Shown: positions 1 through 64,000 of the stretch, piece after piece
Layout of the letters: each line of letters starts with the position of its first letter
Position numbering within the stretch: the stretch's first letter is position 1
DNA from: Candidatus Omnitrophota bacterium
GTDB taxonomy: Bacteria; Omnitrophota; Gorgyraeia; Zapsychrales; JANLHA01
NCBI GenBank assembly: GCA_038222225.1
Contig: JBBRHV010000006.1
Coordinates: 1,626-65,625, forward strand
Reading direction: 5' to 3'
DNA length: 64,000 nt
Translations under genes and position numbers: made by a program
The notes under the pieces: model-generated
Told to the model about the DNA's origin: nothing
Database searches by the model: none
What the model saw: only the letters and a program-made list of their open reading frames with translations

Positions 1-2
1 AG

Positions 3-3000
3 TCTGATCAAAGGCCCAATTCTTCAGAGCCACTAGAAAACAATAAAGCGGTTGTTTCCAAGCTTCTGGCCGGGGTTGTGGTTCTGGTGAGCTTGGTATG
101 GCCGCTTGTTTTGTCCAAGGCCTTTGTATCAAAATATCTGGCGTTCACGCTTTGGGGCACATTGGGAGAAGGATATGTTTGGCAGCTCCTCACGTACAGT
201 TTTCTCCATACGAATCCTTTGCATTTGACCTTCAATGTGATCGCGTTTGTTTTCTTCGCGAATTTCATAGAGAGGGCAGTGGGGGTCAAAAGATTTTTGA
301 CTCTCTTTATCGGAGCAAGTGTTGCCGGAGCAGTCTTCCAGGTGCTGGCAATGGCCGCAAACAGTTTCACCTCGCCGGAATTAGCGGAGGCACTGGATAT
401 CACTCCTCTCATCGGACTCTCAGCAGTAGTAGCCGGGCTGATCGGAGCCTTCGGCGTTGTGCTGCGTGATCAGAAAGTGACATTCTTACTGTTGTTCATT
501 ATTCCGTTCCGCATCAAGGCGCAGCGGTTGGCGCAGATGTTGGTCACCGTCAGCATTGCGGCGATCATTTTCAATATAGTTCGCGGGGCCCAGGGCGGGA
601 TCGCCCACGGGGCGCACCTCGGCGGGCTTATTTTTGGTTGGGTTTATACGGAATATTTGCGGCGTGCAGGAAAGATCGATACGTTCATTATTGAAGAGGA
701 GAAACCCAAGGATCCTTCCGGAACCAACGCGGCGGTATTATCCAACTCAGATCCGGAAGGGGGAGTTGTTTCTTATCCGGCCCGTTCCAGCATCAGCGCT
801 GAAGAAAGGGAAGCAGCAAAACAGGGTACGGGCCCGGAAAATCTCAAGGGCTATGTCGTCAATTCACGGAAGATTCTGGGCGTTCCGGTTGAAGGTCTTG
901 AGATCAGTTATTCGGACCGCAGCGGACAAACAGTTGCTGAATATAAGCCGGGCCGTGTTGCCATTGATCTTTTGGGCCTTGGAGCCCGGGCGCCGCCGAT
1001 CGATCTCGAGCATTCTGCAAAATCCCGTCGCTTCCAGAGCATTATTCATGATGTTGTACGACAAATTATATTAGCTTCTCATTATTATGCCCTTTCAGAG
1101 AAAGATGTCCGTCAGGTTTCAGCCCGGCACTTTATCGGCCGGCAGCAAAAAGTTCAGAATTTTCTGGATCAGGAATTTAATCTTCGCGAATTCGGTCTGG
1201 TGTTTGATCCTGCCTATCTTGAGCTTTTAAGAAATTACCAGAGAATTGATCCTCAAATCGAAAGAATTAAAGAGCAGCTTGATCTCTTCAAGGGCGGGGC
1301 TGTGTCGTTTGAAGAGCTGTGTGAAGCTCTGGATGCGCGCGTTATTCTGAATGTGGCATCGCGTGCCTTATTTGAAGTGGGGAACAGTCCGTACCTGGTT
1401 AAAATTTACCGCGGCGGAACGCTGACGGCGAAGGCGTATGCCGCCGAAAAACAATTTTATAGAGAATATAACCCAACGGTCCAGCCGGAGCTGGTTTATT
1501 GTGATGACAATCTGCAGGCCTTGGTTGTGACGGATTTGAACCAGCTGGGATTGGTGCGCATGTTTGATTTTATTCAAGGGCCGTTCATTACGGAAGAATT
1601 GTTGGGTTGTTCGATTTCTTCCATGGCCCATGCCTTGGCGCAGCTGCATAGCAGCGCTGACGTGGCCTCGCAAACCGGTGAGCGGAAATTTGCTGAACTC
1701 AGGCATGAAGTGGACCGGGCGGTGGAGGTCTTAAGAGCGGCCGGGTTCCAAGGCCTTCCCGATGGAAAGAGCCTGGAGGATTTTCTTGCGCGATTCCAAG
1801 ATTCAGTAGTCGGAGAAAATGAACGATTGGTTCACGGCGATTATCTGATGTGGAATATTTTTGTTGACCCGGCAAGCGGAGAGGTGCGGGCCCTCATTGA
1901 CGGTGAGATGAGCGGTCTTGATTCTGCCGCTAAAGAGATGGCGAACACGATCCTGGGATTGATCGATGCCCGCAAGAATCATCCGTTCTTAATCAGTCAA
2001 ACTGCGGAGATGTTACGGTCGTTTTGGAGAGAATATATCCGGGAGACGAAAGACATTACCGGGCAGGAGATTTCTCCGGCGTTTGAGACTCGGGTCCATT
2101 TTTATTGCGCGGTCCAGTTGCTGATTGGCGCCAGAGTTGCGCATGAGAAATGGGCTAAATGGGCCCATTTCAGAATTGAGATGGCCAGGTTTTTCCTTAA
2201 TCAGGAAGCATTTTCATTGGAAGCTTTCATTGAGTTTTTGAATCATAATATTGGCAAACAACCGATCGGTTGGGTCGGGAATTTTGATGTTGCGACTCAG
2301 CACGGGCAGAGGCCGGGCTCGGGCGTTGAGATAATGATTGATGAAACAGGTTGGGCTGATTTCTTTGCCGAGGTTTGGGTTCCAGGAAACATCGGGGATC
2401 CGATTTTTGCATTGGGTATCGGAGCGGAATTACGTGTGACAAACAGAGACACCGGCGTTGTTTCGATTTGGAGGCCAGTGGAATTTTGTCATTTTGCGGG
2501 GAATAATTATCAATTTAGAGGAAGCGTGTTTTATCTCCAGGCGGGATCGTATGATGTGGAACCATCCTTCTCAGCGGATATGGGAGAAACGTGGTTTATT
2601 CCGCAACTCCCTTATGGCCCGTGTCATCTGACAGTGACAAAAGCATTGTCTGGGGAAGCGCCTTCAGAAAAGATAGTGAGTGTGGTCTTTTCTGACCTTC
2701 ACGGTGAGTTGAATGGTTTCCGTTCAGCGCTTGTAAAGCTCGGTATGATTTTACCGCAAAATAACCCGATGGAAGATATTTGGATTTCTCAAGATGTGAC
2801 GGTGGTTGTGGATGGAGATATCATGGATCGTGGTTTGCGACAGAAAGAGTTATACCACTATATCTGCCATCTCATGTTGACCGCCGAAGAAAGCCGTAAT
2901 CGGGTCATCTTTATCTTAGGAAATCATGAGCTGCTTCATCTTCAGGGGACTCCGGATGATTGGACAGCTCATGCGCTTACAGAAGTGATTAGAGAAGGTA

Positions 3001-6000
3001 TTCTTCGAGGAGATATTGTGGCAGCCGCGTATCTAGGTGGGCGTCTGATAGTTCATGCGGGAATTTTACCTTTTATTACCATGGATTTGATAAAGACATT
3101 ACGCCCAGGATTTTTGACTGTCGTTGCCCATCGGTCAGGAAAGTTCGTAAAGGATCTTACCGCGGTTGAAGTTGCCATCGAATTGAATAAAACACATAGC
3201 GTTCTTTCTGCTGACTCTATCGTGAATGAATTCAATCGGAGATTGCGGTTGGCGGTTGAGAAAGGCGATTATTCTGACGTTATTTTCCAGAGAGGGAACG
3301 CTCATTTTGGCGAGAACAAAAGGCCTGGAGAGTCGGGATATATACCCGGAGGCATATTCTGGGCAGACTATGAAAACGAATTGCGGCTGGTTGACCCGCG
3401 TGCGCTTATAGCGCAGATCGGAGGACATAGGGAGGGGAATGCGCTCCGTTGGACAAAGGGAGCCAGGGCTGTGAACGTCAATCTTTGTTATAAAGAGGGA
3501 TTTGGACGCAGCTCCGGAGTCGCTGTGTTTGATGGACAAAACTGGAAAGCTGTTTATTTTGATGGCCGGCCCATGCAAATTATTCCTGCTGTTATGGAGC
3601 GTGCTGTAAAACGACAGACAACAAATTCGGCAGCAGGTCAAGGCGGAACCAACGCGGCTGTTCTTGAGGGTGCGCCTTTTGAAGAACCGGAAACGGGTCG
3701 GATGAGCAGGCGAAGCATGCTGAAAATGCTGGCGCTGGCAGGAGCAAGCTTGCCGTTCATGACAACGACTGCTTTTGCTGATGAACCGACGGTTGATGAA
3801 GTTTTGACGGAACTTTTGAGCACTCAAACAGCGCATGGCCTCATTAAGAGTTTCAAGGGCACAACCGATACCTTCATGCAGAATCAGGCCGTGACCTATG
3901 ATCAGGCAGCCGCCGGGATCGCAGCTCTTGCGGCCGGAAGGACGGCGGAAGCGGTCAGGATTTTTAATTTCTTTTATAACCAGCATAATGGAGGAGATCC
4001 TGTCTGGAACGGGTTTGTGAATATGTATGATGCGACCCGCGGGGTCAAGGGCAACGAGCGCACGATCCACACAGGCCCGAACATCTGGATGGCGATGTTC
4101 AGCCTTCATCTTTATATGGCAAGCAGCGGTCAACAGGCCACGAAGGCCTTGACCCTTGCCAAAGCGCTCATGCAGTGGGCCAGGGGTTTGAATCATCGCG
4201 ATGGAGCGGTTGCCCTTGGACCGGTCCCCAATAATAATATTTTCTCAACAGAACATAACCTTGATTATTTCGCCTTCCTTAAAGGAATACAGTCGTTTTT
4301 GTCCGCGGCAGAAGCGGCGATCGTTCAAGCAGAAATGGACGGGGTTGGAACATGGTTAAAGACACATGCTTATGACCCGGCCAGAAGATTGTTCAAACGC
4401 GGAGCATATGAAAACCCGGTTGTCTATGCTACAGATACGTCAAGCTTTGCATTTTTATTGGGATCGCAGGTTCTGGAAGATTGGGGCATTGTTCGCTCAA
4501 CATTCATCGGCCAGTCCGATGCTGCCTATCGTGTCGGGACACGCGGTTTTGATGTGGCGAGTGTCGAGAACGCCAATTGGACCCCGCGTTCACGTTATGT
4601 CTTCAGAGAGTTTACTCTTCAGATGGCGGTAGGATTTTTGGTGATGGCTGATGATGAACACGATCGAGGCAATTTCACGCTGGAAAAAACGTATCGTGAT
4701 AAGGCTCAGCTCTATGCTTCTCAATCTGGCATAGATGGTGATTATCAATATTGTGAACAGACCGGGGTTCAGCTCTTTTATGATATTCCGAGCTGGAAAA
4801 CAATTAATGGTCAGTCGGCTTCGGTCATGGCCTGGAAGATATTTGCACTTCTCGGTTTCAACCCGTTTGGATTTGTTACAAAGGTGCGGCTGTCCGTCAG
4901 GCGTCTGGCGGCAACTGGAAATATGGAGTTGACTTTGCGCAAGGAAAGTATGGCGTCGCTCACTGCCGAGATTCTTTATTCAGATGACCTGGGAGATCAG
5001 AAAGAATGGAAGAGCGCCGGTTCAGTGGATTTGAGCGGCCTAAGGGCGGTTTGGGTCGATAACGGTTCTCAGACCACAACACATCCGTCGCAAAGCTCAA
5101 GGAGATTCTACCGAGTCTCGGCTGTAAATTCGTCTGTCCAGGGATTGGGCGCAGTCCATCAGGAGTCTAACGGTTTAGTGCCAGAGACGGTATTAATTGG
5201 GTCAAGCGCAGAGTATGGTCAAGAGTTCAAAGATGCGAATGCAGCAGTTTTGCAGGGGAAATTTGTTCAGACAGTGAAGACCAAAGGATCTGGGCTTAAT
5301 CGCTTTGACCTCGGGCGTTGGGGACGCGGGGCACTGCATTCAGTTCTTGCGCTAACACTGCTCACATCCGGTTGTGAGAAAAAAGAGGATACCCAGGGAG
5401 ATGCGTTGTCGGGAGTCGCGGTTCAGCCTGTTGATAGGAGCGCATTGGAGAACAGGATCAAGGAAGAGGTCCGGAAACTAGAGTATTCTGACAAGAACGC
5501 GGAGGATTTTGTAACGATGCTACGTCAATGGAAGAATGCTCAAGGCCAACCGGTTCTTACTGCGTGGGAGCAGAGCATTCTTAATGCCCGGAAACAATAT
5601 GAGCAGGGAGCCATGACAGCCGATCAGTTGGCCGGGATCGAAGCCGGGGTTGTTGGAGAAGTTGCGATGAGGATCGCTGAAGAATTTTCCGCGAATAATA
5701 ATGCTTTTGAATTGACCGATCTGATTGAAAAGAAACAGTCACAGTGTGTCAGCAGGTCAATGGCGGTAGCTATCGTCGGGAATGTACTTGGATTTAAGGT
5801 TGACTTTCTTGATGTTGATGCCAAGGAGATCAGGGCGATTGACGTTCCATTGGCGGAAAGAACTGTGGCGCATGCGGCCACCCTTGTACATTTGACCGGC
5901 GGGACCGTGATCATCGCCGATTCAGCGCTACGGTTTGTAAGCCGGCCGTTTTTAATGGAAGAAACCTACGCCGCAGTCGGGAACTATTGGGAACTTAAGA

Positions 6001-9000
6001 ACAGGAACGAACCGTTGTTGCTGCATGGACGAATCAGGAAGGCGTCTCTTTTAGCAGAGATTTATAACAATCGAGGCAACGCCTATGGAAGAGCCGGTCG
6101 TTATGAGGAAGCCTTCGCGCTGATGGCGAAAGCGATGGAAATCGATCCGGCATTGGCTGCAGCTTATTACAATCGGGGAGTTCAATATCAGGATCTAGGC
6201 CGGGTAGCCGAGGCAGTGGCGGACTATACAAAAGCGATCGAGCTTGATCCAAGAGATGCTGCTCCATATTGCAATCGGGGGAATATTTACAATACCGCAG
6301 GACGGGATGCTGAGGCTGTTGCTGATTATACGAAGGCCATTGAGCTTGATCCGCAATTAGCAGTGGTGTATTTCAATCGGGGAAATATTTATGGCAGATC
6401 AGATCGGCCAGAGGAGGCGATTGCGGATTTGACGAAAGTGATCGGGCTGAATCCGGAAGATGCCCAGGCTTATTACAGGCGGGCAGTGATTTACGGAAGA
6501 GTCGGTCAGTTAGAGAGCGCCAAAGCAGATCTCTTAAAGGTGCTGAATTTAAGTTCGGATGAAAAGCAAAAAGAACAGATCAAAGCTGCTGTTCGCAAGA
6601 TTGATGACATGCTTAAAGAAATGCCTAAGAAGAGCGCATCATCCAGCCACTCTGTTAAAAACGCTGAAACCAACGCAGCGATCCTTTATCCGTCACGCTT
6701 GGTGCCTGGACAAACGCCGGACTGGGCAATAAAATTCAGAACGACGTTGCCTAGCGATTTTGTTGAGGCGGCCGAGTCAGAGGATGGAGAGCAGGGCGTT
6801 GACAAGGTCATGTCGCTGGGGATTTGCCAGGATTCGCCGGACGTCTCGGAGCTTTTATCAAGATTTTATCGAGGATTGATGGAGAATAGCAACCCATCCG
6901 AGGTCCGCAGTCATTTGATTTATGACACGTGGTTAAAACTTAAAGAGAAGAAGATGGATGAATGGAACGCGACATTGGCGGTGTGGTTTACGTATGTGGT
7001 CTTTCAAAAAGCTTTAAGCATAGAAGCAAAACGATTAGCACAAAAGAATGCTCCGGCGCCTTCTGTTGAGGCATCCACAGAAGTCGCTACAGAACCATCT
7101 TCAAAAGGGCAGGAAGAAGGGGCGTCTGCCCGGGAAGATGAGCGTTACTTGGGGATTGTGATCGAGGTGGAAGGGTTTGGCCAGGTCACACTGACCGAAC
7201 GCATCGCCCGAAACAGCCGGACGCTTCTTTTTAAGACGAATCACCCTGGGCTTTTGATCAAACTTTTTGATCTGAACCACACCAGCATCGCCGGAGCCTT
7301 TGATCCGGTGATCGTCCAGAATTTTGAATTGGAACGCAATAATTTTGTCGAGGTCGCGAAGATCGATGAGCTGAGGCCGTATATTCCGCATTATTATCAG
7401 AGCGGCATCATCAAAGAGAGCAAGTACGCTTTCATCGCCATGGAATACATTGAAGGCACGGACTTAAAGAGCTGGCGGGAACAGGTTATTAACGGACGCA
7501 GTGAAAAGACTTTGACCGCCATTGAGTTCTGGCAGATGATGTCCCAGGCGATGAGCATTTTAAGAATATTCCACAAGTATGACCTGATCTTTTCTGATTA
7601 TAAACTTGAGAATATTCTAAGGCTGGCAGACGGACGTCTGAGGTTCGTTGATCTGGGAAGTGTTTTCCTTATTCATGGCTCGATCAAACCGCAGGATTTT
7701 CCGTATTCAGCAACAATGGAGGATTCGGAAGTTTTTGAAAACGCTGTCACTTTGAAGAACGGAAAGCCGCTGGCGAAAATTTCCGATATCTTCTGTGTGG
7801 GTGTGAGCCTGTTTGAATTCGCCACAGGCCAGGACCGTTTGACGCTGAGTCGTGAATATGCGGATATGCTTTTGACTCATTTACGCGTTATCAACCCGCG
7901 GATGTCTGAAACCCGGCTGTATTTTAATTATTATCCTCATCTTAAGGGAAAATTACCGACGCTGGAAGATCAGCTGCGTGAAGGATACGTCTTTTTTGCT
8001 GATTTTTGGCATTTGCTGCACGAAGTTCTTAAATATACCCAAGACGGTTATGAAGACATGGGACAGGCTGAAAAGGATGTTGTCCTGTTGTCGGCGGGGA
8101 TCGATTTTATCCGTAAGCAGCTTGGGCCTCTGGGCTGGGTGGCAGAGCCTGTTGCCCGGGCGACAGTTCTTAGACGCGTCCGGGTTGACAGTATTCATGA
8201 TCTGCTTTTGACGTTCCACAGCCCCTTGGGAGCGGAGGTCGTTGATGACCTTCGCCGTCACAACTGTTTTGTTGGTTGTGCTGAATCACAGTTCGGACAG
8301 CAGGGTTTCGTGGAACAGATGAGCACTTGGGACGTGCGTCTGAATTCGCACACTCAGCATTGGGCGGTCCAGGCGCCGGTCGCATTCAGGCATGATACAC
8401 AAGAAGCCGGTGCGTTGTTCTTGCAGCAGACCTACACGGATGAGGATGGCCATCGGTATTATCACATCACAAGCATGGAGGAGGCGGATGAATTGCCGAA
8501 CGGGGAAAAATTGACCCTGGCGCATTTGGAGGATGATCCGTACGCTTGGCTGGGAGCTCCATCGCAGGAAGATAATCAGGGTGGAAACTCTAAGAAAAAG
8601 CCTGTTCCAGCTCCTGAGAAAGAAAAGATAGTCATTGCGGGTAACGAAAGTGAGAAGCAGAAGAAAAAAACCAAAAGAAAATCCAGGAGGCAAAAGCTTC
8701 CAAAACCGACGACACGAGAGGAGGCCATCGCGTTGCTGATCCAAGCGGCCGGACGTGTTCCTTCGAACATTGCAAAAACCCCGCATCTTGTGGCCGACTT
8801 TTCACGCGGAGAGTTGACCGCAGCCAAGATCAAGAGCATGGCAAGGCAATGGGGGATTACGGGATATGATGTGCCGATCTCGAATTTGCCTTTTAGAGCG
8901 TATTCACGGAATGCTTCTTCAGACGAGCAAACAAATTCCTCTGTTCTGAACGAAGATATTTCAAAAACCGGACCTCCGCAGGGCTTTATTCATGTGGATG

Positions 9001-12000
9001 TCCATCCGGAAATTTGTTCGTTTAACGCCCTTGCTGAAGTTCAGCATCAATTTGGGGAGCTCACCACCATTGTTGTTGTTTATAGACGAGCCGCCGCTCT
9101 TCTTCAAAGGAAGCCGGTTTATGCCTCGCGTGAAAATGATATCATCATTCATTCCGACGGGATTATTTCTCAGGATCAGCTTATTTCGAAAATAAAAGGC
9201 CCTATCGCGCGCCTGTTGGTAACCGGCAATGAATTTGAAAGCTGTGTTGCCCGGGCTGTTTTTTCCATCAGAGAATTTATGCGGGATCAATATTCTGCCG
9301 GGTTTGTCTTGGATGTTCATTTTCCGATGGATTTGATCGTTGCCAATCGTCATGACTATCGCGATGGGGGATATCAAAAGATGATCGCGAATATAAAAGG
9401 CGGGGACTTTTTCTACAGCTATAAATTTCAAGCCCGTCGGATTGCCTATGACATCTATGATGGAACCGAACTGATCTGCCCTTGTGGGGAGGGAAGCGAA
9501 AATATTTCCAATCTTTATGTATGGCCATCTTTACAGAGCATGAAAGATGAATTAAGCCGAGGAACCGGCGGGACCAACGGGGCTGTTCTTGAATCAGGAG
9601 AGGGCGGCGCCTACAAGGAATTGATTTGTCGGTTTGACATGAAAGAAGATTATGAGGCGGATGATTGGAAGGAATCACGGGTTCTTAAGCGCGTGGCACT
9701 TATGAAACAGATCAGGTTGGGTTGGAAATATCCTCAGATGGGAGAACCGTCGGAACAATGGCTCAATGAGCTGAGAGAACTCGTTCTTCATCGTCTTTGG
9801 ACAAAGCTTCAAAAAGCACATCGTGGAGACATGTTTTTCCCTCAAGACATGGTTTCTCTCAATCGGTCGCTGAATCAGCCGTTTGTTTTTATCGTCGATG
9901 AACTTTTAAAGAACGCCCTTGATGCCCAGGCCTTGGCAGGGCAAAGCGGAAATGTCCATCTTGCGAGATCGTTGCAAGGCGGAACATTCGTGATGGCGGT
10001 TTCTGATAACGGAATCGGCGTCCGTCGCCCATTCTTAGGCTCAGAGCAGCTGGCTTGTATTGAGTCTTTGGCAGATCAGCAGAAGAGACGTAATACTCGT
10101 TTGGAAGCAAGTGATGGGGCTGGATTGATCTGGGTTCAGTATCTGGTCGCCATGCGGGGAGGTAAGCTTGAAGTCGAATCTCCCGGTCGCAATGAAGCCA
10201 GGACTACGGTTGTTGTGTCCTTGCCGGCGGATGCGTTAACGGTCATTGACAAGACGGGCTTAGGTTCTCAGACAAATGCTGCAGTCCTTCAAAAGAGAGA
10301 AGATGTCGCTACGCGGTTTATTTTTAGGTTAGCTGATCATTATGGTCTTTCTTCCACTTGTGATCCGCAGGAGATCCTTCAGGTTCTTCGTGCCAGGGGA
10401 ATCTTGAGTTCAGGGGAAGAAAGGGCGTTTGTCAGATATAGAAAAATTTTAAAACAGATGTATCCGGAGCTGAGCCTTGGGCAGGCTGAAGCACGCTGGA
10501 CGGAGGGCTACACATTTTTCGGGAATAATTCTTCTGAGGATTGGGAGCTTTCCGGACTGACGGAAGATTTTACGGTCATGGTTAAGAAACACATCGAAGG
10601 GATCCGGGCCGTTGAACACACCGATCATCCTGCGGATCAGGGCTGGTGGAAGGAAGATGGGCTGAAAATAAGAGTGATCCGGATTACGGATAGTCTTGAT
10701 TTAAAGGCGGCGTTACCGAACGAAAAAACAGAAAACCTGCCGCTGTCATCTGATGATGAAAACGGTTCACTGCACCTCTTTGAGTTTTTGTTCAAGAAGA
10801 TCTTTATTGAGCCAAAATATTTTGGCCTGGTAGCTTTCAAAGAAGGAAGGCCTGTTGGTGTATATGGGGTTTTTGTTTTAAATGATTGGAGAACGATCTC
10901 TGGGCGCGGATTATATGTCGTTCCATGGGAAAGGTATAAGAAAACAAATATCGGGTGGATGCTGGTCTCAAGGATGGCGGAATTGTTCGCGCTCAATGGC
11001 TATAAGTATCTTTATATCCCTGTGGCCAACCGTCCGTCGGCGCAGAAATTTTTTGAGAACGTGTCGGACAATACTGGACGCTTCCAGTTTTTCACAGAAA
11101 CAAAACGGAACGATGACGGAAAAATTCAAAAGGTTGCTGTGAAGCTGCAGGAAAGGTTCACTCCGGTTCAATGGGACATTGATCTTAAGCGTCAGATCGG
11201 CCAAGTCAACAGCGCGGTATTAAATACGAGCCTGTTGCAGCAGGTCCAAAATATGGAGGCAATGTTTAAAGCCTATGAATCGATTCTTAGTGACCATGGC
11301 CGACAGATACACGAGAGAGTTCGAGTGGTTTTAAGAGCAGCTTCTCAAGGCGTGATGAATGCAGAGCAGCAAAAAGAAGTTCGGGCGCTCGTGGCGTTGA
11401 TGCCTGATCCGCAGCATATTGATATTGAATCCGGCGGAGAAAAGAATTGGATCCGTTGGTTTGATTTAAGCCCGGAAAGACTGGGCGCATCTTTAGATCA
11501 AAGCATTGCCGATGGATGTGCGTGGCCGTGCCTGCATTGTGCGGCGTACAATGGCCATGCCAAAACAGTGATGGAGCCGCTTCCTGTTGTGATCGCAAAA
11601 ATTTTAAGCAGAACACAAACGGATATTATTTATCCATTCCAGTTCGATCTGATTTCTTGGCGGGATCTTTTCTTTGGAGTCGGCATTTCGGGATTAGCAG
11701 AGTTTATATCACGGTATAACCCGCAATATCAATTACGGTCATTGCCGACACGAGGTTGGGATAGCGATGATGCCTTTGTTCAGAACGAAGCCCTGCATCT
11801 TGCGCAGCTTAAAATCGCTAGTGGTATGTTCATTCTTTCATTCCATCTGTGCCATCAGCGGTATGACATCTTGCCGGCTATTGCGCAGGCGGTCAGGAAC
11901 GGAGACCGTGCAGAACTCGATGCACTGATCGATGTTTATGCAGCACGTTATGCGAATGTGATCGCTACGTTAAGTCCTGCGCTTGATCGGGTCAGCGTAT

Positions 12001-15000
12001 TTTTACCCGGAGATGTATACGCTCCCGTCTTTGAAGAGGCGACGATCCGGGCATTGAAAAAAGTGTTGAGCATCTTAAACGCTTCGCATGAAGAGATCAA
12101 GCCGCTTGTTGGTGAGATCAGTCATGGGGTCCTTGGGATCCGGGATATGAGATTTTTAAACATCGGCGGAAGGCAGATTTCGTTTATTTCTCGAACGATC
12201 CAACACGACGGCCGCGGGCGTGACTTTTTGGGACGATTGTGCATGGCTGAAAGCGGGGATTTGAACGGCAGGAAGGCGAATATGAATTTGCTTCGCATGG
12301 TCAAAGAACATGGCCGTCCGTATCCGGTTTCTGTCCTGTTTGCCTCTGGACGAACGATTGTCCAAACGCCGCAAGTCAACAGCGCGGTGCTTTTGACCGA
12401 ACCGCTGAGAAAAATGTTCCGCGCATTGAAACCGTGGCTGGTTATCGGCGCCGTTGCTGCCTGGGTGGGTTTTGAAAGAATGAATGCGAATCTCTTTTCT
12501 GGCCCTGAAGGGGGCGCGCATGAGAAATGGATCTTTCTCGACCTTGTTTTAGCCGCCGGTGTTATTGAAGAAATTCAATACAGGTTTGGCGTGTACAGGC
12601 ATGTCTTGAGGCCTTATTTCGGCGTTGTGCTGTCAGTCATCATCAGTTCTTTAGTTTTTGTGGCGGTCCATCTGATCTTTGCGGATGGGACCTTGATCGG
12701 TTTAATATATGTCCTGTTGTTTGGTGTAATTTCTGCCTTGATTTATGAAACCAGCGGCAAGCTGCGCTACGCTATTCTTCTGCACATGATCTCGAACTTG
12801 ATTTGGATCGGCATGAGCGCCGGTCCGTTTGCATATTTTATATTCACGGTCTCGCTTATGGCGCTGATGAAATTAAGCTTTGTTCTATTTATCTTCTATC
12901 ATACGGTCATCGCTGGCGTTAATGAGAGAGGAATCAAGGCCTTTGAACGTTTTGGAAAAACTGATTCGATTGATGAATGGTTAGGTCAAAAAGTTATCAG
13001 ACCGGCGGTGGCTGTGATTAAAAGCCGATGGGCAAAACTTGGCATGAATAAAATGTGGCGAGCAAAAAGCCCGGATGGAAAAGAACATCGCCGCATATAT
13101 GCTTTGGCATTCACAATCAGTGGATTGATCCTGACCTTGCAGTTTGCCGGAGACAGGATGTTCAGATTGTTCTATCCGGTCTCGCCAAGACCTTTGATCA
13201 CTCAAGAAGAGATGCGACAGAACATTCAGCGGGAGAGGGATAAGTTTGAAGCAGCAAAACGTGCCGCCCTCGCACAGACGCCAGGACTCACCACCAATGA
13301 TATTTTTGGTGTGATGTATTCTTACAAAGCGGATCTTTCATTGATCCGGGTTGTTTTATTCCATGACGGTCGCGCATACAGCGTGGAGGTGACATCGTCA
13401 GGTGAGACAATTGTCGATCCGGTAGCGTTATCATGCTACGAGGGCATTCTTACGCTGTTATTTTCCGACGGGCATATGGACAGACATCGTGAACTTCCTT
13501 TAAACGAACGGACTTGGAATGAAGTTGAAGCTTGGAAAAATAGATTGCCTCAAAAACCTGCACCTAAAGTACGGTCGAAACAGGGCGCGCAAAATTCATA
13601 TCATAAATTCAATACAGCGAGTTTGTACAAAGGGGTCAACAGCGCGGTGTTGTTGGGTTACTCGGATAAAGAAGCGTGGAACAAAGAGTCCGGGTTTTTG
13701 CTGGATACATTTTTTACATTTGAGCAGTATGTCGCGGCGGCTTTATATGATCCGGCCTGGGGATTTTATGGCAGTGGGAAGATCAAACTAGGGTTTGATT
13801 TCGGAACCATGCCGATCGCGCTGTCGCCGTTTTTCGGAGAGAAGGTCGCTGAGCGTGTGTACGAGATGTATATCGGCATGCTGAAAGCCGGTACCATCAG
13901 GCCGGATGAGCCGTTTTACATGATCGAGTTTGGGGCGGGAACCGGCGTGTTGGCAAGGGACGTACTGGCATTCTTTAGAGAACAAGCTAAACGCGGACGG
14001 GTTTATAAACGATTCTATGACAATTTGCATTATGTGATCAGCGACCGATCTAGCCCGCTGCTGGAAAAACAAAAGCAGAAGAATGCGGAGTTCTTGGAGG
14101 AAGGCAAGATCCAGTTTGTGATCGGCGATGCTCAAGAGCTTGAAACATTCTTGGAGAAAGAGCGTCCGATCAAGGGAGTTGTATTCTCCAATGAGCTTTT
14201 GGATGCCTTCCCGTCCCATAAAGTTTACATGGATGAACAGGGAGTGGCACATGCCATGGTCTCGATACCGGCTCTTGTCGATCAGCACAGTCCTGATCTC
14301 AGGCCTGGCAGCAGAGGCCGCCTATCGTCAACGATCAGCTTGTTGGCGCAAGTCGGAAAGGTGCTTAAGGCCCACGGGCTTTCGCTTGAAACATTAACTC
14401 AAAAAAGCCGTGAGTTCGCAGGGCGGTCGAATGTAGTCAAACAGATGGTGGATGATGGGGCCGTTGTTTTAAGTCGGGAGGATTTCTGCCGTATCCAGGA
14501 AATTTTCTCCGGTGAGAAAGTCAGTATGTATCGCGAGCTTATCCACAGGGTTATGGCGTTCTCTGAGATGACGGTTCCCGCGGCGCTGGTGCCCGGTTTA
14601 AAGGAATATTTAGATTTCCACAAAGATGAAATGAGGACGGCCCTTCAGGGAGAGTCAGGATGCGCAGTTGTCTCTTCCGGGTGGCTTTCGTTTGCAAAGC
14701 ATGTTTCCGGTTTGATCGATCAGGGATATGTCTTTACGATCGATTATGGAGAGACTACGGCGACATTGTTGAGCGCCAGGCGCAGAGAGAATTTTCCGAT
14801 TTCGATCTATCATCGACGTTTGGGAAGAGAGCGCAATCCTTATCTTCACCCTGGTGATGTGGACATATCGGTTGCGCCGGATTTCACGGTCTTTGCCCAG
14901 GCGGGGCTTGTTCATGGCTTGGTTCCGGTTTATCACGGGGAGCTCCGGTTCTTGCAGGCAGATTCAACCGAAAGGATTGACTCCGCGCAAACCGCTTCAC

Positions 15001-18000
15001 GGGTTAAGCGGCTGTTTACCCAGATGGCGATCGAGGCCAATATTGAAATTAATGCTCTTCGAGCACATGGATTTTCGGGTGATCAATCTCAGAGCATCGC
15101 TGCTGCGATGGAGCGTTATTTTAAAGAGGGTCGCCAGCCTGCGCCGGGAGAGCTTGACGCTAAAGCTCAGGCGGAATTTGACAGCCTTCTTCAATTCGGA
15201 CGTAACGATGCCGATGACAAATATCCTATCTGGGTTGAGCGTTTCTTGCATTCATCCGGGCATAAGATCTTGATCCAGCAAAAGGCGGGCACAGATCCAC
15301 ATTATTCGTTTGGCCAGCCGATCTTGCCGCTGTTTCAGGTGAAGCCCAAGACATCTTTGGCAGTTTCGAATGATTTTATCGGAACAAATTCATCCGTGAT
15401 CGACGATCAAAAGGTTGTTGTTGATATCCGCAGCCTGGCTGAAGATGCCTACGATGAAGCGTTTGCCACACGCCATTCGAATTATAGACGTCATGACTCC
15501 CATCGAGTCCATCATTGCGAGGTCAACACCAATATTTTGCAGGGATTCCTTCAGCTAAAAGGATACAGGGCTATTCAAGTTTTTCATACACCAAAAGGTG
15601 AACCGCAATATTTTGTTATGTTTATGGTTAACGGTGAGGTTTGGGTTGCTGAGCCAACTTGGCAGCTCATGATTCCTGAAGAGAATCGCACTGATGATCT
15701 TCCGCATTGTCTGGTTTTCAAAGAAGCGGATCTTGAGAAAATCATGCAACAATTCGGTATTGTTGAACATTGCCGCGTAAGTTGGCGCAAATCGGTGAGT
15801 GAGAATCGAGACAAACTATTTGAGACCGGGACAAGGGATTCTCTTGGGACGAACGGATCGGTTTTAAATTCAGGCATAACAGGTGTTAAAAAAGGAATAG
15901 GGTATGTGAGTTCGCTCTGGCAAAGGATGCGGCATGGGCGCGCAGACTCTTTTGATCTTCATCAGATGGAGGCTGCCTTCGGATTGCATGTTTTGGGACG
16001 GTTCCTTCGCCGTCGCCCAACGGTTCTGGTGATTCGCGGGAAGGGGCCGTTAAGCGGGCTGCAGGTTCTGGCAGAGGGCTTGGCCGCTCAAAAGTATAAT
16101 GTTGTTCTGTTCAATTATGATTACAGATTGCCGATCAGACAACTAAGCGCTTCGCTGATCGCAGCCTGGAGAGTATTCCAGAAGGCCCATCCACGGCGGA
16201 CGGAGTTTGGGGTGGTGGCGTATTCTTACGGGACAACAGTTCTTCGTTTGGCTGTGGTGAAATCGTTAGATGAGGTCTTCAGAGAGGGGCACATCATTGA
16301 GCTGGCACCGCTCTTGGGCGGATCTAGGAGCGCCTTGAGCGCATCGACGCCGGAGGGGATTGCCTTGGCGCGGTCTTCCGGCAAAGCGGATATGATCCAG
16401 ATAGGGAAGGCCTTGGATCCGAATGGTGAGTTCCAGGCGGAGTTGTTTAATGAAATCAATATTGGATTATATGAGGACCGGTTCAGCCGTGCTTCGCGTT
16501 TTGTGATTATCGCCGAAGGAGATGAACTTGCGCCGCGCCTGGACCGCCGGCCGGATCATTTCACGCGAAGGTATCAGGAGAATCTCGGAGAACATGTCGA
16601 AGTCCGTATTAAGCGGCAGCCGCATGATGCTTTGCCCTCAGAGCCTGCGGCGGTTACAAAAGTGATCGAGCGGTTGAACTCTCGACTTAGACCCGGTGTC
16701 GATACCGCTGAGAGAAAAGCAGACGGCCGTCAAGGGAGAGACATCAATAGCGCGGTGTTGTCCTCTGGGGCTGAGCCGGATTTTTCTTTCGACAAAACAA
16801 TTTCGCCCGATGTTCATCGTGCCAAGATTCGTTATGTAAGCCAAAAGAGAATCGCTCAGGATATGTCACGCACTAGCCATGACCGGGTTCGGGCTAAGGA
16901 AGCCTATTTGCTTGCAGTTCGCGATACGGCGATCAATTTAGCCCGGGCTAGGGATGAGCGGGTCGCTGCTGTACTGCGGAAAATATGTGATACGATCGTG
17001 GTTCGTGCCGGCCCTATGAAATATTTATTGGGGGCCTACCGTTCAAAAGAATTGTTCCTTGATGAATCTCTGCTTTCTGATCCTCAACAGTATTATGAAT
17101 TAATTCTCACATTATTGTATGAAGCGCGAGCGATTGCTTACCCGGCAGGTTTTAATGCGGAAAATGAGGGGTTTGCCCAAGATTGTTTGGTCAACGGGCT
17201 TATTCCAGAACGGATCCATCCGCGCACCGCCAAAGAGCGTCAAAAGATCGTGGAGGCGCTCAAGCTTTTACCAAAAATTCAATCCCCGGTGAATTATCTT
17301 TTAGTCGTGCCGATGTATAAGGAAATGTTCCGTTTGAGTCCTGAGGGCGAAGACGCGTTGCGGCGCAAGGTTTTGGCCATGGCTGTTCTGCATCGGTTGA
17401 ATCCGAATTTGAACGGCCGCATGCTTCTGGTTGATGACGGAACTCCATCCCTGGCATCTGAGGCGTGTGCCCGTGAGATTTGGCGTCAGATCCAAAAGGA
17501 ATTCCAGGCTCGCGGCGAGGTACTGGATCCGGAAGCCGTTACGTTTGCCCATGTCTCCGTTGAGGAAAAGAAAAGCAAGAAGAGCAGAAAAGGATGGGCG
17601 GTTCTGCGGGGGATGCGTTTGGCGCTGGAGCAGGGATGGGCAGATTATATTGGTTATACCGATACGGATATTTCAACAAATCTGCTTCAGATGCCGTTTA
17701 TTTTATGTCCCCTGATCGAGCGCACGGCTGACGTTGCGATCGGATCCCGTTGGGCCAGCGGCGGCAAACAGGAAGGTGTTTCGTTTAGACGGATGGTTTC
17801 AAGTAAAGTCTTTAATATGGCGGTTCATATGTTTCTGCCGGTTTTGTGGCGGATCAGGGATACTCAGCGGGCGTTTAAATTGTTTAACCGGTCAGTATTA
17901 AGAACCATTTTGCCGTATGCCAAGGAACCCGGCTTAGCGATTGATACAGAGCTATTAACACTTGTCCGTATCGCCGGACGGAAAATCATTGAAGTTCCTA

Positions 18001-21000
18001 TTGCATGGATTGATTCTGCCGAGGCAAGTACGATCGATCTGGGGAAGTCTGCCAAAGAAATGCTTTTGGCAATTATGCTGCAGTCGCGCCATATGTTCGA
18101 TCTCAGGCTGATTTTGAATCTTCGGCTTGCAGAGAGGCTGAACCCTGAAAGGAAAGGAACAGATCTCGAGGTTAATAGCGCTGTTCTGGATGCAGAGAGT
18201 TTAAGTTGGAGTGGCTTCATTGAATTTGAACATGCCGGAATGAAACTGCTGGCTATTCAACGCAAGACAGAAGGGCTTGCCGGACGCAGCCTGGCCCGCG
18301 CGAGTATCGAAATTTATCAGCTGATCAGAGGTGTTTCTGAGCCTGCGCTGACCGGATTTGTTGACGTCTGGTTCCGGGAAGACCGAACAGCGGCGGTCCA
18401 TAAAGAATTTTCTTGGAATGATTATTATGCCTTAGGTGTCTTGGGACATGCCCATGGGCCGTTGAAATTAGGTTATTCTTTAGACGGGTATGATACTGTC
18501 TGGAGCTATGGCGAACGCCGGTTTCTGGTTGGGGAAGACCATCCGGCCTTGTGGGTCCATGCGCAATCACGCAATCAGGGGTTAGGGAAGGTCCTGTTTG
18601 GGGCCGCAGCCGAACTGGCCCGCTTGCGCAATTGTCATCTGCTTCGTGTTGAAGAATGCCAGACAGGCGGGCGCAGTCTGTATAGACAGTTTGTTCCGGC
18701 GGATCAACAGCAAAATATTGACGGATCTTCGGTCGTGCTTCAGCTGCAAGGCCGTGATGCACAAAAGACGGGTGAATCTCAAAAGGAAACGAATGCGTCG
18801 ATTTCTGGCGTTGAGGCGGAGCATAACAGTTCGGCTGGGATGCAGGAAAGGTTGGCAAGACTTTGTGAGGAGGCCCTTCATCAAACAGTTTTCCCTGTTC
18901 GAGGCCAAAGCACGGAGGATGTGAAGCGGCTTCTTATCGAGGCGGATAAACAGACGCATAGTATTTTCAGATTCCATTTGGCAAGACTGGTTCTGGCAGA
19001 ATTAGGCCGTTGTTGTTCAGGGGCTAAAAAAGGATGGATCTTCGGTGATGTCGGGGAAGGAACACTTGATCGGATCGGTCCGTTGGGCGATATTGATCTC
19101 ATTATCGGAGTCGCGACCGAAGAAGATAAAGTTGGCGCGGCCCAAAATTTAGCGAGCATTAACGCGTATGTGACGTACTGGTTAAATAAGCTGCAGCATA
19201 CCAAAATAGAGGAGCTCATTGAAACAAGGAATGCGAAAAGAATTTTAACATTGGCAGAGATTGAGGGTAACCCGTTCTATATCCACAATGTCGACAGTCC
19301 TGCTTCGCTTCTTTTTGATGCCGAAACAATTTCAGATGTTCGACGCGCAAACGGATCTGAGTCTGCCGAGGCCAACAGCGCGATCCTGAATCGAGAGGAC
19401 GCGCTGGCCCGGCTTCGCAATCCGGATTATGTTGAGCCGCAAGAATTGACCAGCACCGATCTTTTGGGGACGTGTGAAAAAATCACGCGCTGCACAAATA
19501 CAAGAGTTCAATGCTCATTTGTTCCTCATCAGCAGCATGCTCCCGGAGGTGTCTATGTTGCGGCAGGCGTTGCGCAGACAGCAAGGATGACGGCAACGGG
19601 GCAGGTGCATACACAGACTCAATTTGAAATCACGATCAGGGCAGGTCAAAGAGAGGACATGAAACATGTTTTGCGCATGATCTTAGAGAAGCTGGTGCGT
19701 TTGAGGGATAAGGTGGCTCCGGAAGCATTGGACGCCTTTGATGTTCTGGCGCAAAGAAAGGCCGCCGACATTTCTCTTCATGCCGCAGAGGGAGAATCGG
19801 CGCTTAGGTGGTCACATATGATCGGGCTTAAGGTTGAGGCGGAGAAGCATTTTAATCATGTGCCGGTGAGCATTCAGGCAGATGTGATCTTGACTACGAT
19901 GCCCCGGAGGGAGGCGGCACAGCGTTTGGTTGTTAAATTAAGTCAGGAACAACGGTTTATGATATTGGCTCCGACCGGGTTAAGCCCGCGGGAGATTGTG
20001 GATCAGCTTCTTGCGAAAGAAACCGTTGAGGAGGCAATTAAAAATATCTTGAGGAAAGGGATCCTTCGCGGGATTCATGCCCATGATGATATCCGAAAAG
20101 CGTTTCAGGGCAGCGGGATTTTATGTGAAGCGCTCGTGTCGGATGCCAGGGTCAACCGGATCCATATTTTCAGCGTGCCCAAAAGGATCACGGTTTTAAA
20201 AAGTTATCACTCAACGCCGGAAGATGTGTGGGACGCTTTGCGCCGGGAGAAGGGGCTTAATAATCAGCTTCAGGCGGATTTTGCTGAAAGCGTTCATTCT
20301 CAGATTGCCGCTGATATAGTCATGCGGCGTTTAGGTTTGTGGCGTCTAAAAGAAAAGAAAGACGGGTCTCTGTTTAGAGTCTTAACCCGTTTATTCCGGT
20401 TGAGGCGTTCGTCTTACGGTTTGGCCCAGGCCAGGGAAGACGTGGCACACATCAATTCCCAAATGGCAGGATCTGTTGCAGACTCCCTGACGTGGGTTTC
20501 GGCACCAACATATTTCTTGAGTCTTTCTGATGAGGAACGCAAGGGCCTTGAGGAGGAGATCAAATTTCAACTTCGAAAATTTGGGCCGAAGGCTGTTGAC
20601 CAGGAAGAATTTCAATTGAAATTGAGAGAGTCGATCGCGCAGCGTTGGAGAATCCAGAAGGGGATGACGCCGGAAGAAGTTTTTGACCAATGCGCGCTGT
20701 ATTGGATCGTGGAAGTTGCAAATAACTTCATTCCGAAATTCAATGCCATGAGGTCACGCTCAGAGCGGTTTGAATTTTTGAAGGCCCAGCTTCCGCAGTG
20801 GTATCCGGCGTTGGTAGAGACGTTAGATTCTCTTCAGAGTTTATTAAATGACGGAAGTACATCTTTTGATGTTCGACAGCAGATAGGAACACTGGGCATC
20901 TCAGTTGCGGAACAGGACCTTTTATCAAAAGCATTTTTAGATGAATTTGGGTTTGTGCTGCTTTTGGGACAGTCCGCTCAGGGAACAAAGTCAGATTTAT

Positions 21001-24000
21001 CGACAAGCGCCAGTGTTCTAAATGGAGAAAGCCAGGAAAGTGCGGACTTTGGCGAGGATCAAGATTTATCTCAGATTCTGTTGATGGCCCAAAGGGACCT
21101 CCGGTCTGGGAACCTTTCGCGGTTTGCCGGGATCAATGCTGAAAATCATAAAGAGCGATTATCAGGATTTATTTCTGAGAGCATTCTTCAGAATGAGCGT
21201 TTTGCGCAGGTCATCGGCCTCTTGTCATTTATTTCTGATAATCAGGCTAGGTCTGCTTATGGCTATTCGCCGATTTGTGAACATATGAGTCAGGCGGTTG
21301 CGGTTGAGACGGCAATAAAAGAATTCCAGGTATTAGGCTTGGCGGGCTGGAAGGTCGATTCGAGAGTTTTGACCGGTGTCAAGGATTGGTGGCCCATCGG
21401 TTCTCATCATTCAGCCGCGATCGTTGTGATCGGGGATATTCGTTTCTTTGTCGATATGACATTTCCTGTTCTCATCGAAAGCAATTCAGATTATGCGGAT
21501 TTAAGCAAGCCTCATGGGCTTGTGATGATCCCTGAACAAGTTTTGATCGAACATCCTTCGTTCCTTCAGCTTTATCAGACAGGGATCGCCAGATCCATGG
21601 ATTGCGGATTTTCTGAAATCAAGGGCGTCCAAAGGGAGGATTTAAAATTGACCATGCGGCTCCTTTCTTTAGACGAATTTTCTGATGTGATCGAAACTAT
21701 TCCCGATGATTTTGTCGCTGAACGCTACTCCAAAGAAGAGAGAGCTGCTTTACCAGCCCAAATTGAGAGCCAGGCACTCAAGATCTATTGTTTCTATCTT
21801 CCTCGGGCGGTTTCTCAGGGAGTCCTGGCAAAAGGAGTCGGCATGGTTTTTGTCCGCCAGGAGGGAACGGGCCGTCGCGAGATCGATTTCTTTTTCTTGC
21901 GATGCAGCCTCACTTATATGGGATTTGGGCCGGAAATGATTAGGCGCGTTTTGAGAGAACTTCGCAAAGGAACATCAGGCGTGAAGGAAGTTGGAATAAG
22001 CTCCGGGTTCTTGAAGATGCTTCCGGAAGACAACGGGTCTTCAAAACGGGCAAGGCTTTCGAGAAAGTTCTTTTGCTATCTGGGATTTGAAGGTGATCCG
22101 TTGACGTTGCGTTTGCAAACTTCCGAGGAAAAAAACAAGGTCCCCTCCGCAGCGACAAATGCTTCGGTCATTTTGGATGGAAAAACCTTGAGCGAACAGA
22201 AACCGCTAACGGTTGAAGAATCGTGGCAGCTATTCGCCAGAAAGTTGGAGAAGGGGGCGCGTACGAATAGTCATTCTGGATTGGAAGACAATCCGGTCAT
22301 GTCGCATTTTAACGAGACGAAAAAAAGGAACGCGAATAATTCCTTTGAAACAAATGCGTCCATTCTTCTGGAATGGAGATTGAGGAAAATCATGCAGCCG
22401 TTTTTTGAAGGCGGATATTACGTCGAGAAGCAGGGGGATTCACGTCATGAAATGTTTCTGCGCGTGTGCCATCCGGAGCCAGAGAGACAGGGCGTGTTTC
22501 GTGGTGAAGACAAGACCCGCGCTTTCTGGGTTCAAGCGAGGGAAGATGAGTTTGAGGTCAACTGGGTCTTTCCGGATCTTCCGCCTGGCAAAGGTCTGGG
22601 GCGTGCTTTCATGGCCAGTGCACTTTTATTGCAGGATGGTTTTTGTGGAGGAAAGAAAAAGTTTATTATTGAAGACACAAAAATCTGGTTGTGCCGCAGC
22701 TTCAGAAAGCTTCCCGGATTCGGGATTTTTTATTGGGCGAAAACGTTTCAGTTTGTTGCGTTGCTGTTTTGGTTGGCGGGCCGCCGGGATGTTCTGAAAT
22801 ACAGGCTGACCGGGCGCGTACCCGAGGTTTCAGCGAAATTTAAAGCCTGGCTGCATGAAAGAAATGAACACAACAAGGGCAAGGCTGTAGGGACAGAGCT
22901 TCGAACGACCAATGCCGCGGTGTTGGGCCGTTGGGTGCATGCGTTCGAAGAGGGGTGGGGGCGTGCGGCGAAAACAACCTTGAGCAGGGTTGCTGATGAA
23001 TCGCTTGCATGGAAAAGAAAAATTAATGAGTGGGTCTCTTGGCTGAAAATTTGCCTGCACGTGACGGACCGCAGTGATCGAGTGGTTGCGGCACAGCAAC
23101 AGGATATCCAGATTATTGGAAACAATTTCGGTACGGAGCAACACCCAGCCCGCGTCGGATCGGTAGTTCATATGTCCAGTTCGCATGAACAGGACCCGGG
23201 ACTACCGGTCTGGCGCACATATTTCGAAGGAAAACTCAGCGGCGGGGTAAACGCGGCTGTGCTTGTCCCTGATCGCATGGGCAAGACGTCGGCGGACTAT
23301 TTTGATGAACTTGTCGCGCAGTTTAATGATCAAAACAATGAAGTTTGGCAGAGATTTCGTGCTTCTGTTGAAGCGAACCCCGATCAGTACGATTCAGTTT
23401 GGTTGAAAGTTTTGAAGCAGGCGCGTGCATTAGAGGTTGAAACACAGAAGCAGGTTCAAGAACCCGTGAAGATATTTTTATCGCTGGATTCCGTCTTGAT
23501 CGTTCCTGAAGATGGAAGCATGACCGGTCCTTTATTGCCGTTGGCGCCGGATTCGGAAGCAACGCATCATTTGCCTGCCCTGCCTGTGGTGCCGGAAGCA
23601 ATTCTTTTATTCATTTTCGTTTTGAGCCGCAAAAGACAAGGCCGCGGGGGGAAAGGCAGGGAGTACAGTTTAGCTGCATTCGTTGAGAGCATGCAGAGCC
23701 GATGGAAGGCCGTGAAACGTGCTGGTTTTACGGGCAAAGATTTCTTTGGAAAACGCCATGTCTATAATCTCACGTTGCGGTCTTCGTGTCGGAATTTTGC
23801 GTCAACAGGGTTGAGTGATCCGTCCGTAAAGTTTGCAGGAGAAAGTAACGCATCAGTTCTGAAGGATGCAAAGAATCGTGAGAAGCGTGACAGTTTCAGA
23901 AGTGGACGGCGGTCTCTTTCTGTCGTGTTCACCGTTCTTGGAGTTGCGATCGTTTTGTTTATCGCGCAGACAGCTTTGGCAGGATTGGAAAGGGCGGCCT

Positions 24001-27000
24001 TGGGGTCGGTTTTTGGAAAAACTTTTGAACTGTGGAAACAGTTCCATGGTCCAGACGTGGTTATTTCCATCTTGGCAACTGCAGTGATTTGGACTGTTTA
24101 TCGGGTCCTTGTTTCATTCAGGGCCATGCGGGCCCGGCTGGGTGAGCCGGCATTATTTTCAGGTTGGCCTGGAATTGCGCGTGTGATCATCGCAAAGGTT
24201 TTAAAGCGGATTGTCTATCCGCACAATAAAAATGCGAAATGCGCATCGGCGGCGGGTTTCCGTTCCTTTGCCCGGAGTTCTCGCCGGAAAGAGGTCCGTG
24301 AGGCCCTGATGCGCGCTTCAGCTCTGCTGCGCGAGTCCCAGCGGCCTCTTCTGGTTAAACACAATGATATAAGGAACGTCCTGTTTTTATTATTCCCGGG
24401 CCACATTCCAGCGGCGGTACGTTTGAAGGGCGAGATTATCTGGTCGCCATGGTGTCCGAGCAAGGAGGCCTTGATTTCACATTTGACCAGCGTGATGGGG
24501 ATTCGTCAGGAAGAGGCGCAGCTCACAGCCGATCTGGTTGAGATCTGCCTTTCCCAAGAGGAAAATGTCTGGCCTCATTGGCAGGCTGCCCGCCGGTATT
24601 TCAAGTCCATCCGTTTCAGGGTTCAGCAGGAAACTTGGCGGCTCATTGGACGTTCTTCAGATCGGCAATTAAAGGTTTACCGCAAGGCTGTCGAAGACCT
24701 CGTCCTTTTTAGGCTTGAGCCGGCCGGCGGGAAATCGGCTCCCATAGTATTTTCGAAGTTCCGGGAGAGGCTGGTTAAGTTCTTTGGTGAGCGGCCCGAA
24801 ACTGCGTATATCGCAGGCTTCGATGGTGAACTGATCGAATGGCTCTATGCCATATACGATGGCGGACTTGGAGAAACAGCGTTTATCCAGGAGGTGGTTC
24901 GCCTCATGGATGTTGCTAATAATGTGGATCATGCGATGTCCGACCATGTTGAGGGCGCATTGAAGGATGCCGGAATTGAGAACCTGAAACCAATGTCCGT
25001 TGTGTTTGCTTTTGATCCGCACAGCGGGACTGCGGCAGATATTCTCAACGGAAAACTCAGAATTAATTATTATCAGTACATGTCGAGTGTGGCTAAGGTA
25101 GAGGAATTGCTGGAGACCCTTCTGTATGATATTTACTTCCATATTATTTATGCGGATCAAATGCGCTCGAATGAATTTTGTGATCAGGCTTCGCGCTCTG
25201 AAGCGCCTGGCGTGGTCAAGGGAAGTTATTTGCGAGGAGAATCGTATCCGGTTTCAAGTTTGGAACAGGGGGACCGTATTCGTCTGCATGAACGATTGGC
25301 CAAGCTGACCGCAGAAAAGATCGCCGCACAATTGGTGTTTGGGAAGGATTCTCAGATCGCCGGTTTGAGGCGGCGCTTTGTGGCGACGTGTGCTAAGTTC
25401 AAGTCCGGAGCGTCAGTCGCAGAATTAGCACTGGAAGTCGCTTCGCGAAGAGCCGTCCTCCAGGTCGAAGGACATGCCGGAACCTTGACAGAATCCGCCC
25501 GACAGCTAACGGAGTATTTGAAGGCTGCGCTATCGGCTGATTTGCCGGAACAGAAGCAGGTTATGGATTATATTGAGATTCAGGCACAAGCCATGGCGGT
25601 ATTTTTTGAGAAGATTGAACTGACCTCCGATTTTCGCGTCAGGCTTATGTCCACAGCGGGCTTTTTTGGGGAAGGCGCGCATGATCGTCACGGCATAGCT
25701 GAGGTCGGCATGAATGGGATTGGGATCATTCCTGTCAATCGGCTTTCTTTTGATTTCTTATTTGAAATAAAGGCCCGCGTTGCGGCTGCGCTGACCGGAT
25801 TCCGTTACCGCAAGATGGTCAATGATCAGCAGGCTGTAGTTCATGGTCAGGCTAATTTGCTGTTGTCCAATCCGATGGCGCGCGAGCTTTTGATCAAGAC
25901 GTTCCGTTTAAACGGAAGCCGGGATCCAGAAAAACGCGCGGATGATGTCCTGGCCGGGCAGCATGATCTTTCCCGTTTTGAGGAGGAATTGAAGGCAATG
26001 CTGAGTGCGTTGGGATCCCGTTATGTGAAGGTTGGATGGGATGAACAGGGAAGAGTGATCTGTCCTTTGCTTGATCCAAGTCAGATGAAAGAGGAGATCC
26101 TTAAAACGCGCTTGCGCGGCAACGTGATCGTTTTTGCGATCCGCCCAACGGTCGGCGGCCGCGCTTTATTCTCGACCTGCCTTCCGGATGACGATGATAA
26201 TTTTATTTATTATCATCTTCGCGGAGCTATAGAATTTGATGAACAGGGAGAATGTAAGGGGATCATTCTCCAGGGAGGGGAACCGCGCGATCCTGACTTG
26301 TTCATGAAATATCATGGATATTTCGGCGTATATTCAGAAAAAGACCTGATGGCGATCCTGCGCAATGACATGATCCTGGCAGCCCGCCGGTTCATGAAGA
26401 GCGGCCTGTTTGATCCGCATACGGAGGTGGGGATTTTATATATTGATCAAAACGGAGTTGATCAGTCGGAGAAGGTCCGGCTTGTCGACCTTGCCCGTGA
26501 TGTTCTGTACCGTCAGCACGATGCTCCCCAGCAGAATCACCCGAGCTATGTTCCTCAGACCCGCATACTTGCCTTAGGAGAAATTCTGCTTTGGTACAAT
26601 TATTTCCATTTGAAAAACAGACTTGGGTTATTGCTGGATTCAGAAGCGAGAGAGTATCTCAGCGCCGTCAGATCGCTCCCTTGTTATGAGAGCCTTGTGC
26701 GTCATTTTCCGACGGTGGAAATTGCTGAGGTTGACGCGCTGCCCCTGGTGGACTCCTCAGGGGAAAAGACCGGTACCAGGGTCGGAGATTTAAGGATGTT
26801 CGGTTCATGGAAGCCGTTCCTGACAGCAGAAGATGCGCATTCGAATAAGACAATGTCTTGGGAACAGCGAGTCATGACGAATGCATCGGTCAACAGCGGA
26901 ACAGAAGACGATGAAGGACCTTTGAGGGAATCATTGATCAGGAAAGAGGCGGGTGAAAGTATAGCGGCGGAAGCTTGGTACATGGGACAGGAAAACGGGA

Positions 27001-30000
27001 AATATCGCGACTTTGGCAGTTATTTGGCAACCCATCCATGGGTGTATGATCTGAAAAAAGGAAAAGCCGACAGCGGGGCCAATTCATCCGTACTGGGACG
27101 CAGAGTTGAGCTAAAGGATTTAGTTTTTCAATTTGCTTTTGAGATGGAACGCCGCGGCCGCGTGATCCGCACCCGGGCAGGAAGGATCCTTGATATTGAA
27201 GAAGACACTGAACTTAAGCGTTCCAGGGTTATAAAAGAGGAGGGGATGAGCACGTACCTCTTGGCTGACCGTTATGAGAGAGGATCGTCCTTGATGGCCT
27301 GGGTTGCGCAGGGAGAGATCATTGGTTACGGCTCTTATGTTCTGTCAGAGAACGATTCAGCGTGGATCGGATTCTGCATTTTTGAAGAGTATCGTGGCCG
27401 TGGGTTTGGCAGCCGGGCCTATTCAAAGTTGATCAGCGTTACACAAAACATTGGCCTAAGGCCAGTTGTGCAGTGGAGATATCCGCCTATTACTGTTTTA
27501 AACAAGAAGCTTTATCCAGGTGCGCGCTGGGATCTTTTGCCGTTTTTGTTGAGAAAGGGATTCCGTCCGTGGTTTGCTGATATTTCAGAAGAACACATTG
27601 AGCGTATTGCCAGAGGGGAACATGTCGGTTCCCGTATTGTTCACCGGTTGGTCCAACAGCCGTTGGTCTTGACGGACCACGCGAATTCCGCTGTTTTGAC
27701 TTCAACAACAGTTGGTCACGAACCGTTCGCTTACCGTGTGTGGGTCAAAACACCTCCGGTGTTAGCCGAAGGTAAATTTGCGGAATTGAGTGTAAAGGGT
27801 GGCTTATTGAGCGCGGCCAGATGCGCCGAGCTTAACGCCGAGTTGGAAGGAGCGAAGAAAAAAATTCTAGCCGAAGGATTCTTTGATGAAAAAGATTTTG
27901 ATCTGGAAGTCCGCATTCTCCGACGTGCCTACCATAGTGAATCCTTCACGCGACAAGTTAAAAAGACAATTCTTTTCCTTGATGAGCGGACATTCCAACA
28001 TTCGTTTGCTCTTTATCTTGCCGTTAAACATGCCATAACAGATCTCTGGGTGGATAAAAATGCGGAAACGCTGATCGCGCATGATCAGTTCGGACATCTG
28101 AAAGATTATATTTCGGAATCTTCCAAAGGAAGATCTTTTAATCCGGCCTGGCGTGAGATTTTCACGATCTTAAACGTTAATGTTTTTGAGTTTTTGCTTT
28201 TGCGTGATCAAGCTCTCAAGAAAGCTGAAGAATTCATTCGTTCGATCGGAAAAGAGGCGGCCGTGCACGGGCTGTTTTGGCTTTATGTATTGATGCTGTC
28301 TGATAGAGAAAAAAAGACGCCCATAGAATGGATCGGCGTGGTTTTCGCCCTTGTCTCTTACAGCCCTGCTGTTTATCCGGCTATCCGAGCACGGGCGCAT
28401 GCTTTTGGTATGTATGAGAATCCGCAGAGGGCACAAGCTTTAGCGCGGAGTGTGGAAGGGGTTTTTGCAACCAAGGACTTGCAGATCGGGGCACAGGCTC
28501 AAGCCAGGCTTCAGGAGTTGCGCGGCTATCAAAAGCAAAGCGAGATTGACCGTTTGGCGGAAAGCATGAGAGCTCTGGTTTCTGCAGTGCAGCGCTTGAC
28601 GGATGAGGGATACAGGCCAGAACAGTTGACGTTGGCGTTTTTCAAAGACGTTCCTATTAATCCGGTTGATCGTAAATCGTGGTTTAAGCCGTTTAAAAAA
28701 TGTCAATGGGATGATCCGTTGCAGAGGAATTTGAGTCTCGGGCGGACATCGCGCGTGAGGAAATCTCCGGGATCTAACAGTGCGGTGCTTAATGGTTTTG
28801 AGCCGTCCGGGTCCTCTATAGGGCATCCGGGCCCAGCTGCTTCCAATAAGGTTTGGCTGATCGTTGCGTTTGTGCTGCCCATCGTTCATGGACTGAGCAT
28901 TGTGCTGGCGAAATATATTCTGGGCGTTCAGCTGGTGCATCCGATTGGGTATTTGTTTGCGTTTTTTGCTTGGACAAATATCTGGATGTTTTTGTTCCGG
29001 ATCGCACAGAGCTTCAGCAACGGCCAGCGTAATGAACAAACGCCATGGAGCTTGTTGCGCCATTGGAGTTTTACTCATCGGGAATGGACGGTGCTTGAGC
29101 AGTCGACCCGGGCAGAAAAGTGGATGATCCGCGTGAACGCGTTATTCAGCCAGTTTATTCTCACGCTGTTATTTATTTGGTCACTGAAAAGCGGCCTTTT
29201 AACAGCGGTTTATTCCATTTTGCAGACCTCCGGCTTTGTGTTCGGCCTGTTTCTTGGAGCGCTTGTTCTGGGAAAAATTCTAAATATTCACGCGGAAAAA
29301 TTACGGTTCCGTCATTTCGCCGGCATTGGTTTAGCTGTGACCGGGGTTGTGTGGGCTTTGGCAAGTGTGGGCATAAGTCAGGGCCGCGGGATCCGGGGCC
29401 TAATTGAAATGGTCATCAGCGGCTTAACCAGTTCGGGAGCAGGGTATGCCATCGGGTTGGCCGGGCTGGTCGGCTTTCAGGCCCTTCTGCAGAAGATCAT
29501 TATCAGTGTGATGAATAAGGGCAAGCCGTACCGGCAGAAACAATTGCCTTATGTTATGACAAAATACGGATACCGGTTTGGGATCACGACAGCGTTGTTA
29601 ACGCTTCTCGGATTAGCCATCATTTCTCCTGCCGTGGCTCCGTCGGTCGCTGAGATTGCAGCGTGTTTTTTCAATCCGTATTTGATCGCCTTGGCGGGAA
29701 TTTTTCCAATGATATGGATCACGACCTATACCTTGTACCGCAAACTTCCTTTATTGCAGCTGACCTTTTTCCGTGCAACCATTCCTTTCTGGGTCATGCT
29801 CGGGTCATTTGCCGCAATGCATACAGCGGTGACGTTCAGCCAGGTCATATCCGGGCTTTTTGTTCTATCGGCGGCGGTTGTGGCAGCGACGGGCACTCAG
29901 AATGGAAACAATCAAGACGCGGTGCCGGATTTTCAAGCAGAGAACGGCCAGGACAAAAGAGAAGTTGTCGTACGCTGCCATTCTTGGTTTAAGCCATGGG

Positions 30001-33000
30001 AAAAAAGGAAGAACCGGATCCATTTGCGTCCGGCCAGTAGAATTGTTTATGTTGCGAAGTACATCTGGGATCAATTGAACATTCGTATGATCGTTGAAAA
30101 GGAAGGAGATCAACAACAGGTGGATGCCCGAAGTATCAACGGCCTTGCACGTCTGGCAATCTTTGACGGGGAAAAAATTTCAATTCGAACAGAGGGCTTG
30201 GCAGATAGGCAGATCAAAGGCAAAGCGGTTGAACTTTTTGCTAGGATTTTGAGAGACCCGGGGGTTCTTCAGCACAAAACGATTTGGGACATTTTTTATT
30301 TCTTTGATGAAGGGCGGGGGATAGATCAATTGTCCTTGCGTAAATATAAGCGTGCGGTTGATTTGATCAAGCTGGATGCGGCGGAGTCGGACCGACCTGA
30401 TAGGGCGCAAGTCAATTCCTCAGTTCTATTCGGAGCATCTCTGGCGCAGATCGATGCCTCTATCGTTGGTGATGTGGTCGGAATGATCATGTTTGCTTTG
30501 GGGTCGGCGGTTACCTGCATTGCGGCCCTGTTGATATGGCTGGTTAGAACACAGCGGTTCCGTATTCATGGGTTCTGGGTTAGGAGCTATACACCGGAGG
30601 AGATGAAAATTCGCCGGAGCGTTCATGCGCGGATGATCGATTTTTGCATCGGAAGCAAGCATTCTCAGAGAATGGCAGCTCAACGCATGGCGGGCCGTTT
30701 TACGCATTCGGCACGCAAATCATACAGATATCTTGTTGATATCTATGGAAGAGAAAAAAGCAAAACGGAATTTTTAAAATTTTTGAGAGAAACAGAAAAG
30801 GATCGACTGGTTACTTTTTTAGTTTTCTTAGAAAAGAAGAAGATGCGGTTGATCGTCGCTCCGCGATTTGTGGAAGGCGGAAAAGAATTCCGTCATCTGG
30901 ACATGCAGCATGGGTTCGCTTTGGAGGGCGTTCTAAAAAATTATGTTTACGGATATTTTGAAGGGATTGACCCAACGGACGATCAAGGAAAGATCGTGCT
31001 GATGTATTTGGCGGGGGAGGAGGGGTTCAAACAGCTACAAGAGTTGGCATTTTTATTTATTACAGGCGGAATATCCATAGTGAAGCCAGTCGAGCTCTTT
31101 ATGGATTCGGGAACGATAGGTGAGATCAAGACTGTGCGTGATCTTTTGCGTGTTGAGTATTTCTATCAGATAAAAAAGCAGAAGCAAAAAGAGGCGTTAG
31201 AAAAACGCATTGCCGAGGATAGGGCCGCGCAAGACGGGACCAACGCGGCGGTTTTAGAGAACGGCACAGCGGATCATGAACAGGACGGTGGCGAAACAAA
31301 TGCCGCGGTGCTGGATTCCGAAAACGAAAGCAAAGGGGAATTTTTGGCCGGGACCCAGCAGGGGATTCGGCTTGGGCTTTTGACACTTGAGGAGGCGCGT
31401 CTTTGGGAGAGGGCGGCAAAGATTGTTGATGCTCCTGTCGGCATGGAGATAGAATTCAGTCATCCGGAAATTGCGACATTAGGTGATGATGAGTATGATC
31501 TTCCCTATTATATTAGCGAACATTATTCGGATCCTCATTTGGAATTTAATCTTGAGCCATCTTGGAATCTTGGCATTCAAAGATATTTGGTAAGGCATAT
31601 TTACCGCAGTATGGGGTTGTCTGAGGATGATGTGATCTCGGTCCAGTTAAACTGCGGTATCCGCAAGAAAGATTATGAGGGGCTTTCTCAAGCTTCCCGC
31701 GGATTATTTTTATCTATGGCGCATTATTTAATGCTTGCGGTTACGATCGTTTATGCATCAAATCAAAGGATCTTATCAAAGAAATCAGAAAAGGTGGCCG
31801 AAAAACGGGATTGCGCTGAACCGCTTGATGGAGAACCCTACATTCGGATCGAATACGGTTTTCTTGATACGATCGATGAGGGGTGGCTGGTTCTCTGGAT
31901 CTTGCATCAGGTTATTTGGAAAACTGCAAGGTTCAGCGACGATCAAAAAATTTCCGGCAAACTCATTCGTGAAGAGGAGCAGTTGCTAATCAAGATCGGG
32001 CAGGACATGGTTATTCAATTGCATGAACGTCTTCCAGGTATTAGAGGATTAAGTGCGAATGATATATTTGACCTGTCGGATGCTCGGACGTGGTTTAGGT
32101 TGGTTCCGTGGCGCCAGGAAAATCCTGCTACGGTGAAGGCCATTGACAATCTTCTCCAGAAAACTGTGCTTCAAGTTTTGTCCACTTTAGGAGGGTCAAA
32201 CCATACGCCAGAGAAGGAAGTGCCGGTTTGGATTTTACCGGCTGGAAATCGGGAGACATTTTTAAGATGGTTTGGTAATCGGGAGCAGGCGATTGCTCAT
32301 ATTCCTGAGCCTACAGGTGGACAGGACGAGGTAAGGGATGGCGGAGTTAATTCTGCCGTTTTGGATCAGAGAAACATTGTTGGTGTTGAAGTGCACTGTC
32401 CGGCAGGATCAGGATATTGGCTGAGAGATATTCTTTATGAAGGGATCCCGGTTCAAGGCGGGCTGGTGATCCGGTATTATGATCAGTCGCGGTGGTCGTC
32501 AGGAATTGCAGGGATACGGACGGTTCGCAGTGATCATGGATTTTTTACAGAAGTGGATATGTTAAGAATATTAAATGGAGAGGTCCCGACAGACATTTTC
32601 TACGTGGGGGCTTTTCATTTGGGATGTGTTCGGCATGCGTTTGAAAGCGCGCTTCAAATTCAAAAGACAGGCCTGTGGAACGGGTCTCAAGCAAATCATC
32701 ATTTCATTTCAAACCGCATTGCCTGTGATTGTGATGATTTCGATATTCGTGTCAGTGATGCTTTGCCGAGGCTGAATCTGAGGACTGCAACGCCGTTTGC
32801 CTGGCGCAGAAATTGGAGTGTCAAAGCAGCGGTTATTCGGGGAGATGAGGTTGTAAGTAACACACGATTTATCGATCAGCTTCAAGCGAGGCTTTATTAT
32901 TGGAACGATGTGCCGGAATTTAAGGAATGGATAAGCCGTGGGATTCAGCAGACAAACGCAGCGGTTTTGAACCAGAGAATGTTTGAGATCGTGGATACAC

Positions 33001-36000
33001 ATATGATCAGGCGCAGAGTAGCGCAGAATCTTCAGGCATTGGAAGGCCTGCTGCGACAAAATTTTTCAGATCAAATGCTGGCAGAGGCTGCGCAATATCT
33101 TGCGCCGTTCACCACAGAACCGATCCTGTTCCATGAGATTTCAGATCAGGAGCGTGGGGAGCTGACGGTCGTTGATTTAGGCAACCGGCCGGCGGGATCG
33201 TTTAAGCCATGGATCATTTATGGTGTGATCAAGGCTATTTTGGAAGGGAAGACAACGATCGTGACCGCCAGCACAGGAAATCAGGCTATTGCTGTTCAAA
33301 AGATCATTGAGCAGATCAATGCAACGCCGTCGTTGATCGGTATCAACGCCCAAAGGCTTGGAATAAAAGTTGTTCTATTTGTGGGCCGTCATACTCCGCT
33401 GGAAAAAATCGACCGCATCAAGCACGGTGACGGACTTGTTGAGATTGTCGGAGATCCGAGGGAGAACGGCAGGTTGTTTGAGAACTATGAGGGGGCCTAT
33501 CGCGCCGCACGAGTCTTTGCAGCCCAAGAGCCTTCTAAGAATTATTTTGTTGAACATGCCGGGCGGGAGGCCATTGCCGGGTATATTGTTTTGGCAAACA
33601 GGGTCTTTGATCAGTGGCTCGCTCAGGGGCGAGATCTTCATCAAATGACAATACGGGTTGGGGTTGGCGCCGGAGGTTTGGCCAGCGGGTTTGCGATCGC
33701 GGCATTTTTAAGGGGAGCGGGCGTACGGATCATTGGGGTTCAGACCGATCGGACTCGTCACGCCTTTGATTCTCTATTTCAGGGAAGGATTCTCCCCTTT
33801 GTTTCAGGGGATACGAGTGGTGAATTTGATGAGGATGGGATCGACACAAAGACGCTTGAACCGATGGCGTTTTGGGCATTATCACATTTCTTGGATGGAT
33901 TGGTTCTCGTTGATCATCAGGAAGTTCCTTCGGCGATAGATTCTTATACACAACATGGAGTTGCGGCTGAAGGCGCGGCAACGCTGCCGTTCATTTCTTT
34001 AGAAAGATCAGCCCGTTTGTTTGATGATGAAGGGTCCCGTCAGCAGATTTTGATCGCCACCGGAAGAAACCGCAGAATACAACCGGGCTTGAACAGTGAT
34101 CAAGAGGCTAATGCCGCGGTACTTGGCGTCATGACCCCGCATGATTTTGTACATGATGGACGAATTTTGAATGAAGTTCATGCGTCAGGATCGGTTGTGG
34201 GGATCGTCCGCGAGATCAAGCGCGGCGCATCGCGTGTGGCAAAAACACCGGATCATGTCCGGCAGTTGACGCAGAGTGGGCTGATCGTTTTGGTAGAAGC
34301 TAAAGCTGGCGAACGCAGCGGGTACAGTGATGATCAGTACCGGCAGGCTGGCGCGTTCATTGTCCTTTCGGCTCGTGAGGTTTGGGAGCGGTCGGATATC
34401 ATCGTCAAGGTGAAAGAACCTCTGCCGCAAGAATATCAATATTTCCGCCGGGGATTGATCTTGTTCACCTATTTCCACTTAGCAAATCCGGAAAACAAAA
34501 ATTTGACAGAGGAGTTGTTGCGCACCGGGGTGACAGCTATTGCCTATGAATCTGTTGTGAAGGATGGACGGACAGTTCTGTTGGAGCCTATGTCGCATAT
34601 TGCCGGATGGTCTGCGGCGATTCTTGGTTTGTTGTATTCCCGCGCGTCGCCGGATTACAAGTTCATGATCGAGCCCGATGGCCGTATAAAAGCGGAGTTA
34701 GCCGCTGATATTCAGCAGTCCGCTGAACCGCTGGCCGGGCAGATGCAAAAAGAATTCGACACTTTGCGCGAGTCGCGGTTCTGCATGGACGAACCCGGAT
34801 TAAGGATTTTGATAGAAAAATTTGGAGGGCTTGGTAATGTCGTGGTTCTGGGTGGAGGCAATGTTGGACGTCAGGCGGCCTATATGGCGATGTTATTACA
34901 ACCACGTTCGGTCACGGTTTCCCAGTTGCCACACTTGCAGGAGGCGTTGCGTGAAGATCTCAGACGGTATCAGGGTCAAACGGTATTTAAGATCGTCACG
35001 CCTGATTCGGCTGAACTCATGGAGGCTTTAGAGCAGGCGGATGTCATTATTAGCGGGATCTATGCGCGCACTGCTGAGGGCGCTACCCGCGCATTGAAAG
35101 TTATTGATGAAGGCCTTCTTGAGAAGATCAGCCGCGGCAAGAAAAAGGTCATTATCGATGTCGCCATTGATCAAGGAGGGAATATTGAGCCGGCATTTGA
35201 CCGGCAGGAAACGGATCCGTTTACCTATCTCGACCGCCCGGCTCGACTGGACAAATTTGGTAATTTGCGCATGGATATTCCTAACATGCCGGATGCGTTT
35301 GGTCCGGTCGCTTCTCCCTATTTGTCACATGCCACCCAACCGTTTCTTCTTTCGCTGGTCCGCATGTCAAACGCGCAGGATATCCGCGAGAGGGATCCAG
35401 TGCTTTGGACCGGGGTTGCCGTAATCGATGGGCAGTTACTGGATAGGGCTGTGGCACAGTCCCATGGGTTGAAACACGGTGGTCAGGGGACAAACAGCGC
35501 CGTGGTGATGAGTGATTCCTTCGGCAAAGAGAGTGACGATCGTGTCAGATTAAAAGGTTGTGGGTCAAGGTGGGCGCAGGTTAAGGCTGTTATCGGCCGC
35601 TCGAGTATCCGGGAAGAAGATTCCATTGAAGTCACTCTTCCGGGCAAAGATTTCCGCATGGATCTTAAGGCTCTTGCGCTGACGGGGTTGAAGGATATTG
35701 GATTGGCCAATTACCGCAGGGTTATGGAGGCTATGGAGCTTAAACACATTTGGAAACAGGTCTTTCTATCGGACATTCTTAAAGCCCTGGCCAGAGTGAA
35801 GTTTGTTCTAATCGATGATCCCCAGCGGAATGGGTCAGCGTCCCTGATCGCTGATGGATGGAGACGATTTATTGCTGCGGCCGTTTCCGTTGAAGCCCCT
35901 GGCCGGATCTATTTGTCACGGTCTCTTGTTAAGGACATAAAGAACAGAAAAGAATTCGATGCCCTGATCGGATTTGTCTGGAGTGCGGGTTTTTGGATAG

Positions 36001-39000
36001 CAGCGCAAGACAAGGGTCTTCTGAACAATGAGGACCTGAGGCGCGCAGCCGTGGCCATGGAAGGTTTGCCTGGCATTATTCTGGATGAGGGGTCGTATAT
36101 GCAAAGCGATTTAAAGAAAGCAAGCGAGTTTGATTTTGTGATGGCTGACCGTATGGTTGAAGAATTCCGGCTGAGATTGGGGAATCCCGGGGTAACCCTG
36201 GTGGCGGAATCGTTAAATTGTGACGAGGAGGATCCAGACCATCAGACGGGGTTGATCATCGCTGCTGTGATGGACCATCCTGCCATTACCAGGGTGCTGG
36301 ATTATAATTCGATGAGTCCTTTTGTAAGACATGGTGGATTCTTGATCACCGACGGACAACAGAGAAATTCGGTGCCGTTATTTGACGGTGTGCAGGAGAT
36401 TGTGTTGGTCGGCGGGAATTTAAGCGCGTGTCTTAAGACGCAGCTTTTTATATGGTTATTCGCCTTGCGGCATGAGTTTGAACAGGGGGTTGTATCGGGT
36501 AACTGGGTCTTTCATATTCCTTCGGGCGCAGTGTTTGATGTTAACGAACAGATGACGGGTAATGAATTTTTAAGGAGAACGGATGGCGTGCGGAAAACAT
36601 TTTTAAAAGAGTTTTCCATTTTAAACGAAGGGTTTGCGGCAGATCGTTTCGGGTTGATTCGCGTGTATAGACAAGAAAAGTTTTCAGTGACTTTAAGGCT
36701 GTGGAAAAATTTTGAAGATTTTATGAGGCGATTGGATTCTGTGAAGAGGATGGCCCGCTTGGGTACGTCTAACTCCTCCGTATTGAAGCCGATGGCCGTT
36801 GGGATTGGCGTGCATGACGGAAGCCACATGAGTGAGGCGGCGGCGAAACGTACATGGGCGGCGCTTGAAAACGGAGAGCGCGTGAAGTTTGCCGATATAA
36901 GGGATCATGTTTTACCGGGGATGATTGATCCGATTGCTCAAAGCCTTTTGCGGGATGAAAGGGTTTGGATCTTTGTTCCGGATGTTATGGCGGGAGAGCG
37001 CGGTCCGCCGGTGCTGTGGTTTGATTCTTCTGAATATTTTGTTGTTTCAGCTATTTTAAATCAGCAAATCATTATTCCTGTCGGGCTTTTGGACCATCCT
37101 TCCCTGATCGAAATTTTGCGTTTTGAAATGGTGAATGTTATTTCTGGTGAAGAAGACGTCGCGCAGGGAGCTCTTTTGGCACAAAGTGTTTTGCGGTCTG
37201 TTCTCATGGTGATCAATAAGGGAAAAGAAGTAAAAAATAAGTCGAAAAAAGACCATGCTGCTGAAGAGATCAATTCTGCCGTTTTGAGCGGAAAGGACAA
37301 AGAATACCGTGTGATTTTTGAAGGCAACAAAACAACGATCCGTGGTGAAGAGGGATATTGGGTCCATGTTCAAGTTTTGATTGATATGGGGGAGATTCCC
37401 GCCGAAGGCAAGACGATTCGCAACGGGGACCGCTGGCAGCAGGAAACGTCCGAAGAAGTCTTTGGACAGGGAAAAATTATTGCGGTTCAGGGTGATTATT
37501 TAAAGGCCGAATTTGGGACCAAAGGAATGCGGCAGTTCAATTGGAGGGTGGCGGATATTGAGATTTTTGTTTCATTGAAGAGCCTTTTGTTTAAAAAAAT
37601 CCGCGACTCCGAGGAGGAAAAAAATAGGGCTTTTGCCGAAATTCAGAGGGGCGAGCTAGCCGGGTTGATAGACTCGGCGCTGCGTTGCGGGTATCGATTG
37701 CAGGATTTAGCCCGGGAAGCGGTTATATCCCCCAGTTATATAACAGGTATCGTGAAGGGGAGGATGCAGCCATCGACAGACGTTATCCGTAGGCTTGTTG
37801 CTGCAACAAAGAAGGCCATGGCCCATCCAAAAATGATTGGGCGAAAAAAGGGCGGGATGTTGATTAGCGCAGAAGAACGCCAAAGGATAGTAGCTCGTCT
37901 GCAAGCGCTTATTCAAAGAGGGTTCTTGCCTGCCCGGATCGCGGAAGAAGCGAAAATTTCTTTAGCACTTCTTTCACGCGTGCTTAATAACGGATGGGGG
38001 TTGGGTACCCATGCTCATGAAAAAGTGATGAGTGCTGTTGAGAAGATGGAGAAACAAAAACCGAATCTTGATCAGATAAGGGATGTCTTAGTCAAGATTT
38101 TAAACAGCGGTTATTCATTTGTTGAAGTGGGAGAAGTGGTCGGAGTGAGTGACATAAAACTGAGGCGCATCTACAAAGGAGAAACCGGTTTTGCTGTTGA
38201 CGAAAAAGAACTGTTAAATAAACTTCGGATTTTGAGCGGGCAGCCACATCCGAATGCTGTTTTAGGGAAAGCATTGTACCGGTTAGCCGTCCTTTTGGGT
38301 TCGCAAAAACGTGTGGCACAAATCTGCGCAGAGAACACGTTTGTCATCAGCAAACTCATCCGCGGTTCAGGCGGGGTTAAAGCCGATAAACGGAAAAATT
38401 TATACGCCTGCATTGTGCGCGCGTTACCAAAGATCGCAACGTGTTTGACTCTGGAATTGTCCGGTAAAGGGCTTGGTTCTTTAGCTGGGTCCATGGCAGA
38501 GGTCTTGCGCAACAGATCAGGCGCCGTGCGCTTGTTTACCGATGTGGACTATTTGACCTTTAACGCAGCCCGGATCCACGAGTTCCTGGCGGTTGAGAAT
38601 GTTCTACTTGAGCTGACGCAAAACATTTTCCTCAAGAAAGCGCGCGAATGGATCGATGAACAAGGTGTACATGTCATTTATCATGTTGTCCCTCAAGATC
38701 AGGCTGACTTAAATGGAAGAAACAAACCGTTAACGTTATCGAAGGTCCAGGGTGAACGTGATTGGATTGGCGCGGAGTTTTTTGACGAGCGTTCAGGACA
38801 TGCCGTCAATTCCTCTGTTTTGAATGCCGTTCACTCAGATATGTGGGTCAGGGTGAAGAATACAGTCCCGGCTCTGGAGCAGATGAAGCAGATGTTTGAT
38901 GCAGATCAAGATTTGCTCACAGAAGAAGGAGTGAGAGTGGAGAGAGACGTCCGCGACACGTTGATGGCGTTGCGCTCTTCTTTGAGAAACGAATGGGCTT

Positions 39001-42000
39001 TGGCGTTCGCGGAAGATCTTGTTGCCCTCATGCCGGATCCTGAACACTTTGATGAAACGGGTGAGTGGATGACGTGGTTTAAGCCTCATGCATTTAATGG
39101 GAAATTCACCCTTGAAGCATGGGGTCTCGGGCAGGAGTTCATCGATCGGTTGAACAAGGTGCGCGGGGCAGACACGAGCAAAATCAACAGCGTCGGGGTT
39201 AATTCGTCTATTTTTGGTCATTTATTCGGGGCAAAGAAAGAAGCGGCAGACATTGATTCTACGGAGGTCAGACAGGAGATAACAGAGTGTGATTTTGATC
39301 AGGCCGTGCGCGGAGTTCGACGCCTGGTTAATGAAACGCCGACAAATGAAATTGCAAAAGTTCTTTACGGCCTGCTTCAGTATGAGGAGGACTATTTGTA
39401 TTATCAGATTGTTCGTTATGAGGCTGCCAAGAGAATAGCCAAGGCATCGGTGGAGGAATATGAAGATCTGAAACAGTTGATCAGCACATTGCGGATGCTC
39501 GGGAAGATGATTGAAGATCGCCAAAAATTGTTTGAGGAAACAGGGGAAACGAACGTTGACTTTTATTTATTAGCCCTTCGACAGTCTCGACAGAAGTTAG
39601 CAAGATTATTCCGTTTTCATATTCGGGGGTATGAGAATCTTGACCGGGTCGTTCAACGGTTGGACAGCGACACGGTGGAGTATTTATTTTCGTTCTTCAG
39701 CAGGGCATCAGTTCAAGAATTCACCAGCTTAGATGAGCTCATGCAGATCATGACATTTGTCCGGCGGCGCACTTCTTTGGTGGATGAAGATCTGTTGGCG
39801 CGCGCCAAAGAAAGCCTTGAACGGATCATGGTGGAATGGGTTTGTGAAGTCGGCGGAGAAAAGGATCCTGATCTAAGGAGCCAAGAAGTCAGGAATATTC
39901 TAGAATACATTACACAGCATGATCGGACATTCCGTCAGAAATTGAAAGAAGGCATCAAGAGGGCCATTGGTTTCTTAGCCCGTCAAATCAGAAAGAGTCA
40001 AGATGACGCAAGGGAGGCGCAAAACTTGGCAGATAAGAAGGCCGTTGAAGGACGGCAAAACACACTGATTGATTTAAGCGTGAGTTATTCGGCGCTGATG
40101 ACAGCAGTGGATGATGAGTCAGGAGACGGAAATCTTGATGGAAACAATTTATGGGAAAGCCAAGACAGCCAACAGACAGATAAAAAATCAAACAATGATT
40201 TGGGTGCAAATGCTTCTGTATTGATGGGAAGAGAAAATTACAGGCATCTTAAAAAAAGATTTGATGATACAAACGCGGCGCTATTGATTGGAAGAAGTGA
40301 CAGGTCACAGACAAACAAGGAAATAAGGGCGAAGAGGCTCATTCAGGGGTCGATTTTAAATGCGTTTCTCTTTTGTCTTCCTGCTTTGGTCATTGCGGTG
40401 ATCGCTGTTGTGACTTGGGGGCCAAGCTGGAAGATATTTGTGGCGGTCTGGGTTATTCTGGCGTTAACACGGTTTGCAATGTCCATGCGCCATATTCCCG
40501 ATATTTGGAGAACATTGCAGGGCTTAGGTACGCCAACGAAGGGCGGCATCATTGAATTGGCTAAGGCCACTAAGACCAAGATGGAAAGGAAAGCTGTGGC
40601 GCGTGAGCAAGCCCGCAAGAAAGCGATTCATCAGGCCAAGGCTGCTATGGGCAGGGTTTCTCCCAAGAGTTATGCCATACAAGAGGAGTATAGCACCGAG
40701 GTGGGCCGAAAGATCCCGGCGGAACTTAGAAACGACGAAGAAATTGTTGAGCAATATGAAAAATTGACAGCCCGTGCGGAAGAATTTTTTGCGCGCAAAG
40801 TACGTTCACAAAAACCGAAAGAGACTGCGCCGCAGCATATTCCTGAGGTGGCACCAATACCGATAGAGCCTGTCCAAAGACAGGAAGCGCCTGAGGCGCG
40901 CGAAATGGCCAGAAAACGGTTCATTCGTCGACAGCTGGCTGAGGCGCGCCGTTATATTGAAAAGCTGGACAGCCGCGGGTTTATGAGCGCGCATGAGTTT
41001 TTGAACGCCGCCGAAACGTTTAAACCGGAGTGCGTTAAAACATATCCGGATGATGCTCAGGTGAAGGATTTTCTGACGTGGTTTGATTGTGCAGTTCAGG
41101 CTGTGGCACAACAGGTCGCGGATAATGTTCGGCGCATGGAATTTGAGGAGCGCAAAAAGGAACTGCTGGCATCATGGCGAATGATGGTTGAGAAATTGGA
41201 AAGAGCCCGGCAACGGCTGGATCAGGCTATGGCGGCAAGGATTTCCAAAGACCGCGCTTCGTTGGCAGAGTTGCAGAGAAGGATGGATCAACAGGTCGCG
41301 GATAATGTTCGGCGTATGGAATTTGAGGAGTGCAAAAAGGAACTGCTGGCATCATGGCGAATGATGGCTGAGAGATTGGAAAGAGTTCGGCAGCGGCTGG
41401 ATCAGGCTATGGCGGCAAGGATTTCCAAAGACCGCTCTGCGTTAAGTGAGTTGCAGGTAAGGATGGATCATCTGGCAGCGACCATAGAACAGCTTCGTCA
41501 GGCAAAAGATGTTTTGCGCGCGTTGACTTTGCCATCCGCGACCGCCGGTGAGGATGATTTGCGATCCGCGATTTTACAGGTGCTTCCCGTTGAAGTCAGA
41601 GAAGACCCGCGCTTGGCGCTTTTTATCGAACAGGCCAGGTTGCGGTTGTATGAACACGCTGTGACGCGGGTTTTGGATATTTTGTCTCAGTCTTCAGTTG
41701 ACCCCAGAACTTTTGATGACAGCGAGGCCTTCCGCCAGGCATGGATTGCGAAAGTGCCGGTATGGATGCAGGAGGATCAACGTATCATTGCAGCCCTTGA
41801 AGAGCGTATTGATCAAGGCCTTTTGGTAATAACCGAACAGGAGAAAAAGTCTGCTCAAGTTAAAAGGGAACAGGCATTAGAAAAAAGAGCGACTATTGGG
41901 GAACTTTATACCGCCTTAGGAAAAAATGATTTTGGAACGGCACTGACGAAAGCCTTTAAGTTGCGCACATTGGTTGCTGATATGCCGGTAGAGGATTGGT

Positions 42001-45000
42001 TGGAATTTCTTGAGATGTTTGTTGTGCAGGCAGCTCAGAGAATCGAACAATTACGTCGGGAAAAAAGGCATAAAGAGGCCGAACATGCCATCCAAGGAAT
42101 GCGTAGGCTTTTGGACAAGACCCCGCTGGCGGAAACTTTCAAGCAAATGCTAGGAGACATTGACCGCCGTTTGCAAGAAACACAACATAGAACGCCGGTT
42201 TCCGAGCGTATCCAAGAAGGAGCAAATGGCAATGAAACAAATTCTGCTATCGCGCATGGGACTGACAATGCAGATAATACGGGCAATGTACCGGATGAGG
42301 TAGGAGCAAGGCTTAGTGCTGAGGTCTGGCTGGATGTGGCGCATTTGGATGCGGAGGCGGTCAATGGGGTTTTGAGATTTAAGGGGAACGATGGCTCTGG
42401 ATTGACGTCTTTGACTTTGACAGACCTTCCGGTGAGTGCCGCTCTGGATCAATTATGGTTTTTGTGGTTTAAATGGAAGAATGACAGAGAAGCATTTTAT
42501 CGTGATTGGCTTTCTCATCTCCGAAACATTCCTTTATCGTTTTCTCACTTAAAACAAGAAGACAATTTAAAACAAGCTGTGCTCAGTAAAGGGCGCATGG
42601 CTTTTGCGATTCATGTGGCTGCCAATATGCGTTCTGACCGTTGTTTGTACGAACGATTAGAGGCAGCCGCGAGATCAGGAGCGCATACGGTGCTTGTCGT
42701 TTCCGGCGGAGGCCTTTATCAGAAAATTTTACGAAGAGTACCGTTTGGACGGTATGTGTTCCGTGATGGATCTTTGAAATTGATTCACATGTGGGCCAGT
42801 TTGTCGCGTGAGGGAAAGGTCCCTCCGGGTGTGAGGATCGCCGTTGCGCTTAATTCGAATTATATCGGCTCGAAGGCAAAGCGCGAAGCGGTTCGTTTGG
42901 TAAAGAAAGTGAAGTTGGCTCAAGAATTGGGCATTCCGCTTTCTCAGATCGAAATTCATACCATGGCTCCTTTGACCGGGTTTGAGTGGGTTGACGGTAT
43001 CGGGCTTTGGAACTTGCGCCATGTGGATGCGATCGCGTTTTTCAGGGACATCTTATTACCAGTTTTAGCAAAAAATGGAATTGGTACTAAAGAGTTAACC
43101 GTTCGTTTTGGTGTGGCCCATGTGATGAATGCAACAAACTATGCATTTTGGGTGTATTTGGCTGGCCGATCCGTCGATGAAAAGAGTGCGGGCCGGGCGT
43201 ATGACACTTGGCGAAAGCATTCACGTGCTGATCAACTGGCAAAAGCATGGTGGAGAGTTCAGTATGAAGTCAATAAGCGGATTCAGGAGCAGGCGTCTTT
43301 TGGTCACGTCGCATTGATCTTTCAGCCGGCGGCAAAGAAGGCGGGGGATGCGGTTATCCGTTGCGCGTCTTTTGTGCAAAGTGTGAATAGCGCGGTTTTA
43401 AAGACAGCAAGACAAAACGGGCTTATCAGCGATTCAATCATTATTCAGGAATTAGGTTTTATGCGCAGGATGTTTACGGCCTATGAGGGAATATTAAGTG
43501 AACAAGGCCGCAGAGCCATACAGAATATCAGTGAATTCATGAGTAGTCTTCAAAGAGGCTCGGCGGGGGATGATGTTCGCCGGAAAGCCGTCGAGTGGAT
43601 CTATAAAATGCCGGAACCGTTGCAGTTGAATATGGAAGACGAATGGCTGACGTGGTTTGATCACAAGAAAATCCAGTTGTTCCCTTATGGTTTAGGGGGC
43701 GGGTGCACGGAGCCTTGCTTGCATTGTTTTTGGGGGAATCCTGTTCCAGTGGCGAATCTAAATCCTCTTCCTGCCGTATTTCTCGGCGCGAAAAACAGCA
43801 AACGAGAAGTTCTTACGTGCGGACATTTTGATGATCTGGAATGGTATGACCCCTTATTCGGAATTGGGCTAGACAGCATTGTGAAGTATTATTTGAATTC
43901 AAATCCACGGCAAAGGTTAAGTCTTTTGACTCGCGGTTGGGAAAAAGAACATGCAAGAAAACAACAGGTTGTTGAGAACATTGTTCGTATTGTATCCGGC
44001 GCTGATTATAACTTTGAATTTGGAGTTTCCTTTAATCTTGCTCAGTCTGGAAAATATGATCTCGCTAAGGCGATTCAAAGTGGAAGGCTGGAGTCTGTTT
44101 TAGAACTGTATGCTCAGCGTCATCAACACATTTTAAGGACGCTTCGAGGCTTGTCGAAGATCCGATACGTGGTTCGTCCGCTTCTGCAGGAGCGGGAGTT
44201 GGATCATCCCACAGAGAAATTGCTTGGCATGGTCTTGCGCAAAGCTGAGGTTGCGGCTGCGGACGTGAGAAGGGCGGAGGCGACCGTCATTGGAAGCAAT
44301 AGAAACAGCCGAATCCCCTGGGGCCCAGGAACGCTCACGATCGAATGTGATCAATGCATCAATGAGACCGGTTCCGGCGGTGAGTTTATTCGAAGCATTG
44401 ACTCGGCGATTCGCGGAGAAGATTTTGTGCGAAGTTCCTACGGGCACATATATAGAGAAGGCATGCCGTGCGCTCAAATACACGGTGCTACAAATGAGAT
44501 CGTTGTTGTTCTTCCCAGCGGAAAGCGGGTGATGCGAGGACCGATAAGCGATTTTCCGATGAGGACGGTAAGGCAAAAGGGCGCTGCTCAAGGTGGCAAC
44601 TCTGCAATTTTAGCTGAGAAATTCAGTGATTGCGTTGATATCGATTTTGAGAGGATGTTACAAGACCGGAAAAAGAAGTTCTCCTCCAGTTGGCCGCATC
44701 TTGATTTTACAAATCGCATTTTGATTCCGTTTCCTCTGCCAATGTTGCGGGTGTACGGAAAAGAACCATTTCATGACGAAGATATTCAGCGCGTTATTTA
44801 TGAGCTTTTAACCAATGCTCACGATGAGGCGCCGGCCGGGCTGATCAGAGTGAATTTTGAATTGGGAAGCATTGATTCGCAGAACGGCCTAAGTCTTTTT
44901 ACGATCCAGATCGAAAATGAGCGCACCGGAGAGATCCCGTTTGATCAGATGTTTCGGTTCCTGTTGGGACAGGCAATCACCGGGAATCTGTGGCGTAATA

Positions 45001-48000
45001 AGACGACGGATCAGCCGGTCATTGAACGGATCCAGAACCGTTGGGAAGTTGGGGAATTGGAAAACATGCCGGACATTTACGAGCGCGTACCTGACCGTCT
45101 TCAGGCCCTTGCGCTGGCCCACCGCTATGTTCGTCAATATGGGCTTAAGTCGATCCTCTTTCTTGAAGGAGTCGGTCGAAGAAAAAGTAGAGAGAGAAAC
45201 GAGATCGGCGGAGTGGGCGTGGGACTTTATAACAGCCGGTATACCATCAATCGATTAGGGGGAAAGATTGATCTTGATGATACGCGCTCGGGCCGGACCA
45301 CGTTCGCGATCGGATTTTTTGTCCGGGAATTTTCATTGAGGCAAAAAGGATCGGATGCGTTTGTTAGCGGTGCTAACTCTGCGGTTTTTAGGGGATCGAA
45401 GGATTCTTCTCTTGATTCTCTGCTTGAGAGCATCATGGCGTCCCACAAAGAGAGCGGGGTGCGATCAACGCCTTGGGCTGCAAGGATGGACAAGCCGCTT
45501 GACCGCACAGGATTCAACGGGCCGCACCTTTTCGCGAATATTGAATTAACGAACGAGCAGGTTCGGTTGTTCCTTATCCTTAAAGAGCATAAACAGGCGC
45601 TCCTCAATTTACTTGGTGAAAGCTTCAGAGCTGTATTTGGGAAAGCGGCAGGGATCCTTCTTAATCAAAATGTTTCTGGATTTAAGGCAACACAGGTCGA
45701 TGAACAGTATTTAACTTGTACCGTTGGTGATCTTTTTATTCCAGCCATCGAAAATGCTTTTGATGCCTATATGAAAAAGAGCGGCCAATCATCCGATGTT
45801 CCGTTGGTTCTTGAATTTTATATTTCCTTTGATGGCCGGGTGATGATTGCGGAGATGCGCACCAATGGTCTGTCGTATGATTCCGGTGAGACCGCGACCT
45901 CCGAAAAGAAAAAGGACTCGGATCAATTGGGTGGAAAAGGGCGCGGACTGAAAGCCATTGATGAATTTGCTGCATGCATCGGCGGGATCCAGTGGGATAT
46001 CCGAAACCGTAAAGATCTTTTTCCTGAGGATGCGGAAGGATCTGTTTTTTATGTATCTCTTCAACGGGATAAGCTTTCTCAAATCGTCAGTCATGCGGCG
46101 AAGTTTTTTGGTCTGGGTTCGTGCGCGACATGCCCAGAGGATAGCGTCAGAAGAAATGCCGACGCAACGAGCAAGAATAGTGGAGCGAATTCTGCAGTCT
46201 TGAACGGAAACACGGATGATTCGACGGGAAGTGATTCTCAAAAGAAGCGCTTGGAAGATTTCTTGAGCATGGCTAAAAATTCACAGTTGGAGGCGTTTTG
46301 GTTAATTCATGAATTAAAATTGGATCAAATTGAGCGGGCCGTTTCCGTTGGCAGCGGCGTGCTTGCGTTGGCGCCGTTTGAAATGATTTTAATCGAAAGC
46401 GGTGTTGTGGTTACGATTTTTGATCCCGATCCAAACGTTCAGGAAAATTGGGCGCAGTATAAAGCGCGAAGGCTTAATGGCCATTGTGTTGACCTTGTAC
46501 CGTTATCCAGATCAAAATTTGGAAGTTCAGCACAGCCGATCCAGGGTGCGCAGATGTATATTACGATGAATGTTTTTGGTCGTTCGGGCATTCCTATGAC
46601 AGAACGTGCACAAATGTTAGGCCTCTTAGCGAAAAGTTTTAAAAACGGGGACTTTCTTTTGAATGGATGGTGCAGTCCGCTGGCGTTTGAATTGATTGCA
46701 AATTCGCCGGCACCCCAAGAGGATGTCAGGGTCGAGACCGCGCTCAATCACGAGCATATGCTGGCCTTGGTGAATCTTTTGGAATCGCGGCATATGATGT
46801 TGGAGCCTGTCCGTTTCGGCAGGAAGGAGGACGTTCTTCATCAGAGGGACTTTTATCGAATTATTCCGCTCGGATCACCGGTGATGCCGGTAGCTGATAA
46901 AAATCGAAAAAAGAAGGGTGAGCGCCAGCCTGGAAAGAGGATGTCCGAAGATAAAGGCGCCAATGCTGCTGTTTCGCAAAATAATGAAGGCGTTCCGGCG
47001 GATGATCGAGGGATCGATTGGAAAGGATTAAGGGCAGGGCTTGAGCAGGGAAGTTCCTTGTCGTTCGGCAAGGTCAAGCAGCTGATCCGGGCAGGGAACA
47101 AGAAGGTGTTTGGTCTGCTGCAATCTGTCGTCGCCGGCCACAGCAAACAAGAGGCTGCGGTTTGGCATTTTATTTTGACGGTGGATCTTGATCGGGAATA
47201 TTCAGCCCATTTGGGTTCGAACATGAGAAATTTGAAAATGGCTGTTATCCGGGCCGCGCAAAAGGATCTTGAAAAAGGCGGTGTGCCCGGGTCCGATCTT
47301 CTGGAGCAGTCTGTGTCCTATGGTGATGAAGATTCTTTGAGCGCTCTTCAAAGGGTGGCCTTCGGTGTCAGCAAAGGGAAATTCCTTGCGATCAGAGTAA
47401 TCTTTGAGGCGCAAAAGGAAAAGAGTCCGGCGTCTCCGCAAATACGGGCTGTTTGCCGGGGATTTTTGAACACGATCGCCTATAAATTAGGCGAAGGGAT
47501 CGAGAGGGATCCAGAAACGGGGTTACTCATACTTGGAGCGCTTGTTTTTGAGATGCCTTGTGAACCGATAGGGGAAGGGGCCCGCGGGATATTAAAAAAT
47601 ATCGTCGATGGGAAGTGCCGGTTGACTAAAGAGAAAAGGATTGAGGCGTTGAATTCTTTGGTGGAATGCGTTCGTGACGGAGGCTCTGTCGATTTGCTGG
47701 AGTGGATTTTGAAGGGCGTGGCCGCGCTTGACGGCAAAGGCTTCCCGCGTCTCAATAGCTGGAGCGTTCAAGAGATGCTGGGTTCGCTTTTCCACAATGT
47801 TTCGGTGGCGCCAGTATTGCGCTTGTATGCTTATGGACTGATGCCATTGCCGGAAAACGAGACCGAAGCGCTTGTATTAGCTAAACGTGTGTTACATGAA
47901 AAGGCCCATTTGACCTCCTTGGAACTATTTTCAGACAGCGGTGTTTGGCACAATGAAGAGCTTAAGGTTTATATCTTGGCCGTGTATTTGATTATGGTTG

Positions 48001-51000
48001 CGAAAATAAAAAGAAGCAGTTCCTTTTTTTCACGATGCCAGAATCAGGAAGATGACATCGACAGCATTATGACCGGCACGATGCTGAAAGAAGATTACGG
48101 CGGGATTGGTAACAGCAAGCTGCAGTTCGGGCGCAAAGATCTTATCGAGGACCGCAATGAACCGAAGATGATGTTCGGTACCTGCGCCCACGAGTGGACG
48201 CATATTTTTAACCGTTGGATTATTGAAATTTATAGGATCGAAGAAGAGGATGGACAGGATGCGATCGATGAATTTTTGGCGGATCTGGGTGCGGAAATGT
48301 TTTTTGGAGAAATGGGCTGGCAGCAGGCAAAAGAGGTGCGCCGGAATAAATTTGTATTTCAGCACGCGAAAGTATTTGGGCGGAGTCCCCGGGCAGATCA
48401 GATCAGCCATGAGCAGCATGAGGCGGCCCGTGTCGCCTATAAGGAGATGCAGCGGTTTTTGGAAGCCAGGGAAAGGGAGACCGGTGAACGCGTTCCTCTT
48501 TCTGGAGAGATGCTGTTTTATCTTTGGGGTGCTTTGGGAGAGAGGAAAGCAGAGGAGATATCGTTTGTCATGTTGCAGGATTTGCTGCAGGTCCGGTATG
48601 GTTATGCGGAGTTTGTTCATCGGCGGAAAAACAAGTTCCAGTCCCGTCCCCTCGCGGATAGCGAGATGGAAGAAAAAGGAGTAACGCAACGTGAACCTGA
48701 TAAGGACATTGTTTATGTGATCAGATGTTGGCATGTAGAGGAAGAGGAGCGCGCCGAGCTGTTTGAAGGACCAAATGTTTTACGAATTGCTGTTTCATCC
48801 GGCACAGAACCGCAGGCCAGCGGATCCCAGGATATTCAGGTCATACAAGAGGCAACAAACCCGAAGGATGGAGAAGCGCCATCTTCTAACGCCAACTCTG
48901 CGGTTTTAAACTATTGCGTCGCGTGTTTTGCCGGCGTTGTCGCGTCTCCCTGGGTCGCATTGCCGGTTGACGTTGTCGCAAGCATTGCCATGATGTGGGG
49001 AATCATTGTTATGTCTGAGGGGATCGAGATGCGGCACTCTTTAATTTTTAGGGCTCTCACCTGGATCAAAGACCGTTATGAATCACGCAAGGTCACGATC
49101 GAATTTTTGAAAATGGTCTTGAGGTTTGCAAACATGGTTGGTTTGTATGCGCTTTTATCTTTTTCGTGGGGAACGCTCATTTTGCAATGGATCTCGTTAT
49201 TAAGCATAAAGCTGGATTGGCCTGAGTGGATGACTTTTATAGCAGCGCTCCTACCGGCAGCAGCCTTCATCAGCGGAGTAAGTATGGTGGTGGTCCCGGA
49301 GATCATCCGGGTGCATAAGGAATGGAAGAGATATCTTAAGAATATCCGGGGAGATCGTGCTCCGGAATGGATGGCCCAAAAATACAGCCATATCTCCGCG
49401 GAAGAATTGCTCCACCGTTCGGTGAGGATGAAGCGTATTGGGCGGGTCTTGTTAGCTGCTGTTTGGGGAATAGGTATCATTCTTTTGGCGATGTCGTTCC
49501 AGCATGCTCCGCACATGAAAGTTCTTAAAGGCATAAGCATTGTTGTTCTGTTTTTTTATTATCAGACATTGGTTGCAGCCCGGGAAATGAAGAAAATGGC
49601 AGAAGAATTGGAGCAGACAAAAATTCTAAGGGAGGCTTCTTTAAAAGCCAACCGATCCAGGGCAGGGCCGCCGGTCAGTTCTTATTCGGATTTTAAAGGT
49701 GGTATCAATTCAGCAGTATTGAGTGAACAGAGCGAACCGGATCATACGTCTCCCAATAAAGCAATTTTTGATTTTGTTCGACAGAGTCTCGGGGATGGAA
49801 CAACCCAAACAGTGAATGAGGTGGCGGAAGCGCAAAGACCCGTGATTCTGCAGGGTGGCAGAGATCAGGCGCTTAGAGCAGGTAATGATTCTTTGCCTGA
49901 TGATTTAAGAAAAGTCAATGCCGGTTATCAAGCGGACATTTATTTCTCGCCGAGTCGACGGATGTTTTATAAGGTCAGGAAATCCACGCTGTCTGCCTAC
50001 TATAGGTCATTACGGAATCATCTTCTTGATCGCGGGCTGTTCAGAACATCGGCGTATCTGTGGATTATGGACACGCTGCGGAAAAATTATCAAAGGTCCG
50101 CTGGAATGAAGACCGTGGAGGGTCAGCCTTTTTACGATATTCTTTCGCAGGCCGGTAAGGCCGGACGGCCGAACACCGGTGTTCTTGTCCGCATAACGAA
50201 GATGCTTAAGGCCTTCAGAGCGGTTGTTAGTTTTTGTATTGTTATGGCTGGCAGTATGTTTATTTTTTCAAAGACGGTCAGGGCTGAGAAGGCGCTTTTC
50301 CATGACAATTATTTCAAGGGTTATGAGGACATGCTTAAGTTTGGGTTTGTGCAGCAAGGATATGTGGCAGATTTTCGAGTGATCAGTGTCCCTGCGGAGG
50401 ATCGGAATGGAATTTTTAAATGGAGATGGTTGGAGCGGAACCGAAAGGTCATTGAACAGTCGGAAGTGGTTGAACTGATACAGGTGTTGCGGGAAATGAC
50501 GGATGCGCAGTTTTATGTAGCGGTCGAGCGTTACATTGAGATCCAGCATGCGTTTTGGCGCTGGGGATTTTTTAATCATGCTTTGGGATTTTTGGGAAAT
50601 TATGGATATGTCAAAGATAATGGTCAGACCAACGGACCACTGGTCCTTTTTGACCCGGGAGAGATCGTTAGTAATGGTGATAACGCCGAAGATAAAATTT
50701 TGGAGGTAGTCGAGCGCAAGAAGGAAGGGGCGTATAAGGACCTCAACGCATTGAATCCAGTTTGGGGGCAGTATTACAAGGTTAGAGTTGAGGCTGAACT
50801 AAACCGCTCCAAATTTTACGAGCTTTGGTGCAGTGAAGCCGGGTGCCGGATAGAGACAATCCAAAATTATTCCACTAACGCCGCGGTCGGTTCCAAATCC
50901 CGTTTCGTTAGCCGAAAAAGGGAAAGAGAAGATCGTCCCGCGATGGCCTTGCCGAGTTGGGAAGAGTTCAAGGACCCTCGACGGTCATGGCTGGTAAAAT

Positions 51001-54000
51001 TATATATTCTTTTGGTGCGTCAGCCGGTAAGAGAAGAATATAAACTTTTAGCCGAAATATGGAGTGTTGCGGGCTGGCTTGGGGAGCATGGCGTCAATGA
51101 GAGCAATATGCATGAGCGGTGGGTTCAGGAGCTTTTGGAGCTGCGTACGACGATTAATGCTTTTACCCGGTATCCGGTCCGGTGGTTCGGCCTCTTTGGT
51201 GCAGTACTGATGTACTGGCCTGCGGTGTTCATACATTTTGTTTATAATGCCCGATGGTTGGTGCGCAGGGTTATCCGGGAGGTTTTGTCAGGGGTGAAGG
51301 GTTCGACAGCAACTGTTTTTGTCGGCGAAGCTGCCATGGTCAGAGAAAAGAAAACATCCTCGGCATATCAAGTCATTGTTGAAGAGCTTTGGAATTTGAG
51401 GAGTTTTTATCCTGGGAAGATCTATCTGCGATCAAAGACTATCCTTTGGCTGATGGTGTTCGCTGCCCGATGGATTCTCCGGAAACAGTTATCCACCAGC
51501 TCGGTCGTGGTGCTCGAAAAGAGCAATAACCAGGGTGAAATAGGAAGTGGGCATTTACGGGTTTTCCGGGCATTTGTTTTTAGTTTTGGTTTGAAGTTGG
51601 AATTATTCAGGGCAGATGAGTTTTTGCTGATATCGACAGAAGAGCAGTTTCCAGCCCAATTCGACAAGTTGAAAAATTTATATGCGATGATGAAGCCTTC
51701 CCAGGCTTTTCCCTTAATGGGGGGATGGGCGGCCTCACCGGATCTCGCTATGATCATAGTTTCTTATATCATGAAATATCGTCCAAAAGTTGTTCTTGAT
51801 TTGGGCAGCGGAACTTCGACAATCATCATTGCTCAGGCTTTGAAAAATTTATCCTGCAGCCAGTCCCGCCGCACTTCTGCGGAACGGGCAGGATTCCGCC
51901 TAACGGGTGAAAAGATTTTGGGGGCTCCACAGACAGGGCATGTGTGGTCCATGGAGCAGGACGCAGCCTATGCAGGAAAGACGCGGCAAAATTTGGATGC
52001 CCATGGGCTTGGTACTTACGCGACGGTTATTCATGCTCCGATCAGAGAATATTCGAATCACAACGGCACGGGAAGATGGTATGACGTTTCCCGGCTAGAG
52101 GGTATCGGCCCGATTGATTTGGTGATTGTTGATGGGCCGCGTGGCTCAGGTCAAAGAGCTGGGGCCATGCCGATTCTTTTTGATCATTTAAGCGATGAGG
52201 TTGCGGTGATCATTGACGACACGAGCCGGGTGGCAGAACAGGAAATGGTTGAGAAATGGCTGAGAGATTTTGAAGGGTTCCGCGCGCAGGAAATTGACAC
52301 GGAAAAGGGGACGATTATTTTAAGAAAAACAAAAGCCGCCATGGATGGCGAAGAGGCAGAGCCTATTTCCTTAGAGTCTGAAATCAATGCCGCGGTGCTT
52401 GGAAATGAATCTTCGCCTAAAGAGGATGGGACAAATCACCAGGAAAAATGGTTTTTCCGAGATGCAAAATCCGGTGCGGTCGAAGTCCATGAAATTGCCG
52501 ATGATAATGGGGAAACAATTTGGCAAGTTCTCCAGGAACAGGAAGCGAGAGAGCAACCGGTTTCTGACAATAGCGGGAATAAGATCCAGGGAGCGACAAG
52601 CGCTGCGGTGCTGGGCAGTGGAAAAGTTGGCCGCAATGATCCTTGTCCCTGCGGCAGCGGGAAAAAATACAAGAAGTGTTGTGGGGGGGCTTCCGCTACT
52701 CAACCTTTCGCAGCGCCGGCATTGAACACAAGAAAGAGCGTCGGACGATCGTTCAGGTTTATTGCCATGGCTGATGGTCAGGTTCAAGATCTTTCTCCGC
52801 CGGCAGCGTGGGAATCAGGTTCCGTGGCCGTTTCTCCCCAGCCTGTCCATGGGCGCGCTGCTTTAACCGGGACGGTCATTCCGGCCAGACTTGAGCATGC
52901 TGAGCGCATACTCGCGCTATCCAAGAGGGTCTCCTCATCTACCCCTGTTTCGATGAATGTGATCATCAGATCCATACAGTCCATAGCTGAAGATTTCAAT
53001 GGTGAGCCGAGAATTTTTGTTTACATAGAGAAGAACGTGGTCTTAGGGTATACGTTCGCTTCCATTTATCCTTCAAGGAAACTGGTTTATATGGTTCAAA
53101 CATCCGTTGATCAACAGCATGAAGGCCGCGGGATCGGACGTTATCTGCATCAGTATTTGTTTGATGTTGTGCGAAGCCAGGGACACAAAAAAATCTTTTC
53201 AATATCGAATCCTCGTGCGGCGAGCATCCTTTGTAAGGATGGTTTTCAGGTTTTGACAGACGCCCGAAAACTTCCAGTGATCAGCATTGATCTGCGCGAT
53301 GATGAAAATGTCGTATCTTTGAATGCGACGTTGGAGGATGTTCTCTGCGTGGGGATTATGCGGGTTCTTCTGCCGACCAATCTGGTTGCCATTGATCAGG
53401 CGTTAATTCATGGGGATATGCCCGGGGTTCAGCATCTTGTCCGGACGAATTTTATTTTTGCCTGGCTGCGAGCCAGCGGCATTCTTCCTTCGGATGAATT
53501 CCGACGGAAGATCATTGCGGATTTTAACAGACGAGGGGCTGGTAGGGCTATGCAGCAGAATGAAGAGACGCTGGTTGTGGCCTGTGCGGTAGGGACTTCA
53601 CAACATCCGTCCTCGAGAGATGAAAAATTATGGCAAAGGGAGGGACGTACATTGCCGGCGTCTTTTGATCCGTTAGAAGATTTTGCGCAGCATTGTGTGG
53701 ATGTTGTTTTCCACCCCAAAGAATATGAACAGAGGTATCATTCGGCTGATGAAAAAGATCGACCTCGTTTATTGGCGCAGTATGCAGTTGTGAGGGATGT
53801 TCTTCAGCAGTCCCTTCCTGGCGCAAGAGATAGAGGACAGTCTTCTGGCGGAAGGGGACAGTCCCCCCGCGGGGACAATCCCCAATCGACCAACGCCGCG
53901 GTGCAGGTTTCTGATTCCATTCCGACGCCTTTGACTTCTGAATTTATTCGAACGTTGTCCGTTGGAAAGAGAAGTGTAACGTCATCCGAAAAACGCATCC

Positions 54001-56891: not shown

Positions 56892-56956
56892 CTGGCCGGG
56901 ATTTCTATAAAATGGTTTTGGTAAAAATAAAAAATTATATGAATTTTAGATTTTAT

Positions 56957-57009
56957 GTATAATAAGTGAACTTGCGGTTGTTTTATTAGGGATATTGAAG
57001 ACGAAGGAG
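56957..57009 (+). promoter_or_regulatory. Possible promoter -10 element and Shine-Dalgarno for the aldolase gene
   Basis: AT-rich 126-nt intergenic region. TATAAT at 56957-56962. AAGGAG at 57004-57009, 8 nt before ATG 57018. No convincing -35 found. Confidence 0.4.
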
Positions 57010-57017
57010 AGGAAAAA

Positions 57018-57968
57018 ATGTATAGACCGGAAATTCGGGTGTTTGACTGCACGATCCGCGATGGCGGGTTGATGAACAACCATTTATTTGATCACAGTTT
57101 TGTCAGAGATGTTTATAAAGGATTATCCGAGGCTGGGGTTGACTATATTGAGCTCGGATATAAAAATTCCAAAGATCTTTTTTCGCCGGAGGAATACGGC
57201 GCCTGGAAATTCTGTGAGGATGACGAAATCCGAAAAGTGACCGAAGGCATTGAATCCAATGCCAAGATCTCGGTGATGGTGGATATCGGCCGGGTGAATA
57301 TGGAAGATATAAAACCGGCTTCTGAGAGTCCCGTGCACATGGTCCGCGTGGCCAGTTATGTGAAGGATATTGATAAGGGGATCTCGATGGCCAATGAATT
57401 CCATGATAAGGGTTATGAAACCACCATTAATATCATGGCTATTTCCAAAGATCAGGGGCCGGACCTCGAAGCCGCTCTTTATCAGATCGAAAAGGAAAGC
57501 AAGGCGGATGTGGTGTATATTGTGGATAGTTTTGGGTATTTTTATCAGGAAAATATTGAGCATTTGACCAAGTTGTATAAGAGGATTTTAAAGACACGCG
57601 AGATTGGTTTTCATGGTCATAATAATCAGCAGTTGGCCTTCGGCAACACGATTGAAGCGATTATCCATGGGGCGAATTTTCTGGATGCAACAATTTTCGG
57701 GATCGGCCGGGCTGCCGGGAATTGTCCGATCGAGCTTTTGCTCGGGTTCTTAAAGAATCCGAAATTTGATATCCGTCCGGTTCTTGATCTGATCTCCCGG
57801 GATTTTGTCCCGTTGCGTGAAAAGATCGAATGGGGATATGTCATTCCTTACGCGATCGCCGGTATGCTCAATGAGCATCCTCGCGCTGCTTTGGCTTTGC
57901 GAAAGACGGAGAAGAAAGAGAATTACCGTGATTTTTATGAGAGTTTGACTAATACGGGGTTGGATTAA
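57018..57968 (+). CDS. HMGL-like (DRE-TIM) aldolase / pyruvate carboxyltransferase-domain protein
   Basis: 'VFDCTIRDGG' N-terminal motif and 'FHGHNNQQLAFGNTIEAI' (HxH metal site) typical of the HMGL/4-hydroxy-2-oxovalerate aldolase/isopropylmalate-synthase superfamily. Strong SD. 316 aa. Confidence 0.8.
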   Translation: MYRPEIRVFDCTIRDGGLMNNHLFDHSFVRDVYKGLSEAGVDYIELGYKNSKDLFSPEEYGAWKFCEDDEIRKVTEGIESNAKISVMVDIGRVNMEDIKPASESPVHMVRVASYVKDIDKGISMANEFHDKGYETTINIMAISKDQGPDLEAALYQIEKESKADVVYIVDSFGYFYQENIEHLTKLYKRILKTREIGFHGHNNQQLAFGNTIEAIIHGANFLDATIFGIGRAAGNCPIELLLGFLKNPKFDIRPVLDLISRDFVPLREKIEWGYVIPYAIAGMLNEHPRAALALRKTEKKENYRDFYESLTNTGLD

Positions 57969-57999
57969 AAGACAGCGTAAAGGGAAGCGGCAGGTGATA

Positions 58000-58130
58000 G
58001 AAATACAATTGAAATATAATGGAAATACATAGAAATAAGAAATTCGGAAAAAGAGAAAGCTTAATCAGAGCAAGTAATCGTTAGGGTTTTTTATTTCAAT
58101 GTATGTCTATATTTTTCCATGTATTTCAAT
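58000..58130. repeat. Phased GAAATA direct repeats and inverted ATTGAAATA copies in the aldolase-eda intergenic region
   Basis: GAAATA at 58000, 58011, 58022, 58032 (10-11 nt spacing), GAAATT at 58039. ATTGAAATA at 58008-58016, with its reverse complement TATTTCAAT at 58092-58100 and 58122-58130. Confidence 0.5.
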
Positions 58131-58147
58131 CTGTTTTTAATTTGAGT

Positions 58148-58777
58148 ATGAATATTTCCCAATTTAAAAAACTTCCTATTCTGGGCATCTTGCGCGGGAT
58201 CGAAAAGAAACAGGTTTATCCTCTGACCCGGGCCGTGATGGCCTCTGGTCTTAAGAGTATTGAGATCACCATGAATACGGCAGGCGCTGAAGACATGATC
58301 CGTGAGATGATCGCGGTTTCTGACGGTGAGCTGACCGTTGGGGCCGGAACAGTTTTAAATGCCGATGATATGGAGCGAGCGCTGAAGGCCGGAGCAGAAT
58401 TTATTGTGTCGCCTGTCTTTATTGAAGAGGTGGTCGCCTCCTGCAACGAACTTGATATTCCGGTTTTTCCCGGCGCGTTGACGCCTCAAGAAGTTTTTCA
58501 TGCGTGGAATGCCGGAGCCACCATGGTCAAGGTTTTTCCTACCAAACAATTAGGCCCCGGTTATATCAAAGAGCTGAAAGGGCCGCTTGATCAAATTGAA
58601 CTCATGCCCTGCGGCGGTGTGAGCAAGGACACAATCGCTGAATTTTTTAAGTGCGGAGCCTCAGCGGTTGGGTTTGGCGGAAGTATTTTCCGCAAAGAAT
58701 GGCTTCTGGCAGGTCAATATCAGCACATCACTGACGCTATTCGGGAGCTGATTTCAGCCTCTCAACAAGTGGCGTAA
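58148..58777 (+). CDS. eda: 2-dehydro-3-deoxyphosphogluconate (KDPG) / 4-hydroxy-2-oxoglutarate aldolase
   Basis: 'LPILGILRG', 'SIEITMNT', 'GAGTVLN', 'FIVSP', 'PGALTPQE', 'VKVFPT', 'MPCGGVS' match the KDPG aldolase family. I prefer ATG 58148 (209 aa) over the track start at 58103. Confidence 0.8.
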   Translation: MNISQFKKLPILGILRGIEKKQVYPLTRAVMASGLKSIEITMNTAGAEDMIREMIAVSDGELTVGAGTVLNADDMERALKAGAEFIVSPVFIEEVVASCNELDIPVFPGALTPQEVFHAWNAGATMVKVFPTKQLGPGYIKELKGPLDQIELMPCGGVSKDTIAEFFKCGASAVGFGGSIFRKEWLLAGQYQHITDAIRELISASQQVA

Positions 58778-58820
58778 TGTCTTGTGATGATAAGAGGCAT
58801 AGATATTGCAGGGTGATAAT

Positions 58821-60353
58821 ATGAAAACTAAAAATGTTCAGGGAAGCGCGAAAAGTTTTTTTTCGGCAAGACGGATATTTTTAGTTGCAATCGTGGGCTA
58901 TGGGATCGGCATTCGTTTGGGTGAGTATTTAGCGAATCGCTCACTCTGGTTTGATGAGGCCATGTTGGCTTTAAATATCATCCACAAATCCTCCTGGGAA
59001 CTTATTACTCAGCCGTTAGATTACAATCAAACCGCTCCGATCGGATTCTTGGCGCTCACCAAACAATTGGTTTTGATGTTTGGAAACGGTGAACTTGTTT
59101 TAAGAGCTGTTCCTTTCTTGTCCGGTATTATTTCAGTCCCTCTTTTTTATAATGTCATTAAAAAATTCAGCGCAAGAAAAACGGCTTTGATCGCCTTAGT
59201 TCTGTTTTCCTTTTCCTCTTCCTTGTTGTTCCATAACACAGAATTCAAACAATATTCTAGTGATGTTTTCTTCGCTCTCATTATTTCATTGCTAGGAGTG
59301 GTTTTTTTAACGAAAAAGTTGACCTTTCAAAGGGGCATTCTTTTGGGAATGGGCGGGGCGGCTATGATATGGTTTTCACACCCGGCCGTTTTTATGCTCG
59401 GCGGAATTGGGCTGACGCTGTTGGTTTTTTATTTTTCAAACAAGAGGTGGAGAGAGTGTGCGCTTTTGTGTGCCAGTTTTATTCTTTGGGGGTTGAGCCT
59501 TATCGTTTTGTATGGTCTTTCTTTAAAAGCAATGGGGAATAATGTGTTTCTTGAGAATGCTTGGCAGCGTAATTTTATGCCTTTTCCTCCGCAATCTATC
59601 CGTGACCTGGGATGGTTTGTTGACTCATTTATTCAATTGTTTTCCGATCCAGGCGCGATCCGGCAGACTTTTTTTGGGGCAGCAGCTTTTGTTTTGGGAA
59701 GTTATTCCATGTTTAAAAGAGACAAATATCTCTTTTGGATGGCGTTGATGCCGATCATTCTGGCTTTGGGGGTTTCCGGCATTGGTTACTATCCGTTTAC
59801 GGGAAGGCTGCTTTTATTTTATGTTCCTTTCTTGTATCTTTTTATTGCAGAAGGTTTGGTGTTTTTAATGGATAAGCGTTCATATGTTCTCCGGGGAGCA
59901 GGCGTTGTTATGTTGGCGATTATCGTATGGTCGCCGAGCATCACGGCCTACAGACAGGTAACTCAGCGGATGTTTTATTCGGAAGAGCTTAAGCCGGTCT
60001 TGGATTATTTAAGAGAACACAGGGAAAAAGAGGATTTTATTTATATATACTATGGAGCCGAATACGCCTTCCGTTATTACGCGGGGCAGTATGGGTTTGA
60101 TGAGGACAATTTCATAAAGGGAAGTAAGTCGCGGAAGGATTGGAAGAAATACTGTGACGATCTTGATCAGTTCGAAAGGGGCGGGCGAGTTTGGTTCATT
60201 TTTTCGCATGTTTATTTTCGGGAGCAAAGGTCGGAAGAGAAGTATATGGTTGATTATTTAGAATCTATTGGGGACAGGCTGGATACTATTCAGGCCACTA
60301 GCGCCTCCGCGTATCTTTATGAATTTGCTGCTATCAAGACGGAGGGGATGTGA
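58821..60353 (+). CDS. Multi-pass membrane protein, GT-C (ArnT/PMT-like) glycosyltransferase candidate
   Basis: More than 10 hydrophobic helices over ~400 aa followed by a soluble C-terminal domain. 'SLWFDEAMLA' acidic motif in the first loop, as in GT-C enzymes. ATG 58821 preferred over TTG 58806. Confidence 0.5.
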   Translation: MKTKNVQGSAKSFFSARRIFLVAIVGYGIGIRLGEYLANRSLWFDEAMLALNIIHKSSWELITQPLDYNQTAPIGFLALTKQLVLMFGNGELVLRAVPFLSGIISVPLFYNVIKKFSARKTALIALVLFSFSSSLLFHNTEFKQYSSDVFFALIISLLGVVFLTKKLTFQRGILLGMGGAAMIWFSHPAVFMLGGIGLTLLVFYFSNKRWRECALLCASFILWGLSLIVLYGLSLKAMGNNVFLENAWQRNFMPFPPQSIRDLGWFVDSFIQLFSDPGAIRQTFFGAAAFVLGSYSMFKRDKYLFWMALMPIILALGVSGIGYYPFTGRLLLFYVPFLYLFIAEGLVFLMDKRSYVLRGAGVVMLAIIVWSPSITAYRQVTQRMFYSEELKPVLDYLREHREKEDFIYIYYGAEYAFRYYAGQYGFDEDNFIKGSKSRKDWKKYCDDLDQFERGGRVWFIFSHVYFREQRSEEKYMVDYLESIGDRLDTIQATSASAYLYEFAAIKTEGM

Positions 60354-60377
60354 GAAAAATAAGCATTAGCTGGGTTT

Positions 60378-60396
60378 CCCGCTTGAGGAAAGCGGG
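60378..60396. terminator. Hairpin between convergent genes (possible bidirectional terminator)
   Basis: CCCGCTT (60378-60384) / loop GAGGA / AAGCGGG (60390-60396), a perfect 7-bp stem. It lies 25 nt after the + gene stop and 14 nt after the hydE-like stop. U-tract weak. Confidence 0.4.
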
Positions 60397-60409
60397 GAGG
60401 CCGGCGGTT

Positions 60410-61468
60410 TTAAGGAAGGATCTGCGGGACCGGAAAGTCTTTGTGAAAATGAGGGGAATCTCCCCACTGGTCGTATCCGATCCGTTCTCCGATCGAATCA
60501 ATGCGGTTTTCCAAACATCCCCGGCAGAGCACGGCATTTTCATCCAGGCAGGGCTTATTGTCATAGAGGCGGTAGCTTTTGCGGTATTTGGTCGGCGTCA
60601 TATTCGGCATGATGATATTGGCGCCGGCCTTAAGCCCCAGTTCACGGCCTTCGGGCGACAGGGATTGAAGGGCTGTGGTGGAGGCGATGTTGACATCTTT
60701 CAACAGGATTCGTGTTAAGGCGATCATTTTTAATCCTAATTCCAAATTGTGCGGTCCGTCAAAATTTTTGGCTTCAGACGCCAGCGGCGTATCTTCATGC
60801 ACAATGTAGGGTCCCATTCCGATCATATCCATATTCTGGTTTTTAAAAAACAAAATATCTTCCGCCAGGTCTTCAATGGTTTGAAAGGGCAGCCCGATCA
60901 TGACGCCAGTCCCAACCTGATAGCCGTTTTGGCGTAAAACCTTAAGACATTCAAGACGTTGCGCGAAGTCGTGGCCTTCAGGGTGGATTTTTTGATAAAG
61001 TTTTTCGTTGGAGGTCTCGATGCGCAAGAGATACCGGTGCGCTCCGGCGGTAAACCAACGGCGCAGGGTGTCTGGGGAGTGCTCTCCCAAAGACAAGGTG
61101 ATGCCCAGGCGTCCTTCGCTCACGCGTTTGATGCCGTGTATAACCCGTTCGATAAAGTTTGTAAAAGCATCATCCTGACGTTCGCCGGACTGAAGGACGA
61201 TGGATCCGTATTTCATCTGGTCCGCTAAATAGGCGGTTTGAACAATTTCATCTTCGGTCATCTGATAGCGTTCAACGCGCTTGTTGCCTTTGCGGATGCC
61301 GCAGTAGAGACAGTCTTTTTGGCAGAGGTTGCTAAGCTCAATGATGCCGCGAAAATACACGATCGGGCCGACGTGCTCACACTTGATCCGGTAGGCCTCT
61401 GCATAGAGTTCTTCCAAGCGGGAAGGGTCGGTTGTTTCAAGCCATTGGATCAGTTCAGTTTTGTTCAT
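60410..61468 (-). CDS. hydE: Radical SAM enzyme, [FeFe]-hydrogenase maturase HydE-like (BioB-related)
   Basis: 'VYFRGIIELSNLCQKDCLYCGIRKGN' (CxxxCxxC) and 'GSIVLQSGE'. Length of 352 aa and layout are typical of HydE; a BioB/PylB-like alternative is not excluded. Confidence 0.65.
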   Translation of the reverse strand: MNKTELIQWLETTDPSRLEELYAEAYRIKCEHVGPIVYFRGIIELSNLCQKDCLYCGIRKGNKRVERYQMTEDEIVQTAYLADQMKYGSIVLQSGERQDDAFTNFIERVIHGIKRVSEGRLGITLSLGEHSPDTLRRWFTAGAHRYLLRIETSNEKLYQKIHPEGHDFAQRLECLKVLRQNGYQVGTGVMIGLPFQTIEDLAEDILFFKNQNMDMIGMGPYIVHEDTPLASEAKNFDGPHNLELGLKMIALTRILLKDVNIASTTALQSLSPEGRELGLKAGANIIMPNMTPTKYRKSYRLYDNKPCLDENAVLCRGCLENRIDSIGERIGYDQWGDSPHFHKDFPVPQILP

Positions 61469-62559
61469 GGTTTGCCCCGGTCATTAGCTGTGACGAATAA
61501 GATGATGCCGCCACCGAGCAGTGTTCCGTCTTCGTCAAACAGAACAACGGATTGTCCTGGGGTGACGGCTTTTTGCGGTTCATCAAAAATAATTTTGGCC
61601 ATTTTTTTGGGAAGCATCTCAGCCCGGCAGGGCAATAAGTTTTTTCCGTAGCGGATTTTCGCAAACAATTTTTCGGGAAGAGGATCAGTGAAAAGGTTGA
61701 TGCTTCCGGCCAAAAGGGTCGTGGATCTCAGATCGGCCTCATCGCCGATCATCACGTCATGCGTATCGGCGTTTAAAGACACAACATATTGAGGTTTGCC
61801 AAGTGCAACTCCCAGTCCGTCGCGTTGTCCGATTGTAAAATGGATAATGCCGTTATGCTGTCCCAAGACAGTGCCTTTTGTATCAATAATATTTCCGGGC
61901 TCGACTGTTGGAACCCATTTTTTTACAAAGTCCGCGTATCCCTCGTCAGAAACAAAACAGATGTCCTGGCTTTGCGGTTTATTGGCCACCGGAAGACCGG
62001 CCGCGTGAGCGATTTTCCGCACTTCATCTTTGGTGTAGTCGGCCAGCGGAAAAAGGATGGAGTCTAAACTCTCCGGCGCAATACAGTAGAGAAAATACGA
62101 TTGATCTTTATTGGTGTCTTTGGCCGGCGTTAGAAAAAGCTGACCGTTGATGTCAGTCATTCTGGCGTAATGGCCGGTGGCCAGATAATCATAGCCGTTG
62201 TCTTTGGCGTATTTGAGAAGTTTTCCGAATTTTAGAAATCGGTTGCATTCCACGCAGGGATTGGGGGTGCGTCCTTGAGTATATTGTGTGACAAAATCCT
62301 TGATCACATGTTCCTGCATATCTTTGGAGAAATCCAGGACATAAAAAGGGATCTTGAGATGCTCGCAGACGGTTCTGGCATCGGCGATCGCGTCGCGCCC
62401 GCAGCAGCGCGTTTTGGGATTCTCCGGCCCGCCGTCAGGAAGGCCCAGACACATGGTGACCCCTTCGACGATATAGCCTTGTTCTTTCAGCAGATAGGCC
62501 GCTGTTGAAGAATCCACTCCGCCGCTCATGGCGACTAAGACGCGTTTAGGTTCGGACAT
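61465..62559 (-). CDS. mnmA: tRNA 2-thiouridine(34) synthase MnmA
   Basis: 'VLVAMSGGVDSS' PP-loop, 'TPNPCVECN', 'LATGHYAR', 'KDQSYFL'. 4-nt overlap (61465-61468) with the downstream hydE-like gene. Confidence 0.9.
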   Translation of the reverse strand: MSEPKRVLVAMSGGVDSSTAAYLLKEQGYIVEGVTMCLGLPDGGPENPKTRCCGRDAIADARTVCEHLKIPFYVLDFSKDMQEHVIKDFVTQYTQGRTPNPCVECNRFLKFGKLLKYAKDNGYDYLATGHYARMTDINGQLFLTPAKDTNKDQSYFLYCIAPESLDSILFPLADYTKDEVRKIAHAAGLPVANKPQSQDICFVSDEGYADFVKKWVPTVEPGNIIDTKGTVLGQHNGIIHFTIGQRDGLGVALGKPQYVVSLNADTHDVMIGDEADLRSTTLLAGSINLFTDPLPEKLFAKIRYGKNLLPCRAEMLPKKMAKIIFDEPQKAVTPGQSVVLFDEDGTLLGGGIILFVTANDRGKP

Positions 62560-62687
62560 GATCTTGTTTTCCAGGTTATTGATCGTTAAGCCAGGGGTTC
62601 TACCCGTGGGCGTTCATTATACAGATTTTGGGGGGAAATATCAACCCGTAAACCACCTGGGGTTTTCGGCTTTGGTCCGTGGTGGAG

Positions 62688-63023
62688 TCAGCGAAGGGGT
62701 TTATACTTGGGACGAAAAAGCCGTATGAAACAGTTAAGGATAAAGACAGTTCCAAATCCCCAGAGCAGACTGTTGGCAAGAAAGACAGCCCATTCCAGGA
62801 CATCCGGCACATTTCCACTCATCCATGTTGTCCAGATGAATCGCCCGGGAAGCGAGAGAATGCCGGAAAACATACTAAATGGATCAAAGGAGGCGAGAGA
62901 CAGTTCTCCTTTATCAAAACGGATCATTGATGAGCTAAACGAAACCAAGATGCTGCAAAATGCGGCACCGGCATGAATAGCGGAAAAAAGCGCACCTAAG
63001 AAAATAAAGGTTGTTTCGTTCAA
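62688..63023 (-). CDS. Hypothetical small membrane protein (111 aa)
   Basis: Three hydrophobic stretches. TTG start. No homology recognised; the ORF fills the gap between mutL and mnmA. Confidence 0.3.
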   Translation of the reverse strand: MNETTFIFLGALFSAIHAGAAFCSILVSFSSSMIRFDKGELSLASFDPFSMFSGILSLPGRFIWTTWMSGNVPDVLEWAVFLANSLLWGFGTVFILNCFIRLFRPKYKPLR

Positions 63024-63060
63024 AAGGGACCTCTCTTAATACGAGCGATACTGTTTATGG

Positions 63061-64000
63061 TCAGGACCTTAAGAATTGTTTGTCAAGAAAATCGAGCGTC
63101 ATTTCCACCACTGTCGGCCGGCCGTGCGGACAGGTGAACGGATCCCGGCAGGTTAAAAGTTGTTCCCGCTGGAATTCTGCCTGTTGGGGCCTTAACACAT
63201 CGCCGGTCATAACGGAAGAGCGGCAGGCACGTCGGGCAATGGTTTCATGGTCACAGCGGGCGGGGTTGTCCCCGGCCAGCAGTTCGCGTACCGCGGATTC
63301 CGGATCTTTCACCAGAGTGGGATGAGTATGGATAGCGATCGTTTGGTCATCAAATTGCGATGTGGAAAATCCGATTTGTTCTAAGGTCTCTTGGGCTTCT
63401 TCCCAGACATTCAATTCCTGGGGGGAACTTTTCAAAAGATAAGGGGACAAAAGGTTTTGGATCTCAATACGGCTTTCCTGCATTTGCAGGATGAACTGTT
63501 CGAACATGATCCGTTCTTGGGCCGCATGCTGATCGATCAGAAGAAGGGCGGAGGAGGCTTCAAACAGAAGATACTTGTTCAACAAGGGGCCGATAAAGCG
63601 GCTGTTCTCCAATTTGGTTTTAAGCGATCCTGCGGTTTGTTCAAACAACTGGCTGCCCCAGCCTGAGGAGGCGAGCTGTTGAGGAAAGGTGTATTGTTCG
63701 GTTGCGTGTTGTTCCGCGGAAGTAAAGGGTTCGATATCGAAACTTTTGTCGAGGACATTTTGAAGGTCTTCCCGCCGGCGCACGGCCTGATCAATCAGGG
63801 CACGGATATTGGCGCCTGCCGGGTTTTGGGACTCATTCGGCACAGGGCTCATGGCCTGCTTGGGTCCGCTGGCTTGCAAGAGGCCTGATTCACAGATTTT
63901 CCGCAAAGCAGAGCAGACCGCCTGTTCGTCTTTGATCTTCACCTCTCGCTTGGTGGGGTGAATATTGACGTCGAGCGTGTTGGCCGGAAGCGTGAGAAAG
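63061..64000 (-). CDS. mutL: DNA mismatch repair protein MutL (C-terminal ~310 codons; N-terminus beyond right edge)
   Basis: 'LIDQHAAQERIMFE', 'ACRSSVMTGD', 'FTCPHGRPT' C-terminal dimerisation/endonuclease motifs. The frame continues open past the track start to nt 64000, reading '...LDVNIHPTKREVKIKD'. Confidence 0.9.
   Translation of the reverse strand, partial: FLTLPANTLDVNIHPTKREVKIKDEQAVCSALRKICESGLLQASGPKQAMSPVPNESQNPAGANIRALIDQAVRRREDLQNVLDKSFDIEPFTSAEQHATEQYTFPQQLASSGWGSQLFEQTAGSLKTKLENSRFIGPLLNKYLLFEASSALLLIDQHAAQERIMFEQFILQMQESRIEIQNLLSPYLLKSSPQELNVWEEAQETLEQIGFSTSQFDDQTIAIHTHPTLVKDPESAVRELLAGDNPARCDHETIARRACRSSVMTGDVLRPQQAEFQREQLLTCRDPFTCPHGRPTVVEMTLDFLDKQFLRS

Follow-up and report, generated by a model that had tools for sequence, protein, structure and literature searches.

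We found that a giant gene of an Omnitrophota bacterium is punctuated by a recurrent seven-residue peptide, present in 49–53 copies, which divides the encoded protein into ~54 modules with a median length of 324 aa. The gene lies in the 64,000-nucleotide stretch of DNA that we analyzed as a whole (the window). By its predicted domains, the protein is neither of the fibrous nor of the repeat type; it is a head-to-tail chain of ~54 unrelated, complete, ordinary-sized proteins, among them enzymes, regulators and polytopic membrane proteins. Between units, where separate genes would normally have a stop codon, a spacer and a start codon, the chain has a short flexible linker with the heptapeptide. 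We put at about even the chances that the gene encodes a chromosomal polyprotein processed at its junction peptides, where cleavage is our reading of the sequence. The junction peptide is apparently unreported and is the most informative feature of the sequence. Coordinates of all features are listed in Table 1.

A single giant reading frame

The initial annotation described one stop-free frame of 56.9 kb, still open at nt 3 and hence part of a larger gene, among other ORFs of 353 codons or fewer, and our analysis bore this out. Frame 3 of the plus strand contained no stop codon from nt 3 to a TAG at 56889–56891 (56,886 nt), and its 18,962 sense codons exceeded the threshold of at least 10,000 codons; the frame was truncated at the left edge of the window. 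The next-longest ORF overlapping this span was 353 aa (3135–4196, minus strand). The other two plus-strand frames held 34–72 stops per 3 kb (11–24 per kb); at ~48% GC and with such stop-rich alternatives, the stop-free run is not due to chance. Base composition followed GC1>GC3>GC2 in all 3-kb bins, which is a uniform coding signature, and synonymous codon usage was correlated with that of six flanking genes (RSCU r = 0.66, versus 0.34 for the off-frame control). The stops of the flanking genes included TAA and TGA; therefore, the standard code applies.

The initial annotation had proposed an independent assembly as a check. A 4.6-kb contig in the Logan assembly of run SRR19962012 was 100% identical to the window over 54530–57100, and this agreement covers only the last 2.36 kb of the giant ORF, whose 3′ end was reproduced exactly. 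The source contig of the window is 67,212 bp long. In relatives, MutL and MutS continue to the right of MnmA, so the 3.2 kb not in the window are most likely found at that end, and we infer that the giant ORF is cut at left by the contig end. We concluded that the giant ORF is one real, uninterrupted gene of at least 18,962 codons.

Genes mnmA and mutL adjoin the giant ORF. The MnmA of the window was 81–82% identical to that of “Candidatus Omnitrophota” MAGs (HSA30193.1, 81%) that also have a giant gene in the same neighborhood, and many of its matches at 50–55% identity (most of the named ones) carried the names Omnitrophica or Omnitrophota. Gene order at the locus likewise matched that of Omnitrophota MAGs, and on these sequence comparisons the host is a member of Omnitrophota. 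The link that the initial annotation had made between giant ORFs and this phylum was correct: MnmA places the host there, and so does the literature for such ORFs. The accompanying claim that genes of this size are extremely rare holds for bacteria as a whole but not within Omnitrophota, where 77 of 116 Velamenicoccia genomes have ORFs >20 kb (Seymour et al. 2023, PMC10066038). A recent catalogue lists 5,761 proteins of at least 10 kAA (bioRxiv 10.64898/2026.06.07.730766).

The junction peptide

The junction heptapeptide, which the initial annotation had missed, has the consensus [G/E/Q]-[T/A/V]-N-[S/A]-[A/S]-V-L. Its core, N[AGS][AS][VI] followed by an L/V/I/F/M-like residue, was observed 44 times against 0.86 expected, at most 4 times in 200 shuffles, and 0–2 times in the other five frames. 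A PSSM returned 49 junction sites, with an almost empty gap between these and background, and the motif was absent from the flanking ORFs of the window and of three relatives, 14,565 aa in total. The footprint spanned seven residues (−2 to +4) at 1.4–4.5 bits each, including five consecutive residues at 2.5–4.5 bits; a seven-residue footprint is typical of a protease subsite span. Asn was the most conserved residue (46 of 49 sites), and the residue after it was in every case small (S, A or G). The residue after V-L was mostly N, G, D or S, and the sequence upstream of the motif was not conserved.

At the nucleotide level, information at the 49 sites was confined to codon positions 1–2, with third positions at ~0–0.2 bits. 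Synonymous codons at the junctions mirrored ORF-wide usage, Ser being encoded by both AGY and TCN, and copies encoding the same peptide shared just 70–75% nucleotide identity. Because information resides only at codon positions 1–2 and codon usage is that of the background, selection acts on the junction peptide and not on the DNA; a meaning of the motif at the DNA or RNA level was rejected on these grounds. An N-glycosylation sequon was also rejected, since NSA and NAA are not N-x-S/T.

The junctions cut 0 of 23 domain envelopes, compared to a null mean of 8.3 (P = 0.0005), and no Pfam domain straddled a site. Their flanks were enriched in S/G/D/K/N and depleted of hydrophobic residues. In an AF2 model of M09, both flanking motifs bordered the confidently modelled core, with pLDDT of 50–70, and were not clearly disordered. 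A Shine–Dalgarno sequence plus start codon followed the motif at 5 of 49 sites, versus 7.1 ± 2.6 at random positions, and Met was not enriched either; hidden separate genes and internal initiation were rejected for this reason. Counts of promoter- and terminator-like sites came close to those expected from shuffled sequences, exceeding them by no more than 2 sd (terminator-like sites in 20001–40000: 33 versus 22.0 ± 5.4 expected), and Rfam gave no match. Internal transcription units were not supported.

Table 1. Giant ORF, selected modules (M) and junction peptides in the window
Feature	Position	Strand	Remarks
Giant ORF	3–56891	+	18,962 codons + TAG stop; left edge open
M01 rhomboid intramembrane serine protease	3–725	+	Pfam Rhomboid 2.8e-22; N-terminus outside window
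M02 APH-type phosphotransferase + calcineurin-like phosphoesterase	726–3650	+	975 aa, no internal junction
M04 TPR repeat module	5238–6671	+	
M05 protein-kinase-like module	6672–8933	+	
M07 HATPase_c module	9576–10274	+	
M09 divergent radical-SAM enzyme	11208–12377	+	CxxxCxxC; stand-alone homologues of 380–446 aa share its borders
M10 CPBP/Rce1-like intramembrane protease	12378–13637	+	EExxxR, FxxxH, HxxxN present
M11 SAM-dependent methyltransferase (Methyltransf_28)	13638–15386	+	
M21+M22 internal paralogue of M54	22911–23846	+	split by junction motif, absent in M54
M25 GNAT acetyltransferase	27081–27683	+	other GNATs: M08, M15, M50
M27 polytopic membrane module, HPr domain at end	28776–30413	+	~9 hydrophobic segments
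M32 PLP-dependent enzyme (PALP)	32955–34109	+	
M33 complete alanine dehydrogenase/PNT, N and C domains	34110–35492	+	
M36 HTH DNA-binding module (XRE and LacI type)	37272–38807	+	
M41 paralogue of M09	43386–44597	+	CxxxCxxC
M42 HATPase_c module	44598–45374	+	
M45 candidate zinc protease, HEWTH...DEFLAD	46962–48893	+	motif level only
M48 Methyltransf_24 module	50877–52385	+	
M50 SEC-C zinc motif + GNAT	52599–53891	+	
M54 C-terminal module	56070–56888	+	terminal hydrophobic helix
Junction GTNAAVL	726–740	+	
Junction GTNAAVL	3651–3665	+	
Junction DANAAVL	5238–5252	+	
Junction ETNAAIL	6672–6686	+	
Junction QTNSSVL	8934–8948	+	
Junction GTNGAVL	9576–9590	+	
Junction QTNAAVL	10275–10289	+	
Junction QVNSAVL	11208–11222	+	
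Junction QVNSAVL	12378–12392	+	
Junction GVNSAVL	13638–13652	+	
Junction GTNSSVI	15387–15401	+	
Junction GTNGSVL	15852–15866	+	
Junction DINSAVL	16746–16760	+	
Junction EVNSAVL	18174–18188	+	
Junction ETNASIS	18792–18806	+	
Junction EANSAIL	19374–19388	+	
Junction STSASVL	21006–21020	+	
Junction ATNASVI	22158–22172	+	
Junction ETNASIL	22353–22367	+	
Junction TTNAAVL	22911–22925	+	
Junction GVNAAVL	23250–23264	+	splits M21/M22; absent at equivalent position of paralogue M54
Junction ESNASVL	23847–23861	+	
Degenerate junction MTNASVN	26880–26894	+	
Junction GANSSVL	27081–27095	+	
Junction HANSAVL	27684–27698	+	
Junction GSNSAVL	28776–28790	+	
Junction QVNSSVL	30414–30428	+	
Junction GTNAAVL	31242–31256	+	first of doublet, 19 aa apart
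Junction ETNAAVL	31299–31313	+	second of doublet
Junction GVNSAVL	32349–32363	+	
Junction QTNAAVL	32955–32969	+	
Junction EANAAVL	34110–34124	+	
Junction GTNSAVV	35493–35507	+	
Junction TSNSSVL	36771–36785	+	
Junction EINSAVL	37272–37286	+	
Junction AVNSSVL	38808–38822	+	
Junction GVNSSIF	39201–39215	+	weakest PSSM site
Junction GANASVL	40209–40223	+	
Degenerate junction ETNSAIA	42240–42254	+	
Junction SVNSAVL	43386–43400	+	
Junction GGNSAIL	44598–44612	+	
Junction GANSAVF	45375–45389	+	
Junction GANSAVL	46188–46202	+	
Junction GANAAVS	46962–46976	+	
Junction NANSAVL	48894–48908	+	
Junction GINSAVL	49707–49721	+	
Degenerate junction STNAAVG	50877–50891	+	
Junction EINAAVL	52386–52400	+	
Junction ATSAAVL	52599–52613	+	
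Degenerate junction STNAAVQ	53892–53906	+	
Junction DTSSAVL	54573–54587	+	
Junction AANSAVL	55059–55073	+	
Junction ATNAAVL	56070–56084	+	TNAAAL / TNAAVL at orthologous position of relatives

Modules of the chain

Pfam and NCBIfam assigned ~17–19 distinct families to the giant ORF, with GNAT at the highest copy number (~5–6), and radical-SAM and HExxH assignments were added at motif level. The initial annotation had counted motifs of more than 25 protein families in this one frame; many families were indeed present, but that figure was an overcount. About 43–47 hydrophobic TM-like segments (Kyte-Doolittle) were distributed over ~10–20 modules along the chain, although such hydropathy counts are too unreliable to judge the TM parity of an uncleaved topology. 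Module M01 had all of the rhomboid motifs (HxxxxHxxxN, the Ser of GLSAVVAGL and the His of AHLGG). The best NCBIfam matches of M01 and M10 were sorting proteases, at scores far below the cut-offs (34.5 versus 84 for M01, which matched rhombosortase; 33 versus 75 for M10). Module M45 had no match in Pfam, NCBIfam or PDB. Pfam detected no RTX repeats or Peptidase_C80 (CPD) across all 18,962 aa and no Hint/intein domain in the giant ORF, where the motif sits in low-complexity linkers. PKS and NRPS domains were likewise absent from the window ORF.

Junctions did not separate all domains. No junction lies between the two domains of M02 (APH and phosphoesterase) or of M27 (membrane domain and HPr). 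Because M02 and M27 are unsplit, and M54 lacks the junction dividing M21/M22, separation is not obligatory everywhere.

Relatives share the motif but not the modules

Our comparison set was small, comprising three close relatives and about seven distant fragments. The giant genes of the relatives at the same locus were called at 13,533, 8,756 and 6,501 aa, the last two being cut by contig ends. The junction motif of the window was also found in L004, L006 and L007. The syntenic giant genes of two related MAGs had the same motif, and only the last module (M54) in common with the window; M54 was 57–60% identical to its counterparts in the relatives and was the sole module common to their available C-terminal stretches. 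Relatives L006 and L007 differed by two whole-module indels, one of 1,339 aa and the other of 582 aa, and the ends of each coincided exactly with copies of the motif. The longer indel was a complete NAD-glutamate dehydrogenase, present in L006, and the two motif copies flanking the 582-aa block in L007 had an identical 15-nt ACCAACGCCGCGGTG in common.

An exhaustive phmmer search for M09 yielded 13 stand-alone homologues (380–446 aa), which started within ~10 residues of the motif position and ended 5–25 residues past the aligned core; profile searches of genome contigs with the M09/M41 alignment gave no related loci. Distant multi-module fragments with an M09-like module had other recurrent peptides (SSPV, RTSP, RRSPSG, AAPAGR) in the equivalent place. 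Observed and expected counts, for regular expressions that were picked after seeing the data, were 14 versus 0.47 for S[SA]P[VIAL] in P0020, 8 versus 0.07 for R[TAS]SP in P0013, 4 versus 0.00 for RRSPSG in P0010, and 4–5 versus ~0.01 for AAPAG in P0003 and P0008. The recurrent peptide was 15–40 residues upstream of the M09 core in P0020, P0001, P0010, P0003, P0008 and P0009. In P0013 and P0007 the nearest copy was ~130–145 residues upstream, with an N-terminal extension domain intervening. In P0013 and P0009 the peptide also occurred 2–5 residues after the C-terminal ‘LDELDP’ tail of the M09 family.

Three junction-bounded intervals were each filled by a complete protein: alanine dehydrogenase in the window, NAD-glutamate dehydrogenase in L006, and a complete sigma-70 factor between two motifs of P0020. 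Together with the uncut domains and the termini of the M09 homologues, they show that the units between junctions correspond to complete, independently folding proteins.

Proposed cleavage and its alternatives

If the giant protein is a polyprotein, the whole gene would be translated as a single chain, the junction peptide would be the recognition site of a lineage-specific endoprotease, and cleavage of the chain at that site would yield individual proteins, in the manner of RNA-virus polyproteins or MARTX toxins. The protease may be encoded in cis, the candidates by sequence being the rhomboid M01, the CPBP/Rce1-type M10 and the HExxH module M45, of which M01 and M10 are intact; alternatively, its gene may be located at another place in the genome, or it may be part of the N-terminal region outside the window. 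HTH regulators, HPr, and NAD-, PLP-, SAM- and acetyl-CoA-dependent enzymes alternate with membrane modules along the chain, a content that fits release better than tethering. One module plus one junction would form a cassette, the unit of module gain and loss. Since every copy of the junction is in frame, an entire module can be added or removed as such a cassette, and this would explain the poor conservation of giant genes between relatives. It is possible, if somewhat doubtful, that the multi-enzyme giant proteins of Omnitrophota are generally chromosomal polyproteins, whose constituent proteins would be released at a lineage-specific peptide that would co-evolve with a dedicated protease.

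The main rival, which we consider unlikely, is that the product remains one uncleaved chain anchored in the membrane, a ‘beads on a string’ megaprotein of the kind proposed for the Velamenicoccus cell coat. The junction would then be, with equally little likelihood, a hinge or a short linear motif for a partner such as a TPR module (e.g. M04), a chaperone or an export factor. Published work treats giant Omnitrophota proteins as single membrane-associated or anchored chains (PMC10066038; 10.64898/2026.06.07.730766), and the spread of hydrophobic segments over the chain, its TPR module and SEC-C motif, and the absence of internal junctions from M02, M27 and M54 agree with that view. A docking or modification role is also conceivable because SSPV, RTSP and RSPSG resemble Ser/Thr-Pro phosphorylation or O-glycosylation sites. 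However, hinges seldom keep five consecutive residues at 2.5–4.5 bits, and the module borders coincide with the termini of free-standing homologues. Tethering would also place cytoplasmic cofactor enzymes, HTH regulators and, in P0020, a complete sigma factor between membrane modules of polytopic and single-pass type, and West-Roberts et al. (2023, 10.1101/2023.11.21.568195) call some predicted localizations ‘highly unlikely’.

The remaining alternatives fared worse. It is improbable that the motif has no role in the protein and is a microhomology for recombination or slippage by which modules are shuffled, deleted and duplicated, leaving a scar or ‘module adaptor’. The motif-bounded indels of L006 and L007, including the shared ACCAACGCCGCGGTG, are in line with such a process, but the near-zero information at third codon positions, the use of both Ser codon families and the low nucleotide identity of the copies are not, and the amino-acid motif is kept across species with differing modules. 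The conservation of the junctions is more readily understood as leading to recombination there than as resulting from it. Protease-free separation, either by Asn-driven self-cleavage at Asn-Ser/Asn-Ala or by ‘skipping’ of the nascent peptide on the ribosome, is very improbable. The near-invariant Asn and the small residue after it do recall known Asn-lyases, which break an Asn|Ala or Asn|Ser bond, as when nodavirus and picornavirus capsids mature. Those lyases, however, require a folded catalytic context and not a linear linker motif; the dialects SSPV, RTSP, RSPSG and AAPAGR have no Asn; no Hint or intein domain was matched; and the unconserved upstream sequence is unlike that of 2A-type peptides. 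Finally, we find it scarcely credible that the long frame is an artefact, whether of chimeric assembly or of a consensus in which stops or frameshifts separating ordinary genes are hidden. The sequence is metagenome-derived and a second assembly confirms only the 3′ end of the ORF, but 18,962 stop-free codons with uniform composition and codon usage stand against the stop density of the other frames, start signals are not enriched after junctions, and relatives from independent samples and assemblies have the same architecture at the same locus. Nor can assembly error yield a conserved in-frame junction peptide at 49–53 places.

Implications

Giant ORFs are a hallmark of the phylum. Whether giant Omnitrophota proteins act as one chain or in pieces was left open by West-Roberts et al. 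(10.1101/2023.11.21.568195), who raised cleavage as an open question without reporting any site. A recurrent junction peptide is not mentioned in that paper, in PMC10066038 or in 10.64898/2026.06.07.730766, where ‘motif’, ‘linker’ and ‘polyprotein’ either do not occur or are used in unrelated contexts. The junction peptide provides a direct handle on whether these proteins are cut into ordinary-sized ones. If the polyprotein reading is true, these ultra-small bacteria would express part of their proteome as polyprotein, in a mode of bacterial gene organization and expression distinct from operons, with enzymes, transporters, regulators and sigma factors in one chain; to our knowledge, the polyprotein strategy has until now been described for viruses and a small number of toxins. 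With cleavage at these sites, the cell would contain no ‘20,000–150,000 aa proteins’ as such. Without it, the motif would still be a new short linear motif organizing the largest known bacterial proteins. In either case, motif-based splitting offers a practical annotation rule for giant genes, and in-frame cassette indels account for their rapid turnover.

Comparison with known systems

Because giant genes are common in Omnitrophota, the giant ORF itself is not a new kind of object, and it is a further member of the known multi-enzyme giant ORFs of this phylum (‘Archaeovorin’ type, ‘multi-enzyme metabolic cluster’ class). Like them, it belongs to an Omnitrophota host and is a single ORF of more than 10 kAA; it has many different, highly divergent Pfam families of which none dominates, few annotatable domains, HATPase_c, GNAT, methyltransferase, radical-SAM and TPR content, and little conservation between relatives. 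Its many hydrophobic segments may correspond to the TM segments of these ORFs. It differs in its recurrent junction peptide, as none is described in the papers. The Archaeovorin subtype has SecA DEAD/preprotein-binding domains near its C-terminus, as well as glycosyl transferases, glycosyl hydrolases and NUDIX. In its visible part the window ORF had no SecA DEAD, glycosyl hydrolase, NUDIX, dockerin, C39 or S8 domains; the nearest features were the SEC-C zinc motif of M50, 19 aa long, and a single weak match to an AglJ-like GT. The C39 and S8 peptidases are reported at the N-terminus of Archaeovorin-type proteins, close to a signal peptide (10.1101/2023.11.21.568195), and the N-terminus of our ORF lies outside the window.

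AROM, CAD and the PKS/NRPS megasynthases also join many catalytic units in one polypeptide, but their units serve one pathway, their linkers are not conserved in sequence and their products are unprocessed. The C-terminal sorting systems (rhombosortase/GlyGly-CTERM; MrtJ/MrtS with JDVT-/Synerg-CTERM), which recognize short signature peptides, supplied the best NCBIfam matches of M01 and M10. These two modules nevertheless scored far below the family cut-offs, and the sorting enzymes cut before a C-terminal TM helix and basic tail, whereas most window junctions precede soluble modules. MARTX and large clostridial toxins, which are autoprocessing, are likewise large bacterial proteins with unrelated effector modules and unstructured linkers between them. 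Cleavage in the linkers of these toxins takes place at a simple site that has Leu on one side and a small residue next, and the window motif ends in V-L before mostly N, G, D or S; in contrast to MARTX, the window ORF is without RTX repeats and CPD, and its modules look like housekeeping enzymes and regulators and not like toxins.

Unlike viral polyproteins (picornavirus, flavivirus, coronavirus pp1ab), which a cognate protease cleaves, the window gene lies on a bacterial chromosome beside housekeeping genes and has ~54 units versus ~10–16. We know of no need for polyproteins in bacteria, where operons already permit internal initiation. In both cases, however, several complete, unrelated proteins occupy one ORF, membrane and soluble products alternate, and a short conserved junction peptide has a lineage-specific consensus.

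The giant reading frame and its modules

Frame 3 of the plus strand is stop-free from nt 3 to a TAG at 56889–56891, giving 18,962 uninterrupted sense codons, in line with the initial annotation. Its 353-codon ceiling for other ORFs across this span also held; the next-longest overlapping ORF lies on the opposite strand, is 353 aa long and is probably a chance frame (see the table). The other two plus-strand frames carried 34–72 stops per 3 kb across the giant ORF, GC1>GC3>GC2 was found in 12 of 12 3-kb bins, and synonymous codon usage resembled that of six flanking genes (RSCU r = 0.66; off-frame control 0.34). Because the flanking genes end with TAA or TGA, we concluded that the giant ORF is not recoded. 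An independent assembly, proposed earlier as a check on the whole ORF, agreed over the last 2.36 kb of it: a 4.6-kb contig in the Logan assembly of run SRR19962012 was 100% identical to window 54530–57100. We infer that the giant ORF is truncated by the end of the contig.

Pfam and NCBIfam recognized ~17–19 distinct families in the giant ORF, fewer than the more than 25 first claimed. These comprised Rhomboid, APH, Metallophos, TPR, Pkinase, HATPase_c (three copies), GNAT (~5–6) and Rce1/CPBP, as well as Methyltransf_28, Methyltransf_24, HPr, PALP, the AlaDH N and C domains, HTH_3/31, LacI and SEC-C. Two CxxxCxxC radical-SAM-like modules and one HExxH module were seen at the motif level only. 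Modules M02 and M27 each contained two enzymes with no junction between them. The sole sizeable tandem repeat in the giant ORF was an in-frame duplication inside M39, which doubles a 60-aa coiled-coil-like segment (QQVADNVRRMEFEERKKELLASWRMM...).

Features of the window, relatives with syntenic giant genes, and recurrent peptides of distant fragments (observed vs expected counts; expressions were picked post hoc, and the excess is nonetheless given as at least 30-fold)
Feature	Location	Strand	Description
Antisense ORF	3135–4196	minus	ATG start; antisense to M02
M21+M22	22911–23846		internal paralogue of M54
Junction doublet	31242–31313		two perfect junction peptides just 19 aa apart (GTNAAVLENGTADHEQDGGETNAAVL)
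M39 duplication	41109–41470		180 nt; 2.0 copies, 91% identity
M54	56070–56888		C-terminal module
Spacer	56892–57017		126 nt, very AT-rich; follows giant-gene TAG
Membrane protein gene	58806–60353		515 aa, polytopic; between KDPG-aldolase-like and radical-SAM genes
MnmA	61465–62559	minus	81–84% identity to MnmA of three MAG lineages
Syntenic relative	GCA_035452745.1, contig DAOTBU010000001.1		giant gene called at 13,533 aa
Syntenic relative	JGI contig Ga0116155_10000325		giant gene called at 6,501 aa, cut by contig end
Syntenic relative	GCA_029561995.1, contig JAKQWM010000177.1		giant gene called at 8,756 aa, cut by contig end
Fragment P0020			[AS]SSP[VIAL], 14 vs 0.47
Fragment P0013			dRTSP[MV], 8 vs 0.07
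Fragment P0010			RRRSPSG, 4 vs 0.00
Fragments P0003 and P0008			aaPAGr, 4–5 vs ~0.01
Fragment P0001			SSP[AV], 4 vs 0.29

A junction peptide between modules

The pattern N[AGS][AS][VI][LVIF] occurred 44 times in the giant ORF against 0.86 expected, at most 4 times in any of 200 shuffles, and 0–2 times in the five remaining frames. Ordinary ORFs in the flanks (14,565 aa) held no match. An iterated PSSM placed 49 junction sites in the giant ORF, or 53 counting four degenerate copies, and its scores were clearly separated (51 positions at 7 or more, just 20 between 0 and 7). The consensus was [G/E/Q]-[T/A/V]-N-[S/A]-[A/S]-V-L, with 1.4, 2.0, 4.5, 2.5, 2.8, 3.3 and 2.6 bits at successive positions, in flanks enriched for S, G, D, K and N but poor in hydrophobic residues. 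Selection at the junctions is on the encoded peptide rather than on the nucleic acid. In the DNA, information was confined to codon positions 1–2, codon choice at every motif position followed ORF-wide usage, with Ser encoded by both AGY and TCN, and copies with the same pentapeptide shared only 70–75% DNA identity. Either a junction was duplicated to give the doublet, or the doublet is what remains of a deleted module.

Gene neighbourhood and relatives

The window and its relatives share the gene order MutS-MutL-...-MnmA-radical SAM-aldolase-HMGL-giant gene, and in the relatives MutL and MutS run on past the position of the window's right edge. The window's MnmA is 100% identical to an NCBI protein encoded on a 67,212-bp contig, the presumed source; given the arrangement in the relatives, the 3.2 kb of that contig outside the window probably lies on the right. 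One of the three MAG lineages with 81–84% identical MnmA is named 'Candidatus Omnitrophota bacterium' (HSA30193.1), and named matches at 50–55% identity were mostly Omnitrophica/Omnitrophota. The 515-aa membrane protein, judged glycosyltransferase-39-like from its translation, is missing at the corresponding locus in every relative examined (L002/L003, L007, L008, L011), although synteny there is otherwise conserved. The HMGL-like gene that follows the spacer has a strong SD (GAAGGAGAGG). The spacer holds two minus-strand promoter-like matches, and the search for an intrinsic terminator 3' of the giant ORF gave no convincing candidate.

We compared the window with C-terminal stretches of two other giant-gene products, 3,626 aa from DAOTBU010000001.1 (L006) and 2,389 aa from JAKQWM010000177.1 (L007). 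Both stretches share only M54 with the window (57–60% identity), and both are punctuated by the junction peptide (tNASVL, mNSAVL, iNSAVL, tNAAVL, tNAAVI, tNAAAL). L006 and L007 were 64–85% identical in common blocks and differed by two whole-module indels with edges exactly at motif copies. L006 reads GM-NSAVL-[1,339 aa]-HI-NSAVL-RKHEG against a lone MM-NSAVL-REQEK in L007, the extra block being a complete NAD-glutamate dehydrogenase; L007 reads GT-NAAVI-[582 aa]-QT-NAAVL-ASSLE against a lone GT-NAAAL-ASAND in L006. Because motif copies bound these indels, we concluded that the unit of module gain and loss is an in-frame cassette of one module and one junction. The junction copies around the 582-aa module (giant-gene residues 1513 and 2095) contain an identical 15-nt stretch, ACCAACGCCGCGGTG, consistent with deletion or insertion via recombination or slippage between junction repeats. 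Junctions alone can come and go as well, by indels of ~6 aa. M21+M22 and M54 are internal paralogues (46–52% identity), and the former is split by the junction GGVNAAVLVP (KLSGGVNAAVLVPD); the equivalent stretch is continuous in M54 and in orthologues of M54 from relatives, which read KLS-MAEAD or KLA-ITAAD.

More distant fragments were recognized by a module like M09, a divergent radical-SAM-like module. The longer ones had no N[SA]AVL, and several had their own recurrent peptide at spacings of 50–800 aa (see the table). This peptide lay 15–40 residues upstream of the M09-type core in P0020, P0001, P0010, P0003, P0008 and P0009; in P0013 and P0007 the nearest copy was ~130–145 residues upstream, owing to an N-terminal extension domain. 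In P0013 and P0009 it also followed, by 2–5 residues, the family's C-terminal 'S[ST]LDELDP' tail, where free-standing members end. Each Pfam domain of P0020, a fragment of more than 4,200 aa, fell inside one inter-motif interval (HD, methyltransferase, M28 peptidase, sigma-70, HATPase_c); residues 3652–3866, a complete sigma-70 with regions 2, 3 and 4, form one such module. P0013 includes a trypsin-like peptidase.

Discussion

Giant ORFs, which the initial annotation linked to Omnitrophota, are a documented hallmark of the phylum (PMC10066038; 10.1101/2023.11.21.568195; 10.64898/2026.06.07.730766): 77 of 116 Velamenicoccia genomes have ORFs >20 kb (PMC10066038), 'Archaeovorins' of up to 85,804 aa have been described (bioRxiv 10.1101/2023.11.21.568195), and a 2026 preprint catalogued 5,761 proteins of at least 10 kAA, including a 'multi-enzyme' class in which HATPase_c, GNAT, methyltransferase and radical-SAM domains are abundant (10.64898/2026.06.07.730766). 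The window gene belongs to this known class; what appears to be new is the junction peptide. The peptide, its dialects and the cassette indels are unmentioned in these three papers, and a limited full-text search (peptide strings; polyprotein with Omnitroph*) found no mention of them. West-Roberts et al. (10.1101/2023.11.21.568195) called product cleavage 'an important question', with C39 and S8 peptidase domains as the only pointer. With the junction peptide in hand, this question, which those authors explicitly left open, could be put to a simple test by proteomics.

The giant gene strings complete proteins together, and the peptide that joins them lies in linker-like sequence and is kept by strong, lineage-specific selection acting on its amino-acid sequence. 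On sequence evidence, we give roughly even chances that the peptide is an endoprotease recognition site and the gene a polyprotein, in which a single translated chain would be cut at the junctions. A footprint of seven residues, module borders equal to protein termini, and dialects that behave like viral polyprotein junction sites co-evolving with proteases favour this reading. So does the cargo, which would be oddly placed if tethered, with HTH regulators, HPr, the sigma factor of P0020 and cofactor-dependent cytoplasmic enzymes lying between polytopic and single-pass membrane modules. The lack of signals for separate expression points the same way: in the giant ORF, SD plus start was not enriched after junctions, promoter- and terminator-like counts stayed near shuffle expectation (at most 2 sd above), and no RNA family matched. 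The polyprotein reading is weakened by the two-enzyme modules M02 and M27, by S/T-P dialects that could be modification sites, and by the AF2 model of M09, where flanking motifs sit at the core edge (pLDDT 50–70) and are not clearly disordered.

An uncleaved, membrane-anchored megaprotein with the peptide as docking or hinge motif is the less probable outcome. Codon-level variation at the junctions makes it improbable that the peptide serves only as a recombination adaptor and does nothing in the protein. Separation that needs no protease, through Asn-lyase chemistry or skipping on the ribosome, seems very improbable given dialects that lack Asn, and an assembly artefact is hardly credible, given independent assemblies and a motif that recurs in frame.

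If the chain is cut as a polyprotein, M01, M10 and M45 are candidate proteases in cis. M01, a rhomboid, has its full catalytic signature, M10 is a CPBP/Rce1-type protease with all three motifs, and M45 has HEWTH...ExxxD. In NCBIfam, M01 and M10 matched rhombosortase and the MrtJ/MrtS sorting proteases best, at scores far below cut-off. Rhomboids recognize a small P1 and a hydrophobic P2' residue, and a cut at [A/S]|V-L would suit this motif, which we regard as a lead. Unlike MARTX, the giant ORF has no C80 domain; a cut after V-L and before N/G/D/S at its junctions would nevertheless be similar to the preference of the MARTX CPD.

What the first reader, a model, noticed from the sequence alone, without database searches (positions are those of the whole stretch)
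723..56084. 55 copies of a hexapeptide junction [T/V/A/I/S]-N-[S/A/G]-[A/S]-V-L punctuate the ORF at gene-like spacing
I located 55 sites by eye; their coordinates are given per module in the features. Position 1 is T25/V11/A11/I4/S3/G1. Position 2 is N in 52 sites and S in 3. Position 3 is A, S, or G (G twice). Position 4 is A or S. Position 5 is V47/I7/L1. Position 6 is L in 43 sites. A back-of-envelope estimate with generic amino-acid frequencies predicts well under one N-[AS]-[AS]-V-L in 19,000 residues. The sites never fall inside a recognisable domain. They fall between unrelated domains and are usually flanked by Gly/Ser/Thr/acidic low-complexity residues (e.g. 'GQGGTNAAVLEGAP', 'RGTGGTNGAVLESGE'). 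Inter-site distances are 19-1011 aa with a median of about 320 aa, which resembles a bacterial gene-length distribution rather than a structural repeat. The ORF therefore looks like about 55 separate proteins spliced together by a standard connector. I do not know of a described bacterial system with this architecture.
Basis: seen in the sequence. Interest (0 to 1): 0.95.

Follow-up and report, generated by a model that had tools for sequence, protein, structure and literature searches.

The report
Cleavage-like junctions in giant bacterial ORF
One 18,937-codon gene of an uncultured Omnitrophota bacterium strings together about 50 unrelated, complete proteins, each preceded by the same short peptide [T/V/A/I]-N-[S/A]-[A/S]-V-L, which most likely marks where this virus-style polyprotein is cut into separate proteins.

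Summary
The window holds one stop-free ORF (78..56891, 18,937 aa). It carries 51 strong and 4 weak copies of [TVAIS]-N-[SAG]-[AS]-[VI]-L. Shuffles and 500,000 residues of unrelated bacterial frames give about 0.6. Synonymous codons vary freely, so the motif is a peptide signal, not a DNA repeat.

Each copy sits in a polar stretch about 20 residues long. No Pfam domain spans a site. Modules equal whole proteins; for example, alanine dehydrogenase aligns from residue 2-3 of solved chains.

Some modules start with export signals just after a junction: a Tat signal, a lipoprotein signal and signal-anchor helices. Two successive N-in/C-out signals with no return helix between them cannot both work in one uncut chain.

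Fragments of related Omnitrophota giant ORFs have the same junctions around a largely different module set.

Best explanation (about 0.6): a bacterial polyprotein cut at these sites in the cytoplasm by a sequence-specific endopeptidase that I could not identify. Candidates are an HExxH module, a CPBP module and the N-terminal rhomboid, which is topologically unlikely.

Giant multi-enzyme Omnitrophota ORFs are published. The papers I could search report no junction motif, and one says cleavage points are unknown. Cleavage itself is inferred, not shown.

The parts
78..56891 (+). Giant ORF, 18,937 aa, 52 modules delimited by junction motifs
171..662 (+). Module 1: rhomboid intramembrane serine protease domain. 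Catalytic motifs are present: HxxxxHxxxN (nt 207-236), GLSA (nt 411-446), AHLGG (nt 612-638)
   Evidence: Pfam PF01694 E=2.4e-23; weak match to rhombosortase TIGR03902; motifs located
723..740 (+). junction TNAAVL
   Evidence: PSSM 23.6 bits
3648..3665 (+). junction TNAAVL
   Evidence: 23.6 bits; conserved in orthologue L085
3702..3779 (+). Tat-type signal peptide MSRRSMLKMLALAGASLPFMTTTAFA, starting 18 aa after the junction (module 3)
   Evidence: conserved in P0003; stand-alone homologues place this domain after a TM helix
5124..5141 (+). junction VNSSVQ
   Evidence: 16.2 bits
5235..5252 (+). junction ANAAVL
   Evidence: 19.0 bits; orthologous junction TNSAVL in L086
5313..5375 (+). Lipoprotein-type signal ...GALHSVLALTLLTSGC (module 5, TPR protein)
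   Evidence: orthologue P0004 has RARTVLAAGLAGLVALSGC directly after its junction
6669..6686 (+). junction TNAAIL
   Evidence: 18.5 bits
8931..8948 (+). junction TNSSVL
   Evidence: 20.2 bits
9573..9590 (+). junction TNGAVL
   Evidence: 20.5 bits
10272..10289 (+). junction TNAAVL
   Evidence: 22.8 bits
11205..11222 (+). junction VNSAVL (starts module 10, a CxxxCxxC radical-SAM-like module; paralogues at nt 38805 and 43383)
   Evidence: 21.3 bits
12375..12392 (+). junction VNSAVL
   Evidence: 20.6 bits
12528..12803 (+). CPBP / Rce1-like intramembrane protease domain (module 11)
   Evidence: Pfam PF02517 E=5.5e-13; weak NCBIfam matches to MrtJ/MrtS
13635..13652 (+). junction VNSAVL
   Evidence: 21.4 bits
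15384..15401 (+). junction TNSSVI
   Evidence: 16.8 bits
15849..15866 (+). junction TNGSVL
   Evidence: 17.8 bits
16743..16760 (+). junction INSAVL
   Evidence: 17.3 bits
18171..18188 (+). junction VNSAVL
   Evidence: 19.7 bits
18789..18806 (+). junction TNASIS
   Evidence: 14.5 bits
19371..19388 (+). junction ANSAIL
   Evidence: 16.9 bits
21003..21020 (+). junction TSASVL
   Evidence: 13.7 bits
22155..22172 (+). junction TNASVI
   Evidence: 15.6 bits
22350..22367 (+). junction TNASIL
   Evidence: 16.4 bits
22908..22925 (+). junction TNAAVL (starts the internal paralogue of the C-terminal module)
   Evidence: 19.1 bits
23247..23264 (+). junction VNAAVL, inserted inside a module that is continuous in the C-terminal paralogue and in three orthologues (SGGVNAAVLVP versus SMAEA/AITAA)
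   Evidence: 21.6 bits; alignments
23844..23861 (+). junction SNASVL, followed at +26 aa by a signal-anchor helix
   Evidence: 18.3 bits
26877..26894 (+). weak junction TNASVN
27078..27095 (+). junction ANSSVL
   Evidence: 21.1 bits
27681..27698 (+). junction ANSAVL
   Evidence: 18.4 bits
28773..28790 (+). junction SNSAVL, first TM helix at +26 aa
   Evidence: 20.0 bits
30411..30428 (+). junction VNSSVL, first TM helix at +25 aa
   Evidence: 18.8 bits
31239..31256 (+). junction TNAAVL (first of a tandem pair 19 aa apart)
   Evidence: 22.4 bits
31296..31313 (+). junction TNAAVL
   Evidence: 22.8 bits
32346..32363 (+). junction VNSAVL
   Evidence: 22.2 bits
32952..32969 (+). junction TNAAVL (starts the PLP-dependent threonine/serine dehydratase-like module)
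   Evidence: 22.8 bits
34107..34124 (+). junction ANAAVL (starts the alanine dehydrogenase module)
   Evidence: 20.6 bits
34200..35441 (+). Complete alanine dehydrogenase. Homology begins at residue 2-3 of solved AlaDH chains, 28 aa after the junction
   Evidence: PDB phmmer 8hyh_A E=3.5e-49; Pfam; TIGR00518
35490..35507 (+). junction TNSAVV
   Evidence: 19.4 bits
36768..36785 (+). junction SNSSVL
   Evidence: 17.5 bits
37269..37286 (+). junction INSAVL
   Evidence: 18.2 bits
38805..38822 (+). junction VNSSVL
   Evidence: 18.8 bits
39198..39215 (+). weak junction VNSSIF
   Evidence: 8.0 bits
40206..40223 (+). junction ANASVL (first of a tandem pair 21 aa apart)
   Evidence: 18.8 bits
40269..40286 (+). 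junction TNAALL, first TM helix at +28 aa
   Evidence: 15.1 bits
42237..42254 (+). weak junction TNSAIA (polar flanks)
   Evidence: 6.7 bits
43383..43400 (+). junction VNSAVL
   Evidence: 19.8 bits
44595..44612 (+). junction GNSAIL
   Evidence: 16.3 bits
45372..45389 (+). junction ANSAVF
   Evidence: 17.7 bits
46185..46202 (+). junction ANSAVL
   Evidence: 22.1 bits
46959..46976 (+). junction ANAAVS
   Evidence: 16.9 bits
48189..48284 (+). HEWTH...(x18)...AIDEFLAD in module 44: an HExxH plus downstream Glu motif. Untested candidate zinc metalloprotease
   Evidence: no Pfam or PDB match; AF2 model unusable
48891..48908 (+). junction ANSAVL, first TM helix at +21 aa
   Evidence: 19.0 bits
49704..49721 (+). 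junction INSAVL
   Evidence: 21.2 bits
50874..50891 (+). weak junction TNAAVG
   Evidence: 7.3 bits
52383..52400 (+). junction INAAVL
   Evidence: 19.8 bits
52596..52613 (+). junction TSAAVL, followed at +14 aa by a SEC-C zinc motif (in the NCBIfam matches this motif aligns mostly to the ends of small proteins)
   Evidence: 16.9 bits
53889..53906 (+). junction TNAAVQ
   Evidence: 18.0 bits
54570..54587 (+). junction TSSAVL
   Evidence: 17.1 bits
55056..55073 (+). junction ANSAVL, first TM helix at +22 aa
   Evidence: 20.2 bits
56067..56084 (+). junction TNAAVL (starts the conserved C-terminal module)
   Evidence: 21.1 bits; conserved in L002, L082, L083
56085..56888 (+). C-terminal module of unknown family ending in a hydrophobic helix. 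It is the only part shared with the syntenic giant ORF of relatives (57-68% identity)
   Evidence: no Pfam or PDB match

Best explanation
The ORF is a bacterial polyprotein. About 50 originally independent genes, in an Omnitrophota bacterium, have been joined into one reading frame. They encode enzymes, kinases, acetyltransferases, regulators, membrane proteins and exported proteins. Each boundary carries a polar linker of about 20 residues with the hexapeptide [T/V/A/I]-N-[S/A]-[A/S]-V-L at its centre.

I infer that the hexapeptide is the recognition site of a sequence-specific endopeptidase. This enzyme would cut the chain in the cytoplasm, during or soon after translation, and release each module as a separate protein. 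Released modules then fold, oligomerise, insert into the membrane or are exported through their own N-terminal Tat, lipoprotein or signal-anchor sequences.

Shown here:
- the motif, its enrichment and its conservation at the peptide level;
- its position in polar, compositionally disorder-prone linkers between complete proteins;
- its conservation at orthologous boundaries in relatives;
- the presence of export signals just downstream of junctions.

Inferred, not shown:
- that cutting happens at all;
- the scissile bond. From memory of protease specificities, either N-A|A-V-L (small residue at P1 and small or beta-branched at P3, as for Ser/Lys-dyad enzymes and assemblin-type sites) or A|V-L (hydrophobic P1', thermolysin-like);
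- the enzyme. The only candidates seen in the ORF are an HExxH module at aa 16038, a CPBP module and the N-terminal rhomboid.
For: 1. The motif is real and about 80-fold enriched over shuffles and unrelated proteomes.

2. All synonymous codons are used at about ORF-wide frequencies, including both Ser codon families. Selection therefore acts on the peptide.

3. Sites lie in polar linkers, and none falls inside a Pfam domain.

4. Modules are whole proteins. AlaDH aligns from residue 2-3 of PDB chains. The stand-alone homologue of module 10 is an ORF bounded by stops.

5. Export signals follow junctions directly:
- a Tat signal 18 aa after the junction at aa 1191, conserved in P0003;
- a second Tat signal (NRRGFLK) after a junction-like VISAVL sequence in P0003 that scores below the 8-bit threshold;
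- a lipoprotein signal after the junction at aa 1720. Its P0004 orthologue reads TNSAVL-RARTVLAAGLAGLVALSGC, so a cut within the motif would leave a canonical signal peptide with no Met;
- six membrane modules whose first helix starts 21-28 aa after the junction.

6. Topology. Modules 3 and 5 both begin with N-in/C-out export signals, and no hydrophobic segment with a Kyte-Doolittle (KD) hydropathy mean of 1.6 or more lies between them. ATP-dependent cytoplasmic modules follow. An uncut chain cannot satisfy this arrangement.

7. Relatives (RA.bin146/L002/L084, L082, P0003/L085, P0004/L086) carry the same junction, about one per 280-540 aa, between a largely different module set. Orthologous modules keep their junction while the upstream neighbour differs.

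8. West-Roberts et al. independently suspected cleavage of Omnitrophota giant proteins but lacked cleavage points.
Against: - There is no direct evidence of cleavage: no proteomics and no N-termini.
- No soluble protease was identified in the ORF or in the 7 kb flank.
- The two recognisable proteases are intramembrane enzymes. The rhomboid's active site should face the periplasm, whereas the junctions are cytoplasmic.
- The HExxH lead has no support from homology or structure.
- One junction (aa 7724) lies within a module that is continuous in its homologues. A site can therefore split what is elsewhere a single polypeptide.
- Export signals could in principle be recent relics, although they are conserved between orthologues.
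- Structure prediction could not be used to test linker disorder (pLDDT 33-37).
Confidence: 0.6

Rival explanations
1. The chain is not cut. The hexapeptide is a short linear motif within flexible linkers of one mega-protein. It could be a docking site for a chaperone, scaffold or secretion component, or a short strand that organises the beads on a string.
For: A hydrophobic AVL island inside a polar linker is also the anatomy of a binding motif. No processing protease was identified. Giant Omnitrophota proteins are often discussed as single membrane-associated products.
Against: Tat and lipoprotein signals directly follow junctions and are conserved in orthologues. Two consecutive N-in/C-out signals have no return helix between them. 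Oligomeric cytoplasmic enzymes are interleaved with exported and polytopic membrane modules. Tandem junctions 19-21 aa apart make little sense as spacers.
Confidence: 0.15
2. The polyprotein is cut, and specifically by its own first module, the rhomboid protease. In this reading the junction is a rhomboid recognition motif: small P1, hydrophobic P2'.
For: The ORF opens with a rhomboid that has an intact catalytic Ser, His and HxxxN. With a cut at A|V-L, P1 is A/S and P2' is L, matching two of the three key positions defined by Strisovsky et al. 2009.
Against: P4 would be T/A/S in about 70% of sites, not 'large and hydrophobic'. Most junctions have no transmembrane segment nearby. The basic residues after TM6 place the rhomboid C-terminus and the first junction in the cytoplasm, whereas rhomboid active sites open to the outer face (established GlpG topology, from my own knowledge). 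Tat substrates must be freed in the cytoplasm. Whether relatives also start with a rhomboid is unknown, because only fragments are available.
Confidence: 0.08
3. Separation happens on the ribosome rather than by a protease. The nascent motif would cause peptide-bond skipping or release with continued translation, a bacterial analogue of viral 2A/StopGo.
For: This would also give separate proteins with free N-termini without any protease. That fits the failure to find one. The motif is short and conserved at the peptide level.
Against: There is no resemblance to D(V/I)ExNPGP. As far as I know, no such mechanism has been described in bacteria. Unlike known arrest or skipping peptides, the motif has no conserved Pro or Gly-Pro. 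The idea is pure inference.
Confidence: 0.05
4. The motif is a nucleic-acid-level element or a neutral scar. It could be a recombination or fusion site that joins cassettes in frame, an RNA processing site, or an internal start region. The peptide conservation would then be a by-product.
For: Module content is mosaic between relatives, with junctions at the breakpoints. The motif travels with the downstream module in paralogues. Position 1 correlates with position 3 (Fisher p = 7e-4). The Ala codon at position 4 is biased to GCG (62% versus 34%, p = 0.003). These last two points suggest some spread of junctions by descent.
Against: Third codon positions are otherwise at ORF-wide frequencies. 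Ser uses both AGC/AGT and TCN codons, and Leu uses five of its six codons. The Val codon is GTG in only 13 of 45 sites, and Met is not enriched downstream (22 modules observed against about 20 expected; my count). Internal initiation is therefore not general. No Rfam hit was found. A neutral scar would not stay conserved while the adjacent linker residues diverge.
Confidence: 0.05
5. The pattern is chance, a composition effect or an assembly artefact.
For: None found.
Against: There are 51 sites against about 0.6 expected. A 56.8 kb stop-free frame is present. An independent Logan contig carries the same 3' end. The same junctions occur in four other assemblies.
Confidence: 0.01

Closest known systems
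Omnitrophota giant 'multi-enzyme' ORFs (class 1 of bioRxiv 10.64898/2026.06.07.730766; giant genes of West-Roberts et al. 2023, bioRxiv 10.1101/2023.11.21.568195)
   Same: Same phylum: the nearest MnmA, at 81% identity, is from MAG RA.bin146. The ORF exceeds 10,000 aa. Many different Pfam families tile it with none dominating. HATPase_c, GNAT, methyltransferase and radical-SAM-like content matches the 'signal-transduction/regulatory' community described there.
   Different: Those papers report no recurring junction, linker or cleavage motif. [quoted passage not shown] This ORF has no dockerin, C39, S8 or SecA DEAD domain.
Viral polyproteins with conserved protease sites (picorna-, poty-, nido- and birnaviruses; ASFV pp220/pp62). 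From my own knowledge.
   Same: One ORF holds many unrelated mature proteins. A short conserved peptide sits in an exposed linker at each boundary. The [T/V/A]-X-[A/S]|[A/S] core resembles birnavirus VP4 and herpesvirus assemblin sites, and 'SAVL' resembles the coronavirus nsp4/5 site TSAVLQ|S. These resemblances are recalled, not tested.
   Different: This is a chromosomal gene of a cellular organism, flanked by housekeeping genes (mnmA, mutL, mutS). It has about 50 products, including exported and membrane proteins. No cognate protease was identified, and no cleavage has been demonstrated.
Rhomboid substrates / rhombosortase and CPBP (MrtJ/MrtS) sorting systems
   Same: A rhomboid and a CPBP protease are encoded in the ORF. 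The relation is many sites to one presumed enzyme. P1 is small and P2' hydrophobic.
   Different: Those systems act on a signal next to or within a transmembrane helix, usually at the C-terminus. Here most sites are in soluble cytoplasmic linkers, P4 does not fit, and the NCBIfam scores are far below cutoff.
Multi-core peptide and protein precursors with repeated recognition sequences (cyanobactin PatE, cyclotide precursors cut after Asn by asparaginyl endopeptidases, polyubiquitin, nematode polyprotein allergens). From my own knowledge.
   Same: Cassettes are separated by a repeated recognition sequence. The invariant Asn followed by a small residue recalls asparaginyl endopeptidase sites.
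   Different: Those precursors repeat the same or similar small cargo. Here the cargos are about 50 unrelated full-size proteins.

Membership tests
Omnitrophota giant multi-enzyme ORF (class 1) | ORF of at least 10,000 aa in an Omnitrophota genome | tested here: met
   18,937 aa. The best MnmA relative is Candidatus Omnitrophota RA.bin146 at 81% identity, with a syntenic giant ORF.
Omnitrophota giant multi-enzyme ORF (class 1) | Many distinct Pfam families tile the protein, with none dominating by copy number | tested here: met
   About 17 distinct families. The most frequent is GNAT, at about 5 copies. About half of the ORF has no Pfam hit.
Archaeovorin / dockerin-type giant protein (West-Roberts 2023) | Dockerin, C39 or S8 peptidase, and SecA-related domains | tested here: not met
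   None found in Pfam or NCBIfam scans. Only a 19-aa SEC-C zinc motif is present.
Protease-processed polyprotein | Several complete, unrelated proteins in one ORF | tested here: met
   AlaDH is complete from residue 2-3. Stand-alone homologues exist for modules 3 and 10. Self-BLAST finds only a few paralogous pairs.
Protease-processed polyprotein | Conserved short site at the boundaries, in exposed linkers | tested here: met
   51-55 sites. Flanks are polar. No site lies inside a Pfam domain. The site is conserved in relatives.
Protease-processed polyprotein | Cognate protease encoded in the polyprotein or genome | tested here: inconclusive
   A rhomboid, a CPBP domain and an HExxH motif are present. 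None is linked to the site. The rest of the genome was not available.
Protease-processed polyprotein | Mature products with termini at the sites | not testable with these tools
   This needs proteomics or N-terminomics, or a reporter assay.
Rhomboid recognition motif (Strisovsky 2009) | P1 small; P2' hydrophobic | tested here: met
   With a cut at position 4|5, P1 is A39/S16 and P2' is L in 43 of 55 sites.
Rhomboid recognition motif (Strisovsky 2009) | P4 large and hydrophobic | tested here: not met
   P4 would be T25/A11/S3/G1 against V11/I4.
Rhomboid recognition motif (Strisovsky 2009) | Site within or next to a transmembrane segment | tested here: not met
   Most junctions have no hydrophobic segment within 20 aa. 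Where one exists, it lies 21-28 aa downstream.
2A / StopGo peptide | D(V/I)ExNPGP consensus | tested here: not met
   The junction consensus contains no Pro or Gly-Pro.
Structural tandem repeat protein | Repeat units are homologous to each other | tested here: not met
   Only the 6-aa motif recurs. Self-BLAST finds just three paralogous module groups plus TPRs. TRF finds one 180-nt duplication.
DNA repeat / mobile cassette boundary | Conservation at the nucleotide level, including third codon positions | tested here: not met
   Codon usage at the sites is close to ORF-wide. There are two modest exceptions.

The most novel reading that the evidence does not exclude
A free-living or episymbiotic bacterium would express about 50 unrelated proteins from a single 57 kb ORF. 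The products include cytoplasmic enzymes, regulators, membrane proteins and Tat- or lipoprotein-exported proteins. It would release them by site-specific proteolysis at a universal hexapeptide, as RNA viruses do. Modules would be shuffled between genomes as junction-bounded cassettes. The motif would give the first concrete cleavage map for Omnitrophota giant genes, and it implies a dedicated processing protease that is not yet recognised.
Probability: 0.55. Interest if true: 0.9.

Novelty: new variant of a known kind. Interest (0 to 1): 0.82.

Why it matters
Giant genes of Omnitrophota are a recognised puzzle. The open question, stated in the literature, is whether their products act as one chain or are cut, and where.

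A conserved junction that coincides with protein boundaries and precedes export signals makes that question directly testable. It predicts exact neo-termini for metaproteomics. It gives a rule for splitting giant ORFs into units that can be predicted and annotated. It also defines a substrate with which to look for the protease.

If cleavage is confirmed, polyprotein expression would no longer be an essentially viral strategy. It would also be used by cellular genomes at operon scale or larger. That has consequences for gene calling, for proteome size estimates and for understanding gene regulation in ultrasmall bacteria. The sequence-specific site and its protease could also be useful as tools.

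Tried and rejected

2. A 597-aa multi-junction query (aa 7345-7941) found no homologue among 5.8 billion proteins.

3. Searches for related loci with modules 10-11 found nothing in GTDB genomes or JGI metagenomes.

4. The junction profile was run against 1.84 billion representative proteins and returned six hits.
- Two are true relatives.
- Four (P0001, P0002, P0005, P0006) are unrelated tandem-repeat proteins that contain the pentapeptide by repetition, so I rejected them.
- A local control shows the profile would score a giant like this one at E = 1e-109. Its scarcity in the library is therefore real, or else the giants are not in the library.

5. The junction alignment was too short for the word-index search.

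6. AlphaFold2 on the C-terminal module (two-sequence alignment) and on the HExxH region (single sequence) gave pLDDT 33.5 and 36.6. Both models were unusable, so no fold search was run.

7. The search for a protease produced nothing beyond the rhomboid and CPBP domains.
- Pfam at E <= 1 on all dark modules, NCBIfam, and PDB sequence searches found no peptidase.
- The three HExxH-bearing modules in the window, P0003 and L084 show no detectable mutual homology.

8. Internal translation starts were rejected. Met is not enriched after junctions, and the Val codon is mostly not GTG.

9. An N-glycosylation sequon was rejected, because most sites are N-A-A or N-S-A.

10. A DNA repeat was rejected on codon usage.

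11. Literature searches for the motif strings and for 'Omnitrophota + polyprotein' found nothing relevant.

Full report
**1. The observation**

The window contains one open reading frame, 78..56891 on the + strand. It is 18,937 codons long with no in-frame stop. A stop at nt 45-47 lies upstream of the first GTG at nt 78.

The strict pattern N-[SAG]-[AS]-[VI]-L occurs 39 times. Amino-acid shuffles give 0.375 on average, with a maximum of 4 in 200.

I iterated an 8-column position-specific scoring matrix (PSSM). It converges on 51 sites scoring 12 bits or more, with no site between 8.1 and 12 bits. Shuffles give 0.4-0.7 per sequence (three weak sites score 6.7-8.0).

In 500,157 residues of open frames from 79 other bacterial loci there are 16 hits, or 0.61 per 18,937 aa. 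The window's own flanking frames have none.

**2. Peptide or nucleic acid?**

At the sites, all synonymous codons are used at roughly ORF-wide frequencies.
- Ser appears as both AGC/AGT and TCN.
- Leu uses five of its six codons.
- Asn is 22 AAC to 26 AAT.

Only two positions depart modestly: Ala at motif position 4 (GCG 62% versus 34%, p = 0.003) and Thr at position 1 (p = 0.005). The constraint is therefore on the peptide.

Position 1 correlates with position 3: T goes with A, and V/A/I with S (Fisher p = 7e-4). In paralogous modules the motif variant travels with the downstream module. This suggests that junctions have partly spread by descent together with the module they precede.

**3. 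Where the sites sit**

The hexapeptide is a small hydrophobic island (mean Kyte-Doolittle (KD) hydropathy +1.15). On each side are about 10 residues rich in G/S/T/D/E/K/Q/N. Disorder-promoting residues make up 75% and 70% of these flanks, against 54% ORF-wide (z about 10 and 7). Position -1 is G, E or Q in about 70% of sites.

No Pfam envelope spans a site. The 52 modules include:
- a rhomboid protease (first module);
- APH kinase plus metallophosphoesterase;
- a TPR protein and a Ser/Thr kinase;
- two HATPase_c modules and about five GNATs;
- a CPBP/Rce1-like protease;
- a COG1565 methyltransferase and a GT2-like transferase;
- an 8-TM module ending in HPr;
- a PLP-dependent dehydratase and alanine dehydrogenase;
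- an HTH regulator;
- a SEC-C/GNAT protein.

About half of the ORF has no match.

Where boundaries can be judged, a module equals a whole protein:
- The AlaDH module aligns from residue 2-3 of solved alanine dehydrogenases, starting 28 aa after its junction. The preceding PLP enzyme ends 27 aa before that junction.
- Module 10 has a stand-alone homologue, bounded by stop codons, in a JGI metagenome.
- The homologues of module 3 are normal-size Omnitrophota proteins.

**4. Organism and relatives**

The flanks are ordinary housekeeping genes: an HMGL-like aldolase, KDPG aldolase, a radical SAM enzyme, mnmA and mutL. The best MnmA relative, at 81% identity, is in the MAG 'Candidatus Omnitrophota bacterium RA.bin146'. 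There the syntenic position also holds a giant open frame.

Only the C-terminal ~290 aa of that frame is homologous to the window's ORF. Even so, it carries INSAVL, TNAAVL, TNAAAL and MNSAVL junctions between other modules, such as a Ser/Thr-kinase-like module, a GDH-containing module and SPASM-domain (radical-SAM-type) modules.

I used a profile of the 51 junctions against 1.84 billion representative proteins. It found two further true relatives, P0003 and P0004. Both are contig-length fragments of giant ORFs from ENA assembly ERZ795054. P0003 has 6 junctions and P0004 has 8.
- P0003 shares only module 3 with the window (77% identity).
- P0004 shares only module 5 (44% identity).

At the orthologous boundaries the motif is kept, while the upstream module is unrelated and the adjacent linker residues have diverged.

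A local control shows that the same profile would score this ORF at 358 bits (E = 3e-109), and at 240 bits if it were embedded in 95,000 aa. Nothing else in the library came close. The motif is therefore either confined to a narrow Omnitrophota clade, or such giants are missing from that library.

**5. Evidence for processing**

The most informative feature is what follows some junctions.

- *Module 3.* It begins TNAAVL-EGAPFEEPETGR-MSRRSMLKMLALAGASLPFMTTTAFA|DEP. This is a twin-arginine signal with an AxA end. It is conserved in P0003 as MLSRRQMLKGLVLAGMALPFMTSRAYA|DEP. The stand-alone homologues of the module place the same domain after a membrane helix, that is, outside the cytoplasm.
- *P0003.* It has a second case...VISAVL...NRRGFLKSLAVLCGG. 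VISAVL is a junction-like sequence that does not reach the 8-bit threshold.
- *Module 5.* This TPR protein begins with a lipoprotein signal ending LLTSGC. In P0004 the orthologue reads TNSAVL-RARTVLAAGLAGLVALSGC. A cut inside the motif would leave a textbook lipoprotein signal peptide, and there is no Met to start from.
- *Membrane modules.* Six of them have their first helix 21-28 aa after the junction.

Between the Tat signal of module 3 and the lipoprotein signal of module 5 there is no hydrophobic segment with a KD mean of 1.6 or more. ATP-dependent cytoplasmic modules follow module 5, again with no helix in between. Two consecutive N-in/C-out export signals cannot both function in one uncut chain. 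A Tat signal in the middle of a 2-MDa chain would also not be expected to work; this last point rests on established knowledge of the Tat and lipoprotein pathways.

The simplest reading is that the chain is cut at or near each junction in the cytoplasm, before export.

**6. Which enzyme, and which bond?**

This part is inferred.

*The rhomboid.* The ORF starts with a rhomboid that has all its catalytic motifs. Measured against the rhomboid recognition motif (P1 small, P4 large hydrophobic, P2' hydrophobic), the junction fits P1 and P2' but not P4. Most junctions are also far from any membrane segment. In addition, the positive charges after the last rhomboid helix put the first junction in the cytoplasm, whereas rhomboid active sites open to the other face (my own knowledge of GlpG). 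I therefore rate the rhomboid as an unlikely processing enzyme.

*The CPBP module.* It is a second intramembrane protease, and nothing links it to the site.

*The HExxH module.* A scan for HExxH found TCAHEWTHIF...AIDEFLAD in module 44. From memory, this resembles the thermolysin-type HExxH...NExxSD signature. Such an enzyme prefers a hydrophobic P1', which would fit a cut at A|V-L. However, there is no Pfam or PDB match and the AlphaFold model was unusable. This remains a lead only.

*The alternative bond.* [T/V/A/I]-N-[A/S/G]|[A/S] fits the 'small P1, small or beta-branched P3' rule of signal peptidase I, birnavirus VP4 and herpesvirus assemblin sites (my own recollection, not tested).

Either bond would leave A, S, V or I as the new N-terminus in almost all cases. 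These are stabilising residues under the bacterial N-end rule. A cut after L would expose L, F or Y in several modules.

**7. Complications**

- The junction at aa 7724 lies in a module (aa 7611-7922) whose paralogue at the C-terminus, and the three orthologues of that paralogue, are continuous there: SGGVNAAVLVP versus SMAEA/AITAA. Junctions can thus be gained or lost inside what is elsewhere a single polypeptide.
- Three pairs of sites lie only 19-37 aa apart.
- No cleavage product has been observed.

**8. Comparison with what is known**

Giant multi-enzyme ORFs of Omnitrophota are published, and this ORF meets their description.
- West-Roberts et al. proposed cleavage by C39 or S8 domains, but state that information on cleavage points is absent. 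This ORF has neither domain.
- The 2026 survey of 5,761 long proteins does not mention a linker, motif, cleavage or polyprotein.
- Searches for the motif strings, and for Omnitrophota plus polyprotein, found nothing relevant.

Functionally, the closest analogue is a viral polyprotein with conserved protease sites. That analogy rests on my own knowledge and on anatomy, not on homology.

**9. Verdict**

The best mechanism is polyprotein processing at the junctions (confidence about 0.6), with the protease and the scissile bond unknown.

I class it as a new variant of known kinds: giant Omnitrophota multi-enzyme ORFs, and protease-processed polyproteins. Interest is high because it converts an open question into specific, testable predictions.

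Noticed in passing
window 22719-23624 versus 55902-56756 (aa 7548-7849 and 18609-18893): A block spanning the end of one module, a junction and the next module is duplicated within the ORF (45-47% identity). The C-terminal copy is the only part shared with the syntenic giant ORFs of relatives. It belongs to an unknown family with an invariant RVGSVVHxSSSHxQDP and DRMGKT.
   Followed up: partly
window 11205-12374, 38805-39130, 43383-44594: Three paralogous modules share an N-terminal region. Two also share a CxxxCxxC motif (CAWPCLHC, CTEPCLHC). They look like radical-SAM-type enzymes that Pfam does not recognise. One stand-alone homologue exists (P0010, JGI 3300042261).
   Followed up: partly
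window 48189-48284: HEWTH followed 18 residues later by AIDEFLAD, a gluzincin-like metalloprotease signature in an otherwise unannotated 644-aa module. Other HExxH modules occur after junctions in L084 (GHESVHL) and P0003 (YHERFHL).
   Followed up: partly
window 41109-41470: A 180-nt tandem duplication (2 copies, 91% identical) encodes a repeated coiled-coil segment in the 1,038-aa module 39.
   Followed up: no
window 25332-25418: ARAGORN calls an 87-nt tRNA-Gly(GCC) inside the giant ORF. This is probably a false positive: it lies within coding sequence and there is no Rfam hit.
   Followed up: no
window 3135-4196 (-): A 353-aa antisense ORF lies inside the giant ORF. I treated it as spurious.
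   Followed up: no
window 1-64000: GC skew is positive in every 4-kb bin (0.11-0.23), so G exceeds C on the coding strand across the whole window.
   Followed up: no
L002 12981-14057 versus window 56891-60353: In RA.bin146 the giant ORF is followed directly by the HMGL-like gene and then the radical SAM gene. The KDPG aldolase and the 515-aa membrane protein of the window are absent there.
   Followed up: no
P0002 and P0006 (library proteins): Two small unrelated proteins carry 4-5 tandem repeat units that each contain TNAAVL (RETNAAVLTGLIDST x5; ...TNAAVLGS... x4). Their origin is unknown and this is probably coincidence.
   Followed up: no
Position 1 is more tolerant than the window alone suggests.
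   Followed up: yes

Follow-up and report, generated by a model that had tools for sequence, protein, structure and literature searches.

The window, the 64,000-nt stretch of DNA that was analysed, comes from an uncultured Candidatus Omnitrophota bacterium and contains a giant ORF of 18,937 aa (~2.1 MDa), the true start of which lies upstream of the window. The ORF encodes a chain of ~49 unrelated enzymes and membrane proteins. It divides into 49 gene-sized modules (median 337 aa) with a short junction motif between each pair. Pfam searches determined that the modules are complete, unrelated domains of ~20 distinct types, including APH, Pkinase, HATPase_c, GNAT, methyltransferases, AlaDh, PALP, HTH and TPR, and that two AlaDh_PNT domains are kept together in a single module. 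About half of the modules are orphans, and there are only three paralog groups among the 49, all of them small. The ORF features ~40-49 TM-like segments and many polytopic membrane modules. Most junctions flank modules that are ATP-, acetyl-CoA-, SAM-, NAD- or PLP-dependent or DNA-binding, and these junctions should lie in the cytoplasm; with the single-TM modules m21 and m49, the membrane topology of some junctions is uncertain. The flanks of the ORF encode MnmA, MutL and KDPG aldolase, which indicates that the giant ORF is chromosomal.

Close homologs of the ORF come only from Candidatus Omnitrophota MAGs. Giant 'multi-enzyme' proteins (Archaeovorin-type) have been described from the same taxon (West-Roberts et al. 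2023, 10.1101/2023.11.21.568195), as have class 1 'multi-enzyme metabolic clusters' (bioRxiv 10.64898/2026.06.07.730766). The present ORF belongs with these giants, since it likewise exceeds 10,000 aa, is tiled with many Pfam families (HATPase_c, GNAT, methyltransferases, TPR, kinases, metabolic enzymes) and carries TM helices. It also shares their embedded peptidases, which prompted speculation on processing; however, its N-terminal protease is a rhomboid, whereas the giants described feature C39 or S8 proteases. A divergent SecA_DEAD domain is present in 'most' giants (West-Roberts et al. 2023, 10.1101/2023.11.21.568195), whereas the present ORF features only a SEC-C motif (PF02810, E=2.2e-9) and no Pfam match to SecA_DEAD. 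The same study raised cleavage as an open question with the cleavage points unknown, and the words motif, linker, junction and cleavage do not occur in 10.64898/2026.06.07.730766. Unlike the present ORF, the giants in these papers have no junction motif reported, and no description of the motif was found in the searchable literature.

Sequence and codons of the junction motif

The junction motif, [TAVIS]-N-[AS]-[AS]-V-L, occurs in ~48 copies within the giant ORF. The first copy reads ACC AAC GCG GCG GTA TTA (nt 723-740, codons 216-221) and encodes T-N-A-A-V-L. The strict form N[ASG][ASG]VL is found 35 times, as compared with a mean of 0.19 and a maximum of 3 in 200 residue shuffles, and the junctions total 48 once conservative variants are admitted (Table 1). 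A PSSM scan returned 49 sites at 8 bits or more with 1.2 expected, and the ORF frame has 44 motif matches, the five other frames 0-2 apiece.

The residue before Asn (position -1) is Thr in 20 junctions, Ala in 10, Val in 10, Ile in 4, Ser in 3 and Gly in 1. The next position is Asn in 45/48 and Ser in 3/48, followed by Ser (26), Ala (20) or Gly (2) at +1 and Ala (35) or Ser (13) at +2, while the last two positions are Val in 42/48 and Leu in 43/48. These counts over 48 junctions bear out the residue classes given in the initial annotation, which had placed small or neutral residues at the equivalents of the signal peptidase -3 and -1 positions. Conservation declines at -3 and at +5, with a sharp drop after Leu, and the residue following Leu is small (G/S/A) in 12/48 sites. 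Unlike the HN of inteins, no His precedes the motif Asn. In four otherwise near-perfect sites (TNASVN, ANAAVS, TNAAVQ and VNSSVQ) the Leu alone is lost, which fits an essential Leu and is silent on which bond would be cut.

The motif codons draw on all synonymous families in roughly gene-wide proportions, with Ser encoded by both TCN and AGY and Leu by both TTR and CTN. This free synonymous variation indicates a constraint at the level of the peptide rather than the DNA. It is very improbable that the motif arose as the translation of a DNA site at which recombination or insertion shuffles cassettes. Gain and loss of modules do occur at the motifs, and codon usage is slightly skewed at two positions, towards GCG for Ala at +2 (p=0.026) and, for Val, towards GTA and away from GTC (p=0.009); however, four of the six codon tests show nothing unusual, the two nominal p-values fail correction for six tests, the 15 nt are explained without any repeat structure, and the motif is confined to the ORF frame as well as varied across both Ser and both Leu families.

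Table 1. Coordinates (nt) of the giant ORF, the protease-like modules and the junctions in the window; L001 is an orthologous ORF.
Feature	Motif	Position	Strand	Remarks
Giant ORF		78..56891	+	frame open back to nt 3
Module 1, rhomboid intramembrane serine protease		78..740	+	Pfam PF01694, E=3.7e-23
Module 10, CPBP / Rce1-like intramembrane protease		12393..13652	+	Pfam PF02517, E=1.2e-12
Module 42, orphan, putative zincin		46203..48908	+	two HExxH motifs, aa 15940 and 16038
Junction 1|2	TNAAVL	723..740	+	25 aa past last rhomboid TM helix
Junction 2|3	TNAAVL	3648..3665	+	
Junction 3|4	ANAAVL	5235..5252	+	
Junction 4|5	TNAAIL	6669..6686	+	
Junction 5|6	TNSSVL	8931..8948	+	
Junction 6|7	TNGAVL	9573..9590	+	
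Junction 7|8	TNAAVL	10272..10289	+	
Junction 8|9	VNSAVL	11205..11222	+	
Junction 9|10	VNSAVL	12375..12392	+	
Junction 10|11	VNSAVL	13635..13652	+	
Junction 11|12	TNSSVI	15384..15401	+	
Junction 12|13	TNGSVL	15849..15866	+	
Junction 13|14	INSAVL	16743..16760	+	
Junction 14|15	VNSAVL	18171..18188	+	
Junction 15|16	ANSAIL	19371..19388	+	
Junction 16|17	TSASVL	21003..21020	+	Asn->Ser variant; TNSSVL in L001
Junction 17|18	TNASVI	22155..22172	+	
Junction 18|19	TNASIL	22350..22367	+	
Junction 19|20	TNAAVL	22908..22925	+	
Junction 20|21	VNAAVL	23247..23264	+	missing from same position in paralog m49 and ortholog L001-L4
Junction 21|22	SNASVL	23844..23861	+	TNASVL in L001
Decayed junction, within module 22	TNASVN	26877..26894	+	TNASVL in L001
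Junction 22|23	ANSSVL	27078..27095	+	
Junction 23|24	ANSAVL	27681..27698	+	ANAAVL in L001
Junction 24|25	SNSAVL	28773..28790	+	
Junction 25|26	VNSSVL	30411..30428	+	
Junction 26|27	TNAAVL	31239..31256	+	
Junction 27|28	TNAAVL	31296..31313	+	tandem with 26|27; 19-aa mini-module 27 between
Junction 28|29	VNSAVL	32346..32363	+	
Junction 29|30	TNAAVL	32952..32969	+	
Junction 30|31	ANAAVL	34107..34124	+	separates PALP and AlaDh_PNT enzymes
Junction 31|32	TNSAVV	35490..35507	+	
Junction 32|33	SNSSVL	36768..36785	+	
Junction 33|34	INSAVL	37269..37286	+	
Junction 34|35	VNSSVL	38805..38822	+	
Junction 35|36	VNSSIF	39198..39215	+	weak variant, doubtful
Junction 36|37	ANASVL	40206..40223	+	
Junction 37|38	TNAALL	40269..40286	+	tandem with 36|37; 21-aa mini-module 37 between
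Junction 38|39	VNSAVL	43383..43400	+	
Junction 39|40	GNSAIL	44595..44612	+	
Junction 40|41	ANSAVF	45372..45389	+	
Junction 41|42	ANSAVL	46185..46202	+	
Decayed junction, within module 42	ANAAVS	46959..46976	+	
Junction 42|43	ANSAVL	48891..48908	+	
Junction 43|44	INSAVL	49704..49721	+	
Junction 44|45	INAAVL	52383..52400	+	
Junction 45|46	TSAAVL	52596..52613	+	Asn->Ser variant
Junction 46|47	TSSAVL	54570..54587	+	Asn->Ser variant
Junction 47|48	ANSAVL	55056..55073	+	
Junction 48|49	TNAAVL	56067..56084	+	

Linkers, predicted structure and ortholog comparison

None of the 48 motif sites lies inside any of the 21 Pfam domain matches in the giant ORF (P ~8e-4). Junction 30|31, for instance, is ~28 aa past the end of the PALP match and ~25 aa ahead of the AlaDh domain. 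The residues around the junctions are strongly hydrophilic, with disorder-promoting fractions of 0.71 (-15 to -2) and 0.67 (+5 to +18) as compared with 0.54 overall. Each module is flanked by a hydrophilic linker of 10-15 residues that is probably flexible, and the small hydrophobic motif is its sole conserved element. Tandem motif sites have spacers of 13-24 residues, or 19-30 aa from cut to cut. In the AF2 models the motif has a pLDDT below 50 both beside the core of the CPBP module and in the m20|m21 loop, and one copy has a weak beta tendency (E439-442, low confidence). The m20|m21 site falls in an interhelical loop, the helices on its two sides being modelled with moderate confidence, and a cut there might split a single folded unit.

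L001, the orthologous ORF, comes from an Omnitrophota metagenome and features a 4,442-aa open frame with 13 motif copies; NCBI proteins that bear the name Candidatus Omnitrophota match this frame at 99.9-100% identity. Of the 11 junctions that could be matched between the window and L001, 10 retain N, V and L, with flanks that are 30-45% identical. The two ORFs have a dN/dS of ~0.1-0.16 with saturated dS, and by this measure the giant ORF is under purifying selection. They differ by the presence, absence or replacement of entire modules: m17-m18 of the window are missing from L001, modules L3 and L7-L9 of L001 are missing from the window ORF, and m25 is replaced by L12. For modules with both ends alignable, the homology reaches 0-20 residues from the motifs.

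The sites themselves also differ. At junction 20|21 the sequence GGVNAAVL splits m20 from m21, whereas m49 and L001-L4 read through (KLS-VAGAD / KLS-MAEAD), a difference that would most simply be a lineage-specific gain through a short insertion. The TNASVN of the window is a decayed copy of an L001 site, TNASVL, beside lost modules; in L001 this site is followed by three modules that are missing from the window. A more distant relative (L002, 2,735 aa, 45% identity in m22) has no junction motif in its 2,735 aa, which indicates that the signal does not extend to Omnitrophota giants at large.

Embedded proteases and known cleavage rules

The initial annotation correctly took module 1 to be a rhomboid, as its Pfam match (Table 1) confirms, and the catalytic Ser and His and the HxxxN are retained in an alignment with free-standing rhomboids (~287 aa). 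Module 10 features intact EExxxR, FxxxH and HxxxN motifs (VIEEIQYR, FVAVH and HMISN). An alignment of 81 sequences determined that E79, E80, R84, H113 and H151 of this module are invariant and that F109 and N155 are at least 90% conserved. Its AF2 core has a pLDDT of 86-97, and the flanking motifs are not docked into the CPBP active site in the AF2 prediction. Module 42 has no Pfam or PDB match. Within the chain, the candidate enzymes would be the intact CPBP of module 10 and, as a weaker candidate, module 42 with its HExxH motifs. It is equally possible that the protease is encoded elsewhere in the genome, for example one of the Ser/Lys-dyad type that cuts soluble polyproteins by the same small -3/-1 rule. 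For most sites the N-terminal rhomboid ranks last among the candidates.

The initial annotation had proposed a cleavage or docking motif at the module junctions, to which four known rules were said to fit with no decision possible from the sequence. The general idea is favoured here; the claim of four fits, however, does not hold up when membership in each class is examined, and the sequence can decide more than was claimed. Cleavage by type I signal peptidase is close to refuted. The small-residue sets at -3 (T/A/V/I/S/G) and -1 (A/S/G) match as stated; however, an h-region is missing at all 48 sites, where the highest 10-residue Kyte-Doolittle mean in the 25 aa upstream is at most 1.79 and 0/48 reach 2.0; the median of this maximum is 0.24 at junctions as compared with 0.88 at random positions. 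The linkers are hydrophilic, cytoplasmic enzymes adjoin the junctions, and the invariant N, V and L are left unexplained. Given the cofactor-dependent and DNA-binding modules beside the junctions, the periplasmic exposure that this enzyme needs is probably lacking there. The -3/-1 register is still viable for another, soluble class of enzyme.

Cleavage of the junctions by the N-terminal rhomboid, at N-[AS]|[AS]-V-L or [AS]-[AS]|V-L, is improbable. This protease is translated first and has intact catalytic residues, and the claimed small P1 and hydrophobic P2' are found in 48/48 sites in both registers. However, P4 is hydrophobic in 0/48 in the register first proposed (P4 = G/E/Q/A/D), and in the register [AS][AS]|VL it is hydrophobic (V or I) in 14/48. 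The active site of rhomboids faces the outer side of the membrane, whereas most junctions flank cytoplasmic cofactor-dependent enzymes, and the invariant Asn has no explanation. Additionally, rhomboid substrates need a TM domain even if they are cut outside the membrane (Strisovsky et al. 2009, PMC2941825), and a TM-like segment is present within 40 aa downstream of 7/48 junctions and upstream of 1/48, leaving 41/48 sites with no adjacent TM.

Self-cleavage at N|[AS], either as in asparagine peptide lyases or by intein-like succinimide chemistry, had been suggested by the near-invariant Asn followed by a small residue, and it is highly improbable. In known asparagine lyases the Asn must be positioned by a fold specific to that task, and no common upstream scaffold is present, as the upstream modules are unrelated apart from the small paralog groups. 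The motif is predicted by AF2 to be unstructured, Ser replaces Asn at three junctions, and the preceding His is absent. MARTX toxins are very large bacterial chains of unrelated effector enzymes, which are released by linker cleavage after Leu. A similar release here, by a cysteine protease domain that cuts V-L|x, is most unlikely. The Leu is the last conserved position in hydrophilic inter-domain linkers, conservation drops right after it, and the architecture is a chain of effector-like enzymes. However, no module in the window has a Pfam match to Peptidase_C80 or another clan CD domain at E<=1, in a search over the part of the ORF inside the window. The scarcity of small residues after Leu also argues against such a cut, which would leave 11/48 products beginning with an N-degron residue (L, F, Y, K, R). 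RTX repeats and InsP6-dependent logic are not evident in the ORF, its 48 sites are uniform whereas MARTX toxins have few, loosely defined Leu sites, and its modules include housekeeping-type enzymes and membrane proteins, unlike those of MARTX.

Processing, docking and related systems

With modest confidence, the junction hexapeptide is taken to be a peptide-level processing signal and a candidate site for an endopeptidase on the cytoplasmic side, and it probably, if by no means securely, marks the boundaries of gene-equivalent units that are fused in one Omnitrophota 'multi-enzyme' ORF. A processing signal is favoured because the motif is in large excess, is confined to the ORF frame and has free synonymous codons; because it is placed at boundaries, in hydrophilic linkers, with low pLDDT; because it is conserved in L001, where modules behave as cassettes and sites are born and decay; and because two intact proteases are embedded in the chain. 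In the proposed mechanism the whole chain would be translated as a single polyprotein. One sequence-specific endopeptidase with access from the cytoplasmic face would bind the motif and cut in or beside the small-residue pair, the candidate bonds being N|[AS], [AS]|[AS] and [AS]|V. All three would give Ser, Ala or Val N-termini, which would not lead to N-end-rule degradation. The outcome would be the release of ~49 soluble and membrane proteins at a fixed stoichiometry.

The alternative that the motif is an uncleaved docking site is rather unlikely. The motif would then bind a common partner, such as a scaffold, a chaperone, a secretion or insertion factor or another part of the giant protein, and, with the same limited likelihood, would keep the modules of an uncut megadalton chain organised. 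A short hydrophobic island amid disordered-type flanks is typical of linear motifs, and the conservation is symmetric: the strong prime-side V and L and the invariant Asn are equally expected of a binding motif that is not cleaved. Avidity could rise from the tandem copies, one copy has the weak, low-confidence beta tendency mentioned above, and neither sequence nor fold search found a protease of matching known specificity in the chain. However, the motif occurs only at the boundaries of gene-sized units and never within multi-domain modules of ~1,000 aa, motifs track the gain and loss of whole modules, one of two adjacent sites decayed after module loss, and the chain holds two intact proteases.

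The processing signal can be compared with several known systems. Viral polyproteins, which are cut by proteases such as alphavirus nsP2, 3C/3CL and potyvirus NIa, resemble the present ORF in being one translation product with unrelated units, a short reiterated motif and suboptimal site variants. As in a polyprotein, the same short motif lies at the unit boundaries, at 48 sites, the units are complete enzymes, and the orthologs differ by whole cassettes. The VP4 of birnaviruses is a Ser/Lys dyad protease with AxAAS and TLAA|D sites (PMC4457844). This [T/A]-x-A|A type is near the present [T/A/V]-N-[A/S]|[A/S], with small residues around the presumed scissile bond; however, these viral motifs include neither Asn at P2 nor V-L at P2'-P3'. 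The present ORF also differs from viral polyproteins in that it is a cellular chromosomal gene with ~48 sites, as opposed to roughly 2-15, and with many membrane modules of the polytopic kind, and no viral protease homolog was detected. Polyvalent proteins of phages and conjugative elements are predicted to be autoprocessed by an embedded zincin-like metallopeptidase (Iyer et al. 2017, PMC5512222). They likewise combine many unrelated enzymatic domains in one polypeptide, and module 42 carries HExxH; however, they feature 2-15 domains, belong to mobile elements and have no defined junction motif, whereas the present ORF is chromosomal with 49 modules.

CaaX boxes, e.g. CAIL, CSIM and CAIM, have the same a1-a2-X residue classes as the motif tail [AS]-[VI]-[LIF], and the active site of Rce1 faces the cytoplasmic side. 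Few substrates of bacterial CPBP proteases are known. The present motif differs from CaaX boxes in that A/S takes the place of Cys before [AS]-V-L, there is no prenylation, and the site is internal, whereas the prenylated Cys of a CaaX box is the fourth residue from the C-terminus.

As a tentative proposal, some Omnitrophota giant genes may encode true cellular polyproteins that are cut at a dedicated, lineage-specific hexapeptide by an in-chain protease, for which the CPBP is favoured. If this is true, ~49 cytoplasmic enzymes and membrane proteins, an 'operon-scale' set, would be made from one ORF, and a CPBP protease would act on internal 'aaX-like' sites. The strategy would be a bacterial counterpart of that of viral polyproteins, with cassettes exchanged at the cleavage motif. 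With the junction motif, the possible cleavage of these giant proteins into pieces is now testable.

The giant ORF and its junction motif

The giant ORF encodes 18,937 amino acids and is the sole giant ORF of the window. ORFs of 10,000–150,000 amino acids are a hallmark of Omnitrophota, and the product belongs with the giant 'multi-enzyme' proteins of this group, of the Archaeovorin type or class 1. The reading frame stays open upstream as far as nt 3, which places the start upstream of the window. Alignment with free-standing rhomboids suggests that the missing N-terminal tail is short, with the rhomboid probably at the head of the chain. The free-standing homologs also carry PF20216, and they feature a C-terminal extension after the rhomboid core, at the place where the window has a junction and module 2. 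The genes located 3' of the giant ORF encode an HMGL-like enzyme, a KDPG aldolase, a PMT_2 glycosyltransferase, a radical SAM enzyme, MnmA, and MutL, and are ordinary chromosomal genes. Modules shared with L001, an ortholog from an Omnitrophota metagenome (ERZ795055 NODE_178), have 50–82% amino acid identity with saturated synonymous sites and a dN/dS of about 0.1–0.16, which identifies the giant ORF as a genuine coding sequence that is under purifying selection. An assembly artefact or a non-coding ORF was ruled out by this ortholog together with a dN/dS of about 0.1.

The first junction, located by the initial annotation at nt 723–740, reads ACC AAC GCG GCG GTA TTA, which translates to T-N-A-A-V-L at codons 216–221. 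The strict motif N[ASG][ASG]VL occurs 35 times in the protein, compared with a mean of 0.19 and a maximum of 3 over 200 shuffled versions of its sequence, and 48 junctions are obtained when conservative variants (V to I, L to I/F/V, N to S) are included. With a PSSM derived from the strict copies, 49 sites score ≥8 bits where 1.2 are expected, and 44 motif matches lie in the ORF frame versus 0–2 per frame in the remaining five. Numbered from the Asn at position 0, the 48 junctions feature G18, E9, and Q6 at −2; T20, A10, V10, I4, S3, and G1 at −1; N45 and S3 at 0; S26, A20, and G2 at +1; A35 and S13 at +2; V42, I5, and L1 at +3; and L43, I2, F2, and V1 at +4. These counts confirm the residue classes that had been assigned to the junction positions, and the information content falls to background by −3 and by +5.

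The motif is encoded by every synonymous family (Ser by TCN and AGY, Leu by TTR and CTN) with gene-wide usage at all but two positions, which indicates that the constraint acts on the peptide. A DNA-level signal was ruled out by this codon variation, internal translation starts by Val and Leu codons that are mostly other than GTG and TTG, and an N-glycosylation sequon by the fact that most copies are N-S-A or N-A-A and not N-x-S/T. A mild codon skew is seen at Ala(+2) (GCG 16/26 versus 8.9 expected, p = 0.026) and at Val (GTA 7 versus 2.6 expected, GTC 2 versus 7.7 expected, p = 0.009); both p-values are uncorrected and not significant after correction for six tests, and the skew may be a dinucleotide-context effect.

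Modules and their exchange between relatives

When the protein is divided after each motif Leu, 49 modules result, with a median length of 337 aa (range 19–1078), about the size of ordinary bacterial proteins. Their Pfam domains belong to unrelated families, and about half of the modules have no match in Pfam at E ≤ 1, NCBIfam, or PDB sequences. All 48 junctions lie outside the 21 Pfam domain matches (chance about 8 × 10^−4), and at the PALP/AlaDh junction the motif is located about 28 aa past the first domain match and about 25 aa ahead of the second domain. The 10–15 residues on either side of the motif are hydrophilic, with disorder-promoting fractions of 0.71 and 0.67 versus 0.54 overall, and the motif forms a small hydrophobic island between these flanks. 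AF2 models of junction contexts place the motif at low confidence and predict it to be unstructured, and the model of m20–m21 (3 sequences) is mostly of low confidence (pLDDT 44). Internal paralogs (m9, m39, and m35; m20 and m49) begin at the same distance from the upstream motif.

Features of the giant ORF, with positions in the window unless another sequence is named
Feature	Position (nt)	Content	Source
Giant ORF	78–56891 (+)	modules m1–m49
Giant-ORF frame before nt 78	1–77	open to first base
Junction 1/2	723–740	TNAAVL
Motif codons with mild skew	723–56084	Ala(+2), Val
m1		rhomboid	Pfam
m2		APH kinase + metallophosphoesterase	Pfam
m4		TPR	Pfam
m5		protein kinase	Pfam
m7, m40		HATPase_c	Pfam
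m8		GNAT, weak match	below Pfam cut-off
m9	11223–12392	paralog family with m39 and m35
m10		Rce1-like/CPBP protease	Pfam
m11, m44		methyltransferases	Pfam
m15, m23, m46		GNAT	Pfam
Junction 16/17	21003–21020	Ser for Asn
m21	23265–23861	single TM helix near C-terminal end
m22	23862–27095; L001 about 3300–6330; L002 1–2750	best-conserved module by far
m25		HPr, after a block of about 9 TM helices	Pfam
m30	32970–35507 (with m31)	PLP-dependent enzyme	Pfam
m31	32970–35507 (with m30)	alanine dehydrogenase/PNT, both domains within one module	Pfam
m34		HTH	Pfam
m35	38823–39215	truncated copy of the m9/m39 family
m39	43401–44612	paralog family with m9 and m35
m42	46203–48908	orphan; two HExxH motifs
m46		SEC-C	Pfam
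Junctions on both sides of m46	52596–52613, 54570–54587	Ser for Asn
m49	56085–56888	single TM helix near C-terminal end

Several modules have features of their own. The PLP-dependent enzyme of m30 directly adjoins the alanine-dehydrogenase/PNT-type enzyme of m31, an operon-like adjacency within one ORF. Modules m9 and m39 share a CxxxCxxC motif (CAWPCLHC and CTEPCLHC) that is possibly a radical-SAM-like cluster, and the match of m35 to this family is limited to the region before it. In m21 and m49 the TM helix is followed by a strongly basic stretch (RKRQGRGGKGR and YPGRRRP, respectively); by the positive-inside rule the soluble domain ahead of the helix would be outside the cell, yet it has no signal peptide.

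GTDB species representatives were scanned once with modules 1–2 and once with the m20–21/m49 alignment, and neither scan found a relative. Modules 17–21 have zero matches in 5.8 billion proteins, and an exact look-up of MnmA from the window likewise gave no match. The rhomboid module matched free-standing rhomboids only, and the CPBP module, searched exhaustively with HMMER, returned only distant CPBP proteins. The single long match from this search, the otherwise unrelated P0034 (2,609 aa), shares the CPBP core only and lacks the junction motif; its start carries a Cys motif weakly similar to that of m9 and m39. L001 is the one locus obtained from a metagenome scan with conserved peptides of the m20–21/m49 alignment. 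Over a 13.3-kb stretch of its 77-kb contig, L001 is one uninterrupted frame of 4,442 aa that carries 13 motif copies and is 99.9–100% identical to two partial proteins in NCBI that bear the name Candidatus Omnitrophota bacterium. The sole other protein match, with 45% identity, belongs to a Candidatus Omnitrophica MAG (L002); these matches place the lineage in Omnitrophota. In a local test of a motif-only HMMER profile, bias correction suppressed multi-copy matches, such that L001 scored E = 79 and the giant protein was unreported. L002 has no motif copies in 2,735 aa (8.3 kb of sequence) and reads RAGHTDQ where the others have RTNASVL, which makes the motif lineage-specific. A run of N (scaffold gap) at 2556–2643 of L002 splits an evidently single ORF into called genes of 851 and 1,885 aa, and its downstream part has three repeats of a 'beta-strand + [LI][VI]HE' unit. 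Module m22, whose N-terminal end has a basic flank and a TM hairpin, is 82% identical to L001 and 45% to the distant MAG; it has no match in Pfam, NCBIfam, or PDB and may serve a core function of these giant proteins.

The window and L001 ORFs are collinear and differ by whole modules. Modules m17–m18 are missing from L001, L3 (an m23 paralog) and L7–L9 are missing from the window, and the position of m25 is occupied in L001 by the unrelated L12. Where modules align end to end, homology extends nearly up to the motifs (L2 1–185 with m19 1–186, L10 2–201 with m23 2–201, L11 6–364 with m24 6–364). Of the 11 junctions matched between the ORFs, 10 keep N, 10 keep V, and 10 keep L; positions +1 and +2 alternate freely between A and S, and flank identity is only 30–45%. 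Where L001 has TNASVL followed by L7–L9, the window has TNASVN, a remnant of about 60 aa, and an intact ANSSVL; from this comparison TNASVN is read as a decayed site beside lost modules. In a further three near-perfect sites only the Leu has been lost (ANAAVS, TNAAVQ, and VNSSVQ). The m20/m21 junction (KLS-GGVNAAVL-VPDRMGK) is absent from the paralog m49 (KLS-MAEADRMGK) and from the ortholog L4 (KLS-VAGADLMGK), which is most simply explained by a gain through a 4–6-residue insertion in the window's lineage. Tandem sites with spacers of 13–24 residues (19–30 aa from cut to cut) are present in both ORFs.

Possible cleavage registers and candidate proteases

From this sequence pattern we lean slightly toward reading the junction motif as the processing site of a bacterial polyprotein. 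A reiterated peptide that borders exchangeable gene-sized units and is kept while the linkers drift follows the pattern of polyprotein processing sites, as does a motif that arises de novo at one place and decays where it is redundant. A sequence-specific endopeptidase on the cytoplasmic side would cut at the motif. The alternative raised in the initial annotation, that the motif is used for docking and is not cleaved, is rather unlikely. Ser in place of Asn occurs only at junction 16/17, whose L001 counterpart has Asn, and on both sides of module 46; by analogy to suboptimal sites in viral polyproteins these could be slow or inactive sites.

If the motif is a processing site, a cut at N/[AS], [AS]/[AS], or [AS]/V leaves Ser, Ala, or Val at the N-terminus of every product, and a cut at V/L leaves Leu on nearly all products. 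An N-terminal Leu is an N-degron residue under the N-end rule. In polyprotein sites, small residues usually flank the scissile bond. The birnavirus protease VP4, a soluble enzyme with a Ser/Lys dyad, cuts at AxAAS and TLAA/D (PMC4457844). These small residues make the originally proposed register x-N-[AS]/[AS]-V-L attractive without signal peptidase, and by this analogy it remains so.

The enzyme classes first suggested for the cut fared less well. The −3/−1 residue classes fit type I signal peptidase, but the upstream h-region is absent: in the 25 residues upstream of the 48 junctions the top 10-residue Kyte-Doolittle mean is at most 1.79, with a median of 0.24 that is below that of random positions. 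The modules adjoining the junctions are mostly cofactor-dependent enzymes expected in the cytoplasm, and type I signal peptidase was rejected on these neighbours and the missing h-region. Module 1 was correctly identified as a rhomboid and its catalytic residues appear intact, but it is unlikely to cut most junctions. The rhomboid motif features a small P1, a large hydrophobic P4, and a hydrophobic P2', and cleavage needs a TM domain even when the site is outside the membrane (Strisovsky et al., PMC2941825). In the proposed register P4 is G/E/Q/A/D and is hydrophobic at 0/48 junctions, the alternative register [AS][AS]/VL places V or I at P4 in 14/48, and a TM-like segment lies ≤40 aa downstream of only 7/48. 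Asn is near-invariant (45/48), with Ser at the other three sites; self-cleavage by an Asn lyase is disfavoured by these Ser sites, by the lack of a common scaffold, and by a motif predicted to be unstructured. MARTX-type cleavage after Leu finds a small residue (G/S/A) next at only 12/48 junctions and would expose N-degron residues on 11/48 products, and Pfam found no C80 domain in the modules.

Module 10 has the EExxxR, FxxxH, and HxxxN motifs with catalytic residues that are invariant across 81 sequences, and the core of its AF2 model has a pLDDT of 86–97, with the flanking motifs unplaced. These features point to an intact CPBP/Rce1-like protease and a candidate processing enzyme; a Foldseek search of the model against PDB gave nothing significant. 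In its residue classes, the [AS]-[VI]-[L] tail of the junction motif matches the aaX portion of a CaaX box, although, unlike a CaaX box, it lacks Cys and is not C-terminal. In m42 the two HExxH motifs are located at aa 15940 and 16038, about 100 aa apart, and the second (AHEWTHIF ... DEFLAD) resembles a gluzincin signature; database support for these motifs was not found. Judged from the HExxH motifs only, m42 is a further candidate, reminiscent of the zincin-like peptidases for which a role in the processing of polyvalent proteins has been proposed (PMC5512222). No further proteases were found among the orphan modules by Pfam at E ≤ 1, NCBIfam, or PDB sequence searches, and it is just as possible that the cognate protease is encoded elsewhere in the genome.

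Known systems and significance

Earlier work on Omnitrophota giant proteins left undecided whether they act as one megadalton chain or as cut pieces, and stated that the cleavage points are unknown (10.1101/2023.11.21.568195). Processing by embedded C39 or S8 peptidases was speculated (10.1101/2023.11.21.568195; 10.64898/2026.06.07.730766), and a 2026 survey of giant proteins, which catalogued 916 of them, does not mention motifs, linkers, or cleavage (10.64898/2026.06.07.730766). NSAVL, NAAVL, NASVL, and NSSVL were not found as a motif in the searchable literature. The nearest systems in concept are viral polyproteins, MARTX toxins, and polyvalent proteins. Unlike these, the giant ORF has 48 uniform sites, carries housekeeping-type enzymes and polytopic membrane proteins, and sits in a chromosomal setting.

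A uniform junction motif that is kept between orthologs allows giant proteins to be split objectively for structure prediction and annotation. It also yields a short list of precisely predicted neo-termini that can be checked in metaproteomes, and provides a handle for protease discovery via gene co-occurrence across genomes. If cleavage occurs, the ORF would encode the largest cellular polyprotein known and represent a new gene-expression strategy for ultra-small cells, in which one promoter and one start site would yield dozens of proteins in fixed stoichiometry.

Follow-up and report, generated by a model that had tools for sequence, protein, structure and literature searches.

The window, meaning the whole stretch of 64,000 nucleotides analyzed, comes from a Candidatus Omnitrophota bacterium and contains a giant open reading frame (ORF) on the forward strand (positions 3–56891). 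Frame 3 was found to be free of stop codons until position 56891, and the ORF has at least 18,962 codons, extending beyond the left edge of the window. It consists of approximately 53 protein-sized modules with a mean length of about 360 amino acids (aa); each Pfam domain lies within a single module and none straddles a junction between modules. Kinases, SAM methyltransferases, GNATs, AlaDH, a PLP enzyme, HPr and HTH domains were found among the modules, which places cytoplasmic enzymes beside many junctions, and some 48 hydrophobic segments are distributed along the ORF. A protein flanking it falls into a cluster (90% identity or more) whose members are named Candidatus Omnitrophota. In its length (more than 20 kb), its Omnitrophota setting, its many transmembrane (TM) segments and its mixture of divergent enzyme domains, the ORF corresponds to the Archaeovorin type of giant gene described in this group. 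No close relatives of modules 1 and 2 were found among the GTDB representative genomes, and a homology search with the terminal module returned no homologues.

Full-length Omnitrophota giant genes are reported to carry N-terminal C39 or S8 peptidases for which self-cleavage was proposed, the cleavage points being unknown (West-Roberts et al., 2023, 10.1101/2023.11.21.568195; Seymour et al., 2023, PMC10066038). The present locus resembles them in the length of the ORF (more than 56 kb), its Omnitrophota-type context, the many TM segments, the few divergent domains (methyltransferases and other enzymes), the poor conservation between relatives and the presence of embedded peptidases proposed as cutters. 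It differs from them in showing a rhomboid and a CPBP protease as its visible peptidase-type modules, and in having an explicit recurring junction peptide; rhomboids are not mentioned by West-Roberts et al. (2023). ORFs of this kind reach about 86,000 codons, and the literature leaves undecided whether their products function whole or in pieces. The window offers a defined junction peptide and a few embedded enzymes whose catalytic residues can be recognized, and thereby makes the processing of giant ORFs directly testable.

The peptide that divides the ORF into modules is set in polar linkers and has the consensus [T/V/A/I/S]-N-[S/A]-[S/A]-V-L. Its core, N[SA][SA]VL, was found in 33 exact copies, compared with 0.12–0.14 expected and a maximum of 2 over 300 shuffles, and about 20 further degenerate copies were recognized; an excess of this size over roughly 0.1 expected copies confirms the junctions on which the first-pass annotation had built its proposal. 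A literature search for the junction peptide strings gave nothing relevant. As in viral polyproteins cut by 3C-like, papain-like or birnavirus VP4 proteases (PMC13067793), a long ORF is divided by a short, specific and recurring junction between functional units, and domain boundaries are respected. In contrast to these viral systems, this is a chromosomal bacterial gene with 50 or more unrelated cellular-type enzymes, the polyprotein reading is drawn from sequence, and the visible proteases are intramembrane enzymes, not the type that cuts viral polyproteins in cis.

The codons of the junction vary synonymously, with Ser encoded by AGC as well as TCN and Leu by TTR as well as CTN. Since this variation is free, selection acts at the protein level: judged from its codons, the junction is kept as a peptide rather than as DNA or RNA. 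A role at the RNA level was rejected on the same variation and on the absence of Rfam matches. An internal translation start for each module was also rejected: Shine-Dalgarno-like sequences precede only 1 of 17 first post-junction Met codons, compared with 10.7% of all Met codons, and termination would moreover be left unexplained. Cleavage of the C39 double-glycine type was discarded as well, because Gly stands at position −2 in only 11 of the 33 junctions, with the conserved residues located downstream, a poor fit to a C39-type site. It was considered very unlikely that the modules separate during translation with no protease involved, the nascent junction causing peptide-bond skipping as viral 2A elements do. 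This possibility would agree with a motif conserved as peptide rather than RNA and with the lack of a conserved protease in the visible ORF, but the conserved core comprises just 5–7 residues with variable sequence upstream, while 2A elements need about 18 residues and, to our knowledge, those described do not function on bacterial ribosomes; the Trypsin_2 proteases lying between junctions in related chains also speak against it.

These related chains comprised 16 fragments (about 45,000 aa, each of 5,000 aa or less) and one extra locus, L002, the only one obtained from a metagenome scan with the alignment of a radical-SAM-like module and one in which no clear junction motif was seen. Other lineages use junction motifs of their own (RTSP[MV], RRSPSG, AAPAGR and SSSPV), and such lineage-specific junctions would argue for a dedicated, co-evolving protease and against a universal housekeeping one. 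Trypsin_2-like modules were detected near the chain start in three relatives. In one of these, P0057, Trypsin_2 is the first module to follow the N-terminal anchor, with RTSPM, the junction motif of that chain, on either side, so that a chymotrypsin-fold protease lies between junctions as it does in viral polyproteins. No chymotrypsin-like module was found in the visible ORF with the GxSGxP motif or a local HMM. Additionally, a syntenic relative was identified in GCA_022711395.1, where the giant gene extends over at least 33,383 aa; the flanking aldolase-type (HMGL-like) proteins of both loci share a 90%-identity cluster. The N[SA][SA]VL motif is kept in this relative, and in its last 3,290 aa only the terminal module is homologous to anything in the window; module content thus turns over while the junction is retained. 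The last 6,501 aa of this orthologue, which lies on another contig, gave no Pfam match to a peptidase, rhomboid or CPBP family. Overall, these comparisons favor a soluble protease located near the N-terminus of the chain, which would co-evolve with the junction.

Several modules look, from their sequences, like complete precursors provided with their own Tat, lipoprotein or N-terminal TM signals. A Tat signal (SRRSMLK...AFA) begins 12 aa past junction 1217, junction 1746 leads into a lipoprotein-type signal, and six of the junctions have an N-terminal TM segment within the next 40 aa. Without cutting, the positively charged n-region of module 4 would be placed on the wrong membrane face. These signals are the first obstacle for the view that the chain remains one giant membrane-anchored multi-enzyme protein, in which the junction would be a linker, a docking site or a modification motif (for instance the target of the radical-SAM-like module) and the rhomboid and CPBP enzymes would act on other substrates: in an uncut chain the internal Tat and lipoprotein signals could not work, and the positive-inside rule would apparently be violated. 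Related chains also contain a sigma-70 factor, HTH regulators and metabolic enzymes, and a linker would need neither so strict a sequence nor its wholesale change between lineages together with uniformity within each chain. On the other side stand the published view of a single large surface-associated protein (the surface 'coat' proteins of Omnitrophota), the numerous hydrophobic segments, the radical-SAM-like CxxxCxxC module that recurs in the present chain and in every relative retrieved with it, and the junction at aa 7750, which in paralogous modules appears as a 6-aa insertion within otherwise continuous conserved sequence. An uncut chain was on balance judged unlikely.

Module 1 (positions 3–725, forward strand) was assigned to the rhomboid family of intramembrane serine proteases, with six TM helices, by Pfam, homologues, AlphaFold2 and Foldseek. 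Pfam PF01694 matched aa 57–220 (nt 171–662) with an E-value of 2.8e-22 and 79.9 bits (cutoff 22.6), covering profile positions 2–141 of 143. On the same strand, TM2 carries the HxxxN oxyanion-hole motif HLTFN (222–236; H74 and N78), TM4 the GxSx motif GLSAV (414–428) with the catalytic Ser140 (nt 420–422), and TM6 the sequence AHLGG (612–626), with the catalytic His205 (nt 615–617) followed by a GxxxG packing motif. In an alignment of 38 rhomboid sequences (A4), H69, H74, N78, G138, S140, G207 and G208 were invariant and H205 was conserved in more than 90%. The AlphaFold2 model reached a pLDDT of 80.9 and a pTM of 0.79, and its top 34 Foldseek matches in the PDB were all GlpG (probability 1.00; target-normalised TM-score 0.56–0.69). 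The rhomboid proposed by the first-pass annotation at 57–740 was thereby corroborated, on the strength of the Pfam match, the intact Ser140/His205 dyad and HxxxN motif, and the restriction of the top fold matches to GlpG.

The module shares with GlpG of E. coli and H. influenzae the six-TM fold, the TM2, TM4 and TM6 catalytic motifs and the topology, and departs from them in being fused into a giant ORF with a junction 20 aa past TM6. Its closest homologues are free-standing proteins of about 287 aa, 34–38% identical, in which a C-terminal DUF6576 absent from module 1 is found. According to the positive-inside rule, the model and the established GlpG structures, module 1 would adopt the standard N-in/C-in topology of GlpG, with the Ser140 active site open to the periplasm. 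The first visible junction, T-NAAVL (723–740, forward strand; Asn at nt 726), about 20 aa past TM6, is predicted from a positive-inside reading of the loops to lie on the cytoplasmic side.

Processing of the chain by this rhomboid, through recognition of [T/V/I/A]-N-[S/A]-[A/S]-V-L and cleavage between [A/S] and V, was regarded as extremely unlikely. The catalytic apparatus and fold are intact, and the small residue at P1 and the Leu at P2' (each in 33 of 33 junctions) match the motif of Strisovsky et al. (2009; PMC2941825) for a cut at this bond; rhomboids can also cleave short motif-bearing peptides (PMC4253528, PMC5746060). However, a large hydrophobic residue is expected at P4, where V or I occurs in only 13 of the 33 junctions and T, A or S in the other 20. 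The nearest homologues, moreover, are ordinary free-standing rhomboids, and no rhomboid was found in the 16 related fragments or in L002. Because its active site opens to the periplasm and the junctions are mostly soluble, cytoplasmic and far from membrane segments, the rhomboid would be a poor cutter: most junctions flank cytoplasmic modules, only 6 of the 33 canonical ones lie 30 aa or less from a hydrophobic segment, 22 are more than 60 aa from any, and no C-terminal TM sorting domain follows them. Signal peptidase I, birnavirus VP4 and other Ser/Lys-dyad proteases follow a rule of small residues at −3 and −1, which the junction fits at least equally well, in 33 of 33 cases at both positions.

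The second intramembrane protease is module 10 (positions 12378–13637, forward strand), a CPBP/Rce1-like (type II CAAX) enzyme that starts with the junction NSAVL and has a C-terminal extension of about 250 aa. It was recognized by Pfam PF02517 at aa 4176–4267 (nt 12528–12803; E-value 3.7e-12, 46.8 bits against a cutoff of 22.4) and by a local CPBP HMM (E-value 1.6e-38). The three motifs of the family are present on the forward strand: EEIQYR (EExxxR; 12567–12584), FVAVH (FxxxH; 12657–12671) and HMISN (HxxxN; 12783–12797). E64, E65, R69, H98 and H136 were invariant in an alignment of 20 CPBP sequences (A5), and F94 and N140 were conserved in more than 90%. With this Pfam match and all three motifs intact, the CPBP-type metalloprotease previously placed at 12393–~12900 was upheld, and both module 1 and module 10 are genuine intramembrane proteases and probably catalytically competent. 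By the positive-inside rule, the EExxxR motif is predicted at the cytoplasmic end of its TM helix.

In addition to the features of Rce1/CPBP proteins (PF02517), module 10 gave weak matches to MrtS and MrtJ. These, and a weak match to rhombosortase, stayed far under the cutoffs of the NCBIfam equivalogs (27.6 vs 130, 26.8 vs 75 and 31.4 vs 84 bits). As MrtS and MrtJ with the '-CTERM' signature and rhombosortase with GlyGly-CTERM illustrate, members of both families can be dedicated processors of a short signature peptide. Those signatures adjoin a C-terminal TM helix, whereas most of the junctions here have no TM segment nearby.

The third candidate named by the first-pass annotation, an HExxH motif, was only partly sustained. 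The motif HEWTH does occur exactly at positions 48189–48203 of the forward strand, within module 44 (46962–48893, forward strand; aa 15654–16297), an orphan soluble module of 644 aa without TM segments; a protease domain around it was not supported by family, homologue or fold. This module gave no match in Pfam, NCBIfam, homologue searches or PDB sequences, and its single-sequence AlphaFold2 model had a pLDDT of 37. A second HExxH, HEKAH (47895–47909, forward strand), has a His 14 residues past the second His of the motif, and the resulting HExxH-x13-H spacing is repeated, at the motif level only, in the related chains P0046 (aa 427) and P0064 (aa 796). The context of HEWTH, 'FGRKDL..P.MMFGTCAHEWTH', resembles 'FGRRML..PRLVFGTMAHEIAH' of the related chain P0065, a weak BLASTP match of only 29 bits (E-value 7e-4 in an 8-sequence database). 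In the whole giant ORF, 3 HExxH motifs were seen compared with about 0.7 by chance (P(≥3) = 0.04), one of them within a metallophosphatase module. As far as its sequence goes, HEWTH is a motif and not a demonstrated protease domain.

The three transglutaminase/papain-like Cys-His-Asp candidates of the same annotation (modules 4, 12 and 18) could not be maintained as a conserved family at the sequence level. Pfam searches at E ≤ 1 on ten unannotated modules, these three included, retrieved no peptidase family, and Jackhmmer searches started from modules 4, 12 and 18 revealed no similarity among them or to any related chain.

An embedded enzyme reachable from the cytoplasm, either the CPBP protease or the soluble module 44, might cut the junctions at the inner membrane face, whether in cis or in trans, although this was considered rather improbable. 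Topology would not bar the CPBP enzyme: its EExxxR motif is predicted at the cytoplasmic helix end, as in Rce1, whose substrates are soluble cytosolic proteins trimmed at the membrane surface. Its four catalytic motif residues are all intact, and the sorting-signal proteases MrtS and MrtJ are among its relatives, if only through the matches under cutoff mentioned above. In favor of module 44 are its solubility and the weak likeness of its HExxH contexts to sites in three other chains. Against the CPBP enzyme, however, we know of no member of its family that cuts internal sites of long soluble polypeptides, and among the related fragments the domain occurs only in P0100, which was itself retrieved through it. 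Module 44, for its part, lacks family, homologue or fold support, and across the ORF HExxH motifs are in no more than marginal excess. The visible tail of the syntenic orthologue, moreover, has the junction motif and neither of the two modules. The absence of rhomboid and CPBP domains from relatives is nevertheless weak evidence, since the fragments are of 5,000 aa or less.

More specifically, release of 50 or more unrelated proteins at the inner membrane face by one embedded intramembrane module, with the CPBP enzyme topologically more plausible and the rhomboid as the alternative, seems improbable. If this were true, that enzyme class would be employed in a way without precedent, these families would gain a new physiological role, and a processing system would for the first time be defined for giant bacterial ORFs. 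The list of candidate cutters is in any case narrowed, with the rhomboid topologically unsuited and the CPBP and orphan HExxH modules as long shots.

The explanation that we favor, with somewhat better than even confidence, is that the rhomboid and the CPBP protease are cargo and that the junctions are cut by a cytoplasmic endopeptidase which is probably none of the three enzymes named above and is encoded in the unseen N-terminal part of the ORF or elsewhere. Since cleavage has not been observed for any Omnitrophota giant protein, we infer the processing itself, its compartment and the cargo status of the two proteases from the arrangement described. The evidence suggests that modules 1 and 10 would be simply two of the roughly 53 unrelated cargo modules of an 'Archaeovorin-type' giant ORF. 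The junction peptide would most likely be the recognition site of a sequence-specific endopeptidase acting in the cytoplasm, during or soon after translation, so that the modules are freed, some of them to be sorted afterwards by the Tat, lipoprotein or TM signals that they carry. Cutting would have to be cytoplasmic because some modules bear their own Tat or lipoprotein signals and many are cofactor-dependent cytoplasmic enzymes. By comparison with the related chains and the published giant genes, the endopeptidase would more likely be found in the N-terminal part of the ORF, outside the window, or elsewhere in the genome.

The idea that processing enzymes are embedded in the chain is therefore retained in its general form, by analogy with the Trypsin_2 modules of relatives and the published C39 and S8 peptidases, and is not retained for the rhomboid, the CPBP protease or HEWTH as cutters. 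The accompanying caveat, that intramembrane enzymes need access to the junctions at the membrane, names the chief difficulty, which is greater than was stated in the case of the rhomboid and smaller in that of the CPBP enzyme.

The comparison with MARTX toxins, also drawn in the first-pass annotation, can be followed in part. MARTX is a multi-effector protein in which a soluble, InsP6-activated cysteine protease cuts after Leu in the linkers between effectors, inside the host cell. The giant ORF likewise encodes a large multi-module protein, and in MARTX an internal protease frees the modules, but no cysteine protease domain of that type was detected in the visible ORF. A point against the cargo reading of the intramembrane proteases is that the presence of two in approximately 53 modules is, by a rough estimate from gene frequencies, somewhat above what a random draw of bacterial genes would give.

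The giant ORF extends without a stop in frame 3 from base 3 of the window to the stop codon at 56891 and, with its start lying beyond the left edge, comprises at least 18,962 codons. Searches against Pfam and NCBIfam revealed ordinary cellular domains of many different kinds along it: rhomboid, APH kinase, metallophosphatase, TPR and Ser/Thr kinase; two HATPase_c, CPBP/Rce1-like, Methyltransf_28, GNATs and HPr; PLP enzyme, alanine dehydrogenase, HTH, SEC-C and methyltransferase. Since few internal segments resemble each other (five pairs at E < 1e-4 in a self-comparison), the ORF is not a repeat protein. Module 38 contains a coiled-coil-like stretch of about 50 aa duplicated in tandem (~41070-41400; aa ~13690-13800), with the sequence QQVADNVRRMEFEE[RC]KKELLASWRMM.E[KR]LER.RQRLDQAMAARISKDR. 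The GC skew on the coding strand was uniformly and strongly positive (0.14-0.23) over the whole ORF (1-56891).

The peptide N-[S/A]-[S/A]-V-L was found 33 times in the ORF against 0.12-0.14 copies expected, and 300 shuffles gave two at most. All 33 copies have T, V, A, I or S in front of the Asn, and a position-weight scan added about 20 degenerate junctions, such as NGAVL, NSAVV, SAAVL and NSAIL. These junctions, flanked on both sides by polar, linker-like sequence, delimit about 53 modules averaging ~360 aa along the ORF; each Pfam domain is confined to one module, and every domain respects the junctions. The junction codons vary synonymously (Ser as AGC and TCN, Leu as TTR and CTN), and it is therefore the peptide, rather than DNA or RNA, that is under selection; the RNA-family search returned no Rfam matches. 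Internal initiation at the modules was considered and rejected, as an SD-like sequence preceded only 1 of 17 first post-junction Met codons, compared with a background of 10.7%.

Two perfect TNAAVL junctions lie only 19 aa apart at 31242-31313, with an acidic, Gly-rich spacer (ENGTADHEQDGGE) between them; either the junction has been duplicated or the module that they enclose is empty. Additionally, the terminal module (56070-56888; aa 18690-18962) has an internal paralogue at 22911-23846 (aa 7637-7948) with ~45% identity, in which the junction GGVNAAVL (aa 7750) forms a 6-aa insertion in otherwise conserved sequence. Both the terminal copy and the orthologue run through the insertion site without interruption ('YFEGKL--SMAEADRMGK'); apparently, junctions can arise within a conserved unit.

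In their sequence, several modules resemble full precursor proteins. A twin-arginine signal (SRRSMLK...AFA) starts 12 aa past junction 1217 and forms the N-terminus of module 3 (SRRSMLKMLALAGASLPFMTTTAFA; 3651-3800). Module 4 opens after junction 1746 with a lipoprotein-type signal (…ALTLLTSGC; 5238-5400) followed by TPR repeats, resembling the TPR lipoproteins NlpI, PilW and Tgl. In total, six junctions have a hydrophobic segment within 40 aa downstream. In an uncut chain the internal Tat signal would not function, which argues against the chain remaining intact, a reading that we regard as unlikely; the lipoprotein-like module would likewise have its basic n-region on the wrong membrane side. 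Cofactor-dependent cytoplasmic enzymes and DNA-binding proteins account for many of the other modules. Therefore, cutting, if any, would take place in the cytoplasm before export.

The first-pass annotation had proposed the rhomboid, CPBP and HEWTH sequences inside the chain as candidate processing enzymes. The presence of the first two was confirmed. The rhomboid (module 1, 3-725) matched Pfam over aa 57-220 with an E-value of 2.8e-22. In an alignment of 38 sequences H74 and N78 (HLTFN), G138 and S140 (GLSAV), G207 and G208 were invariant, and H205 (AHLGG) was kept in more than 90%. The AlphaFold2 model built from this alignment reached a pLDDT of 80.9, and its best 34 PDB matches were all GlpG rhomboids. 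The nearest homologues by sequence are free-standing proteins of ~287 aa, 34-38% identical, the few with named sources being labelled Verrucomicrobia/Verrucomicrobiota; module 1 lacks the DUF6576 present at their C-terminus. The CPBP domain (module 10, 12378-13637) matched Pfam with an E-value of 3.7e-12, and EEIQYR, FVAVH and HMISN occupy columns of the CPBP alignment that are invariant or nearly so. Both enzymes look active. The HEWTH motif is present at 48189-48203, within the 644-aa module 44 (46962-48893), and a protease domain around it did not gain support: Pfam, homologue and PDB sequence searches with this module gave no match, and no usable predicted structure was obtained. Three HExxH motifs were seen in the ORF against ~0.7 by chance, a second one in this module being HEKAH. 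HEKAH has an HExxH-x13-H spacing in common with two further chains, and the local context of HEWTH weakly resembles the HExxH site of P0065, a related chain.

The role of these enzymes as cutters was not upheld. A hydrophobic segment comes within 30 aa of only 6 of the 33 junctions, and for half of them the distance exceeds 160 aa, so that the caveat attached to the proposal, that junctions must reach the membrane, weighs against it. The charges of the rhomboid loops agree with a GlpG topology (N-in/C-in), which would therefore place Ser140 close to the periplasmic face; its own C-terminal junction is predicted 20 aa into the cytoplasm. The EExxxR of CPBP is predicted to sit where its helix meets the cytoplasm, and CPBP is therefore compatible with a cutter role on topology. 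To our knowledge, no CPBP enzyme cuts internal sites in long soluble chains. With a cut at [A/S]|V, the junction fits the small P1 and hydrophobic P2' of the rhomboid recognition motif, which also has a large, hydrophobic P4 (Strisovsky et al., 2009; PMC2941825). The junction P4 is V or I in just 13 of 33 copies. Ser/Lys-dyad proteases such as signal peptidase I and birnavirus VP4 follow a -3/-1 small-residue rule, which the junction appears to fit at least as well. That any one of the three modules is the cutter is quite improbable, CPBP and the HExxH module being more plausible in this role than the rhomboid.

The genes flanking the ORF assign the window to Candidatus Omnitrophota. A syntenic giant gene in a related Omnitrophota genome (L004 1-9875; GCA_022711395.1, JAKLFA010000005.1; related loci L003 and L005-L008) encodes at least 33,383 aa and is still cut by the contig end. 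Its flanking protein belongs to the same 90%-identity cluster as its counterpart in the window. In its last 3,290 aa the N[SA][SA]VL junction is kept at about six sites, and homology to the window is limited to the terminal module (~300 aa, 57% identity). Therefore, modules turn over quickly under a constant junction, and relative to this gene the turnover has been extreme. The visible 3,290-6,501 aa of the orthologue gave no peptidase domain, whether rhomboid, CPBP or other. Full-length Omnitrophota giant genes are reported to have C39 or S8 peptidases near the N-terminus, with cleavage points stated to be unknown (West-Roberts et al., 2023, 10.1101/2023.11.21.568195; Seymour et al., 2023, PMC10066038). 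On the balance of evidence, the rhomboid and CPBP are most likely cargo within an Omnitrophota giant ORF that is hypervariable and polyprotein-like. For the junction peptide, the best explanation would be a cleavage site for a dedicated endopeptidase, co-evolving with it and accessible from the cytoplasm, probably encoded in the N-terminal part of the ORF outside the window or elsewhere in the genome.

Modules 8-10 were also used as queries in an exhaustive HMMER search. The longest protein matched had 4,959 aa; the protein sets searched apparently stop at ~5,000 aa, so related chains were seen as fragments. Among these no rhomboid was found, and CPBP occurred in P0100 alone, itself retrieved through CPBP. 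Homologues of module 9, a radical-SAM-like module of ~390 aa, are embedded in further long, heterogeneous proteins (1,300-4,959 aa). This module, without a Pfam match and with an invariant CxxxCxxC ('GCAWPCLHC'), has 2.5 copies in the giant ORF, each directly after a junction (full at 11208-12377 and 43386-44597, partial at 38808-~39100). It is the only one common to about 16 long chain-like proteins of other lineages and may be a hallmark of these chains; free-standing versions of ~400 aa also exist. The related chains contain sigma-70 factor, PfkB, histidine phosphatase, DnaJ, HTH regulators and methyltransferases.

A recurrent short motif of their own, at protein-sized spacing, was found in at least five of these proteins: R[TA]SP[VM] in P0057 (eight copies), R[RK]SPSG in P0054 (four), A[AV]P[AV]GR in P0052 (six) and P0047 (three), and [ST][AS]SP[VIAL] in P0065 (nine). 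This suggests that chain ORFs with lineage-specific junction motifs form a class. A Trypsin_2-type module was detected in P0051 and P0057 by Pfam and in P0053 by motif and local HMM only; the same motif and local-HMM search did not find one in the visible part of the giant ORF. In P0057 it comes first after the N-terminal anchor, with an RTSPM junction on either side. Arg is present in several of the related-chain motifs, and two relatives with a Trypsin_2-like module use Arg-containing ones.

Another related locus, L002 (Ga0315289_10000815), contains two giant frames of 3,836 and 3,328 codons, each open at one locus end, with no clear junction motif seen in either. They lie in different frames and overlap by ~270 nt at 11245-11512, which could be due to a frameshift, a sequencing error or two adjacent giant genes.

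Follow-up and report, generated by a model that had tools for sequence, protein, structure and literature searches.

Multi-enzyme giant proteins of Omnitrophota reach lengths of up to 147,155 aa, and membership in their class 1 calls for an Omnitrophota genome, a product no shorter than 10,000 aa, a wide range of distinct Pfam families of which none is dominant, and TM helices (Nielsen & Lui 2026, 10.64898/2026.06.07.730766). For such giants, described as a 'multi-enzyme metabolic cluster' (Nielsen & Lui 2026, 10.64898/2026.06.07.730766; West-Roberts et al. 2023, 10.1101/2023.11.21.568195), cleavage points, linkers and junction motifs are not reported, and the two papers state or imply that it is not known where, or by what route, such proteins could be cut (10.64898/2026.06.07.730766; 10.1101/2023.11.21.568195).

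We analyzed a 64,000-nt stretch of DNA from a Candidatus Omnitrophota bacterium (hereafter, the window) in which one reading frame already runs at the left edge:

nt 3..56891, + strand: giant ORF, visible part; 18,962 codons plus stop, left end open, with no stop from nt 3 and a single one at the end

A flanking gene matches proteins from Omnitrophota MAGs at 94% and 85% identity, and the giant ORF itself encodes at least 18,962 aa with about 15 unrelated Pfam families and several TM modules; its product is an Omnitrophota multi-enzyme giant protein of class 1 (Nielsen & Lui 2026). Like the published giants, it belongs to Omnitrophota, exceeds 10,000 aa and is tiled by many unrelated Pfam domains, none of them dominant, with TM segments scattered along the polypeptide. 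With no counterpart in those reports, it is punctuated about 56 times by a peptide motif that separates its modules. The larger picture is one of modules set apart by a motif conserved at the protein level, in a kind of protein for which the two papers describe no cleavage points.

A peptide motif punctuates the giant protein

The junction motif reads [T/A/V/I]-N-[S/A]-[A/S]-V-L and marks about 56 punctuation points, the first unambiguous one of which closes the leftmost visible module:

nt 720..740, + strand: GTNAAVL, aa 240-246, first unambiguous junction, at the end of the rhomboid module; a member of the strict set, in disordered coil in the structural model

The 56 accepted junctions, from which a position-specific scoring matrix (PSSM) was built, comprise 44 strict and 12 degenerate copies; the core of the motif consists of N at 0, A/S at +2, V/I at +3 and L/I/V/F at +4. 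Position -1 is always T/V/A/I/S/G and position +1 always S/A/G (56/56 junctions), and the 12 degenerate copies deviate at 0, +3 or +4. All 44 strict junctions lie in the frame of the giant ORF and none across the other five frames; the motif is kept at the protein level while synonymous codons vary freely, including switches between AGC and TCN serine codons. The junctions are thus peptide-level punctuation: about 57 unrelated modules are joined by disordered linkers, and the motif lies in these. A sister lineage uses the same junction motif with otherwise different modules, and multi-module proteins of other Omnitrophota lineages have punctuation motifs of their own, some beside Trypsin_2 modules. 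Our literature search found no paper with the junction motif.

We considered whether each module retains its ancestral start Met behind the junction, and rejected this (23% observed compared to 27% expected). Self-cleavage by Asn cyclization is disfavored, as Ser replaces Asn in three otherwise good junctions, a substitution more readily reconciled with a protease that recognizes the site. Viral polyproteins, and related proteins of Omnitrophota in which Trypsin_2 modules occur, suggest by analogy that the punctuation is probably recognized by a site-specific protease. Within the visible 18,962 aa, the G-x-S-G-[GSA]-P signature of a chymotrypsin-fold protease is absent, and the Trypsin_2 modules of the relatives gave no match by phmmer or hmmsearch. 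Such a protease may be encoded upstream of the window or elsewhere.

Translation of the giant ORF begins upstream of the window

Frame 3 enters the window open at nt 3, and direct reading of the window gives the codons SDQRPNSSEPLE-NNKAVV-SKLLAGV, exactly as the initial annotation had read them. Frames 1 and 2 are stopped at nt 34-36 and nt 5-7, respectively, which leaves frame 3 as the sole open frame at the left edge. Between nt 3 and 77, this frame contains no ATG, GTG or TTG; its earliest start-like codons are GTG 78, GTG 87, TTG 93 and TTG 111, all of which fall within a hydrophobic run and none of which has a Shine-Dalgarno-like sequence. The ORF had been listed from the first of these:

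nt 78..80, + strand: GTG, codon 26 (Val) inside TM1; first start-like codon of the edge-open frame and a listing artefact

A genuine start at GTG 78 (or at GTG 87 or TTG 93) would give a protein that opens with a truncated TM1. While GTG 78 is the earliest start-like codon of the frame, starting there removes half of TM1 and leaves a hydrophobic stub of 12 residues, where all homologues and the GlpG structures have a full TM1; the frame that precedes it is open and encodes a homologous tail together with the first part of the helix. We consider such a start to be extremely improbable, and conclude from these features of the sequence that GTG 78 is not the true start. The observation that the annotated GTG falls inside TM1 is correct, with codon 26 in the middle of the helix. 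As the frame is running from nt 3 on and TM1 is split by GTG 78, the start of the ORF lies upstream, and translation of the giant ORF begins outside the window. The giant gene therefore exceeds its listed 18,937 aa, and the length, module count and N-terminal architecture of the protein are lower bounds only. On its own, this finding is a boundary correction.

The left edge encodes a tail and the first helix of a predicted rhomboid protease

The following features describe the module at the left edge:

nt 3..47, + strand: hydrophilic tail or linker SDQRPNSSEPLENNK, aa 1-15, ahead of TM1

nt 48..113, + strand: rhomboid TM1 AVVSKLLAGVVVLVSLVWPLVL, aa 16-37, placed by hydropathy, homologue alignment, GlpG profile and structural model

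nt 171..662, + strand: Pfam Rhomboid domain (PF01694), aa 57-220, E 1.8e-24, 87 bits (cut-off 22.6); TM2 to TM6

nt 180..239, + strand: L1/TM2 motif WQLLTYSFLHTNPLHLTFNV, including H69, H74 and N78

nt 420..422, + strand: candidate catalytic Ser140 (GLSA, TM4); G138 and S140 invariant in alignment A1, codon read from the sequence

nt 615..617, + strand: candidate catalytic His205 (AHGAHLGG, TM6); H202, H205 and L206-G208 invariant in alignment A1

The hydrophobic run KLLAGVVVLVSLVWPLVL spans aa 20-37 (nt 60-113; top 19-mer at aa 18-36, Kyte-Doolittle hydropathy 2.2) and precedes WQLLTYSFLH (aa 60-69, nt 180-209), where the Pfam Rhomboid match opens. In an alignment of 11 sequences (A1), the run is aligned with TM1 of 10 free-standing rhomboids, and when the A1 profile was compared to the PDB, the run fell on TM1 of the GlpG structures (E 4e-8). 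An AF2 model of moderate quality (pLDDT 65, about 60 over TM1) has a helix at aa 10-37 that covers TM1, and GlpG is the sole confident fold match of this model (probability 0.99-1.0; TM-score about 0.5 on target). Hydropathy, A1, the GlpG profile and the model all agree with the earlier reading of the run as rhomboid TM1, placed before the WQLLTYSFLH motif of TM2. Ahead of it, aa 1-12 are strongly hydrophilic, with a mean Kyte-Doolittle value of -1.98 (the 2.3rd percentile of 12-mers in the ORF) that is similar to the median of pre-junction linkers (-1.18), and aa 1-9 are disordered in the structural model. On this reading, the segment from nt 3 to 113 comprises a short hydrophilic tail and the first TM helix of a rhomboid module, and no earlier module of the giant mosaic protein is visible.

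Across A1, residues W60-Y65, F67, H69, H74, L75 and N78 are invariant, and the H-x4-H-x3-N motif is conserved in the module. Judged by its domain match and conserved residues, the module is a complete six-TM rhomboid protease (PF01694), and it is probably active. It has the six-TM core in common with free-standing rhomboids, such as GlpG of E. coli and H. influenzae and the ~287-aa rhomboids of Verrucomicrobiota with a C-terminal DUF6576 domain; as in these, TM1 stands 20-25 residues ahead of the W-[RQ]-x-x-[ST]-x-x-F-x-H motif, and H-x4-H-x3-N is kept, together with the G-x-S serine and the A-H-x-x-G-G histidine. Identity to the closest free-standing rhomboids is 33-38%. In contrast to them, the module forms part of a polypeptide that exceeds 18,900 residues, with its N-terminus outside the window, it has the junction at aa 240-246 in place of the DUF6576 domain of its nearest relatives, and its tail before TM1 is acidic and linker-like, whereas theirs are basic.

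NNKAVV is most simply the start of TM1

Between the tail and the helix lies a hexapeptide that the initial annotation had proposed as a decayed junction:

nt 39..56, + strand: NNKAVV, most simply a polar cap (N-N-K) and the first TM1 residues (A-V-V), within modelled helix 10-37

As a decayed junction, NNKAVV would be a probably non-functional relic between an upstream module and the rhomboid. It fits 4/5 core junction positions, with N, A, V and V at 0, +2, +3 and +4, and it ends a strongly hydrophilic stretch right before the first structural element of a module; the chance of one 4/5 match within a stretch of 15-19 residues is 2.6-3.3% (about 3%), and this one falls exactly at a module boundary. 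When a wide PSSM (-12 to +4) is used, only 4 non-junction positions score equally high. One other TM-first module has a junction 2 residues ahead of its TM, and a similar NKAIF occurs 16 residues past the true junction at aa 16569. However, NNKAVV reaches just 3.0-4.0 bits with the PSSM, compared to a minimum of 12.7 among all 56 accepted junctions, and its mismatches, N at -1 and K at +1, affect positions that are fixed even in the 12 degenerate junctions, neither residue being seen there in any of the 56. The V at +4 is found in only 1/44 strict junctions.

Matches of this quality also occur at the frequency given by chance: 21 non-junction positions reach the PSSM score of NNKAVV, as do about 21 in a shuffled protein; 4/5 core matches are found at 32 non-junction positions, NNKAVV included, against about 40 expected from shuffles; and the pattern N-x-[AS]-[VI]-[LIVF] occurs 3 times outside junctions protein-wide, against about 3.4 estimated from residue frequencies. 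Moreover, AVV is explained by homology, as it aligns with ATVV/PVTW at the TM1 start of free-standing rhomboids and GlpG, and the hexapeptide is modelled as helix, not coil (a moderate-confidence model, pLDDT about 60). The proposal of a decayed junction is therefore not borne out and seems to us unlikely; most simply, NNKAVV opens TM1, with N-N-K as the polar cap and A-V-V as the first helical turn. PNSSEP (aa 5-10), considered as a second possible relic junction, was rejected at -3.5 bits. Comparison of the left-edge peptide with post-junction linkers elsewhere in the ORF gave short, insignificant matches only (E above 2).

Further modules probably lie upstream

The left edge had also been taken to imply at least one more module upstream. 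This does not follow from the edge: free-standing homologues begin 11-19 residues ahead of the aligned TM1, where the window shows 15, and two related polyproteins that are complete, P0187 and P0181, open with a tail of 13-17 residues followed by a TM anchor, so that a start a few codons upstream of nt 1 fits equally well. The rhomboid would then be the first module, starting about 2-15 codons upstream of nt 1, with TM1 as its N-terminal anchor and NNKAVV as a chance match. The similar K-A-[IV]-[IAV] helix entry of P0187 and P0181 fits this arrangement, as does the visible tail, in which no canonical junction occurs. It requires a coincidence, however, in that the window would have been cut a few dozen bases or less from where a gene of more than 57 kb starts; NAG, the codon directly before nt 3, is no start; and the acidic, linker-like tail differs from the basic tails of the homologues. 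In addition, no trypsin-like protease module is visible, while the complete relatives have an N-proximal one. Assuming a broad gene-length prior and an edge that is independent of the gene, we put the chance that the few dozen codons directly upstream hold the start at roughly 5-20%. We thus doubt that the rhomboid comes first.

Instead, the presence of at least one further module upstream is likely, in which case the ORF would continue with a canonical junction just beyond nt 1. Several side observations are in line with this: Omnitrophota giants extend to the length cited above, and ORFs of the sister lineage are also cut by contig ends; the junction stands 19-21 aa before the first TM in 3/7 other TM-first modules, which makes a junction just off the edge normal; and the visible 18,962 aa are without a trypsin-like module, of which both complete smaller relatives have an N-proximal example. 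Against it, no canonical junction is present in the 15 residues before TM1, although 4/7 other TM-first modules have one within 14.

Searches for further copies of this region were made at several levels. Among at least 600 pattern matches per scan of genome and metagenome contigs, no relative of the rhomboid module was confirmed, and a wobble-tolerant 59-nt pattern of the TM2 motif had no match in metagenome, genome or viral contigs. Neither the MnmA gene nor the antisense ORF at 8-412 had an exact match. A protein homologue search with the rhomboid module returned free-standing rhomboids only, at no more than 38% identity. A 4.6-kb Logan contig from SRR19962012, an independent assembly, is 100% identical to positions 54530-59152 of the window, at the 3' end, and is the only same-strain trace found. 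Giant ORFs of the sister lineage span at least 11,370 aa, all on contigs that end inside the ORF on its 5' side and reach at most 11,370 aa back from the stop; the sister-lineage gene is represented in assemblies GCA_029561995.1 and GCA_029557955.1 and in JGI 3300010357 and 3300009781. These contigs encode a terminal module 60% identical to that of the giant ORF, and a protein database search with the C-terminal 786 aa found no match. The silence of the database on a relative with junction and rhomboid is not evidence of absence, because cut giant products are evidently missing from it. Whether the upstream part holds a protease module or a start codon is among the most informative missing pieces.

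Discussion

Taken together, we lean towards a reading in which the left edge of the window is the open start of a six-TM rhomboid module within a giant protein, NNKAVV is no junction, and more modules are likely to lie upstream. A broader proposal, drawn by analogy and in our view possible but rather doubtful, is that the giant ORF continues upstream and encodes a bacterial polyprotein well above 19,000 residues in length, from which ~57 or more modules, enzymes and membrane units that are unrelated to each other, the rhomboid included, would be freed by cleavage at [T/A/V/I]-N-[S/A]-[A/S]-V-L; the missing 5' part would supply a trypsin-like protease, and protease and junction would have co-evolved as lineage-specific pairs. 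Processing of the giant protein into many products is a directly testable question, and the cleavage sites are predicted.

The rhomboid module itself was considered as the processing enzyme and is kept as a lead only. If the junctions were cut between [A/S] and V, they would resemble the rhomboid substrate motif (Strisovsky et al. 2009, PMC2941825) in having a small P1 residue (A/S) and a hydrophobic P2' residue (L). They differ from it at P4, which is mostly T/A/V instead of a large hydrophobic residue, and in their location in soluble linkers, outside the membrane and not in or beside TM helices.

Viral polyproteins with an embedded chymotrypsin-like protease (picornavirus-like 3C, nidovirus Mpro) offer a further comparison. 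Whereas these are processed at conserved sites, cleavage at the junctions of the giant ORF is a prediction from sequence; the giant ORF is also a cellular, chromosomal gene, mixes membrane and soluble modules, and is without a chymotrypsin-like module in its visible part. In common with the viral polyproteins, it is a long ORF of unrelated units with a short conserved peptide in the flexible linkers between them, and a further likeness lies in the Trypsin_2 modules of related Omnitrophota proteins.

The left edge encodes the first helix of a rhomboid module

Plus-strand frame 3 is open from the first full codon of the window (nt 3), and its translation there, SDQRPNSSEPLE-NNKAVV-SKLLAGV..., matches that of the initial annotation exactly. 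It forms a giant ORF of 18,962 codons with no stop until nt 56891; frame 1 is closed by a stop at nt 34-36 and frame 2 by one at nt 5-7. No in-frame ATG, GTG or TTG occurs across nt 3-77, and the codon ending at nt 2 reads NAG (Gln, Lys, Glu or a TAG stop) and is thus no start codon. GTG 78 is the first start-like codon, as listed mechanically in a frame open to the window edge, and is closely followed by GTG 87, TTG 93 and TTG 111; no Shine-Dalgarno-like sequence was seen upstream of any of the four.

Features at the left edge of the window
3-56891, plus strand: giant ORF (residues numbered from the codon at nt 3)
39-56, plus strand: NNKAVV
78, plus strand: annotated GTG
8-412, minus strand: antisense ORF of 134 aa overlapping the rhomboid module; probably spurious, with no record of its product in public assemblies

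The Pfam Rhomboid model matches aa 57-220 (E 1.8e-24). As this model starts at the L1/TM2 motif, here WQLLTYSFLH-TNPLH-LTFN, the six-TM rhomboid core needs another helix N-terminal of the motif. The most hydrophobic 19-mer within the first 60 residues is aa 18-36 (Kyte-Doolittle 2.2), and AVVSKLLAGVVVLVSLVWPLVL (aa 16-37) was aligned to the first TM helix, ATVVLLVVNVVAFIL..., of ten free-standing rhomboids, mostly Verrucomicrobiota proteins of ~287 aa (30-35% identity over the alignment, 33-38% in the best local matches). Solved GlpG structures, including that of E. coli, were matched from TM1 on by the alignment profile (E 4e-8), and an AlphaFold model of moderate quality built on this alignment (pLDDT 65, pTM 0.58) shows one unbroken helix over aa 10-37 and has only E. 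coli GlpG structures as confident structural neighbours (probability 0.99-1.0). Hydropathy, homologues, profile match and model therefore agree with the earlier placement of TM1 upstream of and across the annotated GTG, and show that the window's left edge is the N-terminal tail and TM1 of a rhomboid. Since GTG 78 is codon 26, in mid-TM1, and initiation there would leave a 12-residue TM1 stub, the true start of the giant ORF is upstream of the window.

The alignment shows no variation at Ser140, His205 or the His/His/Asn of TM2, so the module appears fit for catalysis. The C-terminal DUF6576 (PF20216) of most of the nearest free-standing homologues is missing (window 663-740); TM6 is followed by a short linker and then a junction at aa 240-246. 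Six-TM rhomboids have an N-in/C-in topology, by which both ends of the module would be cytoplasmic; its flanking linkers would then share a side of the membrane with the linkers of the soluble modules.

A peptide motif punctuates unrelated modules

The giant ORF strings unrelated modules together as a mosaic, many of them without a Pfam match; those matched are rhomboid, APH kinase, metallophosphatase, TPR, Ser/Thr kinase, HATPase, Rce1-like protease, methyltransferase, GNATs, HPr, PALP, alanine dehydrogenase, HTH and SEC-C. Between modules lie junctions, of which 44 fit the strict motif N-[AGS]-[AS]-[VI]-[LIVF] and 12 more are recognisable variants; the strict motif occurs 44 times in the ORF frame versus 0 in the window's remaining five frames. 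Conservation is of peptide and not DNA, with Asn encoded by AAC or AAT, Ser by AGC or TCN, and Ala, Val and Leu codons freely varied. Position +1 is S/A/G and position -1 is T/V/A/I/S/G in 56/56 junctions, and changes in the 12 degenerate copies are confined to position 0 (Asn to Ser), +3 or +4. These data show that unrelated modules are separated by punctuation conserved at the peptide level.

Junctions sometimes occur in pairs 9-37 residues apart, one copy often degenerate, as in GTNAAVL-ENGTADHEQDGGE-TNAAVL, and NKAIF lies 16 residues past the GINSAVL of aa 16569. The C-terminal ~270 aa of the ORF duplicate two internal modules (aa 7637-7949), and the two copies differ in a junction, which was therefore gained or lost between homologous segments. 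The signal peptide-like MSRRSMLKMLALAGASLPFMTTTAFA could act N-terminally only if the polypeptide were cleaved or initiated at that point.

Further features of the giant ORF (window coordinates, plus strand)
31236-31313, 3624-3665, 40209-40290 and 49707-49769: paired junctions
23229-23285: internal copy, GKLS-GGVNAAVLVP-DRMGK, with junction
56382-56420: C-terminal copy, GKLS-MAEA-DRMGK, without junction
3702-3779: module start 13 residues past the junction of aa 1217, resembling a twin-arginine or Sec-type signal peptide (MSRRSMLKMLALAGASLPFMTTTAFA)
41109-41366: tandem ~60-residue repeat (QQVADNVRRMEFEE[RC]KKELLASWRMM...) within a coiled-coil-like module

NNKAVV is better explained as the start of TM1

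The initial annotation had read NNKAVV as a decayed junction. With a PSSM trained on the 44 strict sites or on all 56, it scores 4.0 or 3.0 bits, whereas the 56-site matrix gives no accepted junction less than 12.7 bits; the NNKAVV score is reached by 21 non-junction positions of the real protein and by ~21 per shuffled protein. It is one of 32 non-junction positions matching 4/5 core positions (shuffles expect ~40), and the relaxed N-x-[AS]-[VI]-[LIVF] occurs outside junctions 3 times against ~3.4 estimated from residue frequencies. Its mismatches, K at +1 and N at -1, fall at the positions kept even in the degenerate junctions. Moreover, AVV aligns with ATVV at the TM1 start of free-standing homologues, and the model makes it helical while giving disordered coil for the real junction at aa 240-246.

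A genuine relic, probably dead, would fit the 12 strongly hydrophilic residues upstream (2.3rd percentile), which resemble real pre-junction linkers; with a wide matrix (-12 to +4), its score is reached by only four non-junction positions, and a 4-of-5 match within this 15-19-residue stretch has a ~3% chance. Given the background-level score, the misplaced mismatches and the TM1 alignment, we consider a relic unlikely and the significance attached to NNKAVV mistaken; AVV as the beginning of TM1 would be the simpler account of these residues.

Punctuation persists among relatives while modules turn over

The gene adjoining the giant ORF has protein matches of 94% and 85% identity in Candidatus Omnitrophota MAGs. 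In the 94% lineage (six assemblies), a giant ORF in syntenic position, at least 11,370 aa long and cut by the contig end, carries the same junction motif (TNASVL, NSAVL, TNAAVL, NSSIL, TNAAVI). Only a ~320-aa C-terminal module is homologous to the window (60% identity), the rest of the sister's last 3,289 residues being unrelated, and the 85% relative has ordinary genes without junctions in the giant ORF's place. Module content turns over fast while junction and terminal module persist.

Giant ORF on the sister-lineage contigs
L002, 1-9868
L003, 1-9868
L004, 1-6660
L005, 3-3236
L006, 2-5176
L007, 2-5170

The radical-SAM-like module (aa 3736-4126) has ~35 homologues, many embedded in Omnitrophota multi-module proteins with module-bracketing motifs of their own. 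These patterns were defined after inspection, and their excess over shuffles is very large, which suggests that giant and large mosaic proteins are punctuated in a lineage-specific way.

Punctuation motifs of related multi-module proteins, observed versus expected
P0195, [AST][AS]SP[VIALM]: 15 versus 0.1
P0187, R[TAS]S[PV]x: 9 versus 0.03
P0183, RR[RK]SPSG: 5 versus 0
P0178 and P0182, AAPAGR: 5 and 6 versus 0.01

Further modules upstream are plausible

The left edge had also been taken to imply at least one more module upstream, which by itself it does not. Free-standing rhomboid homologues begin 11-19 residues ahead of the AVV-aligned residues (the window shows 15), and the complete relatives P0187 (2,849 aa) and P0181 (2,361 aa), each with ordinary genes on either side, pass directly from a hydrophilic tail of 13-17 residues to a TM anchor (...YQKAIIWVVIVCFLF..., ...FHKAIAVVVVCLFLV...), so that initiation only slightly further upstream, within a few codons of nt 1, would give a normal N-terminus. 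Seven other TM-first modules of the giant ORF have a junction 2-21 residues ahead of the helix (19-21 in 3/7), and a canonical junction just beyond the edge would be equally normal.

That the rhomboid is the first module, as these N-termini would allow, nevertheless seems improbable. The window edge is tied to no gene start, and we estimate at 5-20% the chance that an 18,962-codon gene starts within the next few dozen codons, an inference from a broad length prior that already allows for an edge at a module boundary. The sister ORF is likewise truncated, and Omnitrophota multi-enzyme giants reach 147,155 aa (10.64898/2026.06.07.730766). Pfam Trypsin_2 modules are N-proximal in both complete smaller relatives, P0187 (aa ~150-300; locus L009, 1190-9739) and P0181 (aa ~600-740; locus L010, 141-7226), and P0184, another of the punctuated multi-module proteins, has a GDSGSP signature at aa ~1-100, but the window's 18,962 aa hold no detectable trypsin-like counterpart. 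At least one further module upstream is therefore plausible, and in our judgement probable, though not established.

The rhomboid module gave no confirmed relative among the pattern matches listed for genome and metagenome contig collections, a specific wobble-tolerant DNA pattern had no match in these or in viral contigs, and the protein database contained no close relative of the module; the only other trace of the same strain was a 4.6-kb Logan contig (SRR19962012), 100% identical to the 3' end that it spans. The last 786 aa (window 54531-56888) matched none of the 5.8 billion proteins in the database, yet a terminal module of 60% identity is encoded on six sister-lineage contigs. Giant or contig-cut products are evidently missing from the database, so such negatives are unreliable and its silence is no evidence against a "junction-rhomboid" relative.

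Possible processing and comparison with known systems

By analogy with viral polyproteins, and given the Trypsin_2 modules of relatives and the Asn-to-Ser junction variants, the punctuation is probably the recognition site of a site-specific protease. The same variants argue against self-cleavage by Asn cyclisation. As the visible ORF has no detectable Trypsin_2 counterpart, a candidate for such an enzyme may be encoded further upstream, beyond the window, or at another genomic locus. The ORF itself holds two further candidate protease modules.

Further candidate protease modules (window coordinates, plus strand)
12561-12584: Rce1-like/CPBP (Pfam PF02517), EExxxR motif VIEEIQYR
48183-48203: zincin-type HExxH, CAHEWTH

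Like the rhomboid recognition motif (PMC2941825), the junction has a small P1 and a hydrophobic P2', but its P4 is not large; the apparent fit is loose and a lead only. Two papers on Omnitrophota giant genes (10.64898/2026.06.07.730766; 10.1101/2023.11.21.568195) describe the multi-enzyme class and no junctions, and our literature search found the junction motif in no paper. The corrected gene boundary at the left edge is useful and of modest interest in itself; the architecture around it represents a new and testable form of this known class of Omnitrophota giant proteins.
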